In this document: positions 1 through 64,000 of the stretch, piece by piece
How the letters are laid out: each line of letters begins with the position of its first letter
How positions within the stretch are numbered: position 1 is the first letter of the stretch
Assembly: GCA_963796105.1 (NCBI GenBank)
Contig: CAWCKJ010000003.1
Coordinates: forward strand, 512,001-576,000
Direction of reading: 5' to 3'
Length of the DNA: 64,000 bases
Origin: a candidate division FCPU426 bacterium
GTDB taxonomy: Bacteria; Oederibacteriota; Muellerivitia; Muellerivitales; Muellerivitaceae
Position numbers and translations under genes: made by a program
The notes under the pieces: generated by a model
What the model saw: the letters and a program-made list of their open reading frames with translations, nothing else
Database searches by the model: none
What the model was told of the DNA's origin: nothing

Positions 1-637
1 TCCCCGGCCAAGTGTAATCCTTGAACATCGCAAAAGAATTACGACCATTTCCTTCATCCGCCAAAATGGTTCCGATCATTTGGAAGGAGTCGGCAGGACC
101 AGTTGAACGGTATATGTGGTAACCCACAGGATAATTGAATGTCCCGGCACGTGGGGAACGCCAGGACAAAACCACCGCGCCAGCCTCAATAGTGGCTGAG
201 AAATCCCAAGGTCTTTTCAAGTCCTCAAGAGTGCGGTTTGGGGTGGCTGACGGAGTAATGGCCGGGCTTTGAGTGCCGGTTGGAGTGTGGGTAAGAGTAC
301 CTGTTATTTCTGGCGTCTTAGTTGCAGTCGGGTTATTTCTCAAACCCCAAATAACTGCATGGGTGGGTTTAGGTAAGGGTTGTCGTTTATTTCCACCGAA
401 CCATGGGTTGTGTCCAGGGTGGAGATTATGAGTATTTACTTTTTGATCTTGGGAATAGACAGGAGTAAGAGTCGGAGTGACAATTAAACGAGGATTATCA
501 CTATTGGAAAAATGGCCGGTACTCCAAGGAATGTCCCAAGCGGAAGAAGGGGCAGGAAGAAATACAAAAAGAATAGCGATAAGAAATAGGAAGAAATTTG
601 CACAAAAGAGAGAAGGCAAATATTTTTTTTGGCTCAT
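1..637 (-). CDS. Secreted protein with Thr/Pro linker and fibronectin type III-like segment; runs off the window edge
   Basis: Manual translation from ATG 637 (GGAG upstream): MSQKKYLPSLF...hydrophobic signal...PSSAW, TPT-rich linker, then VVLSWRSP...GYHIYRSTG (Fn3-like). Open to position 2; absent from the ORF track because no stop lies in the window. Confidence 0.7.
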   Translation of the reverse strand, partial: MSQKKYLPSLFCANFFLFLIAILFVFLPAPSSAWDIPWSTGHFSNSDNPRLIVTPTLTPVYSQDQKVNTHNLHPGHNPWFGGNKRQPLPKPTHAVIWGLRNNPTATKTPEITGTLTHTPTGTQSPAITPSATPNRTLEDLKRPWDFSATIEAGAVVLSWRSPRAGTFNYPVGYHIYRSTGPADSFQMIGTILADEGNGRNSFAMFKDYTWPG

Positions 638-950
638 ATGCTCTCCGGCCTTTGGCCTTAGAGGAAAAAAATCTATTGGTTTTGAAAACGTTTTAAAAAA
701 ATTGCCAGAAAATTTATGAGAATACTTTAAATTTGCCGAGTTAAACGGTCAACGAAATTGCAGTTAAAATTACTAAATTTATTTTTATCCACATCCATTA
801 GTGCATTATGTATTAAATCCTTACAGCGGGATTAAAATGGAAAAATTAAAAACTATAAAAAGATTAATATTTGTTAGTTAGTTTTTTATTACGCATGCAG
901 TTTAACTGTGAAAAATAAGGGAGAAATACATAAAAGAGAGAACGAGGGTC

Positions 951-1259
951 GTGAAATGTGCAATTTTTTCAAAAATACTGTATATAAAGGAACTGAAAGA
1001 GGTTTTTTATTTAGGCGGCAATTCATTGGCTAAAAGTAAAAATGATCAGCAAGTCATCCTGAAATTCGGAGAGAACATCCGGAAAATTCGTAAACAGCAC
1101 GGGTGGTCACAAGGAATATTAGGTAAAAATGCCGGAATGGACGCCAATTTCATCGGCTTCGCGGAACGCGGGGAGAGAAGCATTACTCTAAAGAATATTA
1201 TCAAGATTCAAAAAGCGTTACGTTGTCCCATCGGCGAATTGTTCGAGGGTATAAAATAA
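951..1259 (+). CDS. XRE/Cro-C1 family HTH transcriptional regulator (true start possibly TTG near 1026)
   Basis: FGENIRKIRKQHGWSQ...IGFAERGERSITLKNIIKI matches the HTH_3 pattern. Confidence 0.85.
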   Translation: MKCAIFSKILYIKELKEVFYLGGNSLAKSKNDQQVILKFGENIRKIRKQHGWSQGILGKNAGMDANFIGFAERGERSITLKNIIKIQKALRCPIGELFEGIK

Positions 1260-1314
1260 TGTCGTTCAAAGTTCCCTGTAACGCTTCCGCAAATGCGTGA
1301 CCGGCCTAATTTGT

Positions 1315-4044
1315 TTATTTTCCATTTAAGTATTGGACTGTCATTTTCAGTTTCTTTCTCGGCGCGTTCTCGTCCCCGCCGGGCAGGATAAATAAAACGT
1401 GCTTCCCTGGAGTAAGGTTTTTCAATTCCTTCTCCAATTCGCCGGTTTCCCGCTGGGAGCCGTCGGCTTTATCGACGTTCCAGATCACGTCCCCCAGTTT
1501 TAATCCGGTTTTATAAACGGGACTGCCGGTCCATAACACAGCCGCCACGCTCTTATCTACGAATAGCACCCCTTGGTGAAGATAAGGCAGTCCCGATACC
1601 GGGATGGCCTTGCCCCCCAGGACCCCTTTGGCCCAATATTCCATAGCTGAAACCAGGTTCCCCAATTCCCTCTTTGACCGGCATTCGAACGTGATGGCCT
1701 TTTTCAAATGAGGGATGACCAACCCGCATTGGTAAATCGTCTGGCTTTGATATTTACCGGAATAGACCAGGAGTTTATCGCTATGGATGGTTTTCAATTC
1801 CGTCCAATCAAACCCCACTCTCCACCCCTCATCTCCCGGAAGTTTGAAATGGAGAATAAGGCCGGTCCGGGATGGAAGGGCGGAGGTGACCTTGACCTTG
1901 TCGTTCCCAAACCACATGGAATATTTTTCACCGTCCTGGAGGGCTGCTAAATAAGAGCCGGCGGTATCCTCATCCAGTCGTGAATCGAGCCCCGGATTGA
2001 AGCTTTGGATCACGCAATATTCGGGAACAGGGTATATCTCATTCACTAAGCAGTTATAGTCCACATCCTCGGCACTCCAGGGCTTTGCGGGCTTGCTTGA
2101 GGAAGCGGAATGAACGGATTCGACTCCCTTCGTTCGCTCACCGCCATGTAATGGGGAATGGACAATTTCTTGATTTGCATTGGACTTATCCGAATGGCTT
2201 ATCCCAGTCTCTTTTTTAACATTTCCTATTTGCGTATTTTTGTTTCCGTTGGCAACTCCTAATTCCTCACTCCTAATTTCTAATTGTTTTTTGAGTTCTG
2301 GTTTTTCCAATCCGCATATTGTTCTCCAATTCGAGAAACTGGGCGCCTGGGCCTTCGGCAGGTATCCCTCCCATAGGCTTCGGGTAAACCAGGCCATGAC
2401 CAACAGAAAACCTATGATGGAAAGCTTCCCAATTCCCGGATTGAGGACCTCCTTTACCACTAGAAGCGAAATAACCGCGAGACCCAGGGCCAGTTTCGGG
2501 CTGTGGGGAATTTGGGATACGACATACAGCGGGAATTGGATAAAAGCGATATTCCAAATGACCCCGGAGACGGCATCGAATCTATCGCCCCAGGACGGGA
2601 CAAAATAACCGATTACCAGCTCGACGATTCCGAAGAATATGCCATAAGCCAATGGAACCATCAGAAGAAAGAGCCCCCAGTGCGCCAGCAGTCTGGAAAG
2701 GCTATTCCCTCCCCGTGAATGGCCGGAATGGGACCCGCTATGGGACTGGGGCGCTAGTTTATTGGCCAGGTAAATACTGGCGCGCAGGGGGAATTTGATG
2801 AATTTGAAAAGGTATTTGAAAATGGCCCTCGCCGCAAGCCAAGCATGATGCCCCAGGAATTTCAGATAGGCTTCCAACGATTTGCCTGCCCTGAGTCCGT
2901 CGAATGGGCTGGGATTCAGGGGATGCGGGGGATGGGCCTGCGCCGAGCTTGGTTGAGGGGCTGGGATGGCTTCGTTAGGAACATCAGGACTATTGGGAGC
3001 ATTGACCTTATCTTGATCGGATATTGATTTTGGCCGTAAACTAGCCAATCCCAGGGCAAGCTTTTCCCAAAGGGTCAGGGCTTTGCCGCCGGACGTTGCC
3101 TCCTCCAACCGCCCGTTCAGGTTTTTCCGGGCTATTTCACTTTTTTCATTAACTCCCAATTCCTCACTTCTACCTTCTAACTCCTGAGGGTCCTTTTGAA
3201 TGTTGCCCGCAGGCTTGGATCTTGGTTTTCGGGCCTTCTTTTCCGCCTCAAACTGGTCCAAATCCTTGCCTGAGACAGCGTGCGCCACAAATTCCTGAGT
3301 TTGTGGGCCGTTTAATTGCTTTTCTAATAGGATTGGTAAGATTTTATCCGCTAATAATCGGGCATCATCAAGTTTCCGATTATCTAAAAGCCGGATCAAT
3401 CGACAGGCGGCCTTCTCGGTCAAACACCATATTTTCACATTATTTGAATCATTATCATTTTCAACTTCGGAAAAGTTAGACAGTCTAACTCCTTGCCGCG
3501 CTGTTTGTAATATCAACTGCCTAGTCGCAGGGCTTAAGAGTTCCATCAAGCTAAATGCGCAACTAATCCTGTATGAAGACCACCCAGTCTTAGCCGCCAA
3601 TTCCTTCTGTTTTAAGCCAGTTAAGTTCCTAAGGTTTTCCAGGGCCATGAACTCCCCTAACCAATAGGGTTTATTGTCCCGGTTGGAGGTGAGGGCCCGG
3701 AACATGGCGTCTTCCAGGCTGATATCCAGGATCTCGGCCTCTATATGGGTCCGCCCCAAGCGTTTAAAGGCCTCTGCCCGCCTTTGGCCGGAAACAATGG
3801 CCCAAGGCGCCTGGCGGTTCCCTTTCCAGACCGTGATCCGGTCAAGGGTCCCCCCGTTTTTCAGGTAGTCCACCAGCATTTGCATCTCATCCTCTTCCAG
3901 GAAGGGCCGGGGATTCCATGACGGGACAGCCAGATCCACGATGGGAATCATGACGATCTCCGGGGGTTTGATTTGGGATTGGGCCTGGTCGGCGGGTTTG
4001 GGAACATTTTCCATAGACAACCTCCTTATAGTTAAAAAAGCCAT
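1315..4044 (-). CDS. ParB/Srx N-terminal domain + HTH + multi-pass membrane region + C-terminal PDZ-like domain
   Basis: IPIVDL..PSWNPR and IVSGQRRAEAFKRLG (ParB arginine patch); GLKQKELAAKTGWS (HTH); several hydrophobic helices around aa 455-555; GSPVYKTGLKLGDVIWNVD (PDZ-like). Confidence 0.75.
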   Translation of the reverse strand: MAFLTIRRLSMENVPKPADQAQSQIKPPEIVMIPIVDLAVPSWNPRPFLEEDEMQMLVDYLKNGGTLDRITVWKGNRQAPWAIVSGQRRAEAFKRLGRTHIEAEILDISLEDAMFRALTSNRDNKPYWLGEFMALENLRNLTGLKQKELAAKTGWSSYRISCAFSLMELLSPATRQLILQTARQGVRLSNFSEVENDNDSNNVKIWCLTEKAACRLIRLLDNRKLDDARLLADKILPILLEKQLNGPQTQEFVAHAVSGKDLDQFEAEKKARKPRSKPAGNIQKDPQELEGRSEELGVNEKSEIARKNLNGRLEEATSGGKALTLWEKLALGLASLRPKSISDQDKVNAPNSPDVPNEAIPAPQPSSAQAHPPHPLNPSPFDGLRAGKSLEAYLKFLGHHAWLAARAIFKYLFKFIKFPLRASIYLANKLAPQSHSGSHSGHSRGGNSLSRLLAHWGLFLLMVPLAYGIFFGIVELVIGYFVPSWGDRFDAVSGVIWNIAFIQFPLYVVSQIPHSPKLALGLAVISLLVVKEVLNPGIGKLSIIGFLLVMAWFTRSLWEGYLPKAQAPSFSNWRTICGLEKPELKKQLEIRSEELGVANGNKNTQIGNVKKETGISHSDKSNANQEIVHSPLHGGERTKGVESVHSASSSKPAKPWSAEDVDYNCLVNEIYPVPEYCVIQSFNPGLDSRLDEDTAGSYLAALQDGEKYSMWFGNDKVKVTSALPSRTGLILHFKLPGDEGWRVGFDWTELKTIHSDKLLVYSGKYQSQTIYQCGLVIPHLKKAITFECRSKRELGNLVSAMEYWAKGVLGGKAIPVSGLPYLHQGVLFVDKSVAAVLWTGSPVYKTGLKLGDVIWNVDKADGSQRETGELEKELKNLTPGKHVLFILPGGDENAPRKKLKMTVQYLNGK

Positions 4045-4213
4045 TATTCGCGGCCAATAACTGATTTTCTTACAATACTTTCAGTGTGTTATTATTTTCA
4101 ATAAAATTCAAAACGGATTTAGGAAAATCTTTTCCCGCCTGGAAATATTGGGTAATTAAAACAGACGGGGTTATAGAAGGCGAAAAGACGGACTGCCACC
4201 CGGGTTTAAGATA

Positions 4214-6163
4214 ATGCTATCCTGCTATAATCCATCCATGATCCAAAGCCCCTCTCCCGGCCTAGCCGCCACCCAAAGTTCCACCATGCCCCTATACCGT
4301 GATCCCTGGTTTTACGCGCTTCTGGCCGGGTTTCTCCTGCTGGTTCTGTTTTGCGCCCGCCTAAACAACGATTACGATTTCGGTTTCCACCTGAAGGGCG
4401 GCCAATGGATCCTGGAAAACCACGCTTTTCCCACCAAGGACACCTACACCTATACGGTCAACAACCATGATTACCTGGATATCCACTGGCTTTACCAGGT
4501 CACGCTCTACTCGCTTTACCGCCTCGGCGGCTATTCCCTTATATCCATCGCCAACATCGCCTTAATCCTCCTCATATTCATTATCCTCATGAAACGTCTG
4601 GGGCTCACCAGAGCCCCCTTTTGGCTTCTTGTACTCCTTTTCGGCATCGCGGTCCTGGGATGCGAACTGCGTTTCAGGGTCCGGCCCGAGTACCTCAGCT
4701 GGCTTTTCATGAGCCTCGACCTTTGGATCTTAGAAAAATGGAATCAACATCGAAAAGGCCCGATCTTTCTTCTGCCATTGATCCAATTGGCCTGGGTCAA
4801 CATCGAGGGCCTTTTCGGTATAGGCTGCGGCCTCACCGGCTTCTACCTGCTTTCTGGCCTGATCCACTCCCGCCGGTTGGACAAAAAGCTCCTGAGGTAT
4901 TTCATCCTCACCCTGGCCGCCTGCCTGGTGAACCCCCACTTCATCCGCGGGGCGTTATATCCCCTCCAGCACCTGGCCATGCTGGGGTCCCCCAATGTCT
5001 TCAAGGAAACCATCAACGAGCTCCAATCGCCCTGGACCCTGGCTGGCCGTTTCTCCTTCCTGCCGGAATGGACCCTTTACACCTACAAACTTTTTTGCCT
5101 TCTGCTACTGGTCTTATTCGCCGCGGCCTGGAAAAAAAGGAGGGCCGTCGATTATCTCCTGGCCGGTTGCTTTTTCATCTTCTCAGCCTCAGCCCAAAGG
5201 AACATCCCCCTCTTCATGCTGGTTAGTGTTCCCCTCGCGGCGTCCTGCTGGAAGGATTTGGCGTGGAAATGGCCCAAGAAAATCCATATGGCTTTCACGT
5301 CCAGGCCCTGGGCAGGCTGGGCTTTCACGGTTTTCCTTTTGGGAATCGGCATGAGGGTATTTACCAACGCCTATTACGTCTCAGAACGGCGCGCCGACCG
5401 CTTCGGCCTGGGATTGGATGAGGCCAAACTTCCGGTAAGGGCGGCAAGGTTCCTGGTGGAAAACCGCCTGGACGGGAGGATATTGAACCAAATGAACCTC
5501 GGCGGTTGGCTGGACTGGCAAGCCCCTCAAAAGGTCTTCTTGGACGGGCGCCTGGAAGTCATGGGGGAGGAACTATTCTCGGATTACTTCTCAAGCATGA
5601 AACCCGGCGGGCTGGAGCCCCTCACGGAAAAGTACGGGGTGGAAATCATGTTTTTCAATCCCGACACGGCCTTTCAATGGCTGTTGGAGCTTAAAAACAT
5701 GCCGGATTGGCGGGCGGTTTACCTGGATGACTCCACCGTGATTTACCTGAAAAAAGGTTACGCCCCAAAAGTGCCGGACCTGGACGACGGACAAGTATTC
5801 ACGAAGTGGGGCATTTCCCCCTCGATCCTGAAAGACGCGCCAACACTGCTCCAGGCGCCCCGCCCTTCGTCACGGGAATGTTTTTGGGAGGATTTCTACA
5901 GGCCTACGGATTACCCCATGGGCCTGCACCCCATCGACGCCTATTATTCCTACACAGGCCGTTTCGATCTGGCGGAGGCGGTCCACTTGGAAAACATCCG
6001 GCGGAGCCGGGGGCGATATTATGACTTGTTCTTCAACCTGGGGTCCATGTACTTTCACGCCGGAAAGTACGAACAAGCCAAGATTTGCATGGGCAGGGTC
6101 CTGGGCGAGGTTCCCGGCCTGCCGGCGGCCCAAAAGATATTGGATAGCCTTCCGACTCCATAA
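4214..6163 (+). CDS. Polytopic membrane protein, GT-C glycosyltransferase-like, with C-terminal TPR
   Basis: About 11 hydrophobic helices; first-loop DYDFGFHLKGG motif; FLDGRLEV; C-terminal FNLGSMYFHAGKYEQAK TPR. Confidence 0.6.
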   Translation: MLSCYNPSMIQSPSPGLAATQSSTMPLYRDPWFYALLAGFLLLVLFCARLNNDYDFGFHLKGGQWILENHAFPTKDTYTYTVNNHDYLDIHWLYQVTLYSLYRLGGYSLISIANIALILLIFIILMKRLGLTRAPFWLLVLLFGIAVLGCELRFRVRPEYLSWLFMSLDLWILEKWNQHRKGPIFLLPLIQLAWVNIEGLFGIGCGLTGFYLLSGLIHSRRLDKKLLRYFILTLAACLVNPHFIRGALYPLQHLAMLGSPNVFKETINELQSPWTLAGRFSFLPEWTLYTYKLFCLLLLVLFAAAWKKRRAVDYLLAGCFFIFSASAQRNIPLFMLVSVPLAASCWKDLAWKWPKKIHMAFTSRPWAGWAFTVFLLGIGMRVFTNAYYVSERRADRFGLGLDEAKLPVRAARFLVENRLDGRILNQMNLGGWLDWQAPQKVFLDGRLEVMGEELFSDYFSSMKPGGLEPLTEKYGVEIMFFNPDTAFQWLLELKNMPDWRAVYLDDSTVIYLKKGYAPKVPDLDDGQVFTKWGISPSILKDAPTLLQAPRPSSRECFWEDFYRPTDYPMGLHPIDAYYSYTGRFDLAEAVHLENIRRSRGRYYDLFFNLGSMYFHAGKYEQAKICMGRVLGEVPGLPAAQKILDSLPTP

Positions 6164-6203
6164 ATTTCCATGGCTTTACCTTACCCTGGAAATGGGTCAC
6201 TTA

Positions 6204-6542
6204 TTAATCACCGATGATTTCTTCCAGACCTTCCACGATTTGGGAAAGTTCCTCGGGAGTCGCGCGGCCTAATTTCTGCCCCAATCTCTCCACGGATAAG
6301 GTCCTGATTTGACTGATTTTAACCCAGGATTTTTTAGGCAGTTTACTACCGGCAAGCTCAAGTGTGAGGGGATAACCAGCCTTGGGTTCCTGGCTGGTGA
6401 GGGCCACGGCGATAACCGTACCGGATCTTTCATTGAAAACATCATGGCTTAATATCAAAACAGGCCTAGAACCGGACTGTTTATGACCCTTGGCTGGATT
6501 TAAATCAGCCCAAAGAATATCTCCCCTTAATATTTTGGCCAA
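6204..6542 (-). CDS. mazF: MazF/PemK family endoribonuclease toxin
   Basis: RGDILWADLNPAKGHKQSGSRPVLILS...QIRTLSVERL. Confidence 0.92.
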   Translation of the reverse strand: MAKILRGDILWADLNPAKGHKQSGSRPVLILSHDVFNERSGTVIAVALTSQEPKAGYPLTLELAGSKLPKKSWVKISQIRTLSVERLGQKLGRATPEELSQIVEGLEEIIGD

Positions 6543-6805
6543 TTTTTCAACTCGCCGGCCAACCCCTCGTCAGCGAGGGCTTGCTCGGATCTCTTGTCCA
6601 ATTTAGCGCATTCCCTGGCGAGACGGCCTCGTCCCAGGCGCGCGATCTTGTCCCTGAGCGCGTCCGTGATGGCCCTGCTTCGGTTGGGGTAAATTTTCTT
6701 TTCCACCAGCAGGTCCACGGATTTAAGGATTTCCTGGTCGAGTGTGATGGCTATTTTAGCCGCGGCCAGGATAACCTCCGGTATGATGTTTTTATGCTTA
6801 TGCAC
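6527..6805 (-). CDS. Ribbon-helix-helix antitoxin; native start likely CTG at 6769 after GGAGG, the GTG at 6805 lies inside the IS end
   Basis: KIAITLD...YPNRSRAITDAL RHH motif; overlaps the mazF start. Confidence 0.85.
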   Translation of the reverse strand: MHKHKNIIPEVILAAAKIAITLDQEILKSVDLLVEKKIYPNRSRAITDALRDKIARLGRGRLARECAKLDKRSEQALADEGLAGELKNWPKY

Positions 6806-7778
6806 AAAGTGACCGTGCTGTAATGGGTTTTGCTAAGGCACATGCGGTTAAGGCACGGTGAAATAAGGAATCGGGATCATGACGACGGTTGAACCGATAG
6901 GCATATTCACTTAGATACCGGCCTAAATACTTAGCATCAACGCCATGATGAGTTCCAATGATCCAGGCCTTGGCGTTGGAAATGAACCGGTGTACCCAGG
7001 GCAACCAACTTTCCAACTCTTTCGGGTCATTGGCCATCACCCGGTAGTCTGCCTCCACTCCTTTGAGTTCACGCAAGGCTGGCGAAGCATCTGTGTTGAG
7101 GAAAGAGCCTTTTTCCATAGTCTGATTCACGAATTCCTGGCTCTCCCACTTGGTTTCCATAGCTACCTTCACCTTGGCAAAACCCGCTTTTTCCTTCTTG
7201 CAACCATTCTCATCCACCCATTCCTTGCTTTCCACCGCCACCAAGACTTCCACTTGGTTTTCCTTGGCCTTTTTCCCAAAAACCGCCCCATCCAACTCAA
7301 TGACGCCCTTTAGAGTATAGCTTTCGTCCTTTTGCCTAAGACCTTCCCGGATCTTATGCAATAGAAGCCATGCCGAATGATCCGAAAGATTTAAATGCCG
7401 CTTCAGTTCCAGGGCCGAAATACCCCGTTTGCCCTGCATCATCAAACTGATGGCCCTGACCCAGGTTAAAAGAGGCAGCTTGGAGCTTTCAAAAATCGTC
7501 CCGGCGCGAAGCCGAAGACGTTTCCGGCAATAGTCACATTCCCTCACTTCAGGCTTGGCCTGGTGTTGCCAGAAGCTTTCGCCCTCACATTGGGGACAAA
7601 CAAAGTCTTTCCCGCCGAAACGGCATCTCCACACCCATTGGCGGGCTTCTTCTTCCGTGTGGATTTTCCTCAGAATTTTAATGCTTTTCATCCGCTGGTA
7701 GCTCATGTACCACCTCCCGTAGCGGACAGTATACCTATGTATTCCTTTATTTCAAGGGTCACTTAATACAGAAGCATG
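6793..7778 (-). mobile_element. IS1595-family insertion sequence, apparently intact (986 bp)
   Basis: Terminal inverted repeats ATGCTTATGCACAAAGTGACC (6794-6814) and GGTCACTTAATACAGAAGCAT (7757-7777) match at 17/21; 8-bp target duplication GATGTTTT at 6785-6792 and 7779-7786. Confidence 0.92.
6798..7706 (-). CDS. IS1595-family DDE transposase
   Basis: N-terminal zinc ribbon CPQC..CDYC, AGTIFESSKLPL, IELDG, NTD, GTHHGV..YLSEYAYRFNRR. Confidence 0.93.
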   Translation of the reverse strand: MSYQRMKSIKILRKIHTEEEARQWVWRCRFGGKDFVCPQCEGESFWQHQAKPEVRECDYCRKRLRLRAGTIFESSKLPLLTWVRAISLMMQGKRGISALELKRHLNLSDHSAWLLLHKIREGLRQKDESYTLKGVIELDGAVFGKKAKENQVEVLVAVESKEWVDENGCKKEKAGFAKVKVAMETKWESQEFVNQTMEKGSFLNTDASPALRELKGVEADYRVMANDPKELESWLPWVHRFISNAKAWIIGTHHGVDAKYLGRYLSEYAYRFNRRHDPDSLFHRALTACALAKPITARSLCA

Positions 7779-7850
7779 GATGTTTTATCATACTTTTAAT
7801 TTACCCCCCCTGTGAAACCCGGAGTCAAGGGTGTCCCCAACCATCCCCTT

Positions 7851-8801
7851 TTATTTTGTGCATTCCTTGTAAAAGTCGTAGCAGTTGTCCTTGTTCACCT
7901 TGTCATCCCGCCATTTCATGGCGTCGCGCGGGTGCTGGTTGAGAAGCCCCGAAATGCCGTAGATATCGTTGAACCCCCACTCCATCTTCTCCCGGAGCGG
8001 GACGAAATGCTCCTGGATGACCTTGTAGACGGGCCGGACGTCGAATTTCGGGTTTTGCAGGAACCCCAAAAGGAGCTCCAGGGGGCAGTTGCCCGCTCCC
8101 CGGCCCATGCCGTTGATGGTGGCGTCCAGCATGTTCACTCCCTCGATGATGCACTGCTGGGTGTTGGCGTAAGCCAGCTGGATGTTGTTGTGGCCGTGGA
8201 AACCCAGTTTCTCAATGGGGACATACTTCTTGTAGAGGTTCAGGTAATAGGTGATCTGCTCGGAGTAAAAGGCCCCGTAGGTGTCCACCAGGTACAGGCA
8301 GTCCACCTCCGGCGTCTTGGAAACGTCCTCCAGAGCCTCGTTGAGCTCCGTCTCGATGGCCGCCGACACCGCCATGATGTTAAGGGAGGTGTCGTAACCC
8401 TTGTCCTTGGAGCGCTTGACCGCGTCCAGGGCCTTGTCGATCTGGGGCACGTAGCAGGCCGTGCGGATCATGTCCACGGGGCTGTCCTTTTTTTCGTTGA
8501 GCCCGTTAAGGTCGATGCGGCCGATGTCGAACATGACCGCAAGCTTGGGATGATAGGACCCCTTGTAGCTCCCCACCACCCGCTTCAAGAGCTCCTCGTC
8601 GCAAAAATTCCAAGGGCCGAACTTGGAGCGCGGGTATTCGTCGCTCTCCACGAGCTTCTTGCCCAGCTCGATGATGTCCACCCCCGCGCCGGAGACGGCG
8701 GCGTAAACCGCCTTCACGAAATCCTCGGTGAACTGGTAATTGTTGATCAACCCCCCGTCGCGGATGGTGCAATCCAAGACCTTGAGCTCTTTTCGAAACA
8801 T
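7851..8801 (-). CDS. DRE-TIM metallolyase / HMGL-like aldolase (4-hydroxy-2-oxovalerate aldolase-like)
   Basis: LDCTIRDGG, GFHGHNN, GMGRGAGNCPLE. Confidence 0.85.
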   Translation of the reverse strand: MFRKELKVLDCTIRDGGLINNYQFTEDFVKAVYAAVSGAGVDIIELGKKLVESDEYPRSKFGPWNFCDEELLKRVVGSYKGSYHPKLAVMFDIGRIDLNGLNEKKDSPVDMIRTACYVPQIDKALDAVKRSKDKGYDTSLNIMAVSAAIETELNEALEDVSKTPEVDCLYLVDTYGAFYSEQITYYLNLYKKYVPIEKLGFHGHNNIQLAYANTQQCIIEGVNMLDATINGMGRGAGNCPLELLLGFLQNPKFDVRPVYKVIQEHFVPLREKMEWGFNDIYGISGLLNQHPRDAMKWRDDKVNKDNCYDFYKECTK

Positions 8802-8959
8802 GGGATGTCCTTTTTGAGAATTGGGATTTCAACAGCAAATCAGGGCCGGTTTTTCCGCCAGACCCCTTAAAACACCGACACATCCTAAACCCGCTGGCTT
8901 TGGCCGTAAATCTGAATATTTGTTGTTGCTTGCTTTATAGAAAGACCTTTTCAGTGATT

Positions 8960-9376
8960 TCAGCGGATCCCCTGCTGGTTGAGGAAAGGGCCGTATTCCT
9001 TGTCGATCACCTTGATGTGCTGGGTCAGCCATTCCTTGAGGTAATTCATCACCTTTTGGGAGATGAGATACTCCCCGGCGTCGTATTGGGAGCGAAATTT
9101 TTGGATTTGGCGGACGAACACTTTGTGTTCAAGACGGTGCAGGTCCATGTCGGGATAGTTGAATTTTTCCAAAAGTCCTTCCTCATAGGAAAAGTGCTTC
9201 TGGATATATGCAGACAGGCCCTTGAATGTGGCTTCCATCTCGTTCCATCCATGGCCCTCGGTCATGGCCTGGTGCAGGTCATTGACCAGGTCGATCAGGT
9301 TTCGGTGCTGGTCGTCGATTTCCGCGACCCCCACCGAAAAATCACTGGTCCAGGCGATAAAAGGCATGTATTCCAA
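8960..9376 (-). CDS. Bacteriohemerythrin
   Basis: W...SVGVAEIDDQH, HFSYEE, HRLEH, WLTQHIKVID iron-ligand motifs. Confidence 0.92.
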   Translation of the reverse strand: MEYMPFIAWTSDFSVGVAEIDDQHRNLIDLVNDLHQAMTEGHGWNEMEATFKGLSAYIQKHFSYEEGLLEKFNYPDMDLHRLEHKVFVRQIQKFRSQYDAGEYLISQKVMNYLKEWLTQHIKVIDKEYGPFLNQQGIR

Positions 9377-9548
9377 TCCTCAAGAGGTCAACGAAATTGG
9401 CATGGGACCCAGCCATCAGTAGATTATAAGGCGTATTTCGGAAGCCGGAGTTGAAAATGAGACAATGGATGATAGAAACCTCGAGACATGCTTAGGGCGG
9501 ATTAAGAATGAGGAATCAAAAACCGGGATCGGTAAAACACTAGGGGAA

Positions 9549-9922
9549 TTATTTAATTTTCGCGGACCATCGAGTCAGGTAGTTTTTCAACAAGTCCGTG
9601 TCCTCTTCCTTGATGGCCTCGAAGTGCAGGCCCTCCCCGTTCTCCGTGGCCCAAACCACTTCGCCGAACGCCGAAAGGATATGGGAAGTCTCGGGAAGGT
9701 TTATCTCAAGGCGGACTATATTTCCTACGCTCAAACCCGAATCCCCCGCCAGGCAAAGGCCGCCCAGGCTCACATTGACGGTATGGCTGACTCGCTCTCC
9801 GCTTTTGCGGTCAAAAATCGACTTCATTTCCTTCTACTATCCAGAACCCGGTGCTTGACGGGAATACTAAGCGGGACCCTGGGATGGATTCTTTTTTCGG
9901 TGAACCTATTCACGTCGGGCAT
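9549..9922 (-). pseudogene. PilZ-domain protein with a one-base frameshift near 9835
   Basis: ATG 9922 gives MPDVNRFTEKRIHPRVPLSIPVKHRVLD (RxxxR); the protein continues in another frame as KEMKSIF...NVSLGG...EVVW, colinear with the PilZ paralogs at 31.7-32.7 kb. Confidence 0.8.
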
Positions 9923-10343
9923 ATAGGGCTTCCTTAAATTCGGTATTTATTTGAGCCGACCAATCTGATGGCGCAATTGATAAATCCGGCTCCATAAACA
10001 CTTTCAGGATACTGAGGCTTAAGGGGGAAATCCTCATTAAACGGGAGAAAATGCGTTAAACGGTTTATCTCAAAAATGTCAGGCTTATCCGGCTTGAATT
10101 TCCCTATCCCCTTTTAAATCACGGGTTAATTCCATTTTCGAAGCCGGATATTGAGCGATTTGGGACTCAATGGCGGATTTGTTTATCGATGAAGGCATTT
10201 TCGTTACAGTGAAAATCCGGGAATCAAAAGCTAAACTAGGACCCTCGAATGCCTTAATTCCGACGGATCATGAAATTGACTGAGTGGAACGGATTTAGAT
10301 AAACAATATTTCAAGGGTTTGAAAAGAATAAAACGAGGAAAAA

Positions 10344-10388
10344 TGGTGCCGAGGGCCAGAATCGAACTGGCGACACGCGGATTTTCAG
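10344..10388 (-). other. 3' half of tRNA-Phe(GAA); att-site remnant of an integrative element
   Basis: Minus strand CTGAAAATCCGCGTGTCGCCAGTTCGATTCTGGCCCTCGGCACCA: anticodon loop, T arm and CCA present, 5' half absent; integrase adjacent. Confidence 0.88.
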
Positions 10389-10512
10389 CGCTCGGTTCCA
10401 TCATTGGGTTCGTCTCAAAAAATGTTCTAAAACCATTTACTGAGGCCGCTTTTACGACGCGTCAACAAACGGTCTAAACTTCAACTACCCTCAAATGTCT
10501 TATACGCGTCTT

Positions 10513-11587
10513 TCACACTCGACTTTCGAGTGTCTTATTCCTTTCCTTCAACCCCAACTTCTCCAAGGCCAAGTGGCGGTCGTCCGGCCCACCGTGTCAT
10601 AGCGCCTGAACATGGCATGCGTTTTATGCCCGCTGATGCTCATGATGACGTTGTCCGGGACACCCGCTTTTCTCAGGTTCGTGACCGACAACGCCTAAGA
10701 TCATGAAAGCGAAAATCCTTGATTCCCGCCCTCTCACAAGCCCTGTGGAACGCCTTTCGGATATTCCCGATGAATTTGCCCTTGAAGGTGAATACAAACC
10801 CGTGTCCCAAGGAAGCGGAATCCCGTGAAGTATTTCCAAAAGCTCTTCATTCAGGGGAATTTCTCGTTTTTCCTGATTTTTAGTGGATTCCGCTTCCAAA
10901 ACTATGACCTTGTTTTGAAAATCCACTTGGTCCCACCTAAGCCGCAAAATCTCCCCCTTCCTCATCGCCGTAACATAGGCCAACTGAACGATTGGCTTCA
11001 GGTGGCCGGAGCATTGAGAGAGGAGTCGCAATATTCATCCGGCGTCAGGGTCCTTGATCGCGGATTCTCCTTGAAAAGTTTTAAGCCCTCAAGGGGATTC
11101 CTATCAAGTTGCCTGTTCAAGACAGACCGGCGAATAATGGTCTTCAAACAGGCGATTTCCCGGTTAAGGGTTGCGCCCTTTAATTCCAAACCCGCCTGCT
11201 GTCTTTGACTTCGGCGAAAAACGACGTATTTTGCAATTTGGTCCAACGTCAGGCTTTCTAATAAACGATCCCCGAAAAAACCCTTGAGATGACCGACAAT
11301 CTGTTCATCCCGGTGAAAACTTTTCTTCATGGATTGCGAATAAGCCAAAAACGCATCTGCGGCCTCACTGAATATCAGCTTCGGCGTTTCCGAGGCCAAA
11401 AACCGATTATCAACAATTGCCTGCATGTGTTGGGCCAATACCTTTTTTGCTTGCGCCAAAGGAATTTGTCCCAATCGGACCCTTTTTCTTCTCGTGACTC
11501 CTTCCTCCTGGACTATGTAGTCCAGGAATATGCCCCATCATCCCTTCTTAGATGCTGGGGTAAGCCGTGAACATTAGGTTTACTCAT
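10513..11587 (-). pseudogene. Tyrosine recombinase/integrase with about five frameshifts
   Basis: Fragments in successive frames: AYxLDYIV...RVRLG, ATLNREIACLK, TAMRKGEIL, FRFHDLR, SISGHKT...RRYD. All catalytic R/H-R/H/Y motifs are recognisable; the start overlaps the xis stop (ATGA). Confidence 0.9.
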
Positions 11588-11859
11588 TGTCCTCTCCTAA
11601 TGTCCCTTGCAGTTGTTATTTTATCAGGATTGGTTTTAAATTCCAACGCACCATTCAACGGAGGTTTGTGGAACGTCCTTTGGAAATCCGAAAGCCATAT
11701 CCTGGGATGTCGTCCGACTTTCACAAAAGGCAAAGTGCCGGAATTCCGCCAGAATCGGACGGTTCGTACCGGCACCTTCGCCATGTGGGATACCTCATCG
11801 TCCGTCATGAGGTCATCCTTATCATTTTCCCGTCTTTTGACTGTTCTTCTTTCATTCAT
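11584..11859 (-). CDS. Excisionase-like HTH DNA-binding protein
   Basis: LMTDDEVSHMAKVPVRTVRFWRNSGTLPFVKVGRHPRI (HTH_17/Xis-like), directly upstream of the integrase. Confidence 0.85.
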   Translation of the reverse strand: MNERRTVKRRENDKDDLMTDDEVSHMAKVPVRTVRFWRNSGTLPFVKVGRHPRIWLSDFQRTFHKPPLNGALEFKTNPDKITTARDIRRGQ

Positions 11860-12001
11860 TGGTCCATCTCCGCAATCGTTACTATTTTTTCGATTTCATT
11901 CTTTGTTTTCTTGCTTTGATTCCAATTCACAATCTTTTGGTTTTAAATAAAACGCCCATTGATAGACGTTTTTTAAAAGCTACCAAATTTCAATAATAGG
12001 A

Positions 12002-12170
12002 AACAGGTCCATAAATGGTCCTCTTATCACATTCAGGTTTATTTAAACCTATCAAAAAGCGGAACCGCCCAACAGGTCTTTAAAGTCCGCTTATCACATT
12101 TAGCGTTTATTTAAATCTATCAAAAATCGGAACCACTCAACAGGACCTGGGAAGTCCCCTATTTCATTTA
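12002..12170. repeat. Imperfect tandem repeat, about 68-bp unit, 2.5 copies
   Basis: AACAGG...CTTATCACATT...GTTTATTTAAA.CTATCAAAAA.CGGAACC at 12002 and 12071, partial copy at 12139. Confidence 0.85.
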
Positions 12171-13078
12171 ACTTTTTCCAAATATTTTCCTCAGCCATTA
12201 ACTTCAATTCTCCCATTTTCAGCCGAAAATAAAAACGAAAGGGGATTTCGTGTTAATTATTACCTGGCATTAACCCACCCCAATCAAAAGTTCAGCCATT
12301 CCTCCTCAAAAGCGTTTTTTTTGGTCCTTTGAATTCCATTCTCGTTTGTTTATCAATAAATAAAACATCCGTTCCCGGACGTTTTTAATGAAATCCCCAA
12401 ATTTTATTCTCGTATTATTAATCGTTAATTAAAACGATCATAACCGTCGTATTTCTTTTTCAGGCTACTAAGAAATTTTTCAAGAAACACCTATACAAAT
12501 CTGGGTGTTTAATAAATATTCAAAAACAAGAATTGGAGAATTTCAAAAATACTTATCCCTGGTTTGTTAAACCCTACCAAATCCCTGACGTGAAAAACAC
12601 GGCCGCTAACGCCGTGTTAAAAATCAGACAAGCCAACCATTCTTTGAGTGGTTGAAAAACCTACCAAATATGGTCATAAAGAAAAACCTCCCTTCGGGCG
12701 GTATTTTCAAACTATAACTGAGAGAATAAAACGTAGAAAAAACTACATATTATTTTGAATAGCAAATATCAATCCAAGTCATAAAAAAACCGGAATTATT
12801 ACGATATTTTCCAACTTCCGCCGGAAGGAATATACACGGTTGTAACCGTTTACGATTTGTAATGGCTTTCTCTGTAGTAATTGGGGAATTCCAATTGATT
12901 TTTCGGTAGGGGTACGTCTAGATGAGACGACATCGAATTCCAGCTTCTAAATTCATATTTACAACTTGGTAAAACAGAATGGGGTTTGACCTGCCCTCAG
13001 GCTTTTGCCTCAAGAGGAATGATCGATTAATTGTTAATAGGGTGAGATTGAATCCGTTGGATCTTCAAAAAAATACCT

Positions 13079-14140
13079 TTAAATCTTCTTATATCTCGTT
13101 GTCCGGCCCAAACCGATTCGCTCAACCTTCTTCAGGCGCATAAGCTTATCCAACACCTGGTTCACCGTCGGCCTAGCGACCTTTGCTTTTTTGGCAATCT
13201 CACCTGGGGTGGCTTCCTCTACCGTCTGGAGGTATTCCCAAACGGACAATTGCTTGGGTGAGAGGATTTTCCCGATATCCTCATGCGTCAAAAGCTTAAC
13301 CGCAGCCCTGGCCTGGCTCAAAATCATTGTCAAAAAGAACTCCAACCAAACGCTGATATCCTCGCGTTTCGTCGTGAGGGTCCTTTGACTCTTGCGCAGG
13401 GCCATGTAATAGTCGGGCTTGTTGTCCTCAACCAGTTTCTCATGGGATACATAGGGCATGAATAAATAACCCGCCTGGAGAAGTAGGAAGTTGGTCAGGA
13501 CACGGGATATCCTGCCGTTCCCATCCTCGAAAGGATGGATTTTCAGGAATTCCACGATGAAATTGCCAATGACCAGCAGGGGATGAAAATTTTTCTTCCC
13601 CAGTGCCTCTTGCGTCCATTCCACGAGTTCCTGCATTTCCTTGGCGGTCAGGTAGGCGGGAGTGGTGTCAAAAAGGATGCCGGCCGACTTCCCCGCCGCG
13701 TCGATCATGTGAACCTTGTTTTCCTTCTTCTTGTATTGCCCTCGGTGTAGCTTGTCCTTGTCAACGTACTTGAGCATTTCCTGGTGCAGATGCTTGATGG
13801 TCCCTTCGGTTAAACGGAGGGTCTCCCATGCGTCGAAGACGTTTTGAAGGAGCTCGAAGTAGCCCTTCACCTCCTGCTTGTCCCTGTCGGCGAATTTCTG
13901 GATGGAAATACCCCGCATCAGTTTCTCTATATCCTCGTCCGAGAGCAGGGCTCCCTCAATGCGGGTGGAGGCCCCAGTGGAAGTAACCAACACCGATCTC
14001 TTGAGGCGTCCCAGAATTTGGGGGCTGAGCTTGGCACCCGCCGTCCACTGGCCCTTCAATTCGTCGATCTGGGCGACCTTTGCCCATATCTCGCCTGAAA
14101 GCTGCTGGATTCTCTTTTCAAATTTCCCCTCAACGGCCAT
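13079..14140 (-). CDS. Fic-domain protein (class II) with C-terminal wHTH
   Basis: HPFEDGNGRISR; N-terminal STRIEG inhibitory motif. Confidence 0.92.
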   Translation of the reverse strand: MAVEGKFEKRIQQLSGEIWAKVAQIDELKGQWTAGAKLSPQILGRLKRSVLVTSTGASTRIEGALLSDEDIEKLMRGISIQKFADRDKQEVKGYFELLQNVFDAWETLRLTEGTIKHLHQEMLKYVDKDKLHRGQYKKKENKVHMIDAAGKSAGILFDTTPAYLTAKEMQELVEWTQEALGKKNFHPLLVIGNFIVEFLKIHPFEDGNGRISRVLTNFLLLQAGYLFMPYVSHEKLVEDNKPDYYMALRKSQRTLTTKREDISVWLEFFLTMILSQARAAVKLLTHEDIGKILSPKQLSVWEYLQTVEEATPGEIAKKAKVARPTVNQVLDKLMRLKKVERIGLGRTTRYKKI

Positions 14141-15719
14141 TTTTCAATCTCCTATTCAGTTCATATTCGAATGTATAAGATTATATAAGATTACCACATC
14201 CAATGAAAGAGGCCATTGCGCAAGAGGTATGACGACAATGACTCTCCGGTTTCGGAGGTAGGGTCCTGTCATCCTTGAACATGTGCGGTTTATGTTCTCG
14301 AAGCTTGATATTCCAAACACAAACCGATCTTGAATCCATAGGAAACACCATCTTTCTTTCCAACAAATCCGCGCCGCCAACGGGGTCACGACGGCACACC
14401 GGCCCGGTGGCTGTCGTTTCCCTCCACCGAGTTTCATATCGAGGCCTCTTAATCATCATGTAATTTTTTTGCGGCTTTCCGAAACGAAATTTGGGCAAAC
14501 ATTCCCCAAGTCTTACCAGACAAAACCCTGTAAGACCTTTTGCAGGGCGATTTCGATTTCCTCGTCCGGAACCTTCCAGCCTAGGGCCTCCGGCTTCTGT
14601 CCTTCCGCCTTCTGCGGTTCCTTCTCCTGCGTGTTCTTTTCGTCCATGCCCATCACCCCCTTTTTTCTTTGTTTTTTTTGTTGGCTATTCGCCTTTAAAA
14701 AACCGCCTTCCACCTCCCCCCTCAAAAACCCGAGGGGGGAGGGGAAGGCAAATGCGGGAGTTTTGGGAGTTCGTGCGGAAAAACGTCCTGAAAATAAGGA
14801 AGGGGAAAACAAAGTAAGGCCACCCTTTACTTTTGTGACAGCCGCACATTCCGGCTGGCGCAAAAGTTGCCTTGCAAGGGGGCCGTGTTAGGTAAGAAAA
14901 CTGCCATTGGGCCTCGGGACGAACTACCGAAACTATCTCTCGTCCTAAGACCTCAACTACCGGACTTCTTTGTCTTGTTTATGGGTTTGCTGCTGAACTA
15001 CAGGAGGGACTAACAACTAAGTTCCACAAGGAAGGAAAAACCACTTCACCACCCACCACCGTCGAAGTCGGGCCCAGTTCTTTTTCGGAATCCCCGCTAC
15101 CCGAAGCGCCGGTTCCCCGTCAGGGGAACTGCCAACGGCATTTCAAAAATGGGAAACCGAGTGGGTATCACTTTTGTTACCACGAAATTTTCCATTTTTG
15201 AAACGGCCATGAGGCCTCAAAGTCCCCTTTCATTTATCGGCGGCGTGCCGGGATGGCATTTTTCGTTCATCCAGGCGTGCCGCCGCCGCAGGGGAAGTGC
15301 CAATCGGATAAACCGAAATGAAGCCTTTCACCTTCCCACGGAGTGCTAATTAAAAAGGCGTAATGAGGTTTTCCGCTTGGCGGGGTCCCCGGCGGGAAAT
15401 GAAAGGGAGTTTACGGCTACCACCTCGCTCTCCCGCCACCGGTTCAAGGGATTCCAAAGGGTATTTTCCCTTTGGCAAGGGGCTTGGGGGCAGACGCCAC
15501 CAAGGGAAAGGGGTGCGGGAGAGATCGGGCCGCGTTGTTCCTTTGGCGGCCCAGCTCGACCCAGGGGGAAGGCCCAGTGCTAAGGAGCCGTAGGCTCCTT
15601 AGCGCGTTCCCCCCCTTAAAAAGCCTAAAGTTTTCCTTAGGGGGTTCCTATCAAATCTATTTAATCTTCTAAATCCCGGATATCCAATAAGATATAAAAA
15701 CAACCTTCTATCGCGTATT

Positions 15720-15758
15720 TAGCCCGGCTTCCTGGGGGGTTCCAAGGAAGCCGGGCTA
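15720..15758. repeat. Perfect 14-bp inverted repeat (terminator-like hairpin)
   Basis: TAGCCCGGCTTCCT / AGGAAGCCGGGCTA. Confidence 0.7.
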
Positions 15759-16470
15759 TCTTTGGAATTGTCATAGTTCCTTTTGACTTTTACCTGCTCT
15801 CATTCCAGCTTCTAGCACCCCTTTAATAACACCACCAACCCCTAAACCGTTACCCCCGCCGACCTTCATCTAACACTTACTCACTACCATTCACCTTGCT
15901 GTTACCAACCTTTGACACCCACCTACCACTGCTACCATTTTCTACGGTCTTCTTTACCTGCACCACCTTTGACTCCTGCTACCACTTCCCTCACGTACTC
16001 CCACTTCTGTTCTCTTTCTTCTTTGTCTTTCTCAATTACTCTTTTATCTACGCATCAATTCAAGTTTTACAATTTATTAAGGTTTTCTCAGCGAAGAGGG
16101 CGAACCCCCCTATCGTTTCTAGCATCATTACTTGATGCGTAGATAGGGGGGTTCGCCATCAGAGCATGAGAAAACCCGCCTTAAACAATCTCCAAACCCA
16201 CTTTTTGCTTTCAAATGGTTTGAAAGCCTTTCAACCGCGACTAAAGTCGCCACCAACCGCCCATGCCACCCCCTCCCATCCGGTCTTTTCCCGGTTTAGG
16301 TCATCCTGGCGATGGGCAAGCCCCTGAGCCGGGTCGTGTAGTGCGGGGGCTGTTACAAAAGCAAAACCCCGTAAAAGCCTCATTCTGCTTATGCGGGGTT
16401 CCTGTTTTTCTAAATTGTTAAGGTGATCTTTTTTTGCTGGTTTTTCCCGGTCCGTTATAGGTGCAACCGT

Positions 16471-16656
16471 TTATCGTTTCCTGGCCAACTTCTCCTGCCG
16501 GGCTTTTTCACTACTAGCTATTAAATCGCCGGATTTTTCCTGGCATTTCTTGTGGAATCCTTCCCACCCGAGTCTGTCAATTTCCCTGGGCACTTTACGT
16601 TTCCAAGCCCTTACTTCCAAAAGGCTTTTCGGTTCCGTGTATTTAATCTTTTTCAT
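16471..16656 (-). CDS. Small hypothetical protein, likely partner of the PIN remnant
   Basis: Overlaps the PIN fragment stop; 61 aa, charged. Confidence 0.5.
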   Translation of the reverse strand: MKKIKYTEPKSLLEVRAWKRKVPREIDRLGWEGFHKKCQEKSGDLIASSEKARQEKLARKR

Positions 16657-16846
16657 CGCCCAAAACCTCCAACGGCGTTACCAACTGGATGGGAAAAGTA
16701 TATCCCTTTTCAAGGTTCAAAACCATTACCCGTTTTCGACGGTTTACATTGGCCAAATGCCTAAAATTCCAACTCACCAAGGCATCCATTTCATAAACTG
16801 TCGAATAAGCCACATGCAAAGCATCAACACGGTTTCTTTTCGGCAA
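16643..16846 (-). pseudogene. C-terminal fragment of a PIN-domain protein
   Basis: DALHVAYSTV..MDALVSWNFRHLANV...VTPLEVL; N-terminal half missing. Confidence 0.75.
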
Positions 16847-17030
16847 TACCCCACTTTTCGACCGGCGCGGACAGTCGGAAGCATTGAAGGAAAAATCCGG
16901 AATAAAACATGGTTGGGGAGCCTATTGAACTTCTATTACCGTTACGGAAATCAACAAATTACCAATGAAAACCCCAAGGAAAACGTCTCATGAATATTTT
17001 TACCCAAAGGGGTAGATCGAGAATCGAAAA

Positions 17031-19055
17031 TTAAAAACCTTTATAAGAAGACTTAAAAGGGATGATTTTCCGGTGAAGAAGTTCGAAGGCCAACCAATAA
17101 CTAACAAGGAGATGCCCCTCCGTCGTGAAATGATCCTTTTCACTGATTTCCGAAAAAGGGTAGAAACTGATACGGTAAGAATTCATTTCAGGACTCAAAT
17201 CGATGTAATCGACTTGAGCTTTCTCGACCACGTTTCTAAAAAAGGCCGTGCCCATTTGCGGTTGCGACACTCCAGCCGCAGGCAACAAAGCTTCCACAAG
17301 CCGAATCGGCTTACCTTGGCTAGTCTTCATTTCATTAAGCTTTTTCTTAAAAAGCGCTATGGGTTCCGAGAACATTTGAGCGGCACAATCCAGGAATTCA
17401 GGATCGGTTGGAAAAGGTTGGTAGACCCATTGAATTTTGTTTTCTGGGTTAATAGTACAGATCTTTTTGGCAAGGCCGAGGTCCAAAAGTTTCTTCGGGG
17501 TGCCGTTTCGAATTCTTTCCTGGATAGGTTTCAGAATAAATTCGGGGTCAAATTTATCGGCGGGAATTCCCTGGTCGGTCAGGGGCTTGTCAAAATAAGA
17601 TTCCAAATCAAAGTTGGGGGTAAAAACACCCAAAACCATATCCACATCATACGTCTGGGCTAATTCGGGTAAAGCGTAATAAGACCAAATATTGAAGTTT
17701 TCATATGAGACCTTCCAGTAATGCAAAACCTCGAAACGTGTCGGCACATCCAATAGTGAAGCCATCATGTTGAGAGCCGTCTCCAACCGCTTGCTCATGA
17801 TGACGCTACGGTCCCCATAGACCCCATCCGGCGAGGAATGAGGGTCGTCGTGAATGTTAGTCGCTGTCCGCGAATCCCCAAATAAAAGAATTCGAAAAGT
17901 TCGGGGCGGCTTTCGCCGAGGGTATTCGTAGTCATAAAGACCTCCGCTGCTTACCGTATTCGTTTTTTGAAAGTCGACCATGGATAAATCCCTATAGGAT
18001 GTCACGATATTCAAAACGGAATGGGATAGGTAGAGTTTTCGATCCGATTGAGGGTCTGGAACCAAGGCCATTTTATAGGTGTCTCCATTTACTTCGCTAA
18101 AAAATGCGCATAAAGAAGGTTCCTGTATTGTTTTACCCCATATCGAAATGAAAGTGACGGGTTGATAGGCGGGAGTCAGGCGGGCCAGCGGAGCAGTCGT
18201 CACTCTTTGAATCGCGTAAAGAATCTTCCCGGACCAGGCCAGACTTTCAATCTTTTCGCCTTGGGCGAAAGGACTCCAGGTGAATGTGGTTCCCTGTCCG
18301 GCGATACTGATGGGAAGCCCTTCAAAAACCTGTTGACCACTTTGGTCCACCATATAAAGTTTATTGTCGTACCCGCAAAGTGCCGTCGGTCGAGGAATTT
18401 CAGACTTCCCTCTAATCACCGTTGTGACTTGGAGCGTCTTTATATCCAAAGCCCGCAAAGCACCGTAGTCCGGCTGGGTAAAATAAAGTTTCCCTTGGGA
18501 AGCCAAATAAACCATGTTATAAATGTCTCCCGCCTGGGCCTTTCTTCCTTCCCCATCGCTAACGCCGTTCTGTCCATTCCCGACTATGGTGGTCACGTTT
18601 TTCGACTTCAGGTTGATTAAACGAATACAAAAATCGCCTTCATCACTAACGGCGATTTGTTCATCCGGGAGATATGCCATTTCATTGGGTTGGCTGAAAG
18701 TGGCGTCGGTAAGGGATCCGTCCTTATTTCCGACCGCACCGGTCCCAGCAAGGGTGGTAACCTGGTTGGAATGCTCCAAGTCCACCATTCGGATGCAATG
18801 GTTTCCCCTATCGGCAATGTAAAGCCTGGTTCCTTCCGGATTGATAGTCATTCCGCAAGGACTATTAAAACGCGATGTATAAAAAGTTCCGTTAATCAAT
18901 CCCGCATGTAAATCGCCCGCTACCAGATCTTGGAAGCTGCTCATGGGTCCCAGGGCAAGGGAAGGGAGGGGAAACATAAGCGGGAATAACAGCGACCACA
19001 GGAAACGTTTCACCACCAAAAGTGCTGTTTCCTGAAGAACCGGCTTTCGATTCAT
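17031..19055 (-). CDS. Exported NHL-repeat beta-propeller protein with C-terminal SGNH-hydrolase-like domain
   Basis: ATG 19055 after GGAGG; signal peptide; LYIADRGNHCIR and TLAGTG NHL motifs; FRILLFGDSRT and KDHFTTEGH SGNH-like blocks. Confidence 0.75.
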   Translation of the reverse strand: MNRKPVLQETALLVVKRFLWSLLFPLMFPLPSLALGPMSSFQDLVAGDLHAGLINGTFYTSRFNSPCGMTINPEGTRLYIADRGNHCIRMVDLEHSNQVTTLAGTGAVGNKDGSLTDATFSQPNEMAYLPDEQIAVSDEGDFCIRLINLKSKNVTTIVGNGQNGVSDGEGRKAQAGDIYNMVYLASQGKLYFTQPDYGALRALDIKTLQVTTVIRGKSEIPRPTALCGYDNKLYMVDQSGQQVFEGLPISIAGQGTTFTWSPFAQGEKIESLAWSGKILYAIQRVTTAPLARLTPAYQPVTFISIWGKTIQEPSLCAFFSEVNGDTYKMALVPDPQSDRKLYLSHSVLNIVTSYRDLSMVDFQKTNTVSSGGLYDYEYPRRKPPRTFRILLFGDSRTATNIHDDPHSSPDGVYGDRSVIMSKRLETALNMMASLLDVPTRFEVLHYWKVSYENFNIWSYYALPELAQTYDVDMVLGVFTPNFDLESYFDKPLTDQGIPADKFDPEFILKPIQERIRNGTPKKLLDLGLAKKICTINPENKIQWVYQPFPTDPEFLDCAAQMFSEPIALFKKKLNEMKTSQGKPIRLVEALLPAAGVSQPQMGTAFFRNVVEKAQVDYIDLSPEMNSYRISFYPFSEISEKDHFTTEGHLLVSYWLAFELLHRKIIPFKSSYKGF

Positions 19056-19091
19056 ATTTGCCTCCGGACCTTGACGGCGATCCGAAAATGC

Positions 19092-19202
19092 GTCAAGGGC
19101 AACCCTTCGGGTCACCACTTGGGCGGGCATGGAACCCCGCCCAAGTACACGGCTAGGCTCCTGGGCAAGCCCGGAGCTTTTGGAGCCGGTCATTGGGCTA
19201 AA
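19092..19202 (-). ncRNA. Structured non-coding element, copy 1 (candidate cis-regulatory RNA or MITE)
   Basis: Homologous to 20993-21103 and 51102-51337, with compensatory changes in the stems. Confidence 0.55.
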
Positions 19203-19276
19203 TAATTCGTTAGCTATATCAGTTTGATATTTTTATGGAATATTTCCATGTGCCGGCCATCTGGGACAACTAAAAC

Positions 19277-20956
19277 TTATTGAATTTCCCGGATCAGATT
19301 GTTGTAAGTATCTGCGACATAAATAGTTTCGGAAGAATCAACTGCGATTCCTATGGGTTCATAGAAAGATGCGGTGGTCCCCGTTCCGTTTGTAGATCCA
19401 GGAACACCAGCCGACCCAGCCAAGGTCGTCACCACACCACCAGGAGAAATTTTCCGGATCAGTTGGTTGCCGGTATCTGCAACGTAAACATTTCCACAAG
19501 AATCGACCACAACTCCACCAGGACCACCAAACGATGCAGCGGTCCCCGTTCCATTGGCGGACCCCCAAGCCCCAGACCCCGCCAGGGTCGTCACCACTCC
19601 ACCTGGGCTGATTTTCCGGATCAGATTGTTGCCACTATCCGCAACGTAAACATTCCCTGAGGAATCAACCGCGACTCCAGCGGGACTACTGAACGATGCG
19701 GCTGTACCCGTTCCGTTGGCGGACCCAGCAACCCCGATTTGGCCCGCTAGGGTTGAAACCACTCCCCCAGGGGTAATTTTATTGATCGCGTCACCATTGC
19801 TTTCCGAGACGTAAACATTTCCGGAGGAATCGACCGCGATTCCAAAGGGTAAATTGTAAACTTGGGCAAAGGTCGTCACCATACCCCCAGGAGAGATTTC
19901 TCGGATCAGTTGGTTGCCACTATCCGTTACGTAAACGTTTCCAGAGGAATCGACCGCGACTCCCCAGGGCTGATTGAACGATGCGGCTGGTCCTGTTCCG
20001 TCAGCATACCCAGTTACTCCTGCCGACCCCGCCAGGGTCGTTACCACACCGCCGGAAGTAATTTTCCGTATAATATTGTTGTTGAAATCAGCAACGTAAA
20101 CGTTACCGGAGGAATCGACCGCTATTCCAGTAGGATTATTGAACCAAGCGGCAGTCCCTGTTCCATTGATAGCTCCAGCATAACCAGATCCTGCCAAGGT
20201 CGTCACTACGGCACCATTGGCAGGGCAAAGAGTAGACGTAATAGTGGCAGTTGGCGTGAGCGTCGACGTTCCAATCGAGGTAGTGGTCGAAGTCGGTGTA
20301 TCTGTCGGCGTCATCGTGTATGTCCAAGTTGGTGTTTCGGTTGGGGTGGACGTGAAAGTAAAAGTAGTCGTAGGAATCATAGTTGTTGAGGTCGTCGTCG
20401 GAGTTGGCGTATTTATCGGCGTATTTGTTGGCGTCATTGTGGGCGTCCAAGTTTGTGTATCGGTTGGGGTGTATGAAAAAGTAAAAGTGGTGGTAGGATT
20501 CATGGATGTTGAAGTTATCGTTGGAGTCGGCGTATTCGTGGATGTCTCTGTCGAAGTCATCGTTGGCGTCCAAGTTGGTGTATCGGTTGGGGTGGATGTG
20601 AAGGTAAAAGTAGCCGTTGGAATCATGAATGTTGAGGTTGTCGTTGGAGTCGGCGTATTCGTTGGTGTATCTGTGGGCGTTTCGGTTGTGGTGGATGTGA
20701 AGGAAAAAGTTATAGTAGGATCTATGGGCGTTAAGGTCGCCGTCAAGGTGGGTGTACCAGTCGCCGTACCGGTGAATGTATTTGTGGGAATAAATCCTGT
20801 TGCTGTGGGGGTATTCGTCGGTGTGAAAGCCGGGGTATTGGTCGCGAGCGGTATTGGCATAGAAGGTGTACTAAAATTTTTGGAGCACCCGGTCATGAGG
20901 GCAAAAATTAATATCACCAAAACGGCTGTTTCCTGAAGTAGCGGCTTTCGTTTCAT
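19277..20956 (-). CDS. Lipoprotein with long Thr/Pro linker and C-terminal NHL-repeat propeller
   Basis: ATG 20956 after GGAG; lipobox LMTGC; about 41-aa Thr/Pro tandem units; six [18 protein letters not shown] repeats. Confidence 0.88.
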
Positions 20957-20992
20957 ATTTGTCTCCGGACCTGGACGACAATCCGAAAATGC

Positions 20993-21103
20993 GTCAGGGG
21001 CAACCCTTCGGATCGCCACTTGGGCGGGCATGGAACCCCGCCCCAGTACACGTCTAGGCTCCTGGTCAAGCCCGGAGCCTTGGCAGCCGGTCATTGGGCT
21101 AAA
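20993..21103 (-). ncRNA. Structured non-coding element, copy 2
   Basis: Near-identical to copy 1; its 5' edge abuts a minus-strand TATAAT (21103-21108). Confidence 0.55.
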
Positions 21104-21166
21104 TTATACTGATCACATCTTCTACCCTATAGACGGCTTAAAGTTGTTTTATTGCATATATATTTT

Positions 21167-22579
21167 CACTCTTGTCCTAAATAAAGGCCTAAAAAAAGAC
21201 GCCTCCGATTGAAGTAGAATTGGATTTGATGACAGCCCAAAGCAACGGTTACCAGCCGTCGCTACTTCAAACATACGGAGGCGCTTTTTTATGGTACCAC
21301 CAACCAGTCTATTTGCCCAAGTGTTGAAACTCGTAGACCGAACCGCTTTTGAGCGAATCGTGCGAGAGATTGAAGCCGAAAAGCACTCCAAGGGATTCAG
21401 TTGCTGGGATCAGTTTGTTTCCATGCTTTTCTGCCAGATGGGAGCAGCCCATTCCTTGAGGGAAATCTGTGGCGGCCTCAGTACGGCCCTTGGGAAATTG
21501 ACCCACTTGGGTCTTTGCAAAGCTCCCACTAAATCCACCTTGGCCTATGCCAACGCCAAGCGTTCTTGGCGGGTTCAACAAAAGCTTTTTTACCATTTAT
21601 TATCGAAGTGCCAGTTGTTGGCGGCCACCTCAAAAAGAAAATTCAGGTTTAAAAATCCTCTTTATAGCCTGGATTCCAGCACCATCGACCTTTGTTTGTC
21701 AGTGTTCGACTGGGCGAAATTCCGTAGAACCAAAGGGGCCATCAAACTCCATCTTCTGCTGGACCATCAGGGGTACTTGCCCTGCTGGGGACTCGTAACG
21801 GAGGGAGGCACGCATGACGTGAAGGTGGCCCAAAAGCTCGATTTTCCAGTGGATTCAATCGTGGTGATGGATCGGGGGTATGTGGATTTCTTTCTTCTGG
21901 CCCGATGGACATTCCAAGGCGTGTGGTGGGTGACCCGGGCCAAGATCAACATGGCCTACGAGGTGGTGAAAAGCCTGACGGTTCCGAAAACGGGCAACGT
22001 CCTGAAGGACCAGGTGATACGGTTGACGACGTTTCGGTCACATGAAGCCTACCCTAAAGAGATGCGACGGGTGGTGGTATGGGACGAAGACCAGAAGCGG
22101 GAGTTGGTGTTCCTGACCAACCACATGGGTTTTGCCGCCTCGACGGTGGGTGCCATTTACAAGGAACGTTGGCAGATCGAGTTGTTTTTCAAGGCTCTCA
22201 AGCAGAACCTCCGGGTAAAAACTTTTGTGGGTACCACTGAGAATGCCGTTCAGACGCAGATTTGGACAGCATTGATTGCCATGCTACTGTTGAAGTTCCT
22301 TCAATTGAAGAGCCGGATCGCCTGGAGTTTATCCCACTTGGCTGCCATGCTACGGATGAACCTGTTGACCTATCGTGATTTGTGGGCCTGGTTGGATGCA
22401 CCGTTCCTAGTGGCGAGACTGGAACCTTTGGAAAAGCAGATGGAATTAATACATTCTTAATTTGGACAGCATCAGGACGAAAGAGGGGGGGCTTATCCCA
22501 GAAAATTCACGAGCCTGTCCTAAATCGCTTGTTTTCCTGGGAGGTTCAAAGACAAATAGGTTTATCTAGGACAGCAGTG
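21167..22579 (+). mobile_element. IS4-family insertion sequence, apparently intact (1413 bp)
   Basis: Ends CACTCTTGTCCTAAATAAA and TTTATCTAGGACAGCAGTG are inverted repeats; 9-bp target duplication ATATATTTT at 21158-21166 and 22580-22588. Confidence 0.92.
21291..22460 (+). CDS. IS4-family DDE transposase
   Basis: LDSSTIDL, VMDRGY, YKERWQIELFFKALKQ (YREK signature). Confidence 0.95.
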   Translation: MVPPTSLFAQVLKLVDRTAFERIVREIEAEKHSKGFSCWDQFVSMLFCQMGAAHSLREICGGLSTALGKLTHLGLCKAPTKSTLAYANAKRSWRVQQKLFYHLLSKCQLLAATSKRKFRFKNPLYSLDSSTIDLCLSVFDWAKFRRTKGAIKLHLLLDHQGYLPCWGLVTEGGTHDVKVAQKLDFPVDSIVVMDRGYVDFFLLARWTFQGVWWVTRAKINMAYEVVKSLTVPKTGNVLKDQVIRLTTFRSHEAYPKEMRRVVVWDEDQKRELVFLTNHMGFAASTVGAIYKERWQIELFFKALKQNLRVKTFVGTTENAVQTQIWTALIAMLLLKFLQLKSRIAWSLSHLAAMLRMNLLTYRDLWAWLDAPFLVARLEPLEKQMELIHS

Positions 22580-23024
22580 ATATATTTTAACAAATAAATA
22601 AAAACTTTGGTAATTTAAGTGTTTTAAACTCCTTACTTGTTAAACTTTACCGCACTTTTTTTCCATTAAACGCAATTCCTTGATTATTGGGAATTGGCGT
22701 TCGTAGAACAATTTTCGCGTGAAATGTTAATTATATTTGTGCGGGTTAAAGCGGGTCACGAATTAGGCAATTTCGGTAAAACGAGGCTTAAAAGGTCATA
22801 TTTACAAAAAAGCCAAAGGTATAAGGATATTTGCGGGGTAAGCCCGCAGAGGGGTTTATTTGGAATTAGAATTCTCGTCCAACACCTTATCCAACCGGCT
22901 TTTTTGGTCGTCCGTGATTTCTGTAGTGTTCACAAAATATCTTCCGGTTCTGGCGTTACCAGCTTGAGAGGTTTTCCGCCTCGGGTTCTTTTGACAAGTT
23001 GAAAATTTTCCAACGTCTCGTGAA

Positions 23025-23104
23025 AGAAACAAAGGGGTCAGGCCATCATTCAACACTTTATAAAAAATAGAAACAAAGGGGTCAGGCCATCATTCAACAC
23101 TTTA
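23025..23104. repeat. Perfect 36-bp direct repeat, two copies 8 bp apart
   Basis: AGAAACAAAGGGGTCAGGCCATCATTCAACACTTTA at 23025 and 23069. Confidence 0.9.
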
Positions 23105-23297
23105 CGAGCCACATCTCGCTGCATCTCGCGTCGGGCATCCAAAAGCTCACCACGTCGAAAGACATGGGGTCGAGTCTTGTGAACAAGGGGTCAGACTCCA
23201 CGCTCCGCAGCGTGTAGTAGGGTACATATTACACTTTAAACCCAACCACCGGACCCATCCTAAACCCATCTAACGTTTTACCCAACCATGCTAAACA

Positions 23298-23603
23298 TTA
23301 CTTTTTAGATCGATAATGCGCTTTACCAATTTCTTTTTTTGAAATTGGCACACCCAAAGCTTGCGCCTCGGCTTGTAGCCTCGGCACAGGGGTTTTTTCG
23401 CGGACGACCGGGACTTTCTCATCCACATTTACATATACAGCTTTGCCGTTGCGCATGACGGCAATGGGAAGACCTAAACGCCTATGTTCCTCGATGACGC
23501 CATCCACAGCCAACTGAAGGGCTTTCTCGGCCCTCAGCCCCTCCGGAGTCGGTCGATTAGAAACGCGTTGTTTCTTCAATGCGGTTTTTTTAAAAGCTTT
23601 CAT
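23298..23603 (-). CDS. Putative antitoxin partner of the zeta-like ATPase
   Basis: Overlaps the upstream gene stop by 4 bp; AVDGVIEEHRRLGLPIAVMRNGK; second copy at 25042. Confidence 0.7.
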   Translation of the reverse strand: MKAFKKTALKKQRVSNRPTPEGLRAEKALQLAVDGVIEEHRRLGLPIAVMRNGKAVYVNVDEKVPVVREKTPVPRLQAEAQALGVPISKKEIGKAHYRSKK

Positions 23604-24187
23604 CTAACCCTCTTCAACATTTCAACAATTCTACCGTAAATTTCGGGCAGTATAATGCTATCTTTCCCCGGGGACCGCTCAAATACCAGCCGGGGCGTGG
23701 ATGAGGAATTGTCGAATATCGCGCAATAATCAACCAAGTACATATAAATATCAAAGAGATTTCGCAATCCTTTGTCATAACGACGGCGCGCAACTTCCGC
23801 CGGAATATTATGCCCTCCTAAACGCACCCTGTCGGCAATCCGCTTGAGAGCCAAAGGAATCCCAGGTATCCAAAGGAAATAAAGCCTGATCTCATACCCC
23901 TTGTGGCGCAGTTCCTTAAACAGACGAATATATCCCATACCGAAAAGCGTTGTTTCAAAGCCAAACCCGGTCCCACGCCGGACTTGTTCCCGGATGCTTC
24001 CCATGAAAAGCCTGCCGGCTTGAATGGCCGCGGCGTCAACATTGAACGGTGACAATCCCTTCGCGATCAAGTCGGCGTTGATGAAATTGCGGCAGTCGGC
24101 GATCTTGGGCAGGTACTGGGTCGCGAAAGTAGTTTTACCCGAGCCGTTCGGCCCGGCGATCACGTAAACAACCGGTTTTGTTTTCAC
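23600..24187 (-). CDS. Zeta-toxin-like / AAA P-loop kinase
   Basis: IAGPNGSGKTT, FINADLIA, FETTL, RVRLGGHNIP. Confidence 0.88.
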   Translation of the reverse strand: MKTKPVVYVIAGPNGSGKTTFATQYLPKIADCRNFINADLIAKGLSPFNVDAAAIQAGRLFMGSIREQVRRGTGFGFETTLFGMGYIRLFKELRHKGYEIRLYFLWIPGIPLALKRIADRVRLGGHNIPAEVARRRYDKGLRNLFDIYMYLVDYCAIFDNSSSTPRLVFERSPGKDSIILPEIYGRIVEMLKRVR

Positions 24188-24286
24188 ACAACACCTTCTT
24201 TGAACATTGGGACTTTTACTTTGAGCTGTTGGAGGGTGCTCATTGTATTCATGGAAGTATTCTAGAGAAAATAGTTAGGAGTGAGG

Positions 24287-24360
24287 AGTTAGCCCCAACT
24301 GTTTTTTAACAGTTGGTACAACCAAATCTCGTCATTCGCCTTGTAGGCTCACGACAGGTG
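24287..24360. repeat. Dispersed REP-like structured repeat, short form
   Basis: Colinear with 27897-28075; flanked by TTAGGAG/TGAGGAG heptamers. Confidence 0.85.
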
Positions 24361-24388
24361 AAGTTAGGAATTGGTCATTAACCACTGA

Positions 24389-24929
24389 TTAACGAACCCG
24401 ATAAAGCGACTTTTTTTCCTCGAGATACCCGATCCGCCGTTTGGGTTTCTCCGGCACTTTCATCAGATCCCTTAAAGCATCGAAAACAGCCTGGATTTTC
24501 GCGTCTTGGGAACCAACTTTTTTCTCCAAGGCTTCCAATTTTCGAGCTAAATCCTTATGAACCGCCAAAGCTTCCCTAAGGCGTATAAACGCTCGTACGA
24601 CGAAAACACTCATTCTCACAGCTTGTTTGCTATTGAGGACGTTTGCCACCATCATTGCCCCGTGCTCGGTAAAGACATATGGCGGAAAACGGGGGTCACG
24701 ATGCTTCTGGGAACCGGTCGCAAATTGCGACCGGTTCAAATCCTCCACCTCAGGCCCAGAAAGGCGAAACATGAAATCATCAGGGAAACGGTCTTTATTA
24801 CGTCTAACCTGTTCGTTCAAGCGTTTCCGTCTGGACTCCATAAATACGCGCTAAATCGGCATCCAAAATAATGAGAATCAATCCCTCGACAACAGCCGGA
24901 ACCTTATATTCACCTTGTTCTTCCGTCAT
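24389..24929 (-). pseudogene. ORF6N-domain DNA-binding protein, frameshifted near 24830
   Basis: ATG 24929 after GGAGG gives ...ILDADLARIYGVQT, then another frame KRLNEQVRRNKDRFPDDFMFRL...PYVFTEHGAMM. Confidence 0.85.
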
Positions 24930-25041
24930 ATACACCTCCAAGCCTTAATCTTGATATCGCAAATTGCGATATCAAACCGGTCGCAATTTGCAACCGCATC
25001 AAACAACCGGATTATTTTAAAACCCCTAAAAAACTCTGAAA

Positions 25042-25278
25042 TTATCGTTTTGCCCGATAGCGCGCTTTGGGCTCGTTCACGGCCGGGACTATCTCAGCCA
25101 CATTTACATATACAGCTTTGCCGTTGCGCATGACGGCAATGGGAAGACCTAAACGCCTATGTTCCTCGATGACGCCATCCACAGCCAACTGAAGGGCTTT
25201 CTCGGCCCTCCGTCCTTCGGGAGTCGGTCGATTAGAAACTCGTTGTTTCTTCGATGCGGTTTTTTTAAATGCTTTCAT
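25042..25278 (-). CDS. Second copy of the putative antitoxin
   Basis: About 95% identical to 23603 over the first 60 aa; part of the 229-bp duplication. Confidence 0.7.
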   Translation of the reverse strand: MKAFKKTASKKQRVSNRPTPEGRRAEKALQLAVDGVIEEHRRLGLPIAVMRNGKAVYVNVAEIVPAVNEPKARYRAKR

Positions 25279-25363
25279 CTAACCCCCTTCAACATTTCAA
25301 CAATTCTACCGTATATTTCGGGCAGTGAGCGCAATAGGATCACGTCATTCTTTTGTGATACCA

Positions 25364-26422
25364 TTAATGGCGCGTGGACTCGATTCTCTCCCATAGGGCA
25401 TCCCGGCCCTTACCCAGGCACCTGATGAGACCTTTGCCCTTCAAATCCGACAAAGCCCTTTTTAAAGTCGGATAACTGACCCCGGGACAAGCCTTTTGCA
25501 AATCGCCGAATTTGAACTGTTGGGACAGGCGCGTGACAGCGTTCTGGACCATTTCACGTTTGGCGCCCTTCGCGCTGGTGATGGACCCCATCCGAGCCTC
25601 GAAATCATCGTAAGCGGCTGTCAACATGCCCAGGAAATATTCCCACCATGGCCTCGTGTCATGGCGGGCCGCATGCCAATCCTTGGAACTCTTCAGAAGA
25701 GTTTCATAGTATGACTCTTTGCTTTGCTCCACCACCCGTTCCAAGCTGATATAACGACCCACCTCAAAACCCTGCTGATAAAGAAGTAAAAGCGTCAAGA
25801 GGCGGCCCAACCTGCCATTGCCGTCCATGAAGGGATGAATGCATTCAAAGTCCAGGATGAAGGAGGCCACCAGAAGAAGGGCGTCCACTTTTTCCTCATC
25901 CAAAGACTTTTGATAATATTCCAGCAATTTTTCCATGAACTCGGGCGCCGCCAAAGCGGAAACCGGTTTGAACCGGACAGCCGCTTGCCCGCCAGGCTTT
26001 ATTTCCAGGATGGCGTTATCCTTGCTCTTCCAATGGCCGCCATTTTCGGGAGTGTATCGATACATGCGACGATGCCAGTCCAGGATCAGACCGGTTGTCA
26101 ATTTCATGCGAGAGTGGTTGGTGTGGATATCAGCCAGAACATCCCTGTAACCGGATACTTCCTGCTCGGAACGGTCCTGTGGTTTGGTCTTTCCAGTCAC
26201 CAAGGGGGCCAGACGGTTGGGAGAGACAATGATACCCTCGATACGATTGGAGGATTCAGCGCTTTGGATCATCGCCACTTGGCGCAGGGTTTCAAGAATT
26301 TCCGGGGACTGGTCAGTGTGCATATCTTGCCGGCCCCGATACTCGCCCAACACCCTAAGAGACTTGCCCAGTGAATGGCCCAAGGGAGTATCCAACAAAT
26401 AGCCATGTTCGAAAGATTTCAT
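25364..26422 (-). CDS. Fic-domain protein (class II)
   Basis: HPFMDGNGRLGR; SNRIEG inhibitory motif; C-terminal wHTH. Confidence 0.92.
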   Translation of the reverse strand: MKSFEHGYLLDTPLGHSLGKSLRVLGEYRGRQDMHTDQSPEILETLRQVAMIQSAESSNRIEGIIVSPNRLAPLVTGKTKPQDRSEQEVSGYRDVLADIHTNHSRMKLTTGLILDWHRRMYRYTPENGGHWKSKDNAILEIKPGGQAAVRFKPVSALAAPEFMEKLLEYYQKSLDEEKVDALLLVASFILDFECIHPFMDGNGRLGRLLTLLLLYQQGFEVGRYISLERVVEQSKESYYETLLKSSKDWHAARHDTRPWWEYFLGMLTAAYDDFEARMGSITSAKGAKREMVQNAVTRLSQQFKFGDLQKACPGVSYPTLKRALSDLKGKGLIRCLGKGRDALWERIESTRH

Positions 26423-26985
26423 GTCATTTCCTTTATAAAAACACTTAGGGCGGGGCGGCCTATTAATAGTATCACGAAATAGATTCTTGATACCATTATT
26501 TTCAGGGATCGTTTTTATGAAAAGACAACGGGGTCAAGTCTTCATTTTATATTCAGAAAACCTTTTCACGATACCCTGATCCCCCACCAAGCCCTTCCTT
26601 TGCACCGTGCACCGATACCCAGTCCCATTCTTCCCAAAACTTTTAGTCCTTGGCCTTCGACTTAAGCAGATCGTTATTTGGGTTCATTTTTCTCTTGGAT
26701 ATTTTATGTAGCGTACTGATTCTCATTACCCCTTCTTCTTTTTGCCTTTTCCCTTCTTCGTATCCTCGCCCATTTCATCCCCCAATTATTTTTCCAATTC
26801 CTCGATGGTGGGTAATCCGGTTTTTCGAATACAAGCAGGGGTATTTTCTTACGCGAAGGCAATTGTGCAAGGGGTCATTGCACAATTGACCGTTCCGGCC
26901 ATGCCGCCGCAAGGGTTTTTAAGAGAATCAATGATTTCCGTATCAGGCATGGCCATAAAAGCCCCCTAACAATTATATTTTCGAT

Positions 26986-27228
26986 TTATTCCCCTACCAT
27001 TTGGTCCGCCAAGATGTTTCCGGTGGTTTGATCTATCACAATCACTCTTCCCCCGCCCAGATGAGGCGTGCCAGAGGGGCAAAAAACGCACCAAACATCA
27101 TCGCCGGATAAGTCCGACGCTCCATAAAGGTTTAGGTCCTTCGGAATCCCATGGACGATTTTGAAATCGCCCATCGTACCCGCCACCTTGTTTTTCGCGA
27201 TCTCAAGCGCATTATTTTGATCTATCAT
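26986..27228 (-). CDS. Small hypothetical protein
   Basis: GGGAG RBS upstream, 80-aa globular-looking sequence; no family recognised. Confidence 0.55.
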   Translation of the reverse strand: MIDQNNALEIAKNKVAGTMGDFKIVHGIPKDLNLYGASDLSGDDVWCVFCPSGTPHLGGGRVIVIDQTTGNILADQMVGE

Positions 27229-27851
27229 AATTTGAATTCTCCCTTACTTCTTATTCCCCACGAAGTTCATGGCTGAATTTAAAGCCGAATAACTCGAAAG
27301 TTTCTTTACGGGTAAAAAAGACACCGTCCGTTACACGCAAGAAGCCGGATTCTTCCATCCCCACCCGGAAATTGCCGTCTTTCTGGGCCCCTTTCAGGGC
27401 GTCATAATGCTCCATCCCTGTGTAAATTTTCCCCGAGATCGGGTCCTTGATAGCGGCCGTGAAAATCAGATTTGTTAAAGGGTTCAGTCATAAAAACCTA
27501 TTTTTTGGGTTTGTGATATTTAAAAGGTTTATCGCATTCAGTGCAAAGCAAATCCTTGCCTTCGGCGCCATCCATCCCACATCCGCCCAAAACCAGCTTA
27601 CCCTCGCTCATCAATTTCTCCATGCCCTCGCTCATATAGGGCCATTCCCCAAAGAATAACTGCCACTTTCTCGGACGAGCAATAGGAGCATTTTTGCCCC
27701 TTCAGGGTCCGTTTGGTTTCCCGAATCATTCTCAGGTCTTCTTCATCTATTTTCATTCGCAATCACCTCATGACTTTGTTTGATCTACAAGAATAGATTA
27801 CACCAGGGTACGGACAATCCTAAAAACGACCCAAATAAATGAAATTAGGGG

Positions 27852-28095
27852 CCCCTTCGACGAGCTCAGGGCCCTGAGCCCCGTCGAAGGGTTAGAAGTT
27901 AGCCCCAACTGTTTTTTGACAGTTGGGACAACCACCCCTTGGGCTTTCGCCCAAGGGCGATAAAAATCATCGAATCTCGTCATTCGCCTTGGACCAACTT
28001 TCTTTAAGTTGGCATTATCAAGATCTGCCCTTCACCTAGTGGGTGAAGAGCAGATAAATAGGCTCACGACAGGTGGAATTATGAATTAGGAGTTG
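27852..28095. repeat. REP-like palindrome plus long form of the 24287 repeat with two inserted hairpin modules
   Basis: CCCTTCGACGAGCTCAGG/CCTGAGCCCCGTCGAAGGG palindrome, then core 27897-28075 with insertions at 27935-27972 and 27992-28058. Confidence 0.85.
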
Positions 28096-28150
28096 ACTGA
28101 AAAACAATGAAAAATTGTAGAAGAACCCTTAAGACATTATATCGTTGTAT

Positions 28151-28456
28151 CTAAGCGGAATGCGCGTGGATGCGGGTTTCGATCCGGGTCCATCCGGCGC
28201 GTTGCGCGAGCCGAAGGTCATAATCCGTTTGCAGGTTGAGCCAGGTTTCAGGTGTCACGCCAAAATACTTCCCAAGCCTTAACGCCGTGTCCGCCGTGAT
28301 TGACCGCCCGCTGTTGACGATCCCGCTGATACGGTTTGGGGGAACCATGATCTCCCTGGCCAAACGGTTAATGCTGATACCCATCGGCTTCATGAATTCC
28401 TCCAAAAGCACCTCCCCCGGATGGATGGGGACTAATTTCTTGGTTTTCGCCGTCAT
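28151..28456 (-). CDS. higA: HigA family antitoxin
   Basis: PIHPGEVLLEEFM...SITADTALRLGKYFG...WLNLQ. Confidence 0.95.
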   Translation of the reverse strand: MTAKTKKLVPIHPGEVLLEEFMKPMGISINRLAREIMVPPNRISGIVNSGRSITADTALRLGKYFGVTPETWLNLQTDYDLRLAQRAGWTRIETRIHAHSA

Positions 28457-28464
28457 CGCTCACC

Positions 28465-28743
28465 TCAATGATAATCAATAATTTCCACGTCGATCGCTTC
28501 CCCATCGCGCCATCGAAAACAAATCCGCCATTGTTTATTGACGCGGATACTGTGCTGGCCTTCCCGGTCCCCCTTTAAGGCCTCCAACTGGTTCCCGGGT
28601 GGGACCCGCAAATCCTCAAGTTTCTTCGCCGCGTTCAAGTAAAGAAGCTTACGCCTGGCGACACGCTCAATATTCGCGAAACACGCGACCACGTTATCAT
28701 GGAATAGCGACTCGGCGTCTTTATCCCGGAACGATCGAATCAT
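28465..28743 (-). CDS. higB: HigB (RelE-superfamily) toxin
   Basis: MIRSF...DLRVPPGNQLEALKGDREGQHSIRVNKQWRICFRW...DYH. Confidence 0.95.
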   Translation of the reverse strand: MIRSFRDKDAESLFHDNVVACFANIERVARRKLLYLNAAKKLEDLRVPPGNQLEALKGDREGQHSIRVNKQWRICFRWRDGEAIDVEIIDYH

Positions 28744-28748
28744 GAGTA

Positions 28749-28777
28749 AGGGTATTACGCCTCTCGTAATATGTCAA
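28749..28777 (-). promoter_or_regulatory. higBA sigma70 promoter with palindromic operator
   Basis: TTGACA-17 bp-TACCCT; TATTACG-N5-CGTAATA (28753-28771) spans the spacer. Confidence 0.8.
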
Positions 28778-28928
28778 GGGGACCAAGGGGCCACCCACTC
28801 GCACCGCGGTTCAGAGAACTCCTCCGGGCTGGCGGTTCGGAATAAACTTTGATAACAATGAAAACCAAGAAACATTAAATACGCAGTTATTTAAAGATCC
28901 GGGATTTGTGCGATTTTTTAGATTTGGA

Positions 28929-29168
28929 TTATTTATGAAATTCAGGCCGGTTGGCCCCTGGAACGTCCTTGTATTCAGCCTTCAGTTTTTGCATTCTCAC
29001 CGCGTACATTTTCCGGAGAATCCCCGCCTGTTCCCCATCAATTCCCGGAACCGGATTCAGCATGTCGATTTGCCTTTGGAATTTAGCGAGCTCTTCCCCG
29101 GCCAATTTAAGAAGCAAGGGTGTTTTCGCGTTCTGGATCTCATCCCGCCAATATGGAAAGTCTTTCAT
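28929..29168 (-). CDS. Small hypothetical protein
   Basis: 79-aa ATG ORF filling the intergenic gap. Confidence 0.45.
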   Translation of the reverse strand: MKDFPYWRDEIQNAKTPLLLKLAGEELAKFQRQIDMLNPVPGIDGEQAGILRKMYAVRMQKLKAEYKDVPGANRPEFHK

Positions 29169-29358
29169 GGTTTATATTTTAACCTATGCATCAGTTAAAG
29201 CCCGCCAATGTAATTACATTAACAAAACCCTCTTTCACGATCGTGAGGAGACCATTGCGCCACTTAGCAGTTTTGGGACAAACATGGCTCAAAATATCTT
29301 TGCGTGAAAGCCAATAATCCATCAAAATGGGCGCATAGCTAAAAAATATTTCAAAGGC

Positions 29359-29805
29359 TTGATCTTGTTATCCACACAATCCATTTTCAGCCATCTCCGC
29401 CGGGTCCTCCAGAAAGCCTATTTCCTGCAATACCTGAACACGAACGAGTTTGGCCAACTGGTGGGTGCTCTTCGGGCGATAAGGGTCTTTAAAGGCTACG
29501 AAATCATCCGCCAGGGCGACCCGGGCGACGCCTTCTACCTCATCGCCACGGGCAAAGTATCCGTTTGGGTGGATAAAGGCCCCAGCCGGGAGAAGGTGGC
29601 CGAGCTTCGGGCCGATGATTATTTCGGGGAAATGTCCCTGATTTCCAACGAGCCCCGCAACGCCACGGTTGCCGCGGAAGGGGTTACGGAACTTTTCATC
29701 CTGGAAAAGGTCAATTTCGACAAGATTCTCATGAAAAACCCCGCCATCGCCGATAAGCTCCGCAAAGCCTACGTCGCCCGCATGGCCATGAACCAGCCGG
29801 ATTAA
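29359..29805 (+). CDS. Cyclic-nucleotide-binding domain protein
   Basis: IIRQGDPGDAFYLIATG...YFGEMSLI..EPRNATV. Confidence 0.92.
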   Translation: MILLSTQSIFSHLRRVLQKAYFLQYLNTNEFGQLVGALRAIRVFKGYEIIRQGDPGDAFYLIATGKVSVWVDKGPSREKVAELRADDYFGEMSLISNEPRNATVAAEGVTELFILEKVNFDKILMKNPAIADKLRKAYVARMAMNQPD

Positions 29806-30080
29806 ATTCTAAATTTTGAATTTAAAGTTTTAAATTAATGAAATTTATTTTTTCGCACTCTTCTTGTCCTTTATCCCCCGTTTTTTCCGTAATCCCCAAA
29901 AATTAACCGCACATAAATAGGCACCGACCCCAAGAAAACAAATTTAACTTTTCCCCAGGGCGCTTCGGGGCTACCCTAATCGCCGTGCGGTTGAGGGCCA
30001 AAGCCCGCCCTTTTAATCCGGCGGGTCCGAATTCACACGCCTCGCACGCGGTTACAAAAACCAAAAGGGGGTATCGATCC

Positions 30081-31721
30081 ATGAGAATTTCTAAAAGCAA
30101 CGGCCCATTGAACGTCCAGGCGATTTCGGGAACATACGTGGTACTGCTGGGGATGAATATGAGCGCGGAGTCCTCCAAAGGCCTCCTGGGTTTCTCCATC
30201 TGCCGGACGGACCACACTGAAAACGAGAAATACTGGCTGAAAAGCTTCAAGACTTTCAAGGAAACGGACCCCAACCCCGCGCCGGGATCGCTCGTTTCCA
30301 CCCAGGAAAACCCGATCCAGGGTTTTCACTGGGGCGACTATACCGCCAAGCCGAACCACCAATACAGTTACGAGGTGGTCCCGGTGTACGGCATTCCCAA
30401 GAACCTGAAACCGGGGCCTTCAGTCCTATTGGATGTTTCCACCCAGAACGAGGACCAGGGACGGCACGCGGTTTATTTCAACCGGGGCGTGGCGGGAAGC
30501 CAGGCCTTCGCCCGGAAATTCCCGAACGCGGACCTGACGAAAAGCCCGGACCCTGACGCCCTGGCCTGGCTTTCCCGCGGATTGGTAGAGGCCATGCTGG
30601 CCTACATCGGCCGGGCCAAGGGGAAAAAATTCTCCCTGCGGGCCGCCGTGTACGAGTTCAACTACCTCCCCGTCCTCCAGGCCTTCGGCGCGGCGGCCAA
30701 GACCGGCGCGGACGTGAAGATCGTCTATGACGCGCGCAAGGGAAAGGGCAAGCCCGTCGCCGCGAGCCAAGCAGCCATCAAGGCCGCCAAGATCCAGGAA
30801 CTGGTGATCCCCCGCACCGCGAACCCCTCCTATATCGCCCACAATAAATTCATCGTGCTCCTCGTGGACGGGAAACCCACCGAGGTCTGGACCGGCTCCA
30901 CGAACTTCACCGCCGGGGGCATCTTCGGCCATTCCAACGTGGGGCATATCGTCCGCGACGAAAATACCGCCCAGGCCTACCTGGATTACTGGGACAGGCT
31001 TTCCCAGGACCCCCTCGTGAAGGACCTGGCCCCGGAGAACCTGTCCGCGACGCCCACCCCCCAGGGAACCCTGGCCGGCGGGGCCCTGGAAGCGGCTTTC
31101 AGCCCCAGGCCGGACCTGGGAATCCTGGAATGGTACGCCGCCCAGATGGACAAGCAGAAGAACGCCTGCTTTACGGCCGCCTTCGGGGTCAATGAACTCC
31201 TGGCAAAAGTATTGGCCAAGCAGAGGGATTACCTGCGCTATATCCTCCTGGACCAGCCGGGAAAGACCTATTCGGAGTTCAGCAGGGTCAAGAACAACGA
31301 GATCGCCGTGGGGGCGGTCCTGGACGCCACGGACGATTTCCAGCGCTGGTTGAGCGAGCACTTGACCGGCTTGAACGCGCACGTGCCCTACCTGCACACC
31401 AAGTACCTGTTGCTGGACCCCCTGGGGGATAATCCCACCGTCATCAGCGGGTCGGCGAATTTCAGCGACGCTTCCACCCTGAAAAACGACGAGAACATGG
31501 TCCTCATCCAGGGCAACAAGGACGTGGCGGATATTTACTTGGGGGAATTCATGAGGCTTTTCGACCATTATTTCTTCAGGGACTACGCCAATCAGGCGGC
31601 GAAGGGCGGGAAAAAACCAACTTACGATCCAGCCCACCTCGCTTCGGACGATTCCTGGGCCAAGCCTTATTTCATCAGCGGATCGGCGAAGGAATTGATC
31701 AGGAATTTCTTTTGCCCATAA
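30081..31721 (+). CDS. Phospholipase D superfamily protein
   Basis: Two HKD-type motifs: HNKFIVLLVD...TGSTNF and HTKYLLLD...SGSANF; ATG 30081 preferred as start. Confidence 0.88.
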   Translation: MRISKSNGPLNVQAISGTYVVLLGMNMSAESSKGLLGFSICRTDHTENEKYWLKSFKTFKETDPNPAPGSLVSTQENPIQGFHWGDYTAKPNHQYSYEVVPVYGIPKNLKPGPSVLLDVSTQNEDQGRHAVYFNRGVAGSQAFARKFPNADLTKSPDPDALAWLSRGLVEAMLAYIGRAKGKKFSLRAAVYEFNYLPVLQAFGAAAKTGADVKIVYDARKGKGKPVAASQAAIKAAKIQELVIPRTANPSYIAHNKFIVLLVDGKPTEVWTGSTNFTAGGIFGHSNVGHIVRDENTAQAYLDYWDRLSQDPLVKDLAPENLSATPTPQGTLAGGALEAAFSPRPDLGILEWYAAQMDKQKNACFTAAFGVNELLAKVLAKQRDYLRYILLDQPGKTYSEFSRVKNNEIAVGAVLDATDDFQRWLSEHLTGLNAHVPYLHTKYLLLDPLGDNPTVISGSANFSDASTLKNDENMVLIQGNKDVADIYLGEFMRLFDHYFFRDYANQAAKGGKKPTYDPAHLASDDSWAKPYFISGSAKELIRNFFCP

Positions 31722-31740
31722 GGGCGGTAAGTTCAGGGGA

Positions 31741-32130
31741 TTATTTGGCGGGAGTGAATCTTGAAAGATAGGTTTTAAACAGATTCATATCTTCCTCTTT
31801 CATGGCGAGAAAACGGATTCCGCCTCCCCTTTCATTCGTCCAAACCACCTCGGTCATGGCTTTCAATTTTTCCGCCAGATCGGGGATCGAAATAGTGAGG
31901 CTCAAGATGCTTTTGTTCTTGAGCGCCTCGGCCGACGCGATGAACAGGCCTCCCAGGCTGATATTCAAGGTGTGCGCTTGTTTCTCCATTTTATTGCGCT
32001 CCAGAAGGCTCACGATTTCCTCCGGATCGTCGAGAACCCTGTAAACGATCGGAATCCTGACCGAAAACCTCGGGTCAACCCTTTTATCGCTTTGATTTTC
32101 ATTTTGAAGGAATGCTTCCGGCATAGTCAC
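31741..32130 (-). CDS. PilZ-domain c-di-GMP effector
   Basis: KRVDPR (RxxxR) and NISLGG. Confidence 0.9.
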   Translation of the reverse strand: MTMPEAFLQNENQSDKRVDPRFSVRIPIVYRVLDDPEEIVSLLERNKMEKQAHTLNISLGGLFIASAEALKNKSILSLTISIPDLAEKLKAMTEVVWTNERGGGIRFLAMKEEDMNLFKTYLSRFTPAK

Positions 32131-32352
32131 CTTTCAAATTAAATTTTCCCGGCAATCCTTTATCAAATAGCCCGAAAATATTTAATCCATTTATCCTATT
32201 TCATTTAATGATTTATCTCATTGATAGGGTTAATCTGGTCAAAACACGGATATTTTCGAGTCTTATTCCCCGGCCGATAGAATTATTTCGGACGGAAGTT
32301 TTGATTTCCAGCGCTTCCGGAGGGCCTTGGTCCGCGCCAAAGGAATGGGGTT

Positions 32353-32724
32353 TTAATCGCTGAGGGACGCTTTGTCGATATAAGCCTTGAAGGTTTTCAA
32401 GTCATTATTTTTCATGGCCAGGAAGCGGATTCCGCCTCCCATTTCGTTCGACCAAACCACCTCGGCCATCGCGTTCAATTTTTTTACCACGCCGGGAATC
32501 GGTATGTCAAAACTCAGGATGTTCCCTTGTTCAAGCGTTTGATCCGCCACTATGTACATGCCGCCCAGGCTGACGTTCAAGGTGGGGTGATGGACTTCCT
32601 TTTTACCCCTGTCCCGAATGCTCCTGATTTCCTTGGGATCGTCGAGCACCCTAAAAACAATAGGTATGATAGCGTCAACCCGGGGGTTCACCCGCCTATC
32701 CTTTTGCAGATAAGCTTCAGGCAT
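32353..32724 (-). CDS. PilZ-domain c-di-GMP effector
   Basis: RRVNPR and NVSLGG. Confidence 0.9.
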   Translation of the reverse strand: MPEAYLQKDRRVNPRVDAIIPIVFRVLDDPKEIRSIRDRGKKEVHHPTLNVSLGGMYIVADQTLEQGNILSFDIPIPGVVKKLNAMAEVVWSNEMGGGIRFLAMKNNDLKTFKAYIDKASLSD

Positions 32725-32782
32725 AAGCGATTCCCTTTTTATAAAATTCCCTAACGGTTTCCCCTAAGACCCACCGCCCAGA

Positions 32783-32959
32783 TTACAGCTTGTACTTTTT
32801 CTTCACTTCTTTTTCCGCCTGAAGCCAGTCCGACAGTTCGTCTCCGGGCTTATTGGCGGAGGTTCTTTTCAAGAAAACCTCTCCCGCGGTTTTTCGAATT
32901 TCCTCTTGGAGCGTCTCAAGGGATGGTTTAGATTGAGTTTGCTTCGTTTCTTTTGCCAT
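32783..32959 (-). CDS. 58-aa DUF2934-like protein, below the ORF-track cutoff
   Basis: GGAG RBS; MAKETKQ...EEIRKTAGEVFLKR...PGDELSDWLQAEKEV. Confidence 0.75.
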   Translation of the reverse strand: MAKETKQTQSKPSLETLQEEIRKTAGEVFLKRTSANKPGDELSDWLQAEKEVKKKYKL

Positions 32960-33366
32960 GACTGCGTCTCCTTTTTACCAAGACACAAAAAGATAATCTT
33001 GGGTAAAAGCTGGTTACTCCCCTCAACCGCTTATTACCCCTTTCATTATATTCCTTTTTTAAAAATATCACGCAATCTTCAGGGTCGAGCAAGAAATCGT
33101 TATTCGGGACCAATGCCCGAATCCTCGCATTGGGATCCAACCGTGAAGACATTAATCAGTCTGATTAAGGGGGTGAAAAAGGGGGGATGGGGGGTATTAG
33201 CTTTTGTTGTGTAACACCAAGAGGCTAACTTCCCCTCTATCCCCCTCTTTCAGAGGGGGAAGATAAAAAAATCAATAGACCGCAGGTGCTTTGTACATAG
33301 GCATAGGATTTTTTCTCGGATAAACAAGCGAAGAAAAGTGATCGGTTTGAGGCGTTTAAAAAGCTA

Positions 33367-33729
33367 TTAACCGCTATTATCGGCCAGCTTTTTCGATAGA
33401 TGGGCATTTAGGGTTTTCTCGTCGTCCTCAGCCATGACCAGGAAGCGGATTCCCGCCCCTTGGCCGCTGATCCTGACCACCTCCGCGAAAGCCGGTATGG
33501 TTTCCTTCTGGGACGGCAGGGTCAAGTTTAAGCGGATGATATTGCCCGCTTTCAAGTCTTGAACCCCCTTGAGGTAGATACCCCCGAAGCTCATGTTTAA
33601 ACCCAGTGAGTTCTTGTTGTTTTGGGCCTGGACCGGCATGGGTTCCTCAAAGAGACAGTAATCGATATGGATTTGCTCCTGGATCCGGGGATGGGTTCGA
33701 TGCTCAACTATGATTTTTCCTTCTTGCAT
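33367..33729 (-). CDS. PilZ-domain c-di-GMP effector
   Basis: HRTHPR and NMSFGG, AEVVR, GIRF. Confidence 0.88.
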   Translation of the reverse strand: MQEGKIIVEHRTHPRIQEQIHIDYCLFEEPMPVQAQNNKNSLGLNMSFGGIYLKGVQDLKAGNIIRLNLTLPSQKETIPAFAEVVRISGQGAGIRFLVMAEDDEKTLNAHLSKKLADNSG

Positions 33730-33884
33730 TGCATCTCCTAAGCGGGTTAATGAAATTTATTCATTTGGAACAAGCTGACCGATATTTTCACTTACTAGGC
33801 ACCAAAGAACAAGGGAGCAATCAAAAATCATGATACGCGCCAAGACAAATTAAGGATATTCCCCCATGACCCGATTCCTCAAAT

Positions 33885-33921
33885 AAAAAAACCCTTCCCC
33901 CTCAAGGAGGGAAGGGTTTTT
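33885..33921 (-). terminator. Rho-independent terminator downstream of the lipoprotein gene
   Basis: AAAAACCCTTCCC...GGGAAGGGTTTTT stem with T tract. Confidence 0.8.
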
Positions 33922-33936
33922 AAGACTACAGGTAGT

Positions 33937-34842
33937 TTATTTATGCGTTAAGGCGAAGCCGCAGCCCACGCCGATCAAGCCGCCCTTGATGGTGGTGGCA
34001 CTGCTTACTGTGGTCGTCCAATTGATCTCCTCGATTCCTGAATAATAGGTCGCGGGCGAGCTCAGGGGGCTGTAGTCCGACGGGTTGAAGGTGTAAGGGC
34101 TCGAATACCCGCTGGAGCTTCCGGCGTTATAGTAGGAAAGTGTAACGGCGTAGGAGGGCGTGGTCTGAAAACCTACCACGAAAGACGCGTCATACATGCC
34201 CAGGTTCGTGATGGTATCCGTGACATCGGGGCCGCTGGGATAGGAAAAGGCGTTGCCGCCCGCCGGAGTCAGGGTGCTTGTAGCCGTGTCCCCAATACCG
34301 GATACCGACAAAGTGTAAGGGGTGGTCGGGGAGTAGGAGCTTAAGGATCCTGTGTACACTGAAAAATAATATCCATTATAAGTCACGGATTCCGCATAAC
34401 TCAGCGATATGGTCGAGCCTCCGCTAGGCGTCAGGCTGACAATGGCGTTATTAACAGCTGTATTGGCCACCGATACGTCCGCGAAGGCGAACCCTTCGGA
34501 TATGGGTGTGAAACTGCTGTTGATATTGCTTTCATCCACGTTCATTCCCATGATCATGCCAACCGCCCAGGTACCAGTGCCCGCGGCGGCGAATGGCCCG
34601 ACGGAAGCGAACATCGGTGAAAAAGCGGCGTTCAGGGCGGAGTTCACGCCGTTGGTTCCGGCTGAATTGCCCATGGAGTAAGCCCCAACATAGGAGCCAA
34701 AAGAACTAAAAAGAGTGGTAAAGGGCACGCCGCTGGCGGCGGGAGTAGGCGTGGTAGAAGTTTTGCTGCAACCCCATTGAAGCGTCGCCAACAAGCAAAC
34801 CGCCATCAAGAATTGGATCCCTTTTAAACTTTTACGGCTCAT
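33937..34842 (-). CDS. Ser/Thr/Tyr-rich lipoprotein of unknown function
   Basis: GAGGAGG RBS; signal peptide ending LQWGC. Confidence 0.75.
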   Translation of the reverse strand: MSRKSLKGIQFLMAVCLLATLQWGCSKTSTTPTPAASGVPFTTLFSSFGSYVGAYSMGNSAGTNGVNSALNAAFSPMFASVGPFAAAGTGTWAVGMIMGMNVDESNINSSFTPISEGFAFADVSVANTAVNNAIVSLTPSGGSTISLSYAESVTYNGYYFSVYTGSLSSYSPTTPYTLSVSGIGDTATSTLTPAGGNAFSYPSGPDVTDTITNLGMYDASFVVGFQTTPSYAVTLSYYNAGSSSGYSSPYTFNPSDYSPLSSPATYYSGIEEINWTTTVSSATTIKGGLIGVGCGFALTHK

Positions 34843-34945
34843 AACAACCTCCTCGGACCTTATGGATTCTTTTCCAACAAGGGAAGATTATATCACCCGG
34901 CGTGAATTCCAGGTCAATTGAAACCGGTAAAACATCGTTAAAATC

Positions 34946-35335
34946 TCAGGGTTTCCCGGCCGGAGCATGGAGTTGCAAGGATTCCCCCGCCAGTTCCTCG
35001 GCAAAAGCCCTCAAGATCCTCCTGCGTTGGGGGGATTTGAAACTATTCCCAAGCCACTGAAGCGTCACCAGGTCAAACGCCTCTCCCTGCCCGACCGTTT
35101 GAGGGAAATGCTCGATCCAAACCAGCTGGCTCGGCGGTATTTCGCATTTTCCCTGCACGGTATTAGCCAGCGCCACGAAACCCGTGACCGCGATCGAGCC
35201 TGCCTTGGCGTTGGCGGATTGGGAAACCACCACCGTCTTGTTGATCTTCGGGTTATCGAACATCCTGAGAGAGCAATGGGCCAGGGCCTTAGGCTTATTC
35301 CCCCACTTGAAATTGTCGTTAAAAATCGTTTCCAT
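34946..35335 (-). CDS. Hypothetical protein
   Basis: GGAGG RBS, follows vapC; contains LVWIEHFP. Confidence 0.65.
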   Translation of the reverse strand: METIFNDNFKWGNKPKALAHCSLRMFDNPKINKTVVVSQSANAKAGSIAVTGFVALANTVQGKCEIPPSQLVWIEHFPQTVGQGEAFDLVTLQWLGNSFKSPQRRRILRAFAEELAGESLQLHAPAGKP

Positions 35336-35347
35336 GATTTTCCTCCC

Positions 35348-35746
35348 CTAAATCCAGTTTATTTTCAGTTCTTTTTCCAAAACCTTAAATTCCGGGTCCC
35401 CAGTGACAAGCTCGGCCTTATTCCGCTTGGCCAAGGCCGCCGCGAACGCGTCGGCATAGGGGATTTTATGGTCCGCCTTGAGCTTGGCGGCATCCGATGC
35501 CAGGGATTCGTCGGCCGCCACCACTTCCACCGGATACCCGCTTATGACCTTGAGGCAGTTCTCGGCCTGCTCGGGACCCCGCTCCCTGCTGGTGATGTAG
35601 TAAAGCTCGCCCCAATTCACGACGCACATGGAAGCCTCCACATCGCCTTCCAGCGCCTTCTTCAGGATCTCGATCACGGGCCTTCCCGCTTCCTCGCCGT
35701 TGAAATAGGCAATCAGCGCGTAACTGTCCAGGACGTAGCGTTTCAA
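35348..35746 (-). CDS. vapC: VapC PIN-domain toxin
   Basis: YVLDSYALI, VNWGELYY, PYADAFAAALA, LVTGDPEF. Confidence 0.92.
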   Translation of the reverse strand: MKRYVLDSYALIAYFNGEEAGRPVIEILKKALEGDVEASMCVVNWGELYYITSRERGPEQAENCLKVISGYPVEVVAADESLASDAAKLKADHKIPYADAFAAALAKRNKAELVTGDPEFKVLEKELKINWI

Positions 35747-36033
35747 GATTTGGAATCCTCCCGCTCACGGTCCCTTTTTCTTTCCTCCAGGAGGGCCTTC
35801 AAGGCGATCCCCTTCCCTCCCTTGAGAATCCCGAAATTCTTTTCGATGGCCTCGGGAGTGACCGGAACCACCCGGATCTCCCCATCCCTCTCATAGATGC
35901 TCACCTGCGTACCGCCTTTCAACCCTAAACGCCTGCGGATTTTCGCGGGTATCACCACCTGGCCCTTGGGCGTCATGAGGGTTCGCTTCCAGCCTGTTTC
36001 CATCGTTTTCAAGGGGCGGCTCCATTTGTGCAA
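35743..36033 (-). CDS. AbrB/MazE/SpoVT-family antitoxin (start probably ATG 36003)
   Basis: MTPKGQVVIPAKIRRRLGLKGG; 4-bp overlap with vapC. Confidence 0.9.
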   Translation of the reverse strand: MHKWSRPLKTMETGWKRTLMTPKGQVVIPAKIRRRLGLKGGTQVSIYERDGEIRVVPVTPEAIEKNFGILKGGKGIALKALLEERKRDREREDSKS

Positions 36034-36170
36034 CTTTATTAATTTAGTATAACATTTTTTATTAGTTGTATATATATTAATTTGTTGTACTTTTCAATAA
36101 AAGGGACTATACCCAACAATGTCTAGGATTCCGTTTAAGGCCCGGATTCTTATGGGGAGAATGGCGAAAT

Positions 36171-37094
36171 TTAACGGTCTTTGGCGGGTCTGGCGGGAAG
36201 AAACACCGACCCGTAAATCTTTTTACTGTTCCGGCCCATGGCGTTTGCGAAGATGGAGACGGTGTAGGTACGGGAGTTTTCCAAGCCTGCGACGGCCAGC
36301 TCTTCTTTTCCCGTGAACCAGGTCATGGATTTTTTCTCGTAATTCCGCTCCCCATTCAGCTCGATCACGTAGCCATCCGCCCCTTGAAGCTTTTCCCAAC
36401 TTAAGCGCATCATTCCATTGCCGGCCTTAATCCTGAAATGTTTAGGGGCATCCGGCTGGGTCCTGGCGGTTTTTCCGGACATCTTAGGCGGGCCAAACAG
36501 CCTGTAATCTATCGGCTCCACTTTCGCCCCATTCGCGCCGTTCTTCCCCCGCGCTTTCACGGAGGATTTAAAGGAATTCGAGCAAAGGGCCAGGATAGGC
36601 TCCCATTCTTTCCGTCGTATCTTGGGAAACACCATTTTGAACCCCAAGTCCCTATGCTCAACGAGCATAATCCTTTTGAAATAAACGACATTCCCGTCCT
36701 GCTCGCCCATCACCACGAAATATTTATCCCGAAACTCCTTATGTTTGATTTGAACCCCTGACTCGGCGAGATGCCTTAATAGCTTCTTATAATCCCCCTC
36801 CCACTTCTCCCGGTTCCCGATGAAATGATCGGCAATCGAAATGGAGGACTTCAAGTCATAGGAATAAAAGGTTTCGGTGCCGGGATCAACCGCCAATAAA
36901 TCCACCGGATATTTCATCTCGAAAAAATTATTTTTTGAGTGGTAAAGAAAAGTGAGTTTTTCGTTGGGGGCCGCATTCCCCGGGAGTTTATCCGCGCTCA
37001 GCACAACCGGAACTGTTGAAAGCAATAAAAGGATTAGGATGATACCCGCGCGCCTCATGGAATGGCGGCTCCAACGTGAAAATGGGATTTTCAT
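36171..37094 (-). CDS. Exported protein with C-terminal fibronectin type III-like domain
   Basis: Hydrophobic signal; PDAPKHF..AGNG..RLSW...GYVI...GLENSRTYTVSIFA. Confidence 0.65.
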   Translation of the reverse strand: MKIPFSRWSRHSMRRAGIILILLLLSTVPVVLSADKLPGNAAPNEKLTFLYHSKNNFFEMKYPVDLLAVDPGTETFYSYDLKSSISIADHFIGNREKWEGDYKKLLRHLAESGVQIKHKEFRDKYFVVMGEQDGNVVYFKRIMLVEHRDLGFKMVFPKIRRKEWEPILALCSNSFKSSVKARGKNGANGAKVEPIDYRLFGPPKMSGKTARTQPDAPKHFRIKAGNGMMRLSWEKLQGADGYVIELNGERNYEKKSMTWFTGKEELAVAGLENSRTYTVSIFANAMGRNSKKIYGSVFLPARPAKDR

Positions 37095-37135
37095 CTTTTG
37101 AACCCGGTATTTTTTATGCGGAGGGATGGTTCTAT

Positions 37136-37957
37136 TCAGACTTTATTCAAGCCCAGGTCCATGACGACCTGCTCGATGATGTCGGCGTCTATCTTTTCCC
37201 GTTTCAAAAGGTAGCCTTCCAGCATGGCGTTATCGCAAATGGTGTTGATCAGGCGGGGAATCCCCTTCGTATAATCAAAGATCTTCTTGTAAGCGTTGGC
37301 CGTGAACAGGTCCTTGGAACAACCGGCCACTCCCAAACGGTGCCGGATGTATTGGACGGTCGTCGCGGAATCCAATGAATGGATGGAAATTTTCATACCT
37401 ACCCTTTGCAGGAGGGGCGGATCCAAAGCCAGGTAATTCTCCATTTCAGGCAGGCCCAGCAGGATGAAGGTGATGAGTTTGTGTCCCGGAACCTCCAGGT
37501 TCAAAAGCCCGCGCAATTCCTCGAAAATCTCCTTTTTCCGGAGCATATTCGCCTCATCAATCACCACCACCGCTTTCCGTCCCTCTTCGCGGATGCGCAT
37601 GAGCCTCTGGGTCAATTGGGCGATGATTTTCCCCTTCTCATCGCCGGGATCCTCCACCCCCAGGTGGTGGGCGATTTTTTTCAACAGCCACTCCGCTGTG
37701 ATTTCCGTGTGGATGATGACCAATAGGGTGGCCTCGTATTGAGGGTCCTTTTCCAGCTTCTCCAGGACCTTGCGGGCGAGAAGGGTTTTGCCCGTGCCGA
37801 TCCCCCCCGTCACCACCGTCAGGCCGTTCATGTTGTCCGCGGCGTACAGCATCCGCACCAGGGCTTCCGAGTGCTGGCTGTTCTCGAAAAAGAACCGGCT
37901 GTCAGGCGTGTTGGAATAAGCCTGCTCGTTGAGGCCGTAGAAATTTTCGTAACTCAT
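37136..37957 (-). CDS. ExeA/GspA-like AAA ATPase
   Basis: YENFYGL...PDSRFFF, GGIGTGKT, VVIDEA, GIPRLINTICDNAM. Confidence 0.9.
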   Translation of the reverse strand: MSYENFYGLNEQAYSNTPDSRFFFENSQHSEALVRMLYAADNMNGLTVVTGGIGTGKTLLARKVLEKLEKDPQYEATLLVIIHTEITAEWLLKKIAHHLGVEDPGDEKGKIIAQLTQRLMRIREEGRKAVVVIDEANMLRKKEIFEELRGLLNLEVPGHKLITFILLGLPEMENYLALDPPLLQRVGMKISIHSLDSATTVQYIRHRLGVAGCSKDLFTANAYKKIFDYTKGIPRLINTICDNAMLEGYLLKREKIDADIIEQVVMDLGLNKV

Positions 37958-38066
37958 TACACAACCCTTTCAAGGATTCCCGTCCCTTTCAACATGGCCA
38001 ACGGGATAAGATCGGAGTATTTCTCCGGCAGACTTTAAACGGCTCCACTCAAAAAAGCCAGGATCT

Positions 38067-38142
38067 TGGTGAGTCGGCCGGGGATCGAACCCGGGACACC
38101 TACATTAAAAGTGTAGTGCTCTACCAACTGAGCTACCGACTC
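38067..38142 (-). tRNA. tRNA-Lys(UUU)
   Basis: Complete 76-nt cloverleaf GAGTCGGTAGCTCAG...CTTTTAA...GGTTCGATCCC...CCA. Confidence 0.97.
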
Positions 38143-38163
38143 ACCCAAACCCCGTGCGTTCGG

Positions 38164-39477
38164 CTAATTCTTCTTGAAAATCCTGGACCGGTCTTGCCCC
38201 ACCGAAATCCAACGGATCGGGACCTCCACGAATTTCTCAACCACGTCCAAATACCTCCTGGCCTCCACTGGTAGGTCCGCCAGCCTCGTGACACGGGAAA
38301 GGTCCCCGTCCCAGCCCTTCATCACGGCATAAACCGGCTCGCACTTGGAAAGCTCCGACAGACTGGCCGGAAATTCCGTGACCGTCCTTCCCCCCAGCTT
38401 GTAGCCTTTGCACAGTTTCAGCGACTTCACCGTGCTGAGTACGTCCAGCTTGGTGATAAGCAGGCCGGTCAATCCATTGATCCGGCAGGCGTATTTCAGC
38501 GCGACTAAATCCATCCAGCCGCAGCGCCTGGGCCTTCCCGTCGTGGCGCCGAACTCCCCGCCCATCTGGCGGATTTTGGCGCCGAAAGCCTCCTCCATCT
38601 CGGAGGGAAAAGGCCCCTCCCCCACCCGCGTGGTATAGGCCTTGGCCACGCCGAAAATCTCATCCAGGCATTGGGGCCCGATGCCCAAGCCCGTGCAAAC
38701 CCCGCCCACGCTCGCGCTGGAGGAGGTGACATAGGGATAGGTCCCGAAATCCACGTCCAGGAGGGTCCCTTGGGCTCCCTCGGCCAGGAAATTCTTTCCT
38801 GCTTTGAGCTTATCCGCCAGGAACTTCGAGGTGTCCCTTACCAGGGGCTTGATCCTCGGGAAAGTCCTCAAGTACTCATCGGCGATCTTGTCCGCGTCCG
38901 CCAGGGCGGAGCCGTAATAATTCTTGAGCCAAAAATTCTTTTCCTTCACGATTTCCTTGAGCTTTTTCCGGAAATCAGTGGCCGAGAAGAAGTCACAGAT
39001 CCTCAAACCCACCCGCGCCACCTTGTCCATGTAAGCGGGACCGATGCCCCGGTTCGTCGTGCCGATTTTTCCAACGCCCTTGCGGTTTTCGGAGGCCCCG
39101 TCCAGCAGGCGGTGGTAGGGCATAAGAACCTGCGCCCTGTCGCTAATGATCAGGTGCCCGTCGAGCTCCACTCCGGCTTTCTTGAGGGAATCCATCTCGT
39201 CCAATAGGGCCACCGGGTCCAGGACCACGCCGTTGCCGATCAAGCAGGTCTTACCGTCATGGAGTATGCCCGAGGGAATCTGGTGGAACACGATTTTCCG
39301 GCCCTCGGCCACGACCGTGTGGCCGGCGTTGCTTCCGCCCTGGTAGCGGGCCACGATGTCCACCTGCTCGGTGAGCACATCCACCATCTTGGCCTTGCCC
39401 TCGTCGCCCCATTGGGCGCCGATAATGACCAGGTTTTTCTTCTGGCGAGCCGATGTTTTTTTGTTTTTAAGAGCCAT
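38164..39477 (-). CDS. purA: Adenylosuccinate synthetase
   Basis: GAQWGDEGK, GGSNAGHT, EGAQG, GATTGRPRRCGW; ATG 39477 with GGGGGA RBS. Confidence 0.98.
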   Translation of the reverse strand: MALKNKKTSARQKKNLVIIGAQWGDEGKAKMVDVLTEQVDIVARYQGGSNAGHTVVAEGRKIVFHQIPSGILHDGKTCLIGNGVVLDPVALLDEMDSLKKAGVELDGHLIISDRAQVLMPYHRLLDGASENRKGVGKIGTTNRGIGPAYMDKVARVGLRICDFFSATDFRKKLKEIVKEKNFWLKNYYGSALADADKIADEYLRTFPRIKPLVRDTSKFLADKLKAGKNFLAEGAQGTLLDVDFGTYPYVTSSSASVGGVCTGLGIGPQCLDEIFGVAKAYTTRVGEGPFPSEMEEAFGAKIRQMGGEFGATTGRPRRCGWMDLVALKYACRINGLTGLLITKLDVLSTVKSLKLCKGYKLGGRTVTEFPASLSELSKCEPVYAVMKGWDGDLSRVTRLADLPVEARRYLDVVEKFVEVPIRWISVGQDRSRIFKKN

Positions 39478-39508
39478 GTTTTCCCCCGGATTCCAGGCCA
39501 TACCGGAC

Positions 39509-39539
39509 AAAAAAAAACCCTGCCAATGGGGGCAGAGTT
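39509..39539 (-). terminator. Intrinsic terminator inside the purA 5' leader (attenuator)
   Basis: Minus strand AACTCTGCC-CCCATT-GGCAGGGTT plus T tract (9 T), about 30 nt before the ATG; no upstream co-oriented gene. Confidence 0.75.
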
Positions 39540-39562
39540 GGAAATTCCCTGAAATCCCGCTC

Positions 39563-39591
39563 ATCTTAAGGCATCCCCCCCTTTAAAACAA
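39563..39591 (-). promoter_or_regulatory. Putative purA sigma70 promoter
   Basis: TTGTTT-17 bp-TAAGAT. Confidence 0.55.
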
Positions 39592-39722
39592 GCGGGTTTA
39601 TGTTTCTTCACGTTTCATTTAAGCCGTCTCGGACCGGCATTGGAAGTGCCGTTTTAAAGGACCGGCGAATGGGCTTATAATGTGGCATCAACGGCCGGAT
39701 GCCGCGAATCACCTATGAAGCC

Positions 39723-39922
39723 CCACGGGCAAGCCCGTGGCACCTATTGATCCCCCTTCGCCAAGGCTTCGGGGGATTTATCCACCACTTTATTTAAGGA
39801 ATCCACCGCAGCAAGGTATTCATTCCTGGCCATCTGGCTACGCCGAAGCTTCGCCAGACAGGCGGCCGGGGCCTGTCCTCCGCAGCTTCAGCGAAGGAGG
39901 GTTTTCCGCGAAGGTGGATGAA
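39723..39922. repeat. Cluster of REP-like palindromes
   Basis: CCACGGGCAAGCCCGTGG, ATCCCCC..GGGGGAT, CCTCCGCAGCTTCAGCGAAGGAGG, bracketed by ATCCACC/GGTGGAT. Confidence 0.7.
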
Positions 39923-39932
39923 CGGACGGATC

Positions 39933-40595
39933 ATGAGGAAGATTGTCTTGGCTGTCTGCGTATGGATGGGGCTGGCAGGGCTTGCGCCCACGCTTGCCTT
40001 TTCCATCGGCCCCGAGGGCGGGCTCAATTTTTCCAGCATTCCCGTGATGCCTAACACCCAGACCCTCACGGATTTGCTGGACGATTATACCGAGGGCCTT
40101 TACGCCGATTTCTCCCTGGGTTCCTTTCTTTACCTCCAAACCGAGATGCGCATCACCGGCAAGGGCACCTACGACAAAGAGCAGATCATCGTCGCGGACA
40201 ATTCGAATAATCCCATCGGCTACTACCAGCAATTCGAGTCTATCAGCTTGAATTACCTCGAGTGGCCCGTGATGCTGAAGCTCGAGGACAGCGCCGGGGG
40301 CGATTGGAGGGTCCATGTCCTGGGAGGCCCCTATGTCGCTTACCTGATCGGCGCCAGCGACCACGTTGACATCAACGGAAACGGCTTCCTCTCCGACGAT
40401 TCTTTCGACCTCAACGTCCTCAAGGACTACAACCGGTTGGACTATGGGCTCGTTTTCGGGGTGGGACTGGTGTTCAAGAAAACCTTCGTGGATTTCCGCT
40501 TCGACCTGGGGCTCAACGGCCTCGCCAAGAACGCCGACCCTCCCAACCTGCAAAACCGAACCTTTTCGCTCTTGTTCGGATACGAGTTCTTTTAG
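39933..40595 (+). CDS. Outer-membrane beta-barrel (porin family) protein
   Basis: Signal peptide; GPEGGLNFS, YLEWPVMLK, GPYVAYL, C-terminal GYEFF. Confidence 0.85.
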   Translation: MRKIVLAVCVWMGLAGLAPTLAFSIGPEGGLNFSSIPVMPNTQTLTDLLDDYTEGLYADFSLGSFLYLQTEMRITGKGTYDKEQIIVADNSNNPIGYYQQFESISLNYLEWPVMLKLEDSAGGDWRVHVLGGPYVAYLIGASDHVDINGNGFLSDDSFDLNVLKDYNRLDYGLVFGVGLVFKKTFVDFRFDLGLNGLAKNADPPNLQNRTFSLLFGYEFF

Positions 40596-40621
40596 CCAAA
40601 CCCGTCAGAACCGGCGTTTCC

Positions 40622-43600
40622 TCATCGAATGATCAGAACCTTCAGGGATCTCTTGGTCCTCGCTCCGTTGACCGGATTTTTCCAATCCAATACCACCAGA
40701 TAAAGGCCCGATGCCGACTCCTGCCCCTTTTGGTTTCGAGTGTCCCATACCGCGCTCCCCTTCACCAAAGGCAAGTCCCGGATCAATTCGCCGCTCAGGC
40801 TGTAAACCTTGGCCTCCGCTTGCACCGCGAGGGCAAAGCCGGAGGAAGTTGCTGAAAGCTGGAGCATTCCCCCGCCCCTCAATAGATTTGGTTTGGCCGT
40901 GAAGAGAACCGGCTCCGCGGAAATTCCCCCTATATAGGCGTCCCTGGAAAGAATGATGGGATTCCCCCCCGCGATGGTTTCCTGGAGGACAAAGTGATAA
41001 TACCCGTTCGGGACCGTTTGTCCGTTCGGGCCCAAGCCATTCCATACCGCTACAGCCTGCCCGTTCACGGTCAGGGTGACTGATCCGCCTTTCCCGTTAT
41101 TATCGGAAATGAAATTAGATACATCCAGGACCAAGACTTCGCCCGCCTGTAAAACAGTATTTCCGCAAAGGGAGGCAACCTGCTCCCCTCTTTCGTCGTA
41201 AATCCCAATCGCTTGCAAACAACCTGAGACTATCGGGGTAGGGGTAACTGAATAGGTAGGAGTTAGGGTGACTTGCGGTGAGTTTGTTGAAGAGGGAGAA
41301 GGAGTTGAAGAATAAGACGGAGTGGAAGTCCATGAAAATATCGGGGTATTGGTTGAGGTTGAAGTCAGCGTCAGCGTGAGAGTGGGTGAAAAAGCTTGAG
41401 TCGCGGAAGGCGTGTTTGTCGGGGTGAAAGTCGGGGTGTCAGTCAAAGCGGGGGTTAGGAATGTGGCGGTAGATGTTAACGACGGCGAATGGGTCATCGT
41501 GGACGTGGCGCTTAACGTTGAAGTGGAAGTCCAGGTCGGGGTGTAGGAGGGTGTCTGCGTAAGAGTCTCCGTAAAAGTCATAGTGGGTGATTCCGAATAG
41601 GTGGAAGTCGCAGTCGGCGAGTCAGTAAGCGTACCGGTGGGGGTATAGGTGGAAGAATAGGTAGGCGTCAGGAGCGTGGAGGTAGGAGTTAAAGACGGTG
41701 TATTCGTGGCCATTAAAGTCATGGTGCTGGTGTAAGTTGAAGAAAAAGTCTCCGTTTCAGTCGGTGTATTCGCGGGCGTAACAGTCAATGTATTTGTGAT
41801 GGTGGAAGTTGGGGTATAGGTAGGAGAAGCTGTCATCGTCCATGTGGATGTATCAGTCGGGGTATATGTCAAAGTGGGCGTTGCCGAAACGGTCATCGTG
41901 TTCGTGGGCGTTTCGGAAGGGGAGTTAGTAACCGTAAGTGTGGGAGTAGGGCTTGAGGTGGGCGTATAGGTCGATGTAGGCGTCGAAGTAGCCGAATCTG
42001 TGGGGGTTTCCGTGGACGTATAGGTCAGCGTCAAGGTTAGGGTGGGCGTATTTGAATGTGAGGAGGTTGGCGTGTCAGTGAATGAAGAAGTGGGAGTCAC
42101 GGAGGGTGAATTCGTTAAGGTGAAAGTTGGGGTTAAAGTCGGGGAATAAGAGGCGGTGTACGTTGGAGTTGAGGTCGGAGTAGGCGAAAAGGTTTGGGTT
42201 TCAGTCAAAGTAAAAGAAGGGGTTGAAGATGGGGTACTTGAGAATGTCGGGGTGGAAGTATCAGTAAAGGATTGAGTGGAGGTTAAAGAAGGCGTATTCG
42301 TCGGGGTCAAAGTAATTGTCAATGTCGGAGTGGGAGTTTTAGTCGGGGATAGCGTTGACGTAGCCGAAAGGGTTGGGGTGTTCGTGGCTGTAGCTGATGG
42401 CGTAGGAGTCCATGTGACCGTGTTGGTCAAAGTCGGGGTAGCTGAATCCGTCGGCGTGCTTGTAAATGTCAGAGTGAAAGTCATGGTAAGGGAAGGTGTC
42501 GGGGTGGGACTCCCGGTAAAACTAGCTGTCGGCGTTGGGGTGGAGGAATAGGTCGATGTGGACGTGAAAGTTTTCGTCGGAGTGTTAGTCGGGGTCCCCG
42601 TGGGAGTGGACGTGGCGCTGAAGGTGGATGTCGGCGAGGAGGTTTTAGTCGGGGATAGTGTAGGCGTCAACGAAACCGTTGGGGTTCCTGTCGAGGTCGG
42701 GCTCGGCGACGGCGAGGCGGTCCGGGACGGAGTGGGAGTCCCTGTGGTGCTCGGGGTGTTGGAGGGAGTCGGGGTGCAGGCGGACAAGAGAGTGGTCACT
42801 GCGTTCGAGATCACGCTCAATTTGGGGGTCGAGCTGTCCGCCTCGGCCGTGTTGATCAGGCTGATCCCGCAAATATTGACAATTCCTACCGCCGTCAGGG
42901 CGCCCGAGGCCCCGCCCGAGAGGTTCCCCAGGTTCCAGACGATCCTTTGCCCCGTTACGGCTGGCGCGCCGCTGGAGGAGGCGTAACTCAGTCCCGCCGG
43001 CAGGGTGTCCGTGACGGTCACGTTGTAGGAGAGAGGATATTTCACGATGGAAACGTTGTCAAAACGGATGGTGCTTCCGTTATTGGCCTGGAGCCCTCCC
43101 TGACCCGTGGGAATGGCAAAGGCGGTCGTGCTGGAGACGGCCAGGGTCCCGTTGATCCATAAATTCAAGGTCACAGGGCCGGTTCCGAGGGCCTCGAACT
43201 TGGCGGTAAACCATGTGTTCACGGCGATGGCCGCGCTTCCGGTAGCCAAACCGGTATAGTTGCCCGTGGCGACGTTCCAATAGCCCAGCGCCACGTTGTT
43301 CGTATTGCCCACCCCGATCAGGGTCTGGTAGTTCGAGCCGTTGACCGTGCCTGTGCCGTTGAACCTGAACAGGAGGACCCCGTTCCGGGAACCGCCGTTG
43401 GCGATTTTCATGTCGGCCTGGATATTGCCGTCCCCCACCTGGCTCGCACATCCGTTGAGAAGGTAAGGATAGGTGTTGGCCGCAGCCACGCCTTGGAGGG
43501 CCTGGGTGCCGACCGAGGCCGGGCCGTTGTCAGCCACCACAGTCCAGGCCCCTCCCGAACTGACCCAGCCGGAGGGAAAACTTCCCAAGACATCCGCCTC

Positions 43601-43813
43601 GAAATTGTCCGAGCAGAGGGCATTGGTGTTGGAGTTTAAATAGGAAAGGACATAGGTGACAGAGTCCCCCGGCGAGGCGCTCGGGGCATTGGCGGTTTTG
43701 GCAAGGGTAAGCTGGGCCAGGGCGTCCGAAGGCGCAAAAAGCAGGGTGAGACCAGCCAATAGGGTCCCATGGAATAGGAGGAAGATGGGATTGGTTTTTT
43801 GCCTTCTTCTCAT
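40622..43813 (-). CDS. Large secreted protein: DUF11-like and beta-sandwich N-terminus, about 500-aa Thr/Ser/Pro linker, C-terminal FlgD-Ig-like domains
   Basis: Signal; LTLAKTA..PGDSVTYVL and VTDTLPAGL (DUF11); WNGLGPNGQTVPNGYY and WDTRNQKG..ASGLYLVV. Confidence 0.8.
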   Translation of the reverse strand: MRRRQKTNPIFLLFHGTLLAGLTLLFAPSDALAQLTLAKTANAPSASPGDSVTYVLSYLNSNTNALCSDNFEADVLGSFPSGWVSSGGAWTVVADNGPASVGTQALQGVAAANTYPYLLNGCASQVGDGNIQADMKIANGGSRNGVLLFRFNGTGTVNGSNYQTLIGVGNTNNVALGYWNVATGNYTGLATGSAAIAVNTWFTAKFEALGTGPVTLNLWINGTLAVSSTTAFAIPTGQGGLQANNGSTIRFDNVSIVKYPLSYNVTVTDTLPAGLSYASSSGAPAVTGQRIVWNLGNLSGGASGALTAVGIVNICGISLINTAEADSSTPKLSVISNAVTTLLSACTPTPSNTPSTTGTPTPSRTASPSPSPTSTGTPTVSLTPTLSPTKTSSPTSTFSATSTPTGTPTNTPTKTFTSTSTYSSTPTPTASFTGSPTPTPSLTMTFTLTFTSTPTDSATPTLTNTVTWTPTPSATATNTPTLSATSTLSPTKTPTPTLTITLTPTNTPSLTSTQSFTDTSTPTFSSTPSSTPSFTLTETQTFSPTPTSTPTYTASYSPTLTPTFTLTNSPSVTPTSSFTDTPTSSHSNTPTLTLTLTYTSTETPTDSATSTPTSTYTPTSSPTPTLTVTNSPSETPTNTMTVSATPTLTYTPTDTSTWTMTASPTYTPTSTITNTLTVTPANTPTETETFSSTYTSTMTLMATNTPSLTPTSTLLTPTYSSTYTPTGTLTDSPTATSTYSESPTMTFTETLTQTPSYTPTWTSTSTLSATSTMTHSPSLTSTATFLTPALTDTPTFTPTNTPSATQAFSPTLTLTLTSTSTNTPIFSWTSTPSYSSTPSPSSTNSPQVTLTPTYSVTPTPIVSGCLQAIGIYDERGEQVASLCGNTVLQAGEVLVLDVSNFISDNNGKGGSVTLTVNGQAVAVWNGLGPNGQTVPNGYYHFVLQETIAGGNPIILSRDAYIGGISAEPVLFTAKPNLLRGGGMLQLSATSSGFALAVQAEAKVYSLSGELIRDLPLVKGSAVWDTRNQKGQESASGLYLVVLDWKNPVNGARTKRSLKVLIIR

Positions 43814-44128
43814 TTTACGGTTTCCCCGGAATCGTCGATAAGTGTTGAGGCGCCCTGTTAAAAGGGAGCTGGTTGCCGTGAATGGGATGGCAAAATATTT
43901 TCGGCCGATAGTAAGACTTAAAAACTTCGCCCGCCGCTATTCAAGAAGCATAAACTCGAAATGGAATCCCCTTTGCTGACAGCAAACCTTCGCAATGGTA
44001 CACCGGGAAGCGGCGGTTATTCAATTCAAGCCCCGGGTTTATACGTTAAAACCGTTATAGTCCGTGAATTTTTGGAGGAGATTCATCTAAAAGTGTACGG
44101 GAAAGGGTGAAAAGCCAGATCTGCCAAG

Positions 44129-44470
44129 TCAGCATTCCAGGCGCTTGGCGTCGCACCAGAGACCCTCCAGGTCATAGTAGGCCCTGGCGTCCTCCTTGAA
44201 AACATGCACCACAACATCCACGAAATCCAAAACCCACCAGCTTCCGTCCTTGGAGGAATTGGTCTTCCAAAGCCCCTTCCGGTCGGAGAGTTTGTCCGTG
44301 ACACCCGTTACGATCGCGTTCACGTGGGGGTTTGAGTTTCCGCTGCAGACCACAAGGACGTCGGTGTAGGAGGCCAGCCCCTCCATGTCCAGGGCCTGGA
44401 TGTCGATGGCTTGCTTGTCCTCCAGGTGGGAGACGATCTCCTCCAGCAGACTGCTAGTTTTCTTTTCCAA
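44129..44470 (-). CDS. rsfS: Ribosome silencing factor
   Basis: DKQAIDI, VVCSGNS, WWVLDFVDVVVHVF...YYDLEGLW. Confidence 0.93.
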   Translation of the reverse strand: MEKKTSSLLEEIVSHLEDKQAIDIQALDMEGLASYTDVLVVCSGNSNPHVNAIVTGVTDKLSDRKGLWKTNSSKDGSWWVLDFVDVVVHVFKEDARAYYDLEGLWCDAKRLEC

Positions 44471-44478
44471 TGTTTTCC

Positions 44479-44745
44479 TTAACGCGGATGATTTCGGACC
44501 TGCTGGACGGCCTTCGCGAGCTCGACCAGGATGTCCGTCTTGAACTGTTCCTTCAACTCCTCCAGTTTCGTGAACACATAGCCCTTTTCCGTGACGATAT
44601 AGCGCGCCGGGAGGTGGTTCAGGGCGAAGGCGAGGATATCCAGCCTGTCCTTCTCGGAGGGATGGAAGCCCTGATAGGCCGGCTCCTCCAGAAGCTCGGC
44701 CAGGCTTTTCTTGACCGCCTCCTCCATGTAATTGATCAGGTCCAC
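44479..44745 (-). CDS. ComFB-family protein
   Basis: LINYMEEAV...DILAFALNHLPARYIVT...VRNHPR. Confidence 0.85.
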   Translation of the reverse strand: MDLINYMEEAVKKSLAELLEEPAYQGFHPSEKDRLDILAFALNHLPARYIVTEKGYVFTKLEELKEQFKTDILVELAKAVQQVRNHPR

Positions 44746-44759
44746 GTTGCCCTCTTCCC

Positions 44760-45383
44760 CTACAGGTATAGCTGGTGGTTGTGAATATACTGCTCCACGG
44801 CCTCAGGCACCAGATACTTGATGCTTTTCCAATCCCGGACCCTTTGGCGGATCTGGGTGGAGCTCACGTCGATATAGGTCCCCCGCTCCACGAGGATGTT
44901 CTCAAGCAGGCTCGCCGGAACCTCCCCGCCCTCGGAACCTGGAAAACGTCTGTTCGGAATCAGGTCCGTGTTGAAACCCGGCCTCGACACGGCGACGAAC
45001 TTGCAGATCTCCAGCATCTCCTCGATGTTCTTCCAGGCCGTGATATCCATCAGGATATCCGCTCCGACGATGAAGTAGATTTGAATCCCTTCCGGGAATA
45101 ATTTCAAGAAGTGTTTTACGGTGATGATGGAGTATGATTTTCCTCCCTGGGCGATCTCGAAATCGGACACCTCGAAGCAGGGGTTGCTGACGGTGGCCAG
45201 GTGCGCCATGACCAGGCGGTCGCGGGCCGCGGCGAGGTCCGAGGGGTTCTTGAGGGGATTCAGGAAGGCCGGGATGAAGATGACCTTGTCCAAGGAGTAC
45301 TTGGCGCGGATTTCCTCGGCCACCACCAGATGGCCGGTATGGATCGGGTTGAAGGTGCCGCCGAAAAGGCCGATGGCTTTCAC
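44760..45383 (-). CDS. nadD: Nicotinate-nucleotide adenylyltransferase
   Basis: GGTFNPIHTGH, FIVGAD, VSSTQIR. Confidence 0.96.
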   Translation of the reverse strand: MKAIGLFGGTFNPIHTGHLVVAEEIRAKYSLDKVIFIPAFLNPLKNPSDLAAARDRLVMAHLATVSNPCFEVSDFEIAQGGKSYSIITVKHFLKLFPEGIQIYFIVGADILMDITAWKNIEEMLEICKFVAVSRPGFNTDLIPNRRFPGSEGGEVPASLLENILVERGTYIDVSSTQIRQRVRDWKSIKYLVPEAVEQYIHNHQLYL

Positions 45384-45387
45384 GCTC

Positions 45388-47157
45388 TCAACGCTCTTCG
45401 TCCTTCAACAGCGAGTCGATCATGTCCCCGGTGAGGAATTCCGTGTCGCCCTTCTCCTCGGTTGGAGTCAAGCCGGGAGCCGGAGCCGACGCCGCTGGTA
45501 TGGGCAATGAACTCGAGACCGGGGCGGTTTTCTTCGTGTCTTTCCCCGTCTTGGGCAGGTCCGGTGCGATTGCCGCAACTGTGGATATCACCCTTCCCTT
45601 CGCGGCCTGGACGAGCTTATCGAGTTCATCCTTGGTGAGGCCGCTCGTCGCGGAAACTTTCATCTGCTGGGTCTGGCCGGTTGCGACGTTCTTGGCCGTG
45701 ACATTGACGATGCCGTTGGAATCGATGGCGAAAGTGACCTCCACCTGGTTGGTCCCGGCCGGGGCCGGGGGCAGTCCCACGAAGGAGAAAAAGCCCAAAG
45801 TCTTGTTGTTGCTGGCGATCTTTTCCTCGCCCTGGAGGACCTTGACGTTCACGGAGGTCTGCATATCCTTCACGGTGGAATAAAGCTTGCTCATGCGGGT
45901 CGGCACGGTGGTGTTGCGGGGTATGATGACGGAACAGGTCCCTCCCAAAGTCTCCACGCCGAGCGAAAGGGGGGTGACGTCCAGAAGGAGGGCGTTGCGG
46001 ATGTTTCCGTTGATGATGCCGGCTTGGATGGAAGCCCCCAGGGCCACCGCCTCGTCCGGGTTGACCTTGACGTTGGGTTCCTTGTTGAAGAAGCGCTTCA
46101 CCACGTCGCGAACCTTGGGAACCCGGGTCATGCCACCCACCAAGAGGACCTCGTTCAGATCCTTGGGATTCAAGTTGGCGTCCTTCAAGGCCCTTTTGCA
46201 GGGCTCCATTGTCCTCTCGATCAAGGGATTGACCATGGTCTCGAATTCTTCCCTCGATAGGTTGTAGGCCAGGTTCACGAAACTGCCTTCCTTTTTCGAG
46301 ATGAAAGGCAGGTTGATGGTCGTGGTGGCGGCGGTGGAGAGGTCGCATTTAGCCTTTTCCGCGGCTTCCCTCAGGCGCTGGAGTGCCACGGGCTCCTGGC
46401 GCAGGTCGATCCCGGTCTCCTCGATGAACTTGCCCAGGACCCACTCCATGAGGATGTGGTCAAAATCATCCCCGCCCAAATGCGTATCCCCGGACGTGGA
46501 AAGCACCCTGTAAAGGCCGTTAAGGAGCTCCAGCACCGTCACGTCCAGGGTTCCACCGCCCAGGTCGTAAACCACGATCTTCTGGTTTTTCTTCGTGTCA
46601 AAATCGTAGGACAATGCCGCTGCGGTAGGCTCGTTGATGATCCTCAAAATGTCGTAGCCCGCTATTTTTCCCGCGTCCTTGGTCGCCTGGCGCTGGGAAT
46701 CGTTAAAATAGGCGGGCACCGTGACGACGGCTTGAGAGATCCTCTCCCCGAGGCGCGCCTCGGCGTCCTGCTTGATTTTCCGGAGCACGATCGCGGAAAT
46801 TTCCTCGGGGGATTTGACCGTGTCTCCCAAGCTCACACGGATATCCCCGTTCTCGGATTCCACCACGTCATAGGAAACCAGGCTCTTGTCCCGTCTGACC
46901 TCCTCGTCATTGGCTTTGCGCCCGATGAACCGCTTGATGGAGGAAACCGTCCCCTTGGGATTGGTGATGGCCTGGTGTTTCGCGTCCAAACCCACGAGCC
47001 AATTCTTCTCGGCCGTCAAGGCCACGATGGAGGGAGTGGTATGGTAGCCGTCGGAGTTGGGAATCACCGTGGGTTCACCGCCGTTCAAATAGGCGACGCA
47101 GGAATTGGTGGTCCCGAGATCGATCCCAATCGCGATTTCCTTGCTTTTATCGGCCAT
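45388..47157 (-). CDS. dnaK: Hsp70/DnaK paralog lacking most of the helical lid
   Basis: GIDLGTTNS, NEPTAAA, DLGGGT, LLLDVTPLSLG linker; ends soon after GLTKDELDKLVQAA. Confidence 0.9.
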   Translation of the reverse strand: MADKSKEIAIGIDLGTTNSCVAYLNGGEPTVIPNSDGYHTTPSIVALTAEKNWLVGLDAKHQAITNPKGTVSSIKRFIGRKANDEEVRRDKSLVSYDVVESENGDIRVSLGDTVKSPEEISAIVLRKIKQDAEARLGERISQAVVTVPAYFNDSQRQATKDAGKIAGYDILRIINEPTAAALSYDFDTKKNQKIVVYDLGGGTLDVTVLELLNGLYRVLSTSGDTHLGGDDFDHILMEWVLGKFIEETGIDLRQEPVALQRLREAAEKAKCDLSTAATTTINLPFISKKEGSFVNLAYNLSREEFETMVNPLIERTMEPCKRALKDANLNPKDLNEVLLVGGMTRVPKVRDVVKRFFNKEPNVKVNPDEAVALGASIQAGIINGNIRNALLLDVTPLSLGVETLGGTCSVIIPRNTTVPTRMSKLYSTVKDMQTSVNVKVLQGEEKIASNNKTLGFFSFVGLPPAPAGTNQVEVTFAIDSNGIVNVTAKNVATGQTQQMKVSATSGLTKDELDKLVQAAKGRVISTVAAIAPDLPKTGKDTKKTAPVSSSLPIPAASAPAPGLTPTEEKGDTEFLTGDMIDSLLKDEER

Positions 47158-47206
47158 GTTTCACCTTATTAATGGACTTTAAGCTTTATTTTAGTCTTCA
47201 GGGGCT

Positions 47207-47773
47207 TCAAACTTTTTTTCCATAAACATAACCCATCGCCACACTCAAAGTTTTCTTAGCTTCATAATCATCAGGGTTTAATTTCAAAACCCTCTCGACA
47301 CAAGCCACCGAATCCTTGAAATTCCCCTGGCATCCGTACAAAATTCCCAGATTATAGTGGGAGTTGACGAAGCCTGGCACCAGTTTGATGGCCGCAACCC
47401 ACTCGTGCTGGGCCTGGTTCCAATCGTCCTTTTCCTCGAAAAAAGCCACCCCTTTTTTGAAGTAATCCTCCGCCTCAATCTCCTCTTTCGTCTTGATGAT
47501 CTTGAGAAGCCCGCGTTTCACCCCGACCATATCCCCGGTTTCGCGCCGGATGTCGTTTCGGACCTGAAAATTATACGCTTCCCTTTTTTCCGGGTCACTT
47601 AACACGTTGTAGGCCGTCACGATTTCCATGGTTTGCTCGATGGCCCATTCCAGCCGGTCAGGGTTCCGGTCCGGGTGGTTTTCGAAAATGAGGTGTTTAT
47701 ATGTCTCCTGTAATTGCTTGGGGTCCAAGGGCGGATAAAGCTTGAATATCTCGTAATAATTTTTTTTGATCAT
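47207..47773 (-). CDS. J-domain protein with TPR repeats
   Basis: NYYEIF...HPDRNP...AYNVLSDPEKREAY; C-terminal TPRs. Confidence 0.9.
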   Translation of the reverse strand: MIKKNYYEIFKLYPPLDPKQLQETYKHLIFENHPDRNPDRLEWAIEQTMEIVTAYNVLSDPEKREAYNFQVRNDIRRETGDMVGVKRGLLKIIKTKEEIEAEDYFKKGVAFFEEKDDWNQAQHEWVAAIKLVPGFVNSHYNLGILYGCQGNFKDSVACVERVLKLNPDDYEAKKTLSVAMGYVYGKKV

Positions 47774-47917
47774 GAAAGATAAAAACCGTCCGGTTGCAGA
47801 TTCCAGTCTTTGGTTGCAGAAATCAAAAAAATCATTGTCAATTTTGCTAAGTTTTTATTTTACAAACAATACAGGTCGAAAGAAATACCCTAAAGAAATT
47901 TCGGCAGCTAAAACCCA

Positions 47918-49060
47918 TCAAATTTCAGTCAACCGGACCATATTGTCCCGGTGGACCACCTCATCGGCGGACTTAAAGCCGAGTTTCTTAGTGATCTCAA
48001 AAGACTTCAATCCCTTGATCTGACCCAAGGCGTCCGAGGAATAATTGCAGATCCCCTTGGCGATCTCCCTCTTCTGGGTGTCCAGTATCTTCACGATGGC
48101 GCCTTCCTCCCAAGTTCCAGCCAGTTCCCTCACGCCGCTTGGCAGGAGGCTGGTGTTCCTCTCCACCAGGGCCTTGCGCGCGCCCTGATCCACGATGATC
48201 TCCCCTTCCGGCTTGACGCTGTAGGCCAGCCACCGCTTGCGGCTGCTCATCTTGTGCGGGGCCGGGTGGAAATAGGTCCCTACGCTCCTGTTCTGGAGCA
48301 GGTGCCGCAGGACGTTTTTCCGGAGACCGTTGGCGATCGCCATGGGGATTCCAGACTGCATCATGCTCTTGGCGGCCTTGATTTTGGTGGCCATTCCTCC
48401 CGTCCCGACCATGGACCGGGAGTTCGTGGCTTCCCTCTCGAACCGGGGGTCCCATTTGTAAACGTCCCGGATCAGTTTCGCATCTGGGTTGGCGTTCGGG
48501 TCCTGGTCATAAAAGCCGTCCGTATCTGTCAGGGAAACCAGCAAATCCGCGCCAGCCAAGTGGGTGACGAGAACCGCCAAAGTGTCGTTGTCCCCGAACT
48601 TGACCTCCTCCACCGCCACGGTGTCGTTCTCGTTGATGACGGGGATGATTCTCTTTTTCAGTAGCTCTAGGAGCGTGTTGCAGGCGTTAGAATAGCGGTG
48701 GCGGTGGGAGATGTCGTCGCGCGTGAGAAGGATCTGGGCGACCCTCAAGCCGGATTTCTTGAAATTCGCCTCATAAGCGTGCATGAGCTTGCTTTGGCCC
48801 ACCGCGGCGAGCGCCTGAAGCATCGAGACGCTTTTCGGGCGCTTGGGCATCCCCAGCTCGAACAATCCCGCCGCGATGGCGCCCGAGGTCACCAGGAGAA
48901 CCTCGAACTTATCCTTTTGGAGCTTGGCGATCTGCTCCGCAAGGCTTTCCAGGAAGGAAACCCTGATTTTCTTCCTCCTCGTGTCGGTGAGCAGGCTGCT
49001 TCCAACCTTGACGACGATCCTGCGTACTCCCTTGAAGTCGCGGGGCCTCTCATTTTCCAC
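47918..49060 (-). CDS. proB: Glutamate 5-kinase
   Basis: VVKVGSS, INENDTV..FGDND, GTGGMATK, PUA domain. Confidence 0.97.
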   Translation of the reverse strand: MENERPRDFKGVRRIVVKVGSSLLTDTRRKKIRVSFLESLAEQIAKLQKDKFEVLLVTSGAIAAGLFELGMPKRPKSVSMLQALAAVGQSKLMHAYEANFKKSGLRVAQILLTRDDISHRHRYSNACNTLLELLKKRIIPVINENDTVAVEEVKFGDNDTLAVLVTHLAGADLLVSLTDTDGFYDQDPNANPDAKLIRDVYKWDPRFEREATNSRSMVGTGGMATKIKAAKSMMQSGIPMAIANGLRKNVLRHLLQNRSVGTYFHPAPHKMSSRKRWLAYSVKPEGEIIVDQGARKALVERNTSLLPSGVRELAGTWEEGAIVKILDTQKREIAKGICNYSSDALGQIKGLKSFEITKKLGFKSADEVVHRDNMVRLTEI

Positions 49061-50348
49061 GGAAACCCTCCACCCGGTCGGACCTGAAGACCATTTCTTC
49101 CTCGCCCATGAAAACCGTATTCCCCTCTTGGACGCCCATTTTCTTGAGCTCCTTCAGGACGCCCATGCGGCCCAGGATTTTATGGAACCTCTCCACCGCA
49201 TCCTGGGTGTCAAAATTGGTCATGGAAACCCATTTGTCGATTTCCTTTCCGGTCACCCGGTAGTGGTCCCCTTCCCTCTTTATTATAAATCTCGGCTCGG
49301 TCCTGTACAAAATTTCCCGCGCGGGCGTCTTCACGGCGGAATCCGCCGTGGGCGACAGTCCCAGGGTCTTCCAAGCCTCCTCCATCAATTCCCTCAATCC
49401 CTCGCCGGAGACGGCGGAAATCACGAAGGCGGGGGTGCCCTTTTGCCGTATTTTAACGGCCCATGATTCCAAGGGTTCCCTGGAGGAAACGGCGTCAACC
49501 TTGGTCAAGGCGACGATCTGGTGTATTTTCTTGAACTTCGCGCTGTGCTTGTAAAGCTCCTTGTTGATGATCCGGATTCTCTTTACCATGTCCGAGTAGG
49601 CGGTCAAGGTCGCGGAATCAACTAGGTGGATGAGGACTTTAGTACGCTCCAGATGCCTCAGGAAACGGATGCCCAGCCCCTTGCCCTGGCTCGCTCCCTC
49701 AATCAAGCCCGGCACGTCCGCCAGGATGAAACTCCGCTCCCCCGGGAGGTAGGACACGCCCAGCTGGGGTTCCAGGGTGGTAAAGGGATAATCGGCGATT
49801 TTAGGCGTGGCCTTGGTAACCCGGGAAAGAAAGGTTGATTTTCCGGCGTTGGGGAATCCCACGATTCCCACGTCGGCCAAGAGTTTCAATTCCAGCCTCA
49901 GGTCCTTCTTCTCTCCCGGCTCTCCCTTTTCAGCCAGCCTCGGAGCGTGCGTGGTAGAAGTTGCGAAAGTGGTGTTGCCGCGCCCCCCCCGCCCGCCCTT
50001 GGCCGCCAGGACCCTCATGCCGTCCTGGTTCATGTCGGCCAGAAGCTCGTTCTCCGCTGACCAAACCATTGTTCCCACCGGGACCCGGATCACGATTGGC
50101 TCCGCGTCCCTGCCGTGCTTGTTCTTGCCCTTGCCGTGCTCCCCATGACGCGCCCGGTAAAGGGGGCGGTAGATGAAATCCACCAGGGTGCGGACATCGT
50201 TGCGGGATTCCAGGAAAACATCCCCGCCCCTTCCGCCGTTGCCCCCGTCGGGCCCCCCCCGGGGGATGTATTTTTCCCGCCGGAAGCTGAGACAGCCGTT
50301 GCCGCCGGCGCCGGCTTCGAGGGAGATTGTGACTTCATCGACAATCAT
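49050..50348 (-). CDS. obgE: GTPase ObgE
   Basis: FRREKYIPRGGPDGGNGG, GFPNAGKST, YPFTT, DVPG. Confidence 0.98.
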   Translation of the reverse strand: MIVDEVTISLEAGAGGNGCLSFRREKYIPRGGPDGGNGGRGGDVFLESRNDVRTLVDFIYRPLYRARHGEHGKGKNKHGRDAEPIVIRVPVGTMVWSAENELLADMNQDGMRVLAAKGGRGGRGNTTFATSTTHAPRLAEKGEPGEKKDLRLELKLLADVGIVGFPNAGKSTFLSRVTKATPKIADYPFTTLEPQLGVSYLPGERSFILADVPGLIEGASQGKGLGIRFLRHLERTKVLIHLVDSATLTAYSDMVKRIRIINKELYKHSAKFKKIHQIVALTKVDAVSSREPLESWAVKIRQKGTPAFVISAVSGEGLRELMEEAWKTLGLSPTADSAVKTPAREILYRTEPRFIIKREGDHYRVTGKEIDKWVSMTNFDTQDAVERFHKILGRMGVLKELKKMGVQEGNTVFMGEEEMVFRSDRVEGFRGK

Positions 50349-50381
50349 GGTTTATCACCTAGGGGCGGAAGGCCCTGAAAC

Positions 50382-50410
50382 AAAAAAACCCCACCCGGGG
50401 GTGAGGTTTT
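50382..50410 (-). terminator. Rho-independent terminator after rpmA
   Basis: Minus strand AAAACCTCACC-CCCG-GGTGGGGTTTTTTT. Confidence 0.75.
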
Positions 50411-50431
50411 CACTGCGCTCGATTGGGTTCT

Positions 50432-50692
50432 TCAGACTTTCACCGGCTCGACGCTGATTTGTTTTTTTCCCTTCTTGAACTCGCGGAAAGTCACCAAACC
50501 GGAGATCTTCGCGAAAAGAGTGTCGTCTTTTCCCAAGCCCACGTTAAATCCGGGCTTGTATCGCAAACCTCTTTGGCGCATCAAGATGCTTCCCGCCGTG
50601 ACGTAATTGCCCCCGTAGGCCTTGAGGCCCAAGCGCTGGCTGTTGCTGTCCCTGCCGTTGCGGGAGGAACCACCCGCTTTATGCTGACCCAT
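50432..50692 (-). CDS. rpmA: 50S ribosomal protein L27
   Basis: [22 protein letters not shown]. Confidence 0.98.
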
Positions 50693-50706
50693 TTCAAACC
50701 TCCCTG

Positions 50707-51021
50707 TTAACCCGCGATGATCTTCTCGATTGAAACCTTGCTGAATTTCGGCCGGGAACCCTTGGTTTTCATGGTGTTCTTGCGCCGCTTATACCTGAAG
50801 ACCCGGATTTTCTTGCCCTTGGTCTCCGCGACGATCTTGCCGGTGACCTTTGCCTTCTCGACATCCGCGCGCTTGGCCAAAAGCTGACCACCGTCCATTT
50901 GAAGGCCGACAAGCCTGAATTCCACCGCGTCGCCCGGATTGCCCTTCAACCGGTTGACCTGGATGACATCACCTTCTGATACTCGGTACTGTTTACCGCC
51001 AGCTGCTATCACTGCGTACAT
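50707..51021 (-). CDS. rplU: 50S ribosomal protein L21
   Basis: [14 protein letters not shown]...YKRRK. Confidence 0.98.
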
Positions 51022-51077
51022 GGTTTCTCCCTGGAAAAGTGCTCAAGGCCCGATAAAGGGGGCCCGAAAGAGGTAAA

Positions 51078-51106
51078 AGTCTATTCAGGAGGCCCCACCT
51101 TGTCAA
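51078..51106 (-). promoter_or_regulatory. rplU sigma70 promoter
   Basis: TTGACA-17 bp-TAGACT. Confidence 0.8.
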
Positions 51107-51337
51107 GGGCGACTCTATGAGTCGCCACTCGTGGTTTTCACTGCCCTCTTCCGAAGGAAGATGGGTGGCCGGGAATCACGCCCCGGCCAAGTACACGGCT
51201 TGTGCAGATCCTTCAACAAAAACACAAAGAGATCGGCGCGATGCCAACCTCTTTAAACGCTTTTTGGAGGGTTGGCATGTGCAGATCCCCAATAAAAACA
51301 TAATGAGATCGGCACCAAACCAGGCGGTCAAGCTAAA
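51102..51337 (-). ncRNA. Structured non-coding element, copy 3 (expanded form)
   Basis: Shares GTCAAGGGC, CCACT, CCAAGTACACGGCT, CGGTCA and GCTAAA blocks with copies 1 and 2; carries extra hairpins. Confidence 0.55.
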
Positions 51338-51358
51338 GCGCCCCCTCTTTGGAGAAGC

Positions 51359-52291
51359 TCAATACCAGAATAACAGGCCAAAAAGATAGGAATTGGCTAT
51401 GAAATCGGAACTGATCTGGGAGGGCCTCCAGGCGAATCCCAACTCATACTCGAGCCTGCCGAGGTTGTAGCGCAAGCCAGCTCCCAAGGAAAGTCCCCCC
51501 TGAAGATTGCCCTGCTCGGTGATCCTGTACCCGGCCCGCAGGGCCAGGATGCTCCTGTGCCAGTACTCCACCCCCATGGAAGCCTCGTTCCCCTCGTCGC
51601 GCACGTTCAATCCCTCCACGCTCACCAGCAGGGTGGAGGCGGGAGTAACTATAAGGGGCCTGGATACCCCGATTCGAAAAGTCAAGGGAAGGGGGTCCTG
51701 AGCCTGGGAGTCGGGCTGGTATTGGACCGGCGGCCCAACATTTTGAACGACCGCCGCGAAGTCCGTCCCGAAATACTGGAGTTTGATCCCGACATCGATA
51801 GCCTGGGTGAATGCCGTCTTTTCTCCCAGGGCGGAATAAAGGATCTTGAGAGCCCCGCCCAGGGAAAGTTTCCCGAATTGCTGGGAATCCGCCACCGTCA
51901 AGAGAACGTCATAGGCGTTCACGGGGGCGTCCGTCGCGAGGGTATTTTGAATCGTCGGCATGTGGCGGTAAATCAGCTGGCCGCCGAGATTACCGTATTT
52001 CTGGGTCGGGACCGCAACGCTGAGGGATTCCGTCCCAACCCCCGCGTAACCCTCCATGTGGTCCAATCCCAGGCTGTATTTCGAGACGCGGGCCAACCCC
52101 GCGGGGTTGTATCCGATTACGTACACATCGTCCCCGAACGCCGAATAGGTCCCTCCCAAAGCGGCGGGGCGAACCCCTACGGGAAGAGTCAGCAAATCCG
52201 CTCCGCTGGTTCCGGGATCCAAGGCCCGTCCTAGGGAAGGCTCCCAGAAATAAGCCGTTAGAGCGGTTATCAGGAAAACAAGTTTCAACAT
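51359..52291 (-). CDS. PorV/PorQ-family outer-membrane barrel
   Basis: GADLLTLPVGVRPAALGG...YNPAGLA, LALRAGY; start ATG 52291 gives a signal peptide. Confidence 0.82.
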   Translation of the reverse strand: MLKLVFLITALTAYFWEPSLGRALDPGTSGADLLTLPVGVRPAALGGTYSAFGDDVYVIGYNPAGLARVSKYSLGLDHMEGYAGVGTESLSVAVPTQKYGNLGGQLIYRHMPTIQNTLATDAPVNAYDVLLTVADSQQFGKLSLGGALKILYSALGEKTAFTQAIDVGIKLQYFGTDFAAVVQNVGPPVQYQPDSQAQDPLPLTFRIGVSRPLIVTPASTLLVSVEGLNVRDEGNEASMGVEYWHRSILALRAGYRITEQGNLQGGLSLGAGLRYNLGRLEYELGFAWRPSQISSDFIANSYLFGLLFWY

Positions 52292-52499
52292 TTTAATCCA
52301 TCTGCCTCTCTTCGGAATTTCGAGAAACCTAGGCGGGCGATGATGAAAAACCGAGCGCAAAAGATTCTCCCTCATTTTTATGGTTTTCCACCAGGCGGAA
52401 ACTTTTATTAAACTGATCGGACGGATTTTCCAACCAGCAGGGCCCGCCATCCCTCTCCCCTGCCCCTTAAAAAGAGATTCTTTTAAGAACCATCAGGTT

Positions 52500-54035
52500 T
52501 TACAGTTTCACTTTTAATCCGCACTTGAATACCGCCCCCAAAATCATATCCGGGTCTGGCCAGGAATAGGGCTTTTGGCCGAGATTTTCTCCCGCCAGGG
52601 AAATTCCCAACTCCCGGGACCACTGGTATTCAACTCCGGCCGAGCAAAGAAACCCAACATTTTGTATTTCCCGGCCCTCGAACCAGAATTTAGTTTTTTG
52701 AAAGGTCTCGATGACAAACCGCAAACTCGAGTCGAAAAACCAGAAACTGGACGGGCTTTGTAATTCCTTGATTTCAAACTCCACCCGCGACCGGTTTAAA
52801 ACCCTGTAAAAAAGCCCTGAGGGATCCCATTCCGCCGAAAAGGAACCGCCTGGGTATTCCTGGGACCCCAAACACTGGAGGATATATTGGAACGTGGTGC
52901 TCCAGTCGGATTTTTCCTGGACGCGGATTCCCAAATCGGTTTGTTGAATCAAGGTTGAATCAGTCGGCGCCTCGTTCCGTGAATAATCCCCGATGAAAGT
53001 AAAGGATCCCTGGGTCTTCCGGGCCCCCAGGACGGCGCTGAATTGGGAAGGGGCGGAATCCGGGAAATCAAGCCGGAAGGCTAGGTCCAGGTTGGCCATC
53101 CCGAGAGCGTCGACGAATTCCGTGTTCTGGATGAAGCCGCTCGCCCGGGCTGGGCCTTGGGCTCCGTGGGCGGGTGAATCCAGGAACCCTCCCATGCCGA
53201 TTTGGCTCTCGAAGAGTCCCCCGGCGTTAAAATGATACCTCAGGAAGCCTCCTCCCTCCTGAAGGGTCTCATCCCCCAGCTTAGCCGCCTGGACAAAGGG
53301 CTTCAATTGAAGCGATTGGAAATCCGCGGTTTTTAAAACCCAGTCGCTGGAGAAAAGGTACCAATAGTCCTTTGAGGATGTTTGGGTTCCAAGGAATCCA
53401 CTTTGCAGGACGCTTGAGCCGTCGTCGAGCCATTGGCGCTTGGAAACAACGGTAAAACTTCCCTTGTCTGAAAAATCGGAGTTCAGGGACGCGTCCCGGA
53501 CCGAGGCGTCGAGGTAAAAATCCGGTTGATGATCATGAAGCCATCCGCCTCCCGAGGGGCCGGAACCTCCCCAGGCGGAAGCCGAAGTTTCATCCGCCGC
53601 GGGGGAAAGAGGGGCCTGGATCTGCAGAAGGCCCGCTCCTGTGTTTTTTCCCCACCAGGCCGCCGCAGGGAAATTCAGCCACTCGGCTGTTCCGGCCGTT
53701 GGCATGCCGTTCAGCAGATCCATCGAGGCGAAGGGGCAGGGAATGTCCTCGAAGGCCTGGCCCGGGGCGTAGTTTTGAAGGCCCCCGGGACCAAGGCTTA
53801 TGCCGTGAGTCCATCCCGCGTGACTCGAGAGGGTTCCCCCGAGGGTATTCCAGGAAGGTTCAGTATTGAGAAGGGAGATGTCATGCGCAATATCATCCAA
53901 GTAATCGGAGGAGCCTGGGACAAGGCAGACCCGCCCCTGATCAAAAGGGCGTCCCAGATCCTCCTCCACCTGGGCGAAAGAGAATGGAGGCGCTAGGAGA
54001 GGGATAAGAAGAGAGATCCATCGAAGGGCTTTCAA
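52500..54035 (-). CDS. Exported protein, probable outer-membrane beta-barrel
   Basis: Signal peptide; alternating amphipathic strands; C-terminal GENLG...GLKVKL. Confidence 0.55.
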   Translation of the reverse strand: MKALRWISLLIPLLAPPFSFAQVEEDLGRPFDQGRVCLVPGSSDYLDDIAHDISLLNTEPSWNTLGGTLSSHAGWTHGISLGPGGLQNYAPGQAFEDIPCPFASMDLLNGMPTAGTAEWLNFPAAAWWGKNTGAGLLQIQAPLSPAADETSASAWGGSGPSGGGWLHDHQPDFYLDASVRDASLNSDFSDKGSFTVVSKRQWLDDGSSVLQSGFLGTQTSSKDYWYLFSSDWVLKTADFQSLQLKPFVQAAKLGDETLQEGGGFLRYHFNAGGLFESQIGMGGFLDSPAHGAQGPARASGFIQNTEFVDALGMANLDLAFRLDFPDSAPSQFSAVLGARKTQGSFTFIGDYSRNEAPTDSTLIQQTDLGIRVQEKSDWSTTFQYILQCLGSQEYPGGSFSAEWDPSGLFYRVLNRSRVEFEIKELQSPSSFWFFDSSLRFVIETFQKTKFWFEGREIQNVGFLCSAGVEYQWSRELGISLAGENLGQKPYSWPDPDMILGAVFKCGLKVKL

Positions 54036-54129
54036 TCAGGCTTCCTATGAAACAGATATTAAAAGGATTGGGAGGGCCCGGCTCCCTCCGGCGAATATCC
54101 AACGATGGGAAAAAATCCCGGATACAAAG

Positions 54130-54206
<77 letters not shown>

Positions 54207-54237
54207 TTAAATACGATCCTGCCTGCCCAATAATAAC

Positions 54238-56100
54238 TCAATTTCGGCTCAATTTCTCGATCGACTGCAGCTTCACCATTGCTTTCGCTATGTTATTCTT
54301 GGCGCTGATATATTCCGGGTCTTCTTTCAGGCATTCCTTCCATGTCGCGATAGCCTCATGAATCTTGCCGTTGATGTAGAGGTTGACCCCATCATAATAA
54401 AGGGATTTGACTTTTTCCGCGTCGACCTTTTGCTGGGACTGCTGGCCCGTCATGCGCTTGACATAGTCGTTGGCTTTGCTGTTGTTGGGATCGATCGCCA
54501 AAACCTGTTGGAATTTCTCCTGCGCCTGGTTTTTGCTCCCGGAACCCTCGAGGGAAACACCCTCCTCCATCAAGCCGTTGACCTTATTGCGGATCTCCTT
54601 CCGGACCAGGAACAGGGTCTCGAGGGCCTTTGGACTGGAAGGGTCGATCTTGGATGCTACTTGGAGTGATTTCAAGGCGCTCTGCAATTGCCCTGCGTTA
54701 TAGCTCTTGAGACCCTGGCTGTAATACTTGTCAAACTCGGACTTTTGTTCCTTTTTCACGCTTTTCAAGCGCTCCTTGACGGCATGGTTCTTGGAGCTGA
54801 TCTTGGCTGCCTTGGAGTATTTTTGAATGGCCCCGGAATAGTCTTGTCCTTGGTGCAGCTCATCCCCTTCCTCCAGGAGCACCCGGATCTGATCCTGGGA
54901 CTTGGATTTGACCTTGCGGACAGCCTCGAGAGCTTTCTCGTTCTCGGGATCCATGACCAGGACCGTGTTCCACTCCGAAAGGGCCTTCAGGTTGTTGCCC
55001 TTTTGAAGATAGGCCTTCCCCGCTGCCAAATGTTTCTGGACCTCGGTCTGAAGCTTGGCGCGGGCGTCCGCGATGTAGTCCTGGGCCTGCTTGTTATCCG
55101 GCTGGAACTTGAGGACCGCCTGGCATTCCGCGATAGCCTCGGTGTACTGGTTGTTCACCAGGTCGTTCGTGGCGTTGGACATGTGGGCGTTATTGGCCGC
55201 GTCGATGGCGTTGCCCCTGCCGACGGAGGCGTCCGAGTCCTTCGGGTTGATCTTGAAGGCCTCCCCGAAAGCCTCGGCGGCCTTGTCGTACTCGCTGTTA
55301 TCGTAATAGGCGACCGCCTGATTGTAATAAGTCTCCGAGTCGTCCGGATTGGCCTTCTCCGATTTCTCATAGCAATCGATGGCCTCGGGGAATTTACCCA
55401 GGTTGTAATAGGAAAAACCGAGGAATTTATAGACCCTCGCGTCTTTTTTAATCCCCAGGGCCGAGCGCCATGCCGATACCGCCTTGGGGTAATCCTTCAT
55501 CTGGAAATAAGCCACCCCGAGATTTTGGAACGCGTCGAAATTCCTCGGGTCGGCCGAGGTCACCTTCCTGAGGGATTCCACCACCTGCGGGTATTTTTTC
55601 TGGTCCATGTAAATTTTGGACAAGTCCCCGTTGGCGTTCACCTGGACTTCCTTGACCTTTGGGAAAGCCGCAGAATAATTCTTCAGGGCGTTCTCCGCGT
55701 TGTCGTATTGGTTCAGCTGGATATAGGCCTTTCCCAGCAGCAGGTTGGCATTCGGATTGGCGAGATTGAGCTTCAGCACGGCGCTCAGGTGGTTGACCGC
55801 GTCGGCGTATTTTTTGTCGAAATAGGCGGAGATGCCCTCGGAGCTCTCGAGAAGCTCTTTGGCCTGCTGGTCTTTCGGGTTGAGCTGAAGGTACTTCTGG
55901 AACTCCGGGATCGCCTGCGCAAATTGCGAGGTCTTGAAGAAAGCAACGCCCAAATTGTAATGGGAGGTCGCGGAGTTCGGGTTCGCCTTGACCGCATTGA
56001 GGTAAGCCTGGATATTGGCGTCATCCTGCGCCGCCAGGGCCAACCCGGTCAAGAATGCCGTCACCCATAAAAAAAGCCCGACGAGGGCAGAAATTTTCAT
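54238..56100 (-). CDS. Exported tetratricopeptide-repeat protein
   Basis: ATG 56100 with GAGG RBS; signal peptide; many TPRs (HYNLGVAFF, FQNLGVAYF). Confidence 0.9.
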   Translation of the reverse strand: MKISALVGLFLWVTAFLTGLALAAQDDANIQAYLNAVKANPNSATSHYNLGVAFFKTSQFAQAIPEFQKYLQLNPKDQQAKELLESSEGISAYFDKKYADAVNHLSAVLKLNLANPNANLLLGKAYIQLNQYDNAENALKNYSAAFPKVKEVQVNANGDLSKIYMDQKKYPQVVESLRKVTSADPRNFDAFQNLGVAYFQMKDYPKAVSAWRSALGIKKDARVYKFLGFSYYNLGKFPEAIDCYEKSEKANPDDSETYYNQAVAYYDNSEYDKAAEAFGEAFKINPKDSDASVGRGNAIDAANNAHMSNATNDLVNNQYTEAIAECQAVLKFQPDNKQAQDYIADARAKLQTEVQKHLAAGKAYLQKGNNLKALSEWNTVLVMDPENEKALEAVRKVKSKSQDQIRVLLEEGDELHQGQDYSGAIQKYSKAAKISSKNHAVKERLKSVKKEQKSEFDKYYSQGLKSYNAGQLQSALKSLQVASKIDPSSPKALETLFLVRKEIRNKVNGLMEEGVSLEGSGSKNQAQEKFQQVLAIDPNNSKANDYVKRMTGQQSQQKVDAEKVKSLYYDGVNLYINGKIHEAIATWKECLKEDPEYISAKNNIAKAMVKLQSIEKLSRN

Positions 56101-56122
56101 TAGTTCCTCGAAAAAGGAAAAA

Positions 56123-57337
56123 TCAAAGTCCGTTGCTGGCCACGTCCAGGACCAACAGCTCATCCACCTTTTTCCCGTTCCTCTCGACCTGGCGGCAGCG
56201 GATCATGGTTCCATCGGTGGACCAAGCGAGTTCGGCAGTATAGTCAAGCTGCTGAATTGTTTTCAACCAGGTTTTGTTCGTCCCGTTGGAATTGATCAGC
56301 CAAACCTTGCCCTCGTAGACATAGGCGATCTTGTTCCCCGCGGGATGATAGACTGGGTGAAGCCCCAAGGAATTGCTCCGGGTGAAAAAGAGGGTTTGGG
56401 AGTTCATTTTATTGATGCCGGTTTTCTCCAGTTTCCTCAAACCGCGTACCGTCTGGCGGTAGACCAGTTCCTGGTTGTCCTGGGACCAGTTTGGTAAATC
56501 CGCCCCGAATGTTTGTGGAATCAGGGTGAAGCTGACTTTTCCCATCTTCTTCTCGTTTATTTTTCCCAGGTAGAGATACTTGACCCGGCTGGGGGTGATT
56601 CGGTGGGAGACAATCAGATTCCGGTCGGGCGATAAAACACCGGCCGGATCGGGGGGCGAATCCGGCGGGAAATCCCCCTCATAACTCTTATTGAAAGGAA
56701 TCTCGTTCTTAAGCATAATGAGGACCGCGTCATCCGCCCCGATGTTGAGGGCCCGGCGTGCGCGGTCCATGAGGGATTCCACCTTCGCCCGGCGGTCGGG
56801 GGAAATCATGGCGGAGGGATATGACTGAAAAATCGCCTGGGCCTGGTCCTGGGCGCCCTTGTAATTCTTCTGGGTGTAATAAGCCGTGGCTGATTGATAC
56901 TGGGCATCCACCAAAAACTCGATCGCGTCGTGGATGCGCGCGTTGTCCAGGTAGAGCTTCAAGGCCTTTTGATAGTATTCGGATGTTTTATCCGGGTTCT
57001 TCAATTTATCCCGGTAAAGCCCTGCCGTGTCCAGCAACGCGTGAAGCGCCTCGTCGGAATCGGGATAATCGGAGATGACTTTCTCGTACTCATCCAGGGC
57101 GATATCGTACTCGGAAAGGGCCTCGAAGTTCTTCGCGATCCGGTAATGGATATGGGCAGCCAACTCCGTGGCGGAATGGGCTTTCAAATAATCCTTGTAG
57201 GCCTGGATGGCCTGCCGGCTCATTCCGGAACGGTCCATCTGGGAGGCGTTCTCATAGGAACCGCCGAAAGATCCGCACCCCGCCCCGCCCAAAGAGATGA
57301 TTATGACGAGCAGGAAAAAAAGTTTAAGTTTGGACAA
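56123..57337 (-). CDS. TPR lipoprotein with C-terminal TolB/PD40-like propeller
   Basis: Lipobox GAGC; BamD-like TPRs; PNWSQD, HPAGNKIAY, AWSTDG. Confidence 0.78.
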   Translation of the reverse strand: MSKLKLFFLLVIIISLGGAGCGSFGGSYENASQMDRSGMSRQAIQAYKDYLKAHSATELAAHIHYRIAKNFEALSEYDIALDEYEKVISDYPDSDEALHALLDTAGLYRDKLKNPDKTSEYYQKALKLYLDNARIHDAIEFLVDAQYQSATAYYTQKNYKGAQDQAQAIFQSYPSAMISPDRRAKVESLMDRARRALNIGADDAVLIMLKNEIPFNKSYEGDFPPDSPPDPAGVLSPDRNLIVSHRITPSRVKYLYLGKINEKKMGKVSFTLIPQTFGADLPNWSQDNQELVYRQTVRGLRKLEKTGINKMNSQTLFFTRSNSLGLHPVYHPAGNKIAYVYEGKVWLINSNGTNKTWLKTIQQLDYTAELAWSTDGTMIRCRQVERNGKKVDELLVLDVASNGL

Positions 57338-57353
57338 TTTCAGGCCTTTCCGC

Positions 57354-59105
57354 TTATTTGGTGATGAGGACGATATCCACGCGCCGGTTCTTGAAAGCCG
57401 TCCATCCCAGGCCGGAGGCGTCCAACGGCGCCGAATCCCCGTGCCCCCGGGAGTAAAGATTATCGGGCGAAATCCCGCCCTTTTCCACCAGATATCTCAG
57501 GACCGTATCGGCCCGGTTCTGCGAGATCTGGAGAGCCTCGGTTTCCGATCCTTCAGCATAGGCGTGGCCCTCGATATAAACTTTCGAATTCGGGTATTTG
57601 CGGATCAGTTTGACCACCTGGCTCAGGTAATCCACCCCTCCGGGGATCAAGCGGGCGCTTTTCTCCGCGAAAGGAAGGCTCGGGACCCTCAATACGCCCG
57701 GGGACCCCTCGGGCCTGAGGCCTGCGGGCAGGCTCGGCGCGGGATATTCCCGGGCCGGGGCCGAAGCGACGGGAACCTCTGGAACGGAGGCTTCCTGGAC
57801 TTGGACATGGGCTGATTTGAAAATGGACTCGCTGGCCACCATGCGCCGGCCCTGGTTGTCCTCCGTGCGGAAATGGTAATCGGCGTAAATCCCTCCCGCC
57901 ACAGTTTTTCCGAAATTATCCTTCCCGTCCCAGGCGATCTGTTTGGGGGGAACGCCCTTGCCGCTGTAGGAACGGATGATATTGCCTCTAGGATCGGTGA
58001 TATCCAGGGTCCAATTCTTGATATCGGTCCTGGCCGTGGCCTTCAATTCGAAGGTCGCCTGCTTCAAAGACCCAGTCTTGATGTCCTCGAACTGGGGTTG
58101 AACCTCCAATGGCTGCTCCGGTTTCACGGCGAAGGAACTTTCCTGGGGCTCGGTTCCAAATCTATAAGTTATGGAAAATCTTTGGGTTTCACCCAGTATT
58201 CCGTAGGGGACGTAGGCGTAATCGATCTCAAACCCGGAGTATCTCAAGCCCGCCCCAAAGGAAGCGCCTGTTAATCCGCCCAGGTCCTGGCTGAAAGAGT
58301 TAAAACTATACCCCGCCCGGATCGCGCCTGAGAGGGTCTTGGAACCCATCCAGATCTCGCCGCCGGTGTGAAGAATGGTGCTGTTGTCCTCGGGTTTTTC
58401 CAAATCCGCCGCGATCAAGAAATGCGTCGGTTTTTCCGGTTGGAACCGGTAAGCCAAGCCAGCCCGGAAATCCAGGGGAAGCTTCTGCTGGGAGTTGTTC
58501 TGGGAGAAGGCGGTCATTTGACCCAAGTTTTGCATGGATAAACCAAGCGTCCAGTCCCTGGAGGTGGTGTAAAGAAGTGCGCCCGCGTCCAGGGCCTCGC
58601 CGGAAGCGCTAGAAGTCACCAAACTGCTGTTGATGTACTTGGCGCCGATGCCGAGTGATAAATGGTTCCCAAAAGACTGCCCATAGCCGATGGCGACCGC
58701 CACGTCATTGGCGCTTCCGGGAGTCGCAGAGGGGTTATTGGTGGAATTAAAAGAGGGGACGAAATCCAGGAAAGCGCTCATTCCCAGGACGCTCCCCTGC
58801 CTCACCGGAAGGGCCAAGCCCGCAAACTCGTAATCGGTGCCTTGAAAATATGAGGTATGAAGCAGGTTGATCTCAGGATATTCCAACTGGGCCAGGCCAG
58901 CCGTGTTCCAGTAGGTCGTGCTGATGTCGTCGGCGACGGCCGTGAAAGCACCTCCCATGCCGGCCCCGCGGATTCCAGCGGGAATTTGTAGGAACTGGGA
59001 GCTGGACGTGCCGATGCTGTCCGGATGGGAGGGAATCGGAATTAGAAAGACGAAAAGGGCGAAACCGGCTAAAAACCTCTTATTTGATTGGGCTTTACGC
59101 AACAT
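57354..59105 (-). CDS. PorV/PorQ-like barrel + FlgD-Ig-like + OmpA C-terminal domain fusion
   Basis: FLQIPAGIRGAGMGGA...YWNTAGLA; WDGKDNFG; IEGHA...ISQNRADTV...NRRVDI. Confidence 0.85.
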   Translation of the reverse strand: MLRKAQSNKRFLAGFALFVFLIPIPSHPDSIGTSSSQFLQIPAGIRGAGMGGAFTAVADDISTTYWNTAGLAQLEYPEINLLHTSYFQGTDYEFAGLALPVRQGSVLGMSAFLDFVPSFNSTNNPSATPGSANDVAVAIGYGQSFGNHLSLGIGAKYINSSLVTSSASGEALDAGALLYTTSRDWTLGLSMQNLGQMTAFSQNNSQQKLPLDFRAGLAYRFQPEKPTHFLIAADLEKPEDNSTILHTGGEIWMGSKTLSGAIRAGYSFNSFSQDLGGLTGASFGAGLRYSGFEIDYAYVPYGILGETQRFSITYRFGTEPQESSFAVKPEQPLEVQPQFEDIKTGSLKQATFELKATARTDIKNWTLDITDPRGNIIRSYSGKGVPPKQIAWDGKDNFGKTVAGGIYADYHFRTEDNQGRRMVASESIFKSAHVQVQEASVPEVPVASAPAREYPAPSLPAGLRPEGSPGVLRVPSLPFAEKSARLIPGGVDYLSQVVKLIRKYPNSKVYIEGHAYAEGSETEALQISQNRADTVLRYLVEKGGISPDNLYSRGHGDSAPLDASGLGWTAFKNRRVDIVLITK

Positions 59106-59384
59106 GGGGCCTTTGCTTGAACGAAGAAGGTTTTTTCAATTATATCATGGCAAATCCTTATCCTGTCAAAACAAACAATCCATGGGTTTCACAGGACCAA
59201 AGCCTCAAAGAGATCATGGCCGGGCATTTCTTCTTTTATAAATACAAAGTCCCTCCCTAAGTGCCCGCAAAAAAACATGACAGGCTTCGCTTGGGGCCGT
59301 TGTAGAAGGGAAATTGCTTGATATAATGCGTGGTCTTTCAAGCCGGTTCGCTGGCACCCAACAACTTTCGGAGGCCTTATTTTA

Positions 59385-60838
59385 TGATGCGTCAATTGAG
59401 GGATAAAAAAACGATGCAGGTGATTTTATGGCTTCTCATCGCCGCTTTCGTCATCGGATTTCTCTTTCTGGCTGGCGGGAGATGGATGATGAAGGATGAC
59501 ACCCGGAACCTGGTCGCCCAAGTGGGCGAAAGAAACATCACTTACGCGGAGTTCGACCAGGCCTACAAACCGGCCTCGGAAAGGCTTTACAGCGCCAAGG
59601 AAGCGGAGCCTTCCTCCGGGGAAGTCGCCGCCCTCAAGAAACAAGTCCTGGAGCGCCTGATCGACAACGCCATCCTGGAAAAGACCGCCAAGGACATGGG
59701 AATCAATGTGTCCATCGAAGAAATCGCGGCGAGCATCCAACGGCAGCCCTATTTCACCGGCGATGACGGCAAGTTCGACCGCAACCGCTATATGAAGGTG
59801 CTTCAAGACAACCAGCTGACCCCGGATGAGTTCGAGGCAGCCCAGGGCCAGCAGATCCTCCTGCAGAAAATCCACGCCATCCTCGATGACAGCATGCTTT
59901 ACACCTCTGACGACTTGGCCGAGTACGGGAACTTGTTGAACCGGCAGCTCAAGGCCAGCTATGTCGTATTGGCCGAGAAGAATTTCGAGAAAGACATCCC
60001 CATGAAGGATGGGGATCTCGAAGAATATTACGAGAACCACCGCAACGAGTACGACCATCCGGAACGCGCGAAAGTCCGCCACATCCTGCTGGCTTTGCAG
60101 GGCGGTTCCCCCCTGGACGAGGAAAAAATAAAGAAGGATCTCGATGGGTACCGGGACCAGATCCTGAAAGGAAAGGCCACGTTCGGCGAGCTCGCGGCGA
60201 AATACTCCCAGGACAGCGGCTCGAAAAACAAAGGTGGAGAGCTGGGTTGGGTTCCCCGCGGGGCGGCCATCAAGGAATTCGAGGACGCCGTCTTCAACTT
60301 GAAGAAAGGCGAAATCACGAAGCCTTTCAAGACGCCCTACGGCTACCACATCGCCCAGCTGGAGGATTACGAGAAGGAGTACAAGAGCACTTTCGCGGAT
60401 ATGCGCAAGAAAATCGCCGATTCCTATAGAAGGGAAAAGACGATGCAGAAAATGCTCTCGGTATCCGAGAAACTAACCGACAAGCTTAACGCGAACGAGA
60501 GCGTCGAGAAAGCCGGCCGGGAAATGGGCCTTCCGGCGCAGACTTCGGCCTGGTTTGACCGCAGTTCCGGAATCCCGAAAATCAAGGACTCCAAAAACGC
60601 GGCCGACTCCCTGGCGAGCCTGTACTTGAACCAGTGGAAAGGCCCCTTGGCTATCGGAACCGACGAGTACTTTTTCCAGGTCGTGGACATCAAGCCGAGC
60701 GGCAAGACCGCCGTCCAAAGCGCGGGGGACCTTTCAGACATCGCCAAGCATTACCTGTCGGACCGGGAATCGGCTTGGATCAAGGATTTCCTGGAATCCC
60801 AGCGCAAAAGCCTGAAGGTTAGGACTTTTAACCTTTAA
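59385..60838 (+). CDS. SurA/PpiD-type membrane-anchored peptidyl-prolyl isomerase
   Basis: ATG after GGAGG; N-terminal TM; SurA_N; parvulin motifs VRHILL, KYSQD..GGELG, YGYHI. Confidence 0.88.
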
Positions 60839-61448
60839 GTTTGAACTTAGTCTGCCGGTTTAATTCGGCCAGAAGCCATTCGACCGGCAGGCCCATCACG
60901 TTGAAATAGTCCCCTTGAAGCTCCCTCAGCCACAGGCGCGCGGTTCCCTGGATATCGTAAGCGCCTGCCTTGTCATAGGGCTCCCGGGATTGGATGTATT
61001 TCACGGCCGCTCGTGGGTCCGGTCTAAGAAAAGCCACTCTTGTGGCCTCAACATGGGTTCTCTGAATTTTTCCGCCCTTCCCCACCAAGGCGATTCCCGT
61101 GACCACCTGATGGGACCTTCCCCAGAGCCGTCCCAGCATGAGAGCCGCCTCTTCGCGGTTTTTCGGTTTGCCGAACCTTTTCCCGCCGTCCACCACGACC
61201 GTATCCGCGCCCAGAACCCACCTTTCCGGGAAGCGGATGGATATCGAGAGGGCTTTTTCCATGGCGAGCCTCCCGGCCAAATGCCCCGGGCTTTCACCGG
61301 GGCGGGGTTCCTCATGGACCCCAACAGGAAAAACAGTTTGAAAGGGCACGCCCAAAAATTTCAATATTTTCTTCCGCCGGGGGGAACGGGATGCCAGAAG
61401 AATCGGGATGGAGAGGGTGTTCCGGGTCATGTGAATTGGAATCGTCAT
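60828..61448 (-). CDS. maf: Maf-family nucleoside triphosphate pyrophosphatase
   Basis: LLASRSPRR, GADTVV, GKP, DKAGAY.IQG, VMGLP. Confidence 0.93.
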   Translation of the reverse strand: MTIPIHMTRNTLSIPILLASRSPRRKKILKFLGVPFQTVFPVGVHEEPRPGESPGHLAGRLAMEKALSISIRFPERWVLGADTVVVDGGKRFGKPKNREEAALMLGRLWGRSHQVVTGIALVGKGGKIQRTHVEATRVAFLRPDPRAAVKYIQSREPYDKAGAYDIQGTARLWLRELQGDYFNVMGLPVEWLLAELNRQTKFKLKG

Positions 61449-61474
61449 CTTTCTTTATACTGACTGGGCATTCA

Positions 61475-62281
61475 TCATTTGATCTTGTGGTCGCTCGGGG
61501 TGGTCGTCAAGATATGAAGGGTCTTGATAGCCTGTTGGGCGGCCGATTGCTCAGCCTCTTTCTTGCTTTTCCCGACGCCAATACCGATGGTTTTTCCGTT
61601 CACCCGGCAGGCAGCCTCGAAATTCCGGTTATGGTCCGGCCCCCATTCCTTGACGACCTCGTATTGGGGCGCCGTCTTCTGGGTTTTCTGGTAGTGTTCC
61701 TGAAGGAGGGTTTTGTGGTCTTTTTCCATCCGCCCCGAGAAGACATTCTCCACATCCTCCCTTAGCAGGCCCAAGATCAGTTTCCGGGCGGGGGGCAATC
61801 CCCCGTTCAGGTAAACCGCCCCGATCACAGCTTCCAGGGCGTCAGCCAGGAGGGAGGGCCTCTTTTTCCCGCCGGACTTCTCCTCGCCTTTACCCAGGAG
61901 CAGGTAATCCCCAAGTTGGAGTTTCTCCGCCTTCTCTCCCAAAACCTCGGCGCTGACGACCACGCTTTTCACTTTGGACAGTCCTCCCTCGGTGACCTCG
62001 GGGAAGGTCTCGAAAACATGCTCGCTGATGACGAGGCCCAGGACGGAATCCCCCAGGAACTCCAACTTCTCATTGTTCACGCGGGGGTCCATCTTGCGCT
62101 CGTAGGTGTGGGATTTGTGGGTCAGGGCCTCGTTTAAAAGCGCGCCATCGCCCATGGGGACATCCAGGCGTTTGGCCAGGAGTTTCAGCTGGGCCGCCCG
62201 GTTTTTATCCAAATCCGGGAAAAAGGAGGCGGAACGCGCCTTTTTTTTAGGAATTAAACTTTTTAACAATGAGAGAGACAT
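61475..62281 (-). CDS. rnc: Ribonuclease III (start uncertain)
   Basis: [32 protein letters not shown]-terminal dsRBD. Confidence 0.96.
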
Positions 62282-63491
62282 TATGGCCGCCGAACCCGAG
62301 TGAATTGGAGAGACAAACTTGGACAGGCTGGACGCGCTTCTGGTTGGGGATGTAATCCAAATCGCAATCCGGGTCCGGCGTCTCAAGGTTGATGGTGGGG
62401 GGCAGAACCCCTTCCTGGATGGCCAATACGCAGGCGATGAACTCGATTCCCCCGGCCGCGCCCAATAGATGCCCGGTCGTGGACTTGGTGGAGGACACTG
62501 GTACCTTGGCCGCCCGCTCCTTGAACACGGTTTTAATCGCCATAGTCTCAAACTTGTCGTTATAGGGTGTGGAGGTGCCGTGGGCGTTAATGTAGTCCAC
62601 GTCCTTGGGGTCCAGCTTGGCGTCCTTCAGGGCCAGTTCCATCGACCTGGCGGCCCCTTCCCCGTTTTCAGCCGGGGTGGTCATGTGGTAGGCGTCGCAG
62701 GTCATCCCATAGCCGGCGGATTCCCCGTAAATTCGCGCGCCCCGGGCCTGGGCATGCTCCAAGGATTCCAAAACCACGATACCGGATCCCTCGCCCATGA
62801 CGAACCCGGAACGGTTCTTGTCGAACGGCCGGCTGGCCTTGGTGGGATGTTCATTTCCGTCCTGGCAAAGGGCGTTCATGTTGGAAAAACCCGCGTAACC
62901 CAGCTCGATGATGCAGGCTTCCGTCCCCCCGGCGATCACCACGTCCGCGTCCCCATGCTGGATCCAACGGGTGGCCTCGCCGATGGCGTGGGCCCCGGAG
63001 GCGCAGGCGGAAACGGTGGCGGTGTTCGGTCCCTGGGCCTGGAGATAGATGGAAACCATGCCGGAAGCCATGTTGATGATCAGCATCGGGATCAGGAAAG
63101 GGGACACCCTGTCCGGCCCCTTTTCCAACAACCTGGCGTGCTGTTCCACCATGACGGGCAAGCCCCCGATGCCGGAACCGATCAGTACCCCGACCCGGGT
63201 CTTGTCTTCCCTGCCCATATCCAGCTTCGCGTCGGCCACGGCCTGGAGGCTCGCCGCAACCGCGAATTGGACGAAAGCGTCCATCTTCTTGACGTCTTTT
63301 TTCTGTATCCCGAACTGGACCGGGTCGAACCCCTTCACCTCACCCCCAATCCGGCAGGACAGCCGGGAAGCGTCAAAACGCGTGACCATGCCGATCCCGC
63401 TTCGACCCTCGCAGATGCCCTTGAAAAAATCGGCTGGGTTGTTCCCAACCGGGGTGATGGCTCCCAATCCGGTGACGACGACCCGTTTCAA
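62247..63491 (-). CDS. fabF: 3-oxoacyl-ACP synthase II
   Basis: [36 protein letters not shown]. Confidence 0.97.
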
Positions 63492-63524
63492 AAAATCCTC
63501 CAGTAAGTGCGTGTCAAATGAGGT

Positions 63525-63761
63525 TTACTCAGACGCCTTGGATTTGATGAAATTGATGGCGTCACCGACTGTCTTGATCTTTTCGGCTTCCTCGTCGGGA
63601 ATTTCCAAATCGAATTCCTCCTCAAAAGCCATGACCAATTCCACCGTATCCAGAGAGTCGGCCCCTAAATCGTCGATAAAGGAAGCCTCGGGTTTGACCT
63701 GCTCCGCCTCGACCCCCAATTGATCAACGATGATTTCCTTCACCTTGTCTTCAATAGCCAT
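63525..63761 (-). CDS. acpP: Acyl carrier protein
   Basis: [14 protein letters not shown]. Confidence 0.98.
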
Positions 63762-63836
63762 TTCTCTATCCTCCATAAAATTAAACTTCTTAATTCCAGC
63801 GGCTGACTCTCAACCTGCCGGAGCAAAGGCAAACCC

Positions 63837-64000
63837 TTATATCACCATTCCTCCGTCAACGCAAATAACTTGTCCCGTAATATAACGGGAATCCTCCGAC
63901 GCCAAAAACAAGGCTAGATTGGCGATATCGCTGGTCTCCCCGAGGAAACCGAGCGGAATCCCCTTCAACAATTCCTCCTTGGCTTTGTCAGGCAGGGCCT
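63837..64000 (-). CDS. fabG: 3-oxoacyl-ACP reductase, C-terminal part (window edge)
   Basis: IPLGFLGETSDIANLALFLAS..SRYITGQVICVDGGMVI; lies upstream of acpP. Confidence 0.9.
   Translation of the reverse strand, partial: ALPDKAKEELLKGIPLGFLGETSDIANLALFLASEDSRYITGQVICVDGGMVI

Follow-up and report, generated by a model that had tools for sequence, protein, structure and literature searches.

A ParB-like DNA-binding protein fused to a membrane anchor and a PH-PDZ module, and its possible role in holding DNA at the membrane

The window, a 64,000-nucleotide stretch of DNA from an uncultured candidate division FCPU426 bacterium, includes a gene for one protein chain composed of a ParB nucleotide-binding fold, a ParB/Noc DNA-binding domain, a membrane anchor, a PH fold and an HtrA-type PDZ domain. 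The fusion of ParB, membrane and PDZ parts was confirmed as genuine by a search for homologs of the full chain, which found the same architecture in one frame in other genomes, in metagenome contigs and in 25 clusters (50% identity), all from a single bacterial family; these independent assemblies refute an artefact joining parB to a separate membrane-PDZ gene, which is practically excluded. We also recognized a new sister clade lacking the ParB N-domain, nearly all genes of which lie just behind direct-repeat arrays with a period of 21.5 bp. Because array sequence varies with the predicted DNA-contact residues of their products, the family probably fastens particular DNA sites to the membrane, and we give an even chance to the window protein being a sequence-specific integral-membrane tether that holds target DNA at the inner membrane.

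The gene lies in a single open frame at 1315-4044 on the minus strand (909 aa by ORF translation). A ribosome-binding site precedes the second ATG at 4014 and the database entry for the protein is an 899-aa form, which makes 4014 the probable start. The features of the gene are as follows.

1315..4014, minus strand: complete gene, with a likely product of 899 aa starting at ATG 4014 (the frame is open from 4044)
3673..3963, minus strand: nucleotide-binding fold of ParB/Srx type at the N-terminus, aa 28-124 in the 909-aa frame (Pfam, PDB, fold)
3907..3921, minus strand: Box I-like WNPR motif (alignment to the genome's canonical ParB)
3769..3789, minus strand: Box II, GQRR, with G and R invariant and Q at the catalytic E78 position (alignment; role of E78 from PMC8494293)
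3673..3690, minus strand: Box III, with N invariant and S at the catalytic E111 position (alignment)
3262..3672, minus strand: ParB/Noc-type DNA-binding domain, aa 125-261 (fold)
about 3556-3585, minus strand: recognition helix of the DNA-binding domain
about 3400-3420, minus strand: second contact helix of the DNA-binding domain
2878..3219, minus strand: disordered cytoplasmic linker with short repeated-DNA inserts (pLDDT <50; blastn)
2755..2877, minus strand: basic amphipathic helix before the anchor, predicted to lie at the membrane surface (hydrophobic moment about 0.49; relatives have similar basic/aromatic helices)
2371..2700, minus strand: membrane anchor of four helices, most likely three passes and one surface helix (hydropathy, model)
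2107..2352, minus strand: disordered outer linker with short repeated-DNA inserts (model; blastn)
1609..1983, minus strand: PH-fold domain, aa 688-812 (fold)
1327..1578, minus strand: HtrA-type PDZ domain, aa 823-906 (fold, Pfam of relatives)
4015..4213, no strand: intergenic region between this gene and a divergent one upstream, lacking a 21-22-bp array and holding only a doubtful TGTCCG variant

The N-terminal ParB/Srx motifs reported in the initial annotation, including GQRR, which lies at aa 86-89, sit in a model that matches CTPgammaS-bound Caulobacter ParB (7bm8) with Z 13.5 and rmsd 2.3 over 97 residues. Pfam placed ParB_N at aa 30-121 below its 26.3 cut-off (24.6 bits, E 2.6e-5), and phmmer against the PDB returned Noc (E 1.1e-7). 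The ParB/Srx fold and the GxxR motif are present, with G and R in 26/26 N-termini, and the pocket G, R and N, including the nucleotide-binding arginine, are invariant in the same 26. Q87 and S120 stand where B. subtilis ParB has E78 and E111, two glutamates on which its CTP hydrolysis depends; across the family E78 is retained in 6/26 N-termini and E111 in none, with D in 13. According to PMC8494293, ParB carrying E78Q or E111Q binds CTP and closes its clamp without hydrolysis, and in a survey of ParB-fold proteins 17/28 purified proteins bound no NTP, sequence not being a predictor of nucleotide. The annotated CTP-dependent clamp is less firmly grounded than the initial annotation put it: E78 and E111 are replaced, which leaves the name CTPase unsupported, a whole sister clade lacks the N-domain, and there is no C-terminal dimerisation domain. 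In place of the last, the model has a disordered linker followed by membrane helices, and Pfam gave no match there.

By both sequence and fold the best match over the N-domain and DNA-binding domain is Noc (7nfu, 7ng0, 6y93), although the NCBIfam Noc model TIGR04285 scored 44.4 bits against a cut-off of 315. Neither Noc nor the window protein has the ParA-binding motif, and Noc links DNA to the membrane from dispersed sites, as described in PMC8429893. In contrast to the integral, C-terminal anchor predicted here, Noc binds the membrane weakly by a CTP-gated N-terminal amphipathic helix; residues 11-24 of the window protein are low-confidence and Pro/Gln-rich. Noc differs further in its 16-bp sites and in dimerising through a C-terminal domain, whereas the window protein has the outer PH-PDZ module. 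The same paper reports that chromosomes of B. subtilis broke when Noc was fused to a transmembrane helix, and this engineered break was counted against reading the protein as a tether. Chromosomal ParB/Spo0J of ParABS systems shares the N-domain and DNA-binding folds, the Box II G/R and the Box III N, but the window family differs in lacking LG(R/K)GL (26/26) and the C-terminal dimerisation domain, in the replacement of E111 (26/26) and in having no parA nearby. The genome's own canonical ParB carries LG(R/K)GL, and its gene belongs to a separate canonical parA-parB pair. The initial annotation was right that the window holds no parA: tblastn with the genome's own ParA as sole query, which may miss distant ParA types, gave one chance match in the window (E 0.36) and none in 117 other loci.

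The helix-turn-helix seen earlier proved to be part of a whole ParB/Noc DNA-binding domain at aa 125-261, which superimposes on Noc 6y93 with Z 10.5 and rmsd 2.9 over 104 residues. A direct-repeat array stands just upstream of 36/38 genes that lack the N-domain, as opposed to 1/20 ParB-bearing genes. For the window gene we found no array upstream and identified no target site, and the array evidence is therefore borrowed from its relatives. Over 38 arrays the mean unit is 21.46 bp; 268/321 spacings measure 20-23 bp and a further 26 measure 41-44 bp. The last of a median of 8 copies (range 5-38) ends a median of 44.5 bp before the start codon, each paralog having a private core.

These cores covary with the proteins behind them. 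The top four covarying columns of 164 align with Caulobacter ParB N178, Q162, G201 and R204, all named as DNA contacts in PMC7383237, and the best 8-column window is the recognition helix. Across ten contact positions from the literature, the alignment-free partial r with the array core was 0.358, compared with 0.100 +/- 0.055 in controls, and 0/2000 entropy-matched column sets reached this value. An earlier, frame-dependent version barely separated the contact set from the rest in distant pairs (r 0.20 vs 0.16), and a tree-based test of independent pairs had 1, 2 and 5 usable pairs, too few, with none opposite and none significant. The folds and the conserved fusion support the earlier idea of an integral-membrane DNA binder, and covariation between array and contact residues in relatives gives independent support to sequence-specific DNA binding.

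At least two array-pattern matches occurred in 8/9 genomes with strong N-domain-less genes and in 2 of the other 90. The search patterns were derived from these same arrays, which leaves G049 and G052 as the sole out-of-sample genomes; G052 had arrays but no C-module match at first, and five N-domain-less genes were then found in it. Reversed control patterns gave up to 6 matches in one genome. The window's genome contains 54 arrays in 45 loci, 7 of which adjoin a family gene. A palindromic parS-like site was no more frequent upstream of ParB-bearing genes than in background (29% vs 31%). The word TGTCCG occurs upstream of 11/21 ParB-bearing genes, several of them near-copies, vs 2/38 N-domain-less genes and a background of 10.5%. 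We rejected it as the protein's own site because it is constant while the recognition helices differ, and the variant in the window falls inside a terminator-like hairpin.

Among 60 near-full-length representatives, 25 bear the ParB N-domain together with the C-terminal module, 23 lack that N-domain and 12 are truncated or otherwise built. The family is multi-copy and patchy, the C-module occurring in 8/99 genomes and the ParB-type N-module in 23/99, and it is missing from most of the phylum. Frameshifted and cut copies are common, and this breakage and patchiness were likewise counted against reading the protein as a tether. A whole-protein word-index search returned the protein itself and no other match, the family being recovered by profile search; a C-module scan over all species genomes gave one weak unrelated match. 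In a quick tree of the DNA-binding domain the N-domain-less genes form one clade (SH-aLRT 93), whereas the C-module tree implies 11 changes of N-domain state and rejects one clade (p-AU 1.7e-5). C-modules cluster by host genome, and modules have been exchanged between paralogs. Many independent N-domain losses were rejected in favor of a single loss with module exchange, given the one clade in the DNA-binding-domain tree. Since N-domain loss and array gain arose once, the 36/38 vs 1/20 contrast represents one event kept through divergence.

The several transmembrane helices annotated at first correspond to four hydrophobic helices at aa 449-558 by hydropathy and model; the chain joins its DNA-binding domain to one or more membrane helices predicted from hydropathy. 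A hydrophobic segment (KD >=1.6) precedes the C-module in 59/60 near-full representatives, most relatives being single-pass with a basic inner flank. In 27 sequences the mean K+R count is 4.0 ahead of helix 1, falls to 0.67 and then 0.33 in the two loops that follow and is 2.0 in the final loop, and the PH-PDZ module is likely periplasmic. Helix 2 of the window anchor (mean 0.55-0.63, low moment) is hydrophobic enough to cross the membrane, in which case PH-PDZ would lie inside.

The further globular domain described earlier is a PH fold, a seven-stranded sandwich with a C-terminal helix, modeled with pLDDT 94. Its best match is 6f24 (Z 9.9, rmsd 3.6 over 108), and PH-fold chains make up nearly all of the best 50 structure matches. 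The PDZ-like C-terminus is likewise HtrA-type by fold, matching HtrA-family 1y8t with Z 8.2 and rmsd 2.3 over 79 residues and drawing a Foldseek list headed by HtrA-family chains; Pfam is weak for the window protein (E 0.076, under cut-off), with 13/37 relatives at E<=1 and a best value of 8.3e-5. One PDZ loop reads PYLxQG, with a two-residue insert, and we take it to align with the carboxylate-binding loop; the usual carboxylate-binding motif is shorter. An Atlas search with PH-PDZ gave an unnamed cluster at best (0.89).

Other outer domains replace PH-PDZ in some relatives, and some have no membrane helix, a further point against a tether. Three genes in the window's genome, each behind an array, consist of the DNA-binding domain and a single helix with no outer module. 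The initial annotation had left open whether the protein tethers DNA to the envelope or relays an outside signal to it; a relay is possible, and tethering is favored because relatives exchange or lack the outer module. In some of them the chain ends with a domain nearest to Atlas clusters named VirB8/IcmL/TraE (0.86-0.89), an identity found in Atlas only and not confirmed by Pfam or PDB profiles.

If the window protein is a tether, its N-terminus would lie in the cytoplasm and PH-PDZ outside, and the DNA-binding domain would read a 9-10-bp non-palindromic core. In the ParB-bearing form, to which the window gene belongs, a nucleotide, probably CTP, would close two N-domains around DNA. With both catalytic glutamates gone this closed state may be long-lived, so that DNA could slide through an eyelet fixed in the membrane, and the membrane part would substitute for the missing C-terminal dimerisation domain. 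The derived form would use hard-wired arrays in place of loading and sliding, the two-turn spacing turning all sites on one helix face towards the flat membrane. Binding beside its own start codon could also limit the protein's own expression, and PH-PDZ may position or release the tether via an envelope partner.

The best placed of the alternatives, which we nevertheless consider unlikely, is a transmembrane transcription regulator in the style of ToxR/CadC, in which PH-PDZ senses an envelope signal, such as exposed C-termini, and the ParB part represses or activates nearby promoters, possibly at a distance as KorB or VirB do. The HtrA/DegS-type PDZ, the ending of arrays close before start codons and the orphan ParBs acting as regulators in the ParB-fold survey all fit such a role. 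Arrays of 5-38 copies exceed the number that an operator usually needs, no common neighbor family offers a plausible target, and the private core of each paralog and an outer module that relatives swap or drop while keeping the anchor also argue against regulation. The ToxR/CadC class does unite a DNA-binding domain, a membrane helix and an outer domain in one chain and shows lineage-specific expansion, according to PMC10269533, but in the window family an NTP-binding fold precedes the DNA-binding domain, and we found no regulon.

It is improbable that the genes are relics of mobile elements, each gene and array being a single-protein partition or transfer module with specificity diversifying as in incompatibility groups. 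A gene adjoining its own direct repeats, with private specificity and patchy multi-copy spread, would suit such an origin, as would the proximity of 25/45 array loci to a transposase match (within 1.5 kb; control mean 4.9) and the VirB8/IcmL/TraE-like lead. Plasmid iterons are phased direct repeats of about 21-22 bp beside the gene of their binder; no Rep-like domain was seen in the window family, whose binder is ParB-fold and membrane-anchored. Streptomyces TraB, an FtsK-like ATPase translocase, is bound to the membrane, and its gene lies next to its repeats. TraB/clt recognises direct repeats in an element-specific way, as PMC9513070 describes it, a trait that the family would share; no FtsK-like ATPase domain was seen in the window protein. 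StbA of R388 is an HTH protein that, according to the StbA paper, binds direct repeats (stbS) upstream of its own operon, autoregulates and has no NTPase partner. The plasmid-borne sites of StbA measure 9 bp and are separated by 2-bp spacers, as given there, and the word "membrane" is absent from the main text, whereas the window family is chromosomal, ParB-derived and membrane-anchored. Against a mobile origin, viral contigs and plasmids held no family match, no integrase, relaxase or rep is a conserved neighbor, the VirB8-like call is not confirmed by profiles, C-modules group by host and the contig of the window gene spans 918 kb and carries 23 tRNA genes. There is no conserved neighbor of any kind, the largest clusters by eye being surface proteins, PIN and IS.

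We regard as very improbable a self-perpetuating, mostly neutral paralog family with a decaying N-domain, its arrays and genes spread by recombination or IS and serving no cell-level job. Broken copies, repeated-DNA inserts in the linkers, shuffled modules and absence from most of the phylum would be expected of it, but the invariant pocket G, R and N, a PH-PDZ core kept at 24-56% identity among relatives, and phase and residue-matched cores maintained across divergent genes oppose it.

We found no publication on the ParB-membrane-PDZ architecture in a search that did not extend to most subscription papers or to tables beyond searchable text, where a fusion of this kind might appear. The word "PDZ" does not occur in the main text or 6 text supplements of the ParB-fold survey, nor "ParB" in the main text of a microbial PDZ survey, and neither word occurs in the main text of the transmembrane-regulator survey (PMC10269533). 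ParB-family clamps in the literature examined are either soluble or in only brief contact with the membrane, and a natural integral anchor with an outer PH-PDZ module raises the question of how cells bear, exploit and undo this connection. One form has the clamp and no arrays, the other has arrays and no clamp, and comparing them would be a natural way to ask what purpose the nucleotide switch serves. Together the 38 gene/array pairs offer a candidate residue-to-base code for the ParB/Noc DNA-binding domain, and the family is a candidate binder for the repeat arrays. More tentatively than the tether itself, we propose a chromosome-to-membrane attachment system, in which integral-membrane ParB-fold proteins with their own DNA codes dock dozens of phased tracts from across the chromosome at the inner membrane, the ancestral form being a hydrolysis-poor, membrane-fixed NTP clamp that lets DNA slide and the derived form using arrays instead of the clamp. 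If true, nature would have a coded form of the old idea that DNA segregates by membrane attachment, and the family would supply a ready set of orthogonal DNA-membrane tethers.

The gene at 1315-4044 on the reverse strand is a single open reading frame of 909 aa, the frame used here for residue numbering; a second ATG at 4014 is preceded by a ribosome-binding site, and the database entry is the 899-aa form. Pfam recovers ParB_N at aa 30-121 (E 2.6e-5, slightly below the cut-off) and, weakly, HTH_ParB (E 0.15) and PDZ_2 (E 0.076). Noc is the best match among solved structures (phmmer, E 1.1e-7), followed by Spo0J/ParB. In a full-length structure model built from 68 sequences, the folded domains mostly score a pLDDT over 90 and two long linkers stay under 50; the last 261 residues, modeled separately, reach 94.3. 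The following folds were identified.

aa 28-124: ParB nucleotide-binding fold, aligned to Caulobacter ParB 7bm8 (Z 13.5, rmsd 2.3)
aa 125-261: ParB/Noc DNA-binding domain, aligned to Noc 6y93 (Z 10.5, rmsd 2.9)
within the last 261 residues: PH fold (highest Z 9.9; PH-fold chains make up almost all of the top 50 rows)
C-terminal to the PH fold: HtrA-type PDZ domain (1y8t, Z 8.2, rmsd 2.3 over 79)

The ParB motifs, HTH, further globular domain, and PDZ domain claimed in the initial annotation all have fold support, and the protein is a member of the ParB/Srx superfamily. The reported lack of a parA in the window also holds: the genome's own ParA has no credible match there or in 117 other loci. 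The canonical parA-parB pair of this genome lies on a different contig (C4:1.579 Mb), and a canonical parS pattern has a single match at C4:875565, ~700 kb from that pair. In the PH domain, residues 754-788 include a His (35/37) and a Cys (36/37) that hardly vary; together with two more Cys conserved in part, they could make up a disulfide or a metal site. Short DNA repeats present elsewhere in the genome lie in frame inside both linkers (window 2109-2165, 2253-2291, and 2908-2937), and relatives have longer in-frame repeat inserts, including in one loop of the ParB domain.

Of 99 genomes from the phylum, 8 contain matches to the C-terminal PH-PDZ module; these all belong to the host's family, and the count per genome reaches 17. 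Searching 1.84 billion representatives with a profile yielded 314 matches at E<=0.001, and architectures were read for the 150 listed. Among these listed matches, 60 are near-full, comprising most of the module and at least 250 residues N-terminal to it; 25, including the window protein, carry the ParB N-domain, another 23 begin with the DNA-binding domain, the remaining 12 are truncated or unclassified, and 59/60 have a hydrophobic segment N-terminal to the module. The ParB-membrane-PDZ fusion is a family, not an artefact, as 25 of the 60 listed near-full representatives join the N-domain and the module, which argues against separate genes joined in assembly. Among mostly non-subscription papers, and by term searches in related papers and supplements, we found no published description of this architecture. 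The ParB-bearing front end is more widespread than the module (23/99 genomes at E<=1e-25), and across 30 loci is partnered by PH-PDZ, another outer domain, a TPR tail, a membrane helix only, or nothing. The alternative outer domain forms the C-terminal ~140 aa at six loci (L158, L160, L169, L173, L177, and L178) with front end and anchor as in the family; its nearest Atlas clusters are VirB8/IcmL/TraE (0.86-0.89), a likeness unconfirmed in Pfam and PDB profiles. No neighboring gene is conserved across 42 loci.

In most relatives, a basic amphipathic helix is joined by a single membrane helix whose inner flank is basic, and the window protein is a member of a four-helix subgroup. Basic residues mark the cytoplasmic side of membrane helices (the positive-inside rule). 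Across 27 four-helix sequences, K+R counts average 4.0 ahead of helix 1, 0.67 in the loop that follows it, 0.33 in the helix 2-3 loop, and 2.0 in the helix 3-4 loop. Read by this rule, the profile suggests three membrane crossings, a single surface helix, and a C-terminus on the outer side. The predicted outer C-terminus agrees with the single-pass members, and PH-PDZ is quite probably located outside the inner membrane. An argument against three passes is that helix 2 of the window protein combines hydrophobicity with a low moment.

Compared with the genome's canonical ParB, all 26 ParB-bearing sequences keep the Box II G and R and the Box III N, and none has the ParA-binding motif. The position of E78 is occupied by Q (9), E (6), H (6), D (3), or K (2) and that of E111 by D (13), S (9), A (3), or G (1); in the window protein these residues are Q87 and S120. 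In Bacillus subtilis, the E78Q and E111Q variants no longer hydrolyse CTP but retain their other functions in vitro (PMC8494293). Because both positions are changed in the window protein and the B. subtilis variants bind yet lose hydrolysis, a pocket binding nucleotide with slow turnover would be the simplest reading. A survey of ParB-fold proteins (10.1101/2025.10.10.680097) describes CTP, ATP, and GTP binders and 17/28 non-binders, and calls nucleotide choice unpredictable.

A tandem-repeat search upstream of family genes divides the ParB-bearing genes from a sister group lacking the N-domain. For periodicity scoring, 74 metagenome loci were added, 42 partial frames dropped, and 79 members reduced to 59 at 90% identity, one of which was excluded as its upstream DNA was too short. 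The score exceeded all 200 shuffles for 36/38 N-domain-less versus 1/20 ParB-bearing genes; by this score the window gene has no periodic array upstream, and none of the arrays counted in this genome falls within the window. Across 38 arrays, neighboring sites are 20-23 bp apart in 268 of 321 cases and 41-44 bp apart in 26, the mean unit is 21.46 bp (about two helical turns), the median copy number is 8, and the last site lies a median of 44.5 bp upstream of the start. Each gene has a private 9-10-bp core inside a loose common pattern. The N-domain-less genes form one clade in the DNA-binding-domain tree (SH-aLRT 93, quick search), so the association of arrays with N-domain loss represents one evolutionary event. 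In the C-module tree they are dispersed and grouped by host genome, with 11 changes, and a single clade is rejected (p-AU 1.7e-5); this scattering of what the other tree unites points to probable module swapping among paralogs. The word TGTCCG, flanked by T-rich DNA and running in either direction, occurs ~85-170 bp before the start of 11/21 ParB-bearing versus 2/38 N-domain-less genes.

Across 38 gene/array pairs, the four of 164 protein columns most informative on the core correspond to Caulobacter ParB N178, Q162, G201, and R204, which are parS contacts according to PMC7383237. Using alignment-free motif similarity and ten positions from that paper, with overall identity removed, contact-position identity tracks core similarity (partial r 0.358 vs 0.100 +/- 0.055, 0/2000 entropy-matched column sets as high) in a test picked after the column ranking was seen and on non-independent pairs. 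The recognition helix is the top 8-column window for core covariation, and at the N178 position N accompanies T (8/8) and F or I accompanies G (9/10). A strict independent-pairs test left 1, 2, and 5 pairs to compare; no pair went against the link, and significance was not reached. At least two matches to two consensus patterns, derived from the tested arrays, were present in 8/9 genomes with strong N-domain-less genes versus 2/90 others, G049 and G052 being the only out-of-sample genomes; the one missed genome is 63% complete. G052 has arrays without a C-module match, and five N-domain-less genes were then found in it. Reversed control patterns gave up to 6 matches in one genome.

The window gene sits on a 918-kb contig with 23 tRNAs, in a variable region where transposases lie among genes of toxin-antitoxin type and a split integrase.

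951-1259, forward: XRE-type HTH gene, convergent on the window gene
4214-6163, forward: divergent multi-pass membrane protein with C-terminal TPR, glycosyltransferase-like by eye
6204-7706, 10624-11859, 13079-14140, and 21291-28743: variable island with a PemK/MazF pair, IS1595-type transposase, integrase and excisionase-like HTH, two Fic, Zeta-toxin-like, and ORF6N genes

The island lies left of tRNA-Lys and its integrase is split across two frames; the protein at 4214-6163 (+) is matched 20 times in this genome and 15 times in one same-genus genome. Nine family relatives, the window gene counted, occur in the genome, alongside many repeat loci.

two PH-PDZ genes without the N-domain
C4:1196524, C4:724380, and C2:127577: DNA-binding domain followed by a single membrane helix that has cysteines close to its end, each behind a 43-bp array
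one transposon-cut family copy
C3:264435-265805 and C4:1322950-1323702: soluble ParB-bearing relatives without a membrane helix
many contigs, e.g., C3:489685, C3:495439, C4:1537400, C7:100806, and C12:89909: phased repeat loci with as many as 38 copies, their cores falling into several classes

Arrays precede the relative at C4:1322950-1323702, whose Box II is degenerate, and the 43-bp units alternate two different cores. At C6:86482-86589 and C12:331303-331389, fragments of a paralog's first ~36 codons abut a repeat array, which starts at about the expected HTH start. A repeat-spacer-like tract with Cas-like ORFs, seen by eye in translations, lies just upstream of paralog P0003 (L005:4000-7200, on C2).

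The window protein falls outside canonical ParB and Noc by membership tests; Noc would be closest in working, its anchor being peripheral and that of the window protein predicted to be integral. A transmembrane transcription regulator with a PDZ domain sensing the envelope is possible if doubtful: the protein fits the formal definition of such regulators in PMC10269533. Patterns set by eye give 54 arrays in 45 loci in this genome, of which 7/45 adjoin a family gene, certain array classes having no adjacent family gene. Not mutually exclusive with a regulator, and improbable, is a relic of a mobile-element partition or transfer module; 25/45 array loci lie within 1.5 kb of a transposase match versus a control mean of 4.9 (control unmatched for intergenic length). 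Against this relic reading, no family match was found in viral contigs and plasmids. The array form of the family resembles plasmid iterons. It also recalls StbA/stbS as described in 10.1101/2022.04.29.490116. Neutral expansion is less probable still, and an assembly artefact has next to no chance.

An integral-membrane, sequence-specific DNA tether is the best reading, with the case for and against it about evenly balanced; we infer all of its functional steps. The integral-membrane DNA clamp proposed in the initial annotation is supported in part: its domains and fusion hold and the array/contact covariation of relatives favors sequence-specific DNA binding, whereas the clamp itself is weaker, with Q87 and S120 replacing both hydrolysis glutamates. 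The anchor is the part that persists when the N-domain or outer module is lost, and two-turn phasing places all sites on one helical face, suiting binders held in a plane. Autorepression is suggested by the position of the arrays at the gene's own upstream side. Where the ParB N-domain is present, an NTP clamp with slow turnover would make a membrane-fixed eyelet with DNA sliding through. Noc given a transmembrane helix causes damage, according to PMC8429893, and a sliding eyelet could lessen such damage.

Follow-up and report, generated by a model that had tools for sequence, protein, structure and literature searches.

A short gene-less element with an IS200-type left end and several target words in a candidate division FCPU426 genome and its relatives

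The locus and its element copies

The window analyzed here (64,000 nucleotides, from a genome referred to as G000; G001 is a second genome of the same genus) carries three copies of a structured, non-coding element on the minus strand, one preceding a gene for a 674-aa protein, one preceding a gene for an NHL-repeat protein, and one preceding rplU (Table 1). The common motifs and stem base changes by which the initial annotation recognized these copies are present in the sequence as first described. As to their number, the alignment of copies 1 and 2 extends over 193 bp, taking in both flanks and the first part of an open reading frame, which makes them one insertion, duplicated later, so that the window holds two insertions, not three, while copies with both ends number 31 across the genome. 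The two genes following these copies had both been read as encoding NHL proteins, which is well borne out for copy 2, whereas for copy 1 the following gene shows no more than a single, weak NHL match.

The limits of the element are given by empty alleles. For copies 1 and 2 these are one paralogue (on contig C4) and two loci in G001, and further clean filled/empty pairs, against G001, are available for rplU and for loci L052, L054, and L062 (four of ten comparisons, the other six having no clean empty allele). In the same-genus genome and in the paralogue, the insertion point lies immediately 3' of TGAC, with no target duplication; accordingly, the target is repeated at the right end in none of 38 copies with the TTAC target and none of 16 with TCAC. 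Terminal inverted repeats are also absent, the two ends differing in every aligned copy. The left boundary proposed earlier, at TTTAGC, has to be moved, as this word is host DNA found in the empty alleles and the element begins right after TGAC, and the TATAAT at which copy 2 was thought to start is likewise host flank, 13 bases outside the element. The search for empty sites suggested at that stage has thus produced exact filled/empty pairs which, along with IS200/IS605-type ends, support the original alternative of a non-autonomous mobile element.

Copy 3 is longer and probably immobile, its hairpin 1 having been lost to a second repeat. The extra hairpins noted in it are in part a separate, nested insert of this second, long-hairpin repeat family, which invades 6 of the 31 copies in this genome, but the additional module closer to the right end does recur in another copy. 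The terminal TTGAC of copy 3 supplies the first five bases of the rplU −35 box, as had been proposed; however, in G001, G002, G003, and G018 TTGACA occupies this position with no element there, and so the box predates the insertion and is rebuilt by the element end, making delivery of a "portable −35" the wrong description for rplU. Creation of promoters as a trait of the family was also considered and rejected, a correctly spaced −10 box being found for 5 of 102 copies versus 5.1 in shuffled flanks.

Table 1. Positions of the element copies, their parts, and neighboring genes (window coordinates unless a contig is named)
Feature	Position	Strand	Basis or remark
Copy 1, 97 bp	19092–19188	−	Limits from empty alleles: paralogue G000:C4:1263750, and G001
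TGAC target/left cleavage word, copy 1	19189–19192	−	Host DNA, retained in empty allele
Left guide AAAG, copy 1	19177–19180	−	Predicted target TTAC; one of two tested pairs mismatched versus actual TGAC
Hairpin 1, copy 1: left imperfect palindrome, IS200 type	19158–19176	−	Folding and similarity to IS200 ends
Outer stem around hairpin 1, copy 1	19188–19184 with 19154–19150	−
Hairpin 2, copy 1	19117–19146	−	Family alignment
Candidate right guides, copy 1	CATG 19131–19128; CAAG 19121–19118	−	Hairpin 2 loop; hairpin 2 3' arm
Hairpin 3, copy 1	19098–19116	−	Best conserved family part; loop receives inserts in some subfamilies
Terminal TGAC, copy 1: putative right cleavage word	19092–19095	−	Element's own, no target duplication
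Copy 2, 97 bp	20993–21089	−	Layout as copy 1
Copy 2 parts	guide AAGG 21081–21078; hairpin 1 21077–21059; hairpin 2 21047–21018; hairpin 3 21017–20999	−
TGAC target, copy 2	21090–21093	−	Host DNA; empty alleles G001:C45, G001:C33
193-bp duplicated segment (flank, element, ORF start)	19014–19206	−	Second instance at 21107–20915
Copy 3, 225 bp, without hairpin 1 and left guide	51102–51326	−	G001 empty allele
TTGAC target, copy 3	51327–51331	−	Original rplU −35 box, now moved upstream; G001 empty allele
Nested three-unit insert, second REP-like long-hairpin repeat family	51203–51314	−	In copy 3
Additional hairpin module, longer element form	51130–51166	−	Also in copy G000:C14:8023–8157
rplU promoter-like site TTGACA-17-TAGACT	51078–51106	−	Bases 1–5 from element, remainder host
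rplU (ribosomal protein L21)	50707–51021	−	Host gene
NHL-repeat protein gene (559 aa)	19277–20956	−	After copy 2; C4 paralogue with empty 5' region
674-aa protein gene	17031–19055	−	After copy 1; single weak NHL match
IS200 TnpA gene	G000:C7:20655–21080

Structure, dispersal, and target choice of the family

The conserved, covarying structure claimed for the three copies is upheld by a larger set. The window copies fold beyond chance as RNA (z of −3.7, −2.1, and −5.0 for copies 1, 2, and 3), and copy 1 does so as DNA (z of −4.1). When 30 copies drawn from several genomes are aligned, pairing holds in 94% of cells and two-sided changes occur at 14 of 27 pairs, a level of pairing and covariation attained by none of 500 shuffled controls, with slid controls pairing at 32–53%. 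Hairpin 3 is near-invariant in this set and does not covary. Copies typically measure 97–100 bp, with a few hundred bp reached in the longest forms, which leaves no room for a transposase gene; the last 28 bases are near-invariant across the family. More copies are found in relatives and in Omnitrophota genomes, the family thus spanning two phyla. Co-orientation with the downstream gene stands for the window copies, but is not a general rule, 25 of 44 sites having the same orientation and 19 the opposite. Relative to GC skew, as a guide to the lagging-strand template, orientation showed no bias (25 of 44 sites) in this draft genome, whose skew is weak and patchy. The L052 copy sits inside an open reading frame.

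The element had no match in plasmid and phage collections and none in viral contigs, where 5 and 27 pattern matches are at the level of chance, and four DNA sequencing runs with a low share yielded short contig pieces with no junction across the element. Among the open-access papers searched, none describes the family and none contains any of three 14-base element motifs.

Among 78 copies parsed with no AC requirement, 76 have a target word ending in AC, and T stands at −5 in 86 of 104 copies. In IS608, according to the parts of the published accounts consulted (PMC5934647, PMC3201880), guide and target form the pairs G1:C2 and G2:C1. The four bases preceding hairpin 1 of the element covary with the target in this same manner, both pairs being present in 77 of 124 copies versus 44.0 expected from within-genome permutations (p 5e-5, a value that overstates the support because guides within a subfamily are common by descent), and in 23 of 31 copies versus 9.1 expected in this genome alone. 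The wrong pairing register gives counts of 61 and 50, versus 83 and 110. The rule is a loose one, at least one pair being missed in 47 of the 124 copies, copies 1 and 2 included. The support for the rule is in the five guide classes, each matching its own predicted target (AAGG with TTAC, CAGG with TGAC, GATG with TCAC, AGTG with CTAC, and ATGG or ATAG with ATAC): subfamilies have different guides, and therefore use different targets.

The right end is of a different character. There are two occurrences of a CANG guide fitting TGAC: one in the hairpin 2 loop (77 of 106 parsed rows), the other, in most copies, in the 3' arm of the same hairpin, one base ahead of hairpin 3, at the foot of which it lies. 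The loop version is favored as the putative right guide, since it adjoins a CC(A/C)C arm just as the left guide does. The examined IS200 elements have a right end made up of guide, palindrome, about four bases, and the cleavage word, whereas in this element two hairpins and 22–32 or more bases lie between the CC(A/C)C arm of the candidate guides and TGAC, and hairpin 3 is unlike the right palindrome in all of the 24 tnpA loci examined. Judged by layout, neither CANG position corresponds to an IS200 right end, which would make this end non-canonical.

One subfamily, of 30 copies in 8 genomes of the family, carries in the hairpin 3 loop an insert of about 55 nt, hypervariable in sequence and almost constant in length; both guide pairs are present in 10 of 23 of its copies by a rough parse, and the flanks of its copies are absent from G001. 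The insert contains no covarying pairs across the 30 copies. As a guide to its own site it was rejected (mean longest flank match 5.9 versus 6.0), as it was as a product of a DGR (no base bias) and as a reading frame (stops in 14–29 of the 30 copies in every frame). Rfam models gave no above-chance match to the element at these loci. A SAM riboswitch adjoins one long-loop copy.

The proposed mover and the alternatives

Taken as a whole, the data make it quite probable that the element is a gene-less unit of 97–100 bp with an IS200-type left end, inserted directly 3' of (T)NNAC without duplication and moved as single-stranded DNA by an IS200 TnpA acting in trans. A candidate for such a mover is at hand in G000, in the form of two intact 142-aa IS200 TnpA genes (NF033573) with IS200 copies on contigs C7 and C14; the end palindrome of both, CCACGGGCTTGCCCGTGG, has exactly the sequence of hairpin 1 in the G041 copies, and IS200 end palindromes in G000, G112, and G162 match hairpin 1 fully or almost fully. 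The same guide rule is obeyed at both ends of the two G000 IS200 elements, of which gene-less derivatives are also present in this genome. As to the check for a cognate transposase, IS200 TnpA is intact in G000 (and in G042); no autonomous parent was encountered. An ORF-bearing parent with this right end was not found in 65 genome stretches, 19 metagenome stretches, and 40 further regions, a left module with a distant right arm around an ORF was not found either, and tblastn of three Y1 proteins versus the element-bearing loci revealed no Y1 homologue. IS200-type TnpA was not found in G001, G002, G041, and G100, of which G001, G041, and G100 carry many copies and have incomplete assemblies. 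Movement of several families with different targets by one TnpA is described in the part consulted of bioRxiv 2023.03.14.532601.

Modeled on IS608, hairpin 1 would be the binding site of TnpA, the left cut would be set by pairing of the target word with the four bases at the 5' foot of this hairpin, and the right cut would follow the terminal TGAC; the excised strand would form a circle and go into a new site, after another word that matches the guide. Copies targeting TTGAC could enter −35 boxes and restore them, as in the case of rplU, so that such insertions would be nearly neutral. A bolder version, which we advance tentatively and consider unlikely on balance, sees the right end as a rearranged IS200 end, a circularly permuted palindrome whose guide is placed in the loop of a hairpin, while a separate terminal stem carries the cleavage word and offers its own loop as a cargo slot; the element would then be a single-strand mini-transposon that retargets itself in nature, carries cargo, crosses phyla, and can enter −35 boxes without destroying them.

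The same element and single-strand mechanism might be served by another HUH (Y1) enzyme, either a TIR-flanked Y1 (TIRYT) or a TnpA clade recognizing hairpin 3. TIRYT-like genes are present in all main carriers (G000, G001, G002, G041, G042, and G100), including those in which IS200 TnpA was not found, and the element end GTCCCTT resembles the inverted repeats of two of them (L142, L149). However, this resemblance extends over 7 bases, the TIRYT-like genes have terminal inverted repeats of their own with no element copy at their ends, and hairpin 1, like the guide rule, is indicative of the IS200 clade, rendering this option improbable. Even less credence can be given to the right half being a remnant of a TnpB/IscB omega-RNA, with copies still making guide RNAs for a nuclease in trans. 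PATEs, as far as the consulted part of bioRxiv 2023.03.14.532601 goes, often encode omega-RNAs, the longer right-half forms fold into branched structures, and the TGAC end adjoins a variable flank, but TnpB was not detected over the cut-off in G000, G001, G002, G041, G042, or G100 (control positive in 8 of 14), Rfam gave neither a HEARO nor an IS605-type match, and the right half that the copies have in common measures only some 60 nt. The IscB RRXRR domain was not found in G000 either, a weak test, its control being silent.

A new cis-regulatory RNA, a riboswitch or a leader of the downstream genes, was the other original suggestion, and the strong covarying structure and the position of the window copies in 5' regions, on the strand of the gene, are what such an RNA would display. 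It now appears highly unlikely: at rplU and at the NHL gene the element is missing from the orthologous 5' regions, orientation to genes is random, the L052 insertion interrupts a coding region, and covariation of an internal word with the outside flank would be meaningless for a riboswitch. The failure to match any known riboswitch, stated from the outset, is confirmed, Rfam detecting two tRNAs only in the window and, at the element loci, nothing at the gathering score, with matches at E of 1.9–3.2 only. IS91-type transposons insert at a tetranucleotide without duplication, and a miniature derivative of such a rolling-circle transposon would be in line with the fixed target word and the lack of duplication, features that fit any HUH element; we assign it almost no probability, as a target varying with an internal guide is the IS200/IS605 signature, hairpin 1 is an IS200 palindrome, and the Y2 transposase domain was not found in G000 (also weak, with a silent control). 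A classical MITE is rejected, both terminal inverted repeats and target duplication being absent.

Relation to known systems and significance

The closest known systems, in the sections consulted of their descriptions, are the PATEs of Haloquadratum walsbyi (PMC3119063) and Geobacillus stearothermophilus (bioRxiv 2023.03.14.532601), which have in common with the element the lack of terminal inverted repeats, palindromes near both ends (here hairpins 1 and 3, of which hairpin 1, but not hairpin 3, is related to IS200/IS605 palindromes), lack of target duplication, a non-coding length, strain-specific insertions, and core-deleted forms of about 50 bp, arising via deletion between repeated arms. 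Both are invaded by small repeats, SMR-A in PATEs and the long-hairpin repeat here. The element differs from PATEs in that it does not simply join both ends of some known IS, in its three hairpins, in a right cleavage word that follows a hairpin unlike the left palindrome, in at least five target words within one sequence family, in its presence in two phyla, and in its near-invariant 3' terminus. With IS608 and tnpA-only IS200 elements, as presented in the parts consulted (PMC3201880, PMC5934647), it shares insertion 3' of a tetranucleotide, a right cleavage word within the element, and four guide bases that adjoin the left palindrome at its 5' foot and pair in the same register, while lacking tnpA; with the local IS200 it shares the palindrome sequence, but the target of the latter is CTAA and that of the element NNAC. 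The REP/REPIN/BIME and TIR repeats moved by RAYT/TIRYT (PMC3733652, in the part consulted) are likewise short, dispersed, mostly intergenic palindromes relying on HUH chemistry, in contrast to which the element has fixed ends, precise empty sites, a target-linked guide, and no clustering near a Y1 gene; what is REP-like here is the repeat nested in copy 3, not the element itself.

In conclusion, the element is of the PATE type, with the local IS200 TnpA as its likely mover in trans. The mechanism itself is already known, and what is new are the several natural targets, the non-canonical right end, and a subfamily with a hypervariable loop of constant length. A false riboswitch lead is removed, and the IS608 guide code gains a natural test set, in which a single short element offers five or more guide/target pairs and more than 100 independent insertions. 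The gain is incremental unless the right-end or the cargo reading is true; if the permuted-palindrome right end is, the design rules for TnpA substrates would be wider than IS608 and ISDra2 suggest, with a bearing on programmable single-strand integration modules of 100 bp. As to the TTGAC subfamily, it may represent a route for a selfish element into the promoters of essential genes, such as rplU, at low cost.

A gene-less repeat family and its insertion sites

The three minus-strand stretches singled out in the initial annotation are present in the window with the motifs and stem changes claimed for them, and all three fold better than shuffled sequence. They belong to a family of gene-less repeats that possesses all five features of the palindrome-associated transposable elements (PATEs), along with the left-end features of IS200/IS605 elements, and for which no prior description was found in the open-access literature. 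Readings of the element as a riboswitch, a classical MITE or an omega-RNA carrier failed their tests. Rfam recognized only two tRNAs in the window and returned no match below E 1.9 for nine element loci, and a right-half covariance model found no window copy beyond those known.

The 4.98-Mb genome contains 20 occurrences of an 11-base core, and profile and motif searches recovered 44 sites including fragments, 31 with both ends. The usual form, of 97-100 bp, has an outer stem around hairpin 1, followed by hairpins 2 and 3 and a tail with a terminal TGAC, an intact example lying at G000:C4:1465352-1465450; some copies are core-deleted (~50 or ~30 bp), and others are lengthened by additional modules. 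Across 30 copies, two-sided changes are numerous in hairpins 1 and 2, and hairpin 3 is almost invariant; in more distant copies its arms stay paired through compensated changes, and its loop takes inserts. One long-loop subfamily, 30 copies in 8 genomes of the window's family, carries ~55 additional bases in this loop, the distance from hairpin 3 to the end being 90-97 bases (93-95 in 25/30). Identity is 50% in the interior versus 85% at the ends, around a conserved TTGAT, and copies from one genome differ among themselves. Across the 30 copies, the insert revealed no base bias, covarying pairs, match to its own flanks or consistent reading frame. At one long-loop locus (L343:723-858, G015:C143), a SAM riboswitch starts ~40 bases after the copy, the element lying outside it. 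Separately, a CRISPR-like array is found at G000:C2:364138-366661, with unique spacers and an evenly spaced palindromic repeat ending in ATTGAAAC.

The element's ends were fixed by comparing filled and empty sites. The rplU locus of a same-genus genome (G001) consists of the upstream flank, a single TTGAC and the downstream flank, without the element; in the window, the element directly follows that TTGAC and closes with its own TTGAC, and three further genomes (G002, G003, G018) have TTGACA at the same place. For three G001 copies the window's genome offers a clean empty allele; these copies are inserted after TTGAC (L054), after TTAC (L062) and after TTAC within an open reading frame (L052, whose empty allele is one base off in the target); six other comparisons produced no clean empty allele. 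The 5' region that holds copies 1 and 2 recurs, with a single TGAC and no element, at a paralogous gene on contig C4 and at two G001 loci. Copies 1 and 2 align over 193 bp, including flanks and the start of the reading frame, and have private changes in common, and are thus a single insertion that was later duplicated. The target is not repeated at the right end in any of the 38 TTAC-target or 16 TCAC-target copies, and thus the right-hand TGAC is not a target duplication. One copy (L040, G002:C5:39212) apparently lies within a coding region, after CGAC.

The co-orientation of element and downstream gene in the window is a matter of chance, since the nearest long ORF downstream shares the element's strand at 23 of the 44 sites and lies on the opposite strand at 21 (25 versus 19 with copies 1 and 2 corrected). 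Around copies 1 and 2, genes for transposases of the IS4 and IS1595 families (21291-22460 and 6798-7706) bear no relation to the element's ends, but they identify this region as an insertion-rich island, which also has Fic, zeta-toxin-like and ORF6N genes.

Left guide, right end and target

IS608 is described as inserting 3' of TTAC, its cleavage words pairing with the four-base guides found at the 5' feet of the palindromes (PMC3201880, excerpt), in a register in which guide base 1 meets target base 2 and guide base 2 meets target base 1 (PMC5934647, excerpt). For 124 copies, 21 of them positioned by hand-set offsets or patterns, we compared the four bases preceding hairpin 1 with the four that precede the element. 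Copy 2 was left out because it is a duplicate, along with one copy of unclear boundary and those with unparsable left ends, including copy 3. Both guide/target pairs hold in 77/124 copies, versus 44.0 when guides are shuffled among the copies of each genome (p 5e-5); the window's genome alone has 23/31 such copies, versus 9.1 expected. The guide classes favour the targets predicted for them: TT in 41/54 copies with an AA guide, TG in 14/17 with CA, TC in 15/35 with GA, CT in 4/8 with AG and AT in 2/2 with AT; two small guide classes, TA (0/4) and TT (0/3), do not follow the rule. Only the first two target positions are tested by these counts, as the parser forces the AC in 46 copies; where it is not forced, 76/78 copies have it. 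Copies 1 and 2, with an AA guide and a TGAC target, present a one-pair mismatch that occurs in 6/54 of the AA-guide copies. Judged by its sequence, the left end obeys the IS608 code.

The right end is, compared to the IS200 elements examined, the unusual part. Those elements have a guide, a palindrome, ~4 bases and the cleavage word, in this order. The element ends in TGAC in 97 of 106 parsed rows (TGAT in 6), and a CANG guide fitting TGAC is present twice. One candidate is CATG, CAGG or CACG in the hairpin 2 loop, immediately preceding the CC(A/C)C arm (77/106 rows; in the full set, a few rows are mis-registered or have an inverted loop); if this were the right guide, hairpin 2 would be the hairpin 1 duplex closed at its other end, a permuted palindrome. 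The other lies in the 3' arm of hairpin 2 as CAAG or CAGG, with a single base separating it from hairpin 3, which would in that case serve as the right palindrome. The arm word is better conserved than the loop word, yet it is also constrained by stem pairing and buried in hairpin 2. We lean slightly toward the loop guide with the permuted palindrome, the arm guide being nearly as probable.

In some copies from metagenomes and from two assemblies outside the phylum (G041, G042), hairpin 1 or 2 is inverted in place or turned into a perfect palindrome, with the guide destroyed, probably by template switching after insertion.

A candidate transposase

Two of the 16 matches to single-tyrosine HUH (Y1) enzymes in the window's genome are identical 142-aa IS200 TnpA genes, one of which is located at G000:C7:20655-21080. 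The ends of these IS200 carry the palindrome CCACGGGCTTGCCCGTGG, and their target, CTAA, and right word, CTAT, fit the guide rule. Hairpin 1 of the G041 copies has exactly this palindrome, which is one compensated A-T to C-G change away from the local hairpin 1; related IS200 elements have both forms at their ends. Short gene-less derivatives of the local IS200, found elsewhere in the genome, have the CTAA target and both palindromes and retain the last tnpA codons; two terminate in CTAC, with an altered right guide. A single TnpA of Geobacillus excised five families that differ in their targets, and tolerated flexible right-end spacing (bioRxiv 2023.03.14.532601). G042 encodes a related TnpA (50% identity); none of the IS200 type was found in the incomplete assemblies G001, G041 and G100. 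We infer that the element is mobilised by IS200 TnpA.

The remaining Y1 matches are genes flanked by terminal inverted repeats, of the TIRtron kind (PMC3733652, excerpt). They encode 312-317 aa between short perfect inverted repeats, and many are near-identical, suggesting recent mobility. No TnpB exceeded the cut-off in G000 (the window's genome), G001, G002, G041, G042 or G100, and weak searches of G000, with silent controls, found no IscB or Y2 transposase.

Element copies and related features in the window's genome (G000) and its family
Feature	Location	Strand	Remark
Copy 1	window 19188-19092	minus	
Copy 2	window 21089-20993	minus	
Copy 3	window 51326-51102	minus	
Second repeat inside copy 3	window 51314-51203	minus	three units
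Long-loop copy, window's genome	G000:C4:144203-144366		one copy
Long-loop loci, family genomes	L278-L351		
Canonical gene-less IS200 derivatives	G000:C4:1415305, C4:510797, C4:33666, C9:60516, C11:73834, C14:38390		
TIRtron-type Y1 genes	L003-L016 (G000:C2, C3, C4, C6, C7, C11, C12)		14 matches, two partial

Spread of the element, copy 3 and rplU

The exact right-end pattern was found in 65 stretches of two assemblies, G041 (titled uncultured Planctomycetales) and G042 (titled Candidatus Omnitrophota), and in 19 metagenome stretches. As G041 figures among the listed relatives of G042, its title and true placement may disagree. With one mismatch allowed, 4 of the 151 genomes of the set match, with 58 matches in G041, 20 in G042 and 5 in G100, none of the three being among the 99 genomes that make up the window's phylum. 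The right-half covariance model matches 15/30 other genomes of the window's family, 0/68 other genomes of the phylum and 6/150 genomes around G042, three of the six weakly. This patchy distribution over two phyla suggests horizontal transfer of the element. A 1625-bp segment with the element inside (G000:C14:7325-8949) is 99.9% identical to G001:C61, the two species being otherwise 70-90% alike, and reflects either a recent transfer or a shared bin; the genomes have a second copy in common (C14:4285).

Copy 3 begins at 51326, hairpin 1 and the guide having been lost, and is invaded by a second repeat of paired AT-loop hairpins, strongly over-represented within the element. At least two units of this repeat are clustered at 95 places genome-wide, the single-unit count being noisy (558 versus 234 in a reversed control), and tandem arrays are present on C2 (112810, 120620, 158426). 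It is inside 6/31 complete elements, versus an even-spread expectation of ~0.016 per 100 bp of intergenic DNA, assuming 12% intergenic. A parallel is presented by Haloquadratum, whose PATEs are invaded by SMR-A repeats (PMC3119063, excerpt). G042 copies carry another repeat of like build.

The idea that the element delivers a portable -35 was not borne out. The promoter-like site of rplU, TTGACA-17-TAGACT, is still the native site, in which identical bases have taken the place of the first five, and over the whole family the total of -10-like boxes equals the shuffled expectation. Such a box at the right distance is found in 4/18 TGAC-target copies versus 1/84 others (post hoc Fisher p 0.003; copy 3 left out). 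The pattern is consistent with the element occasionally landing in pre-existing -35 boxes, rather than with promoter delivery.
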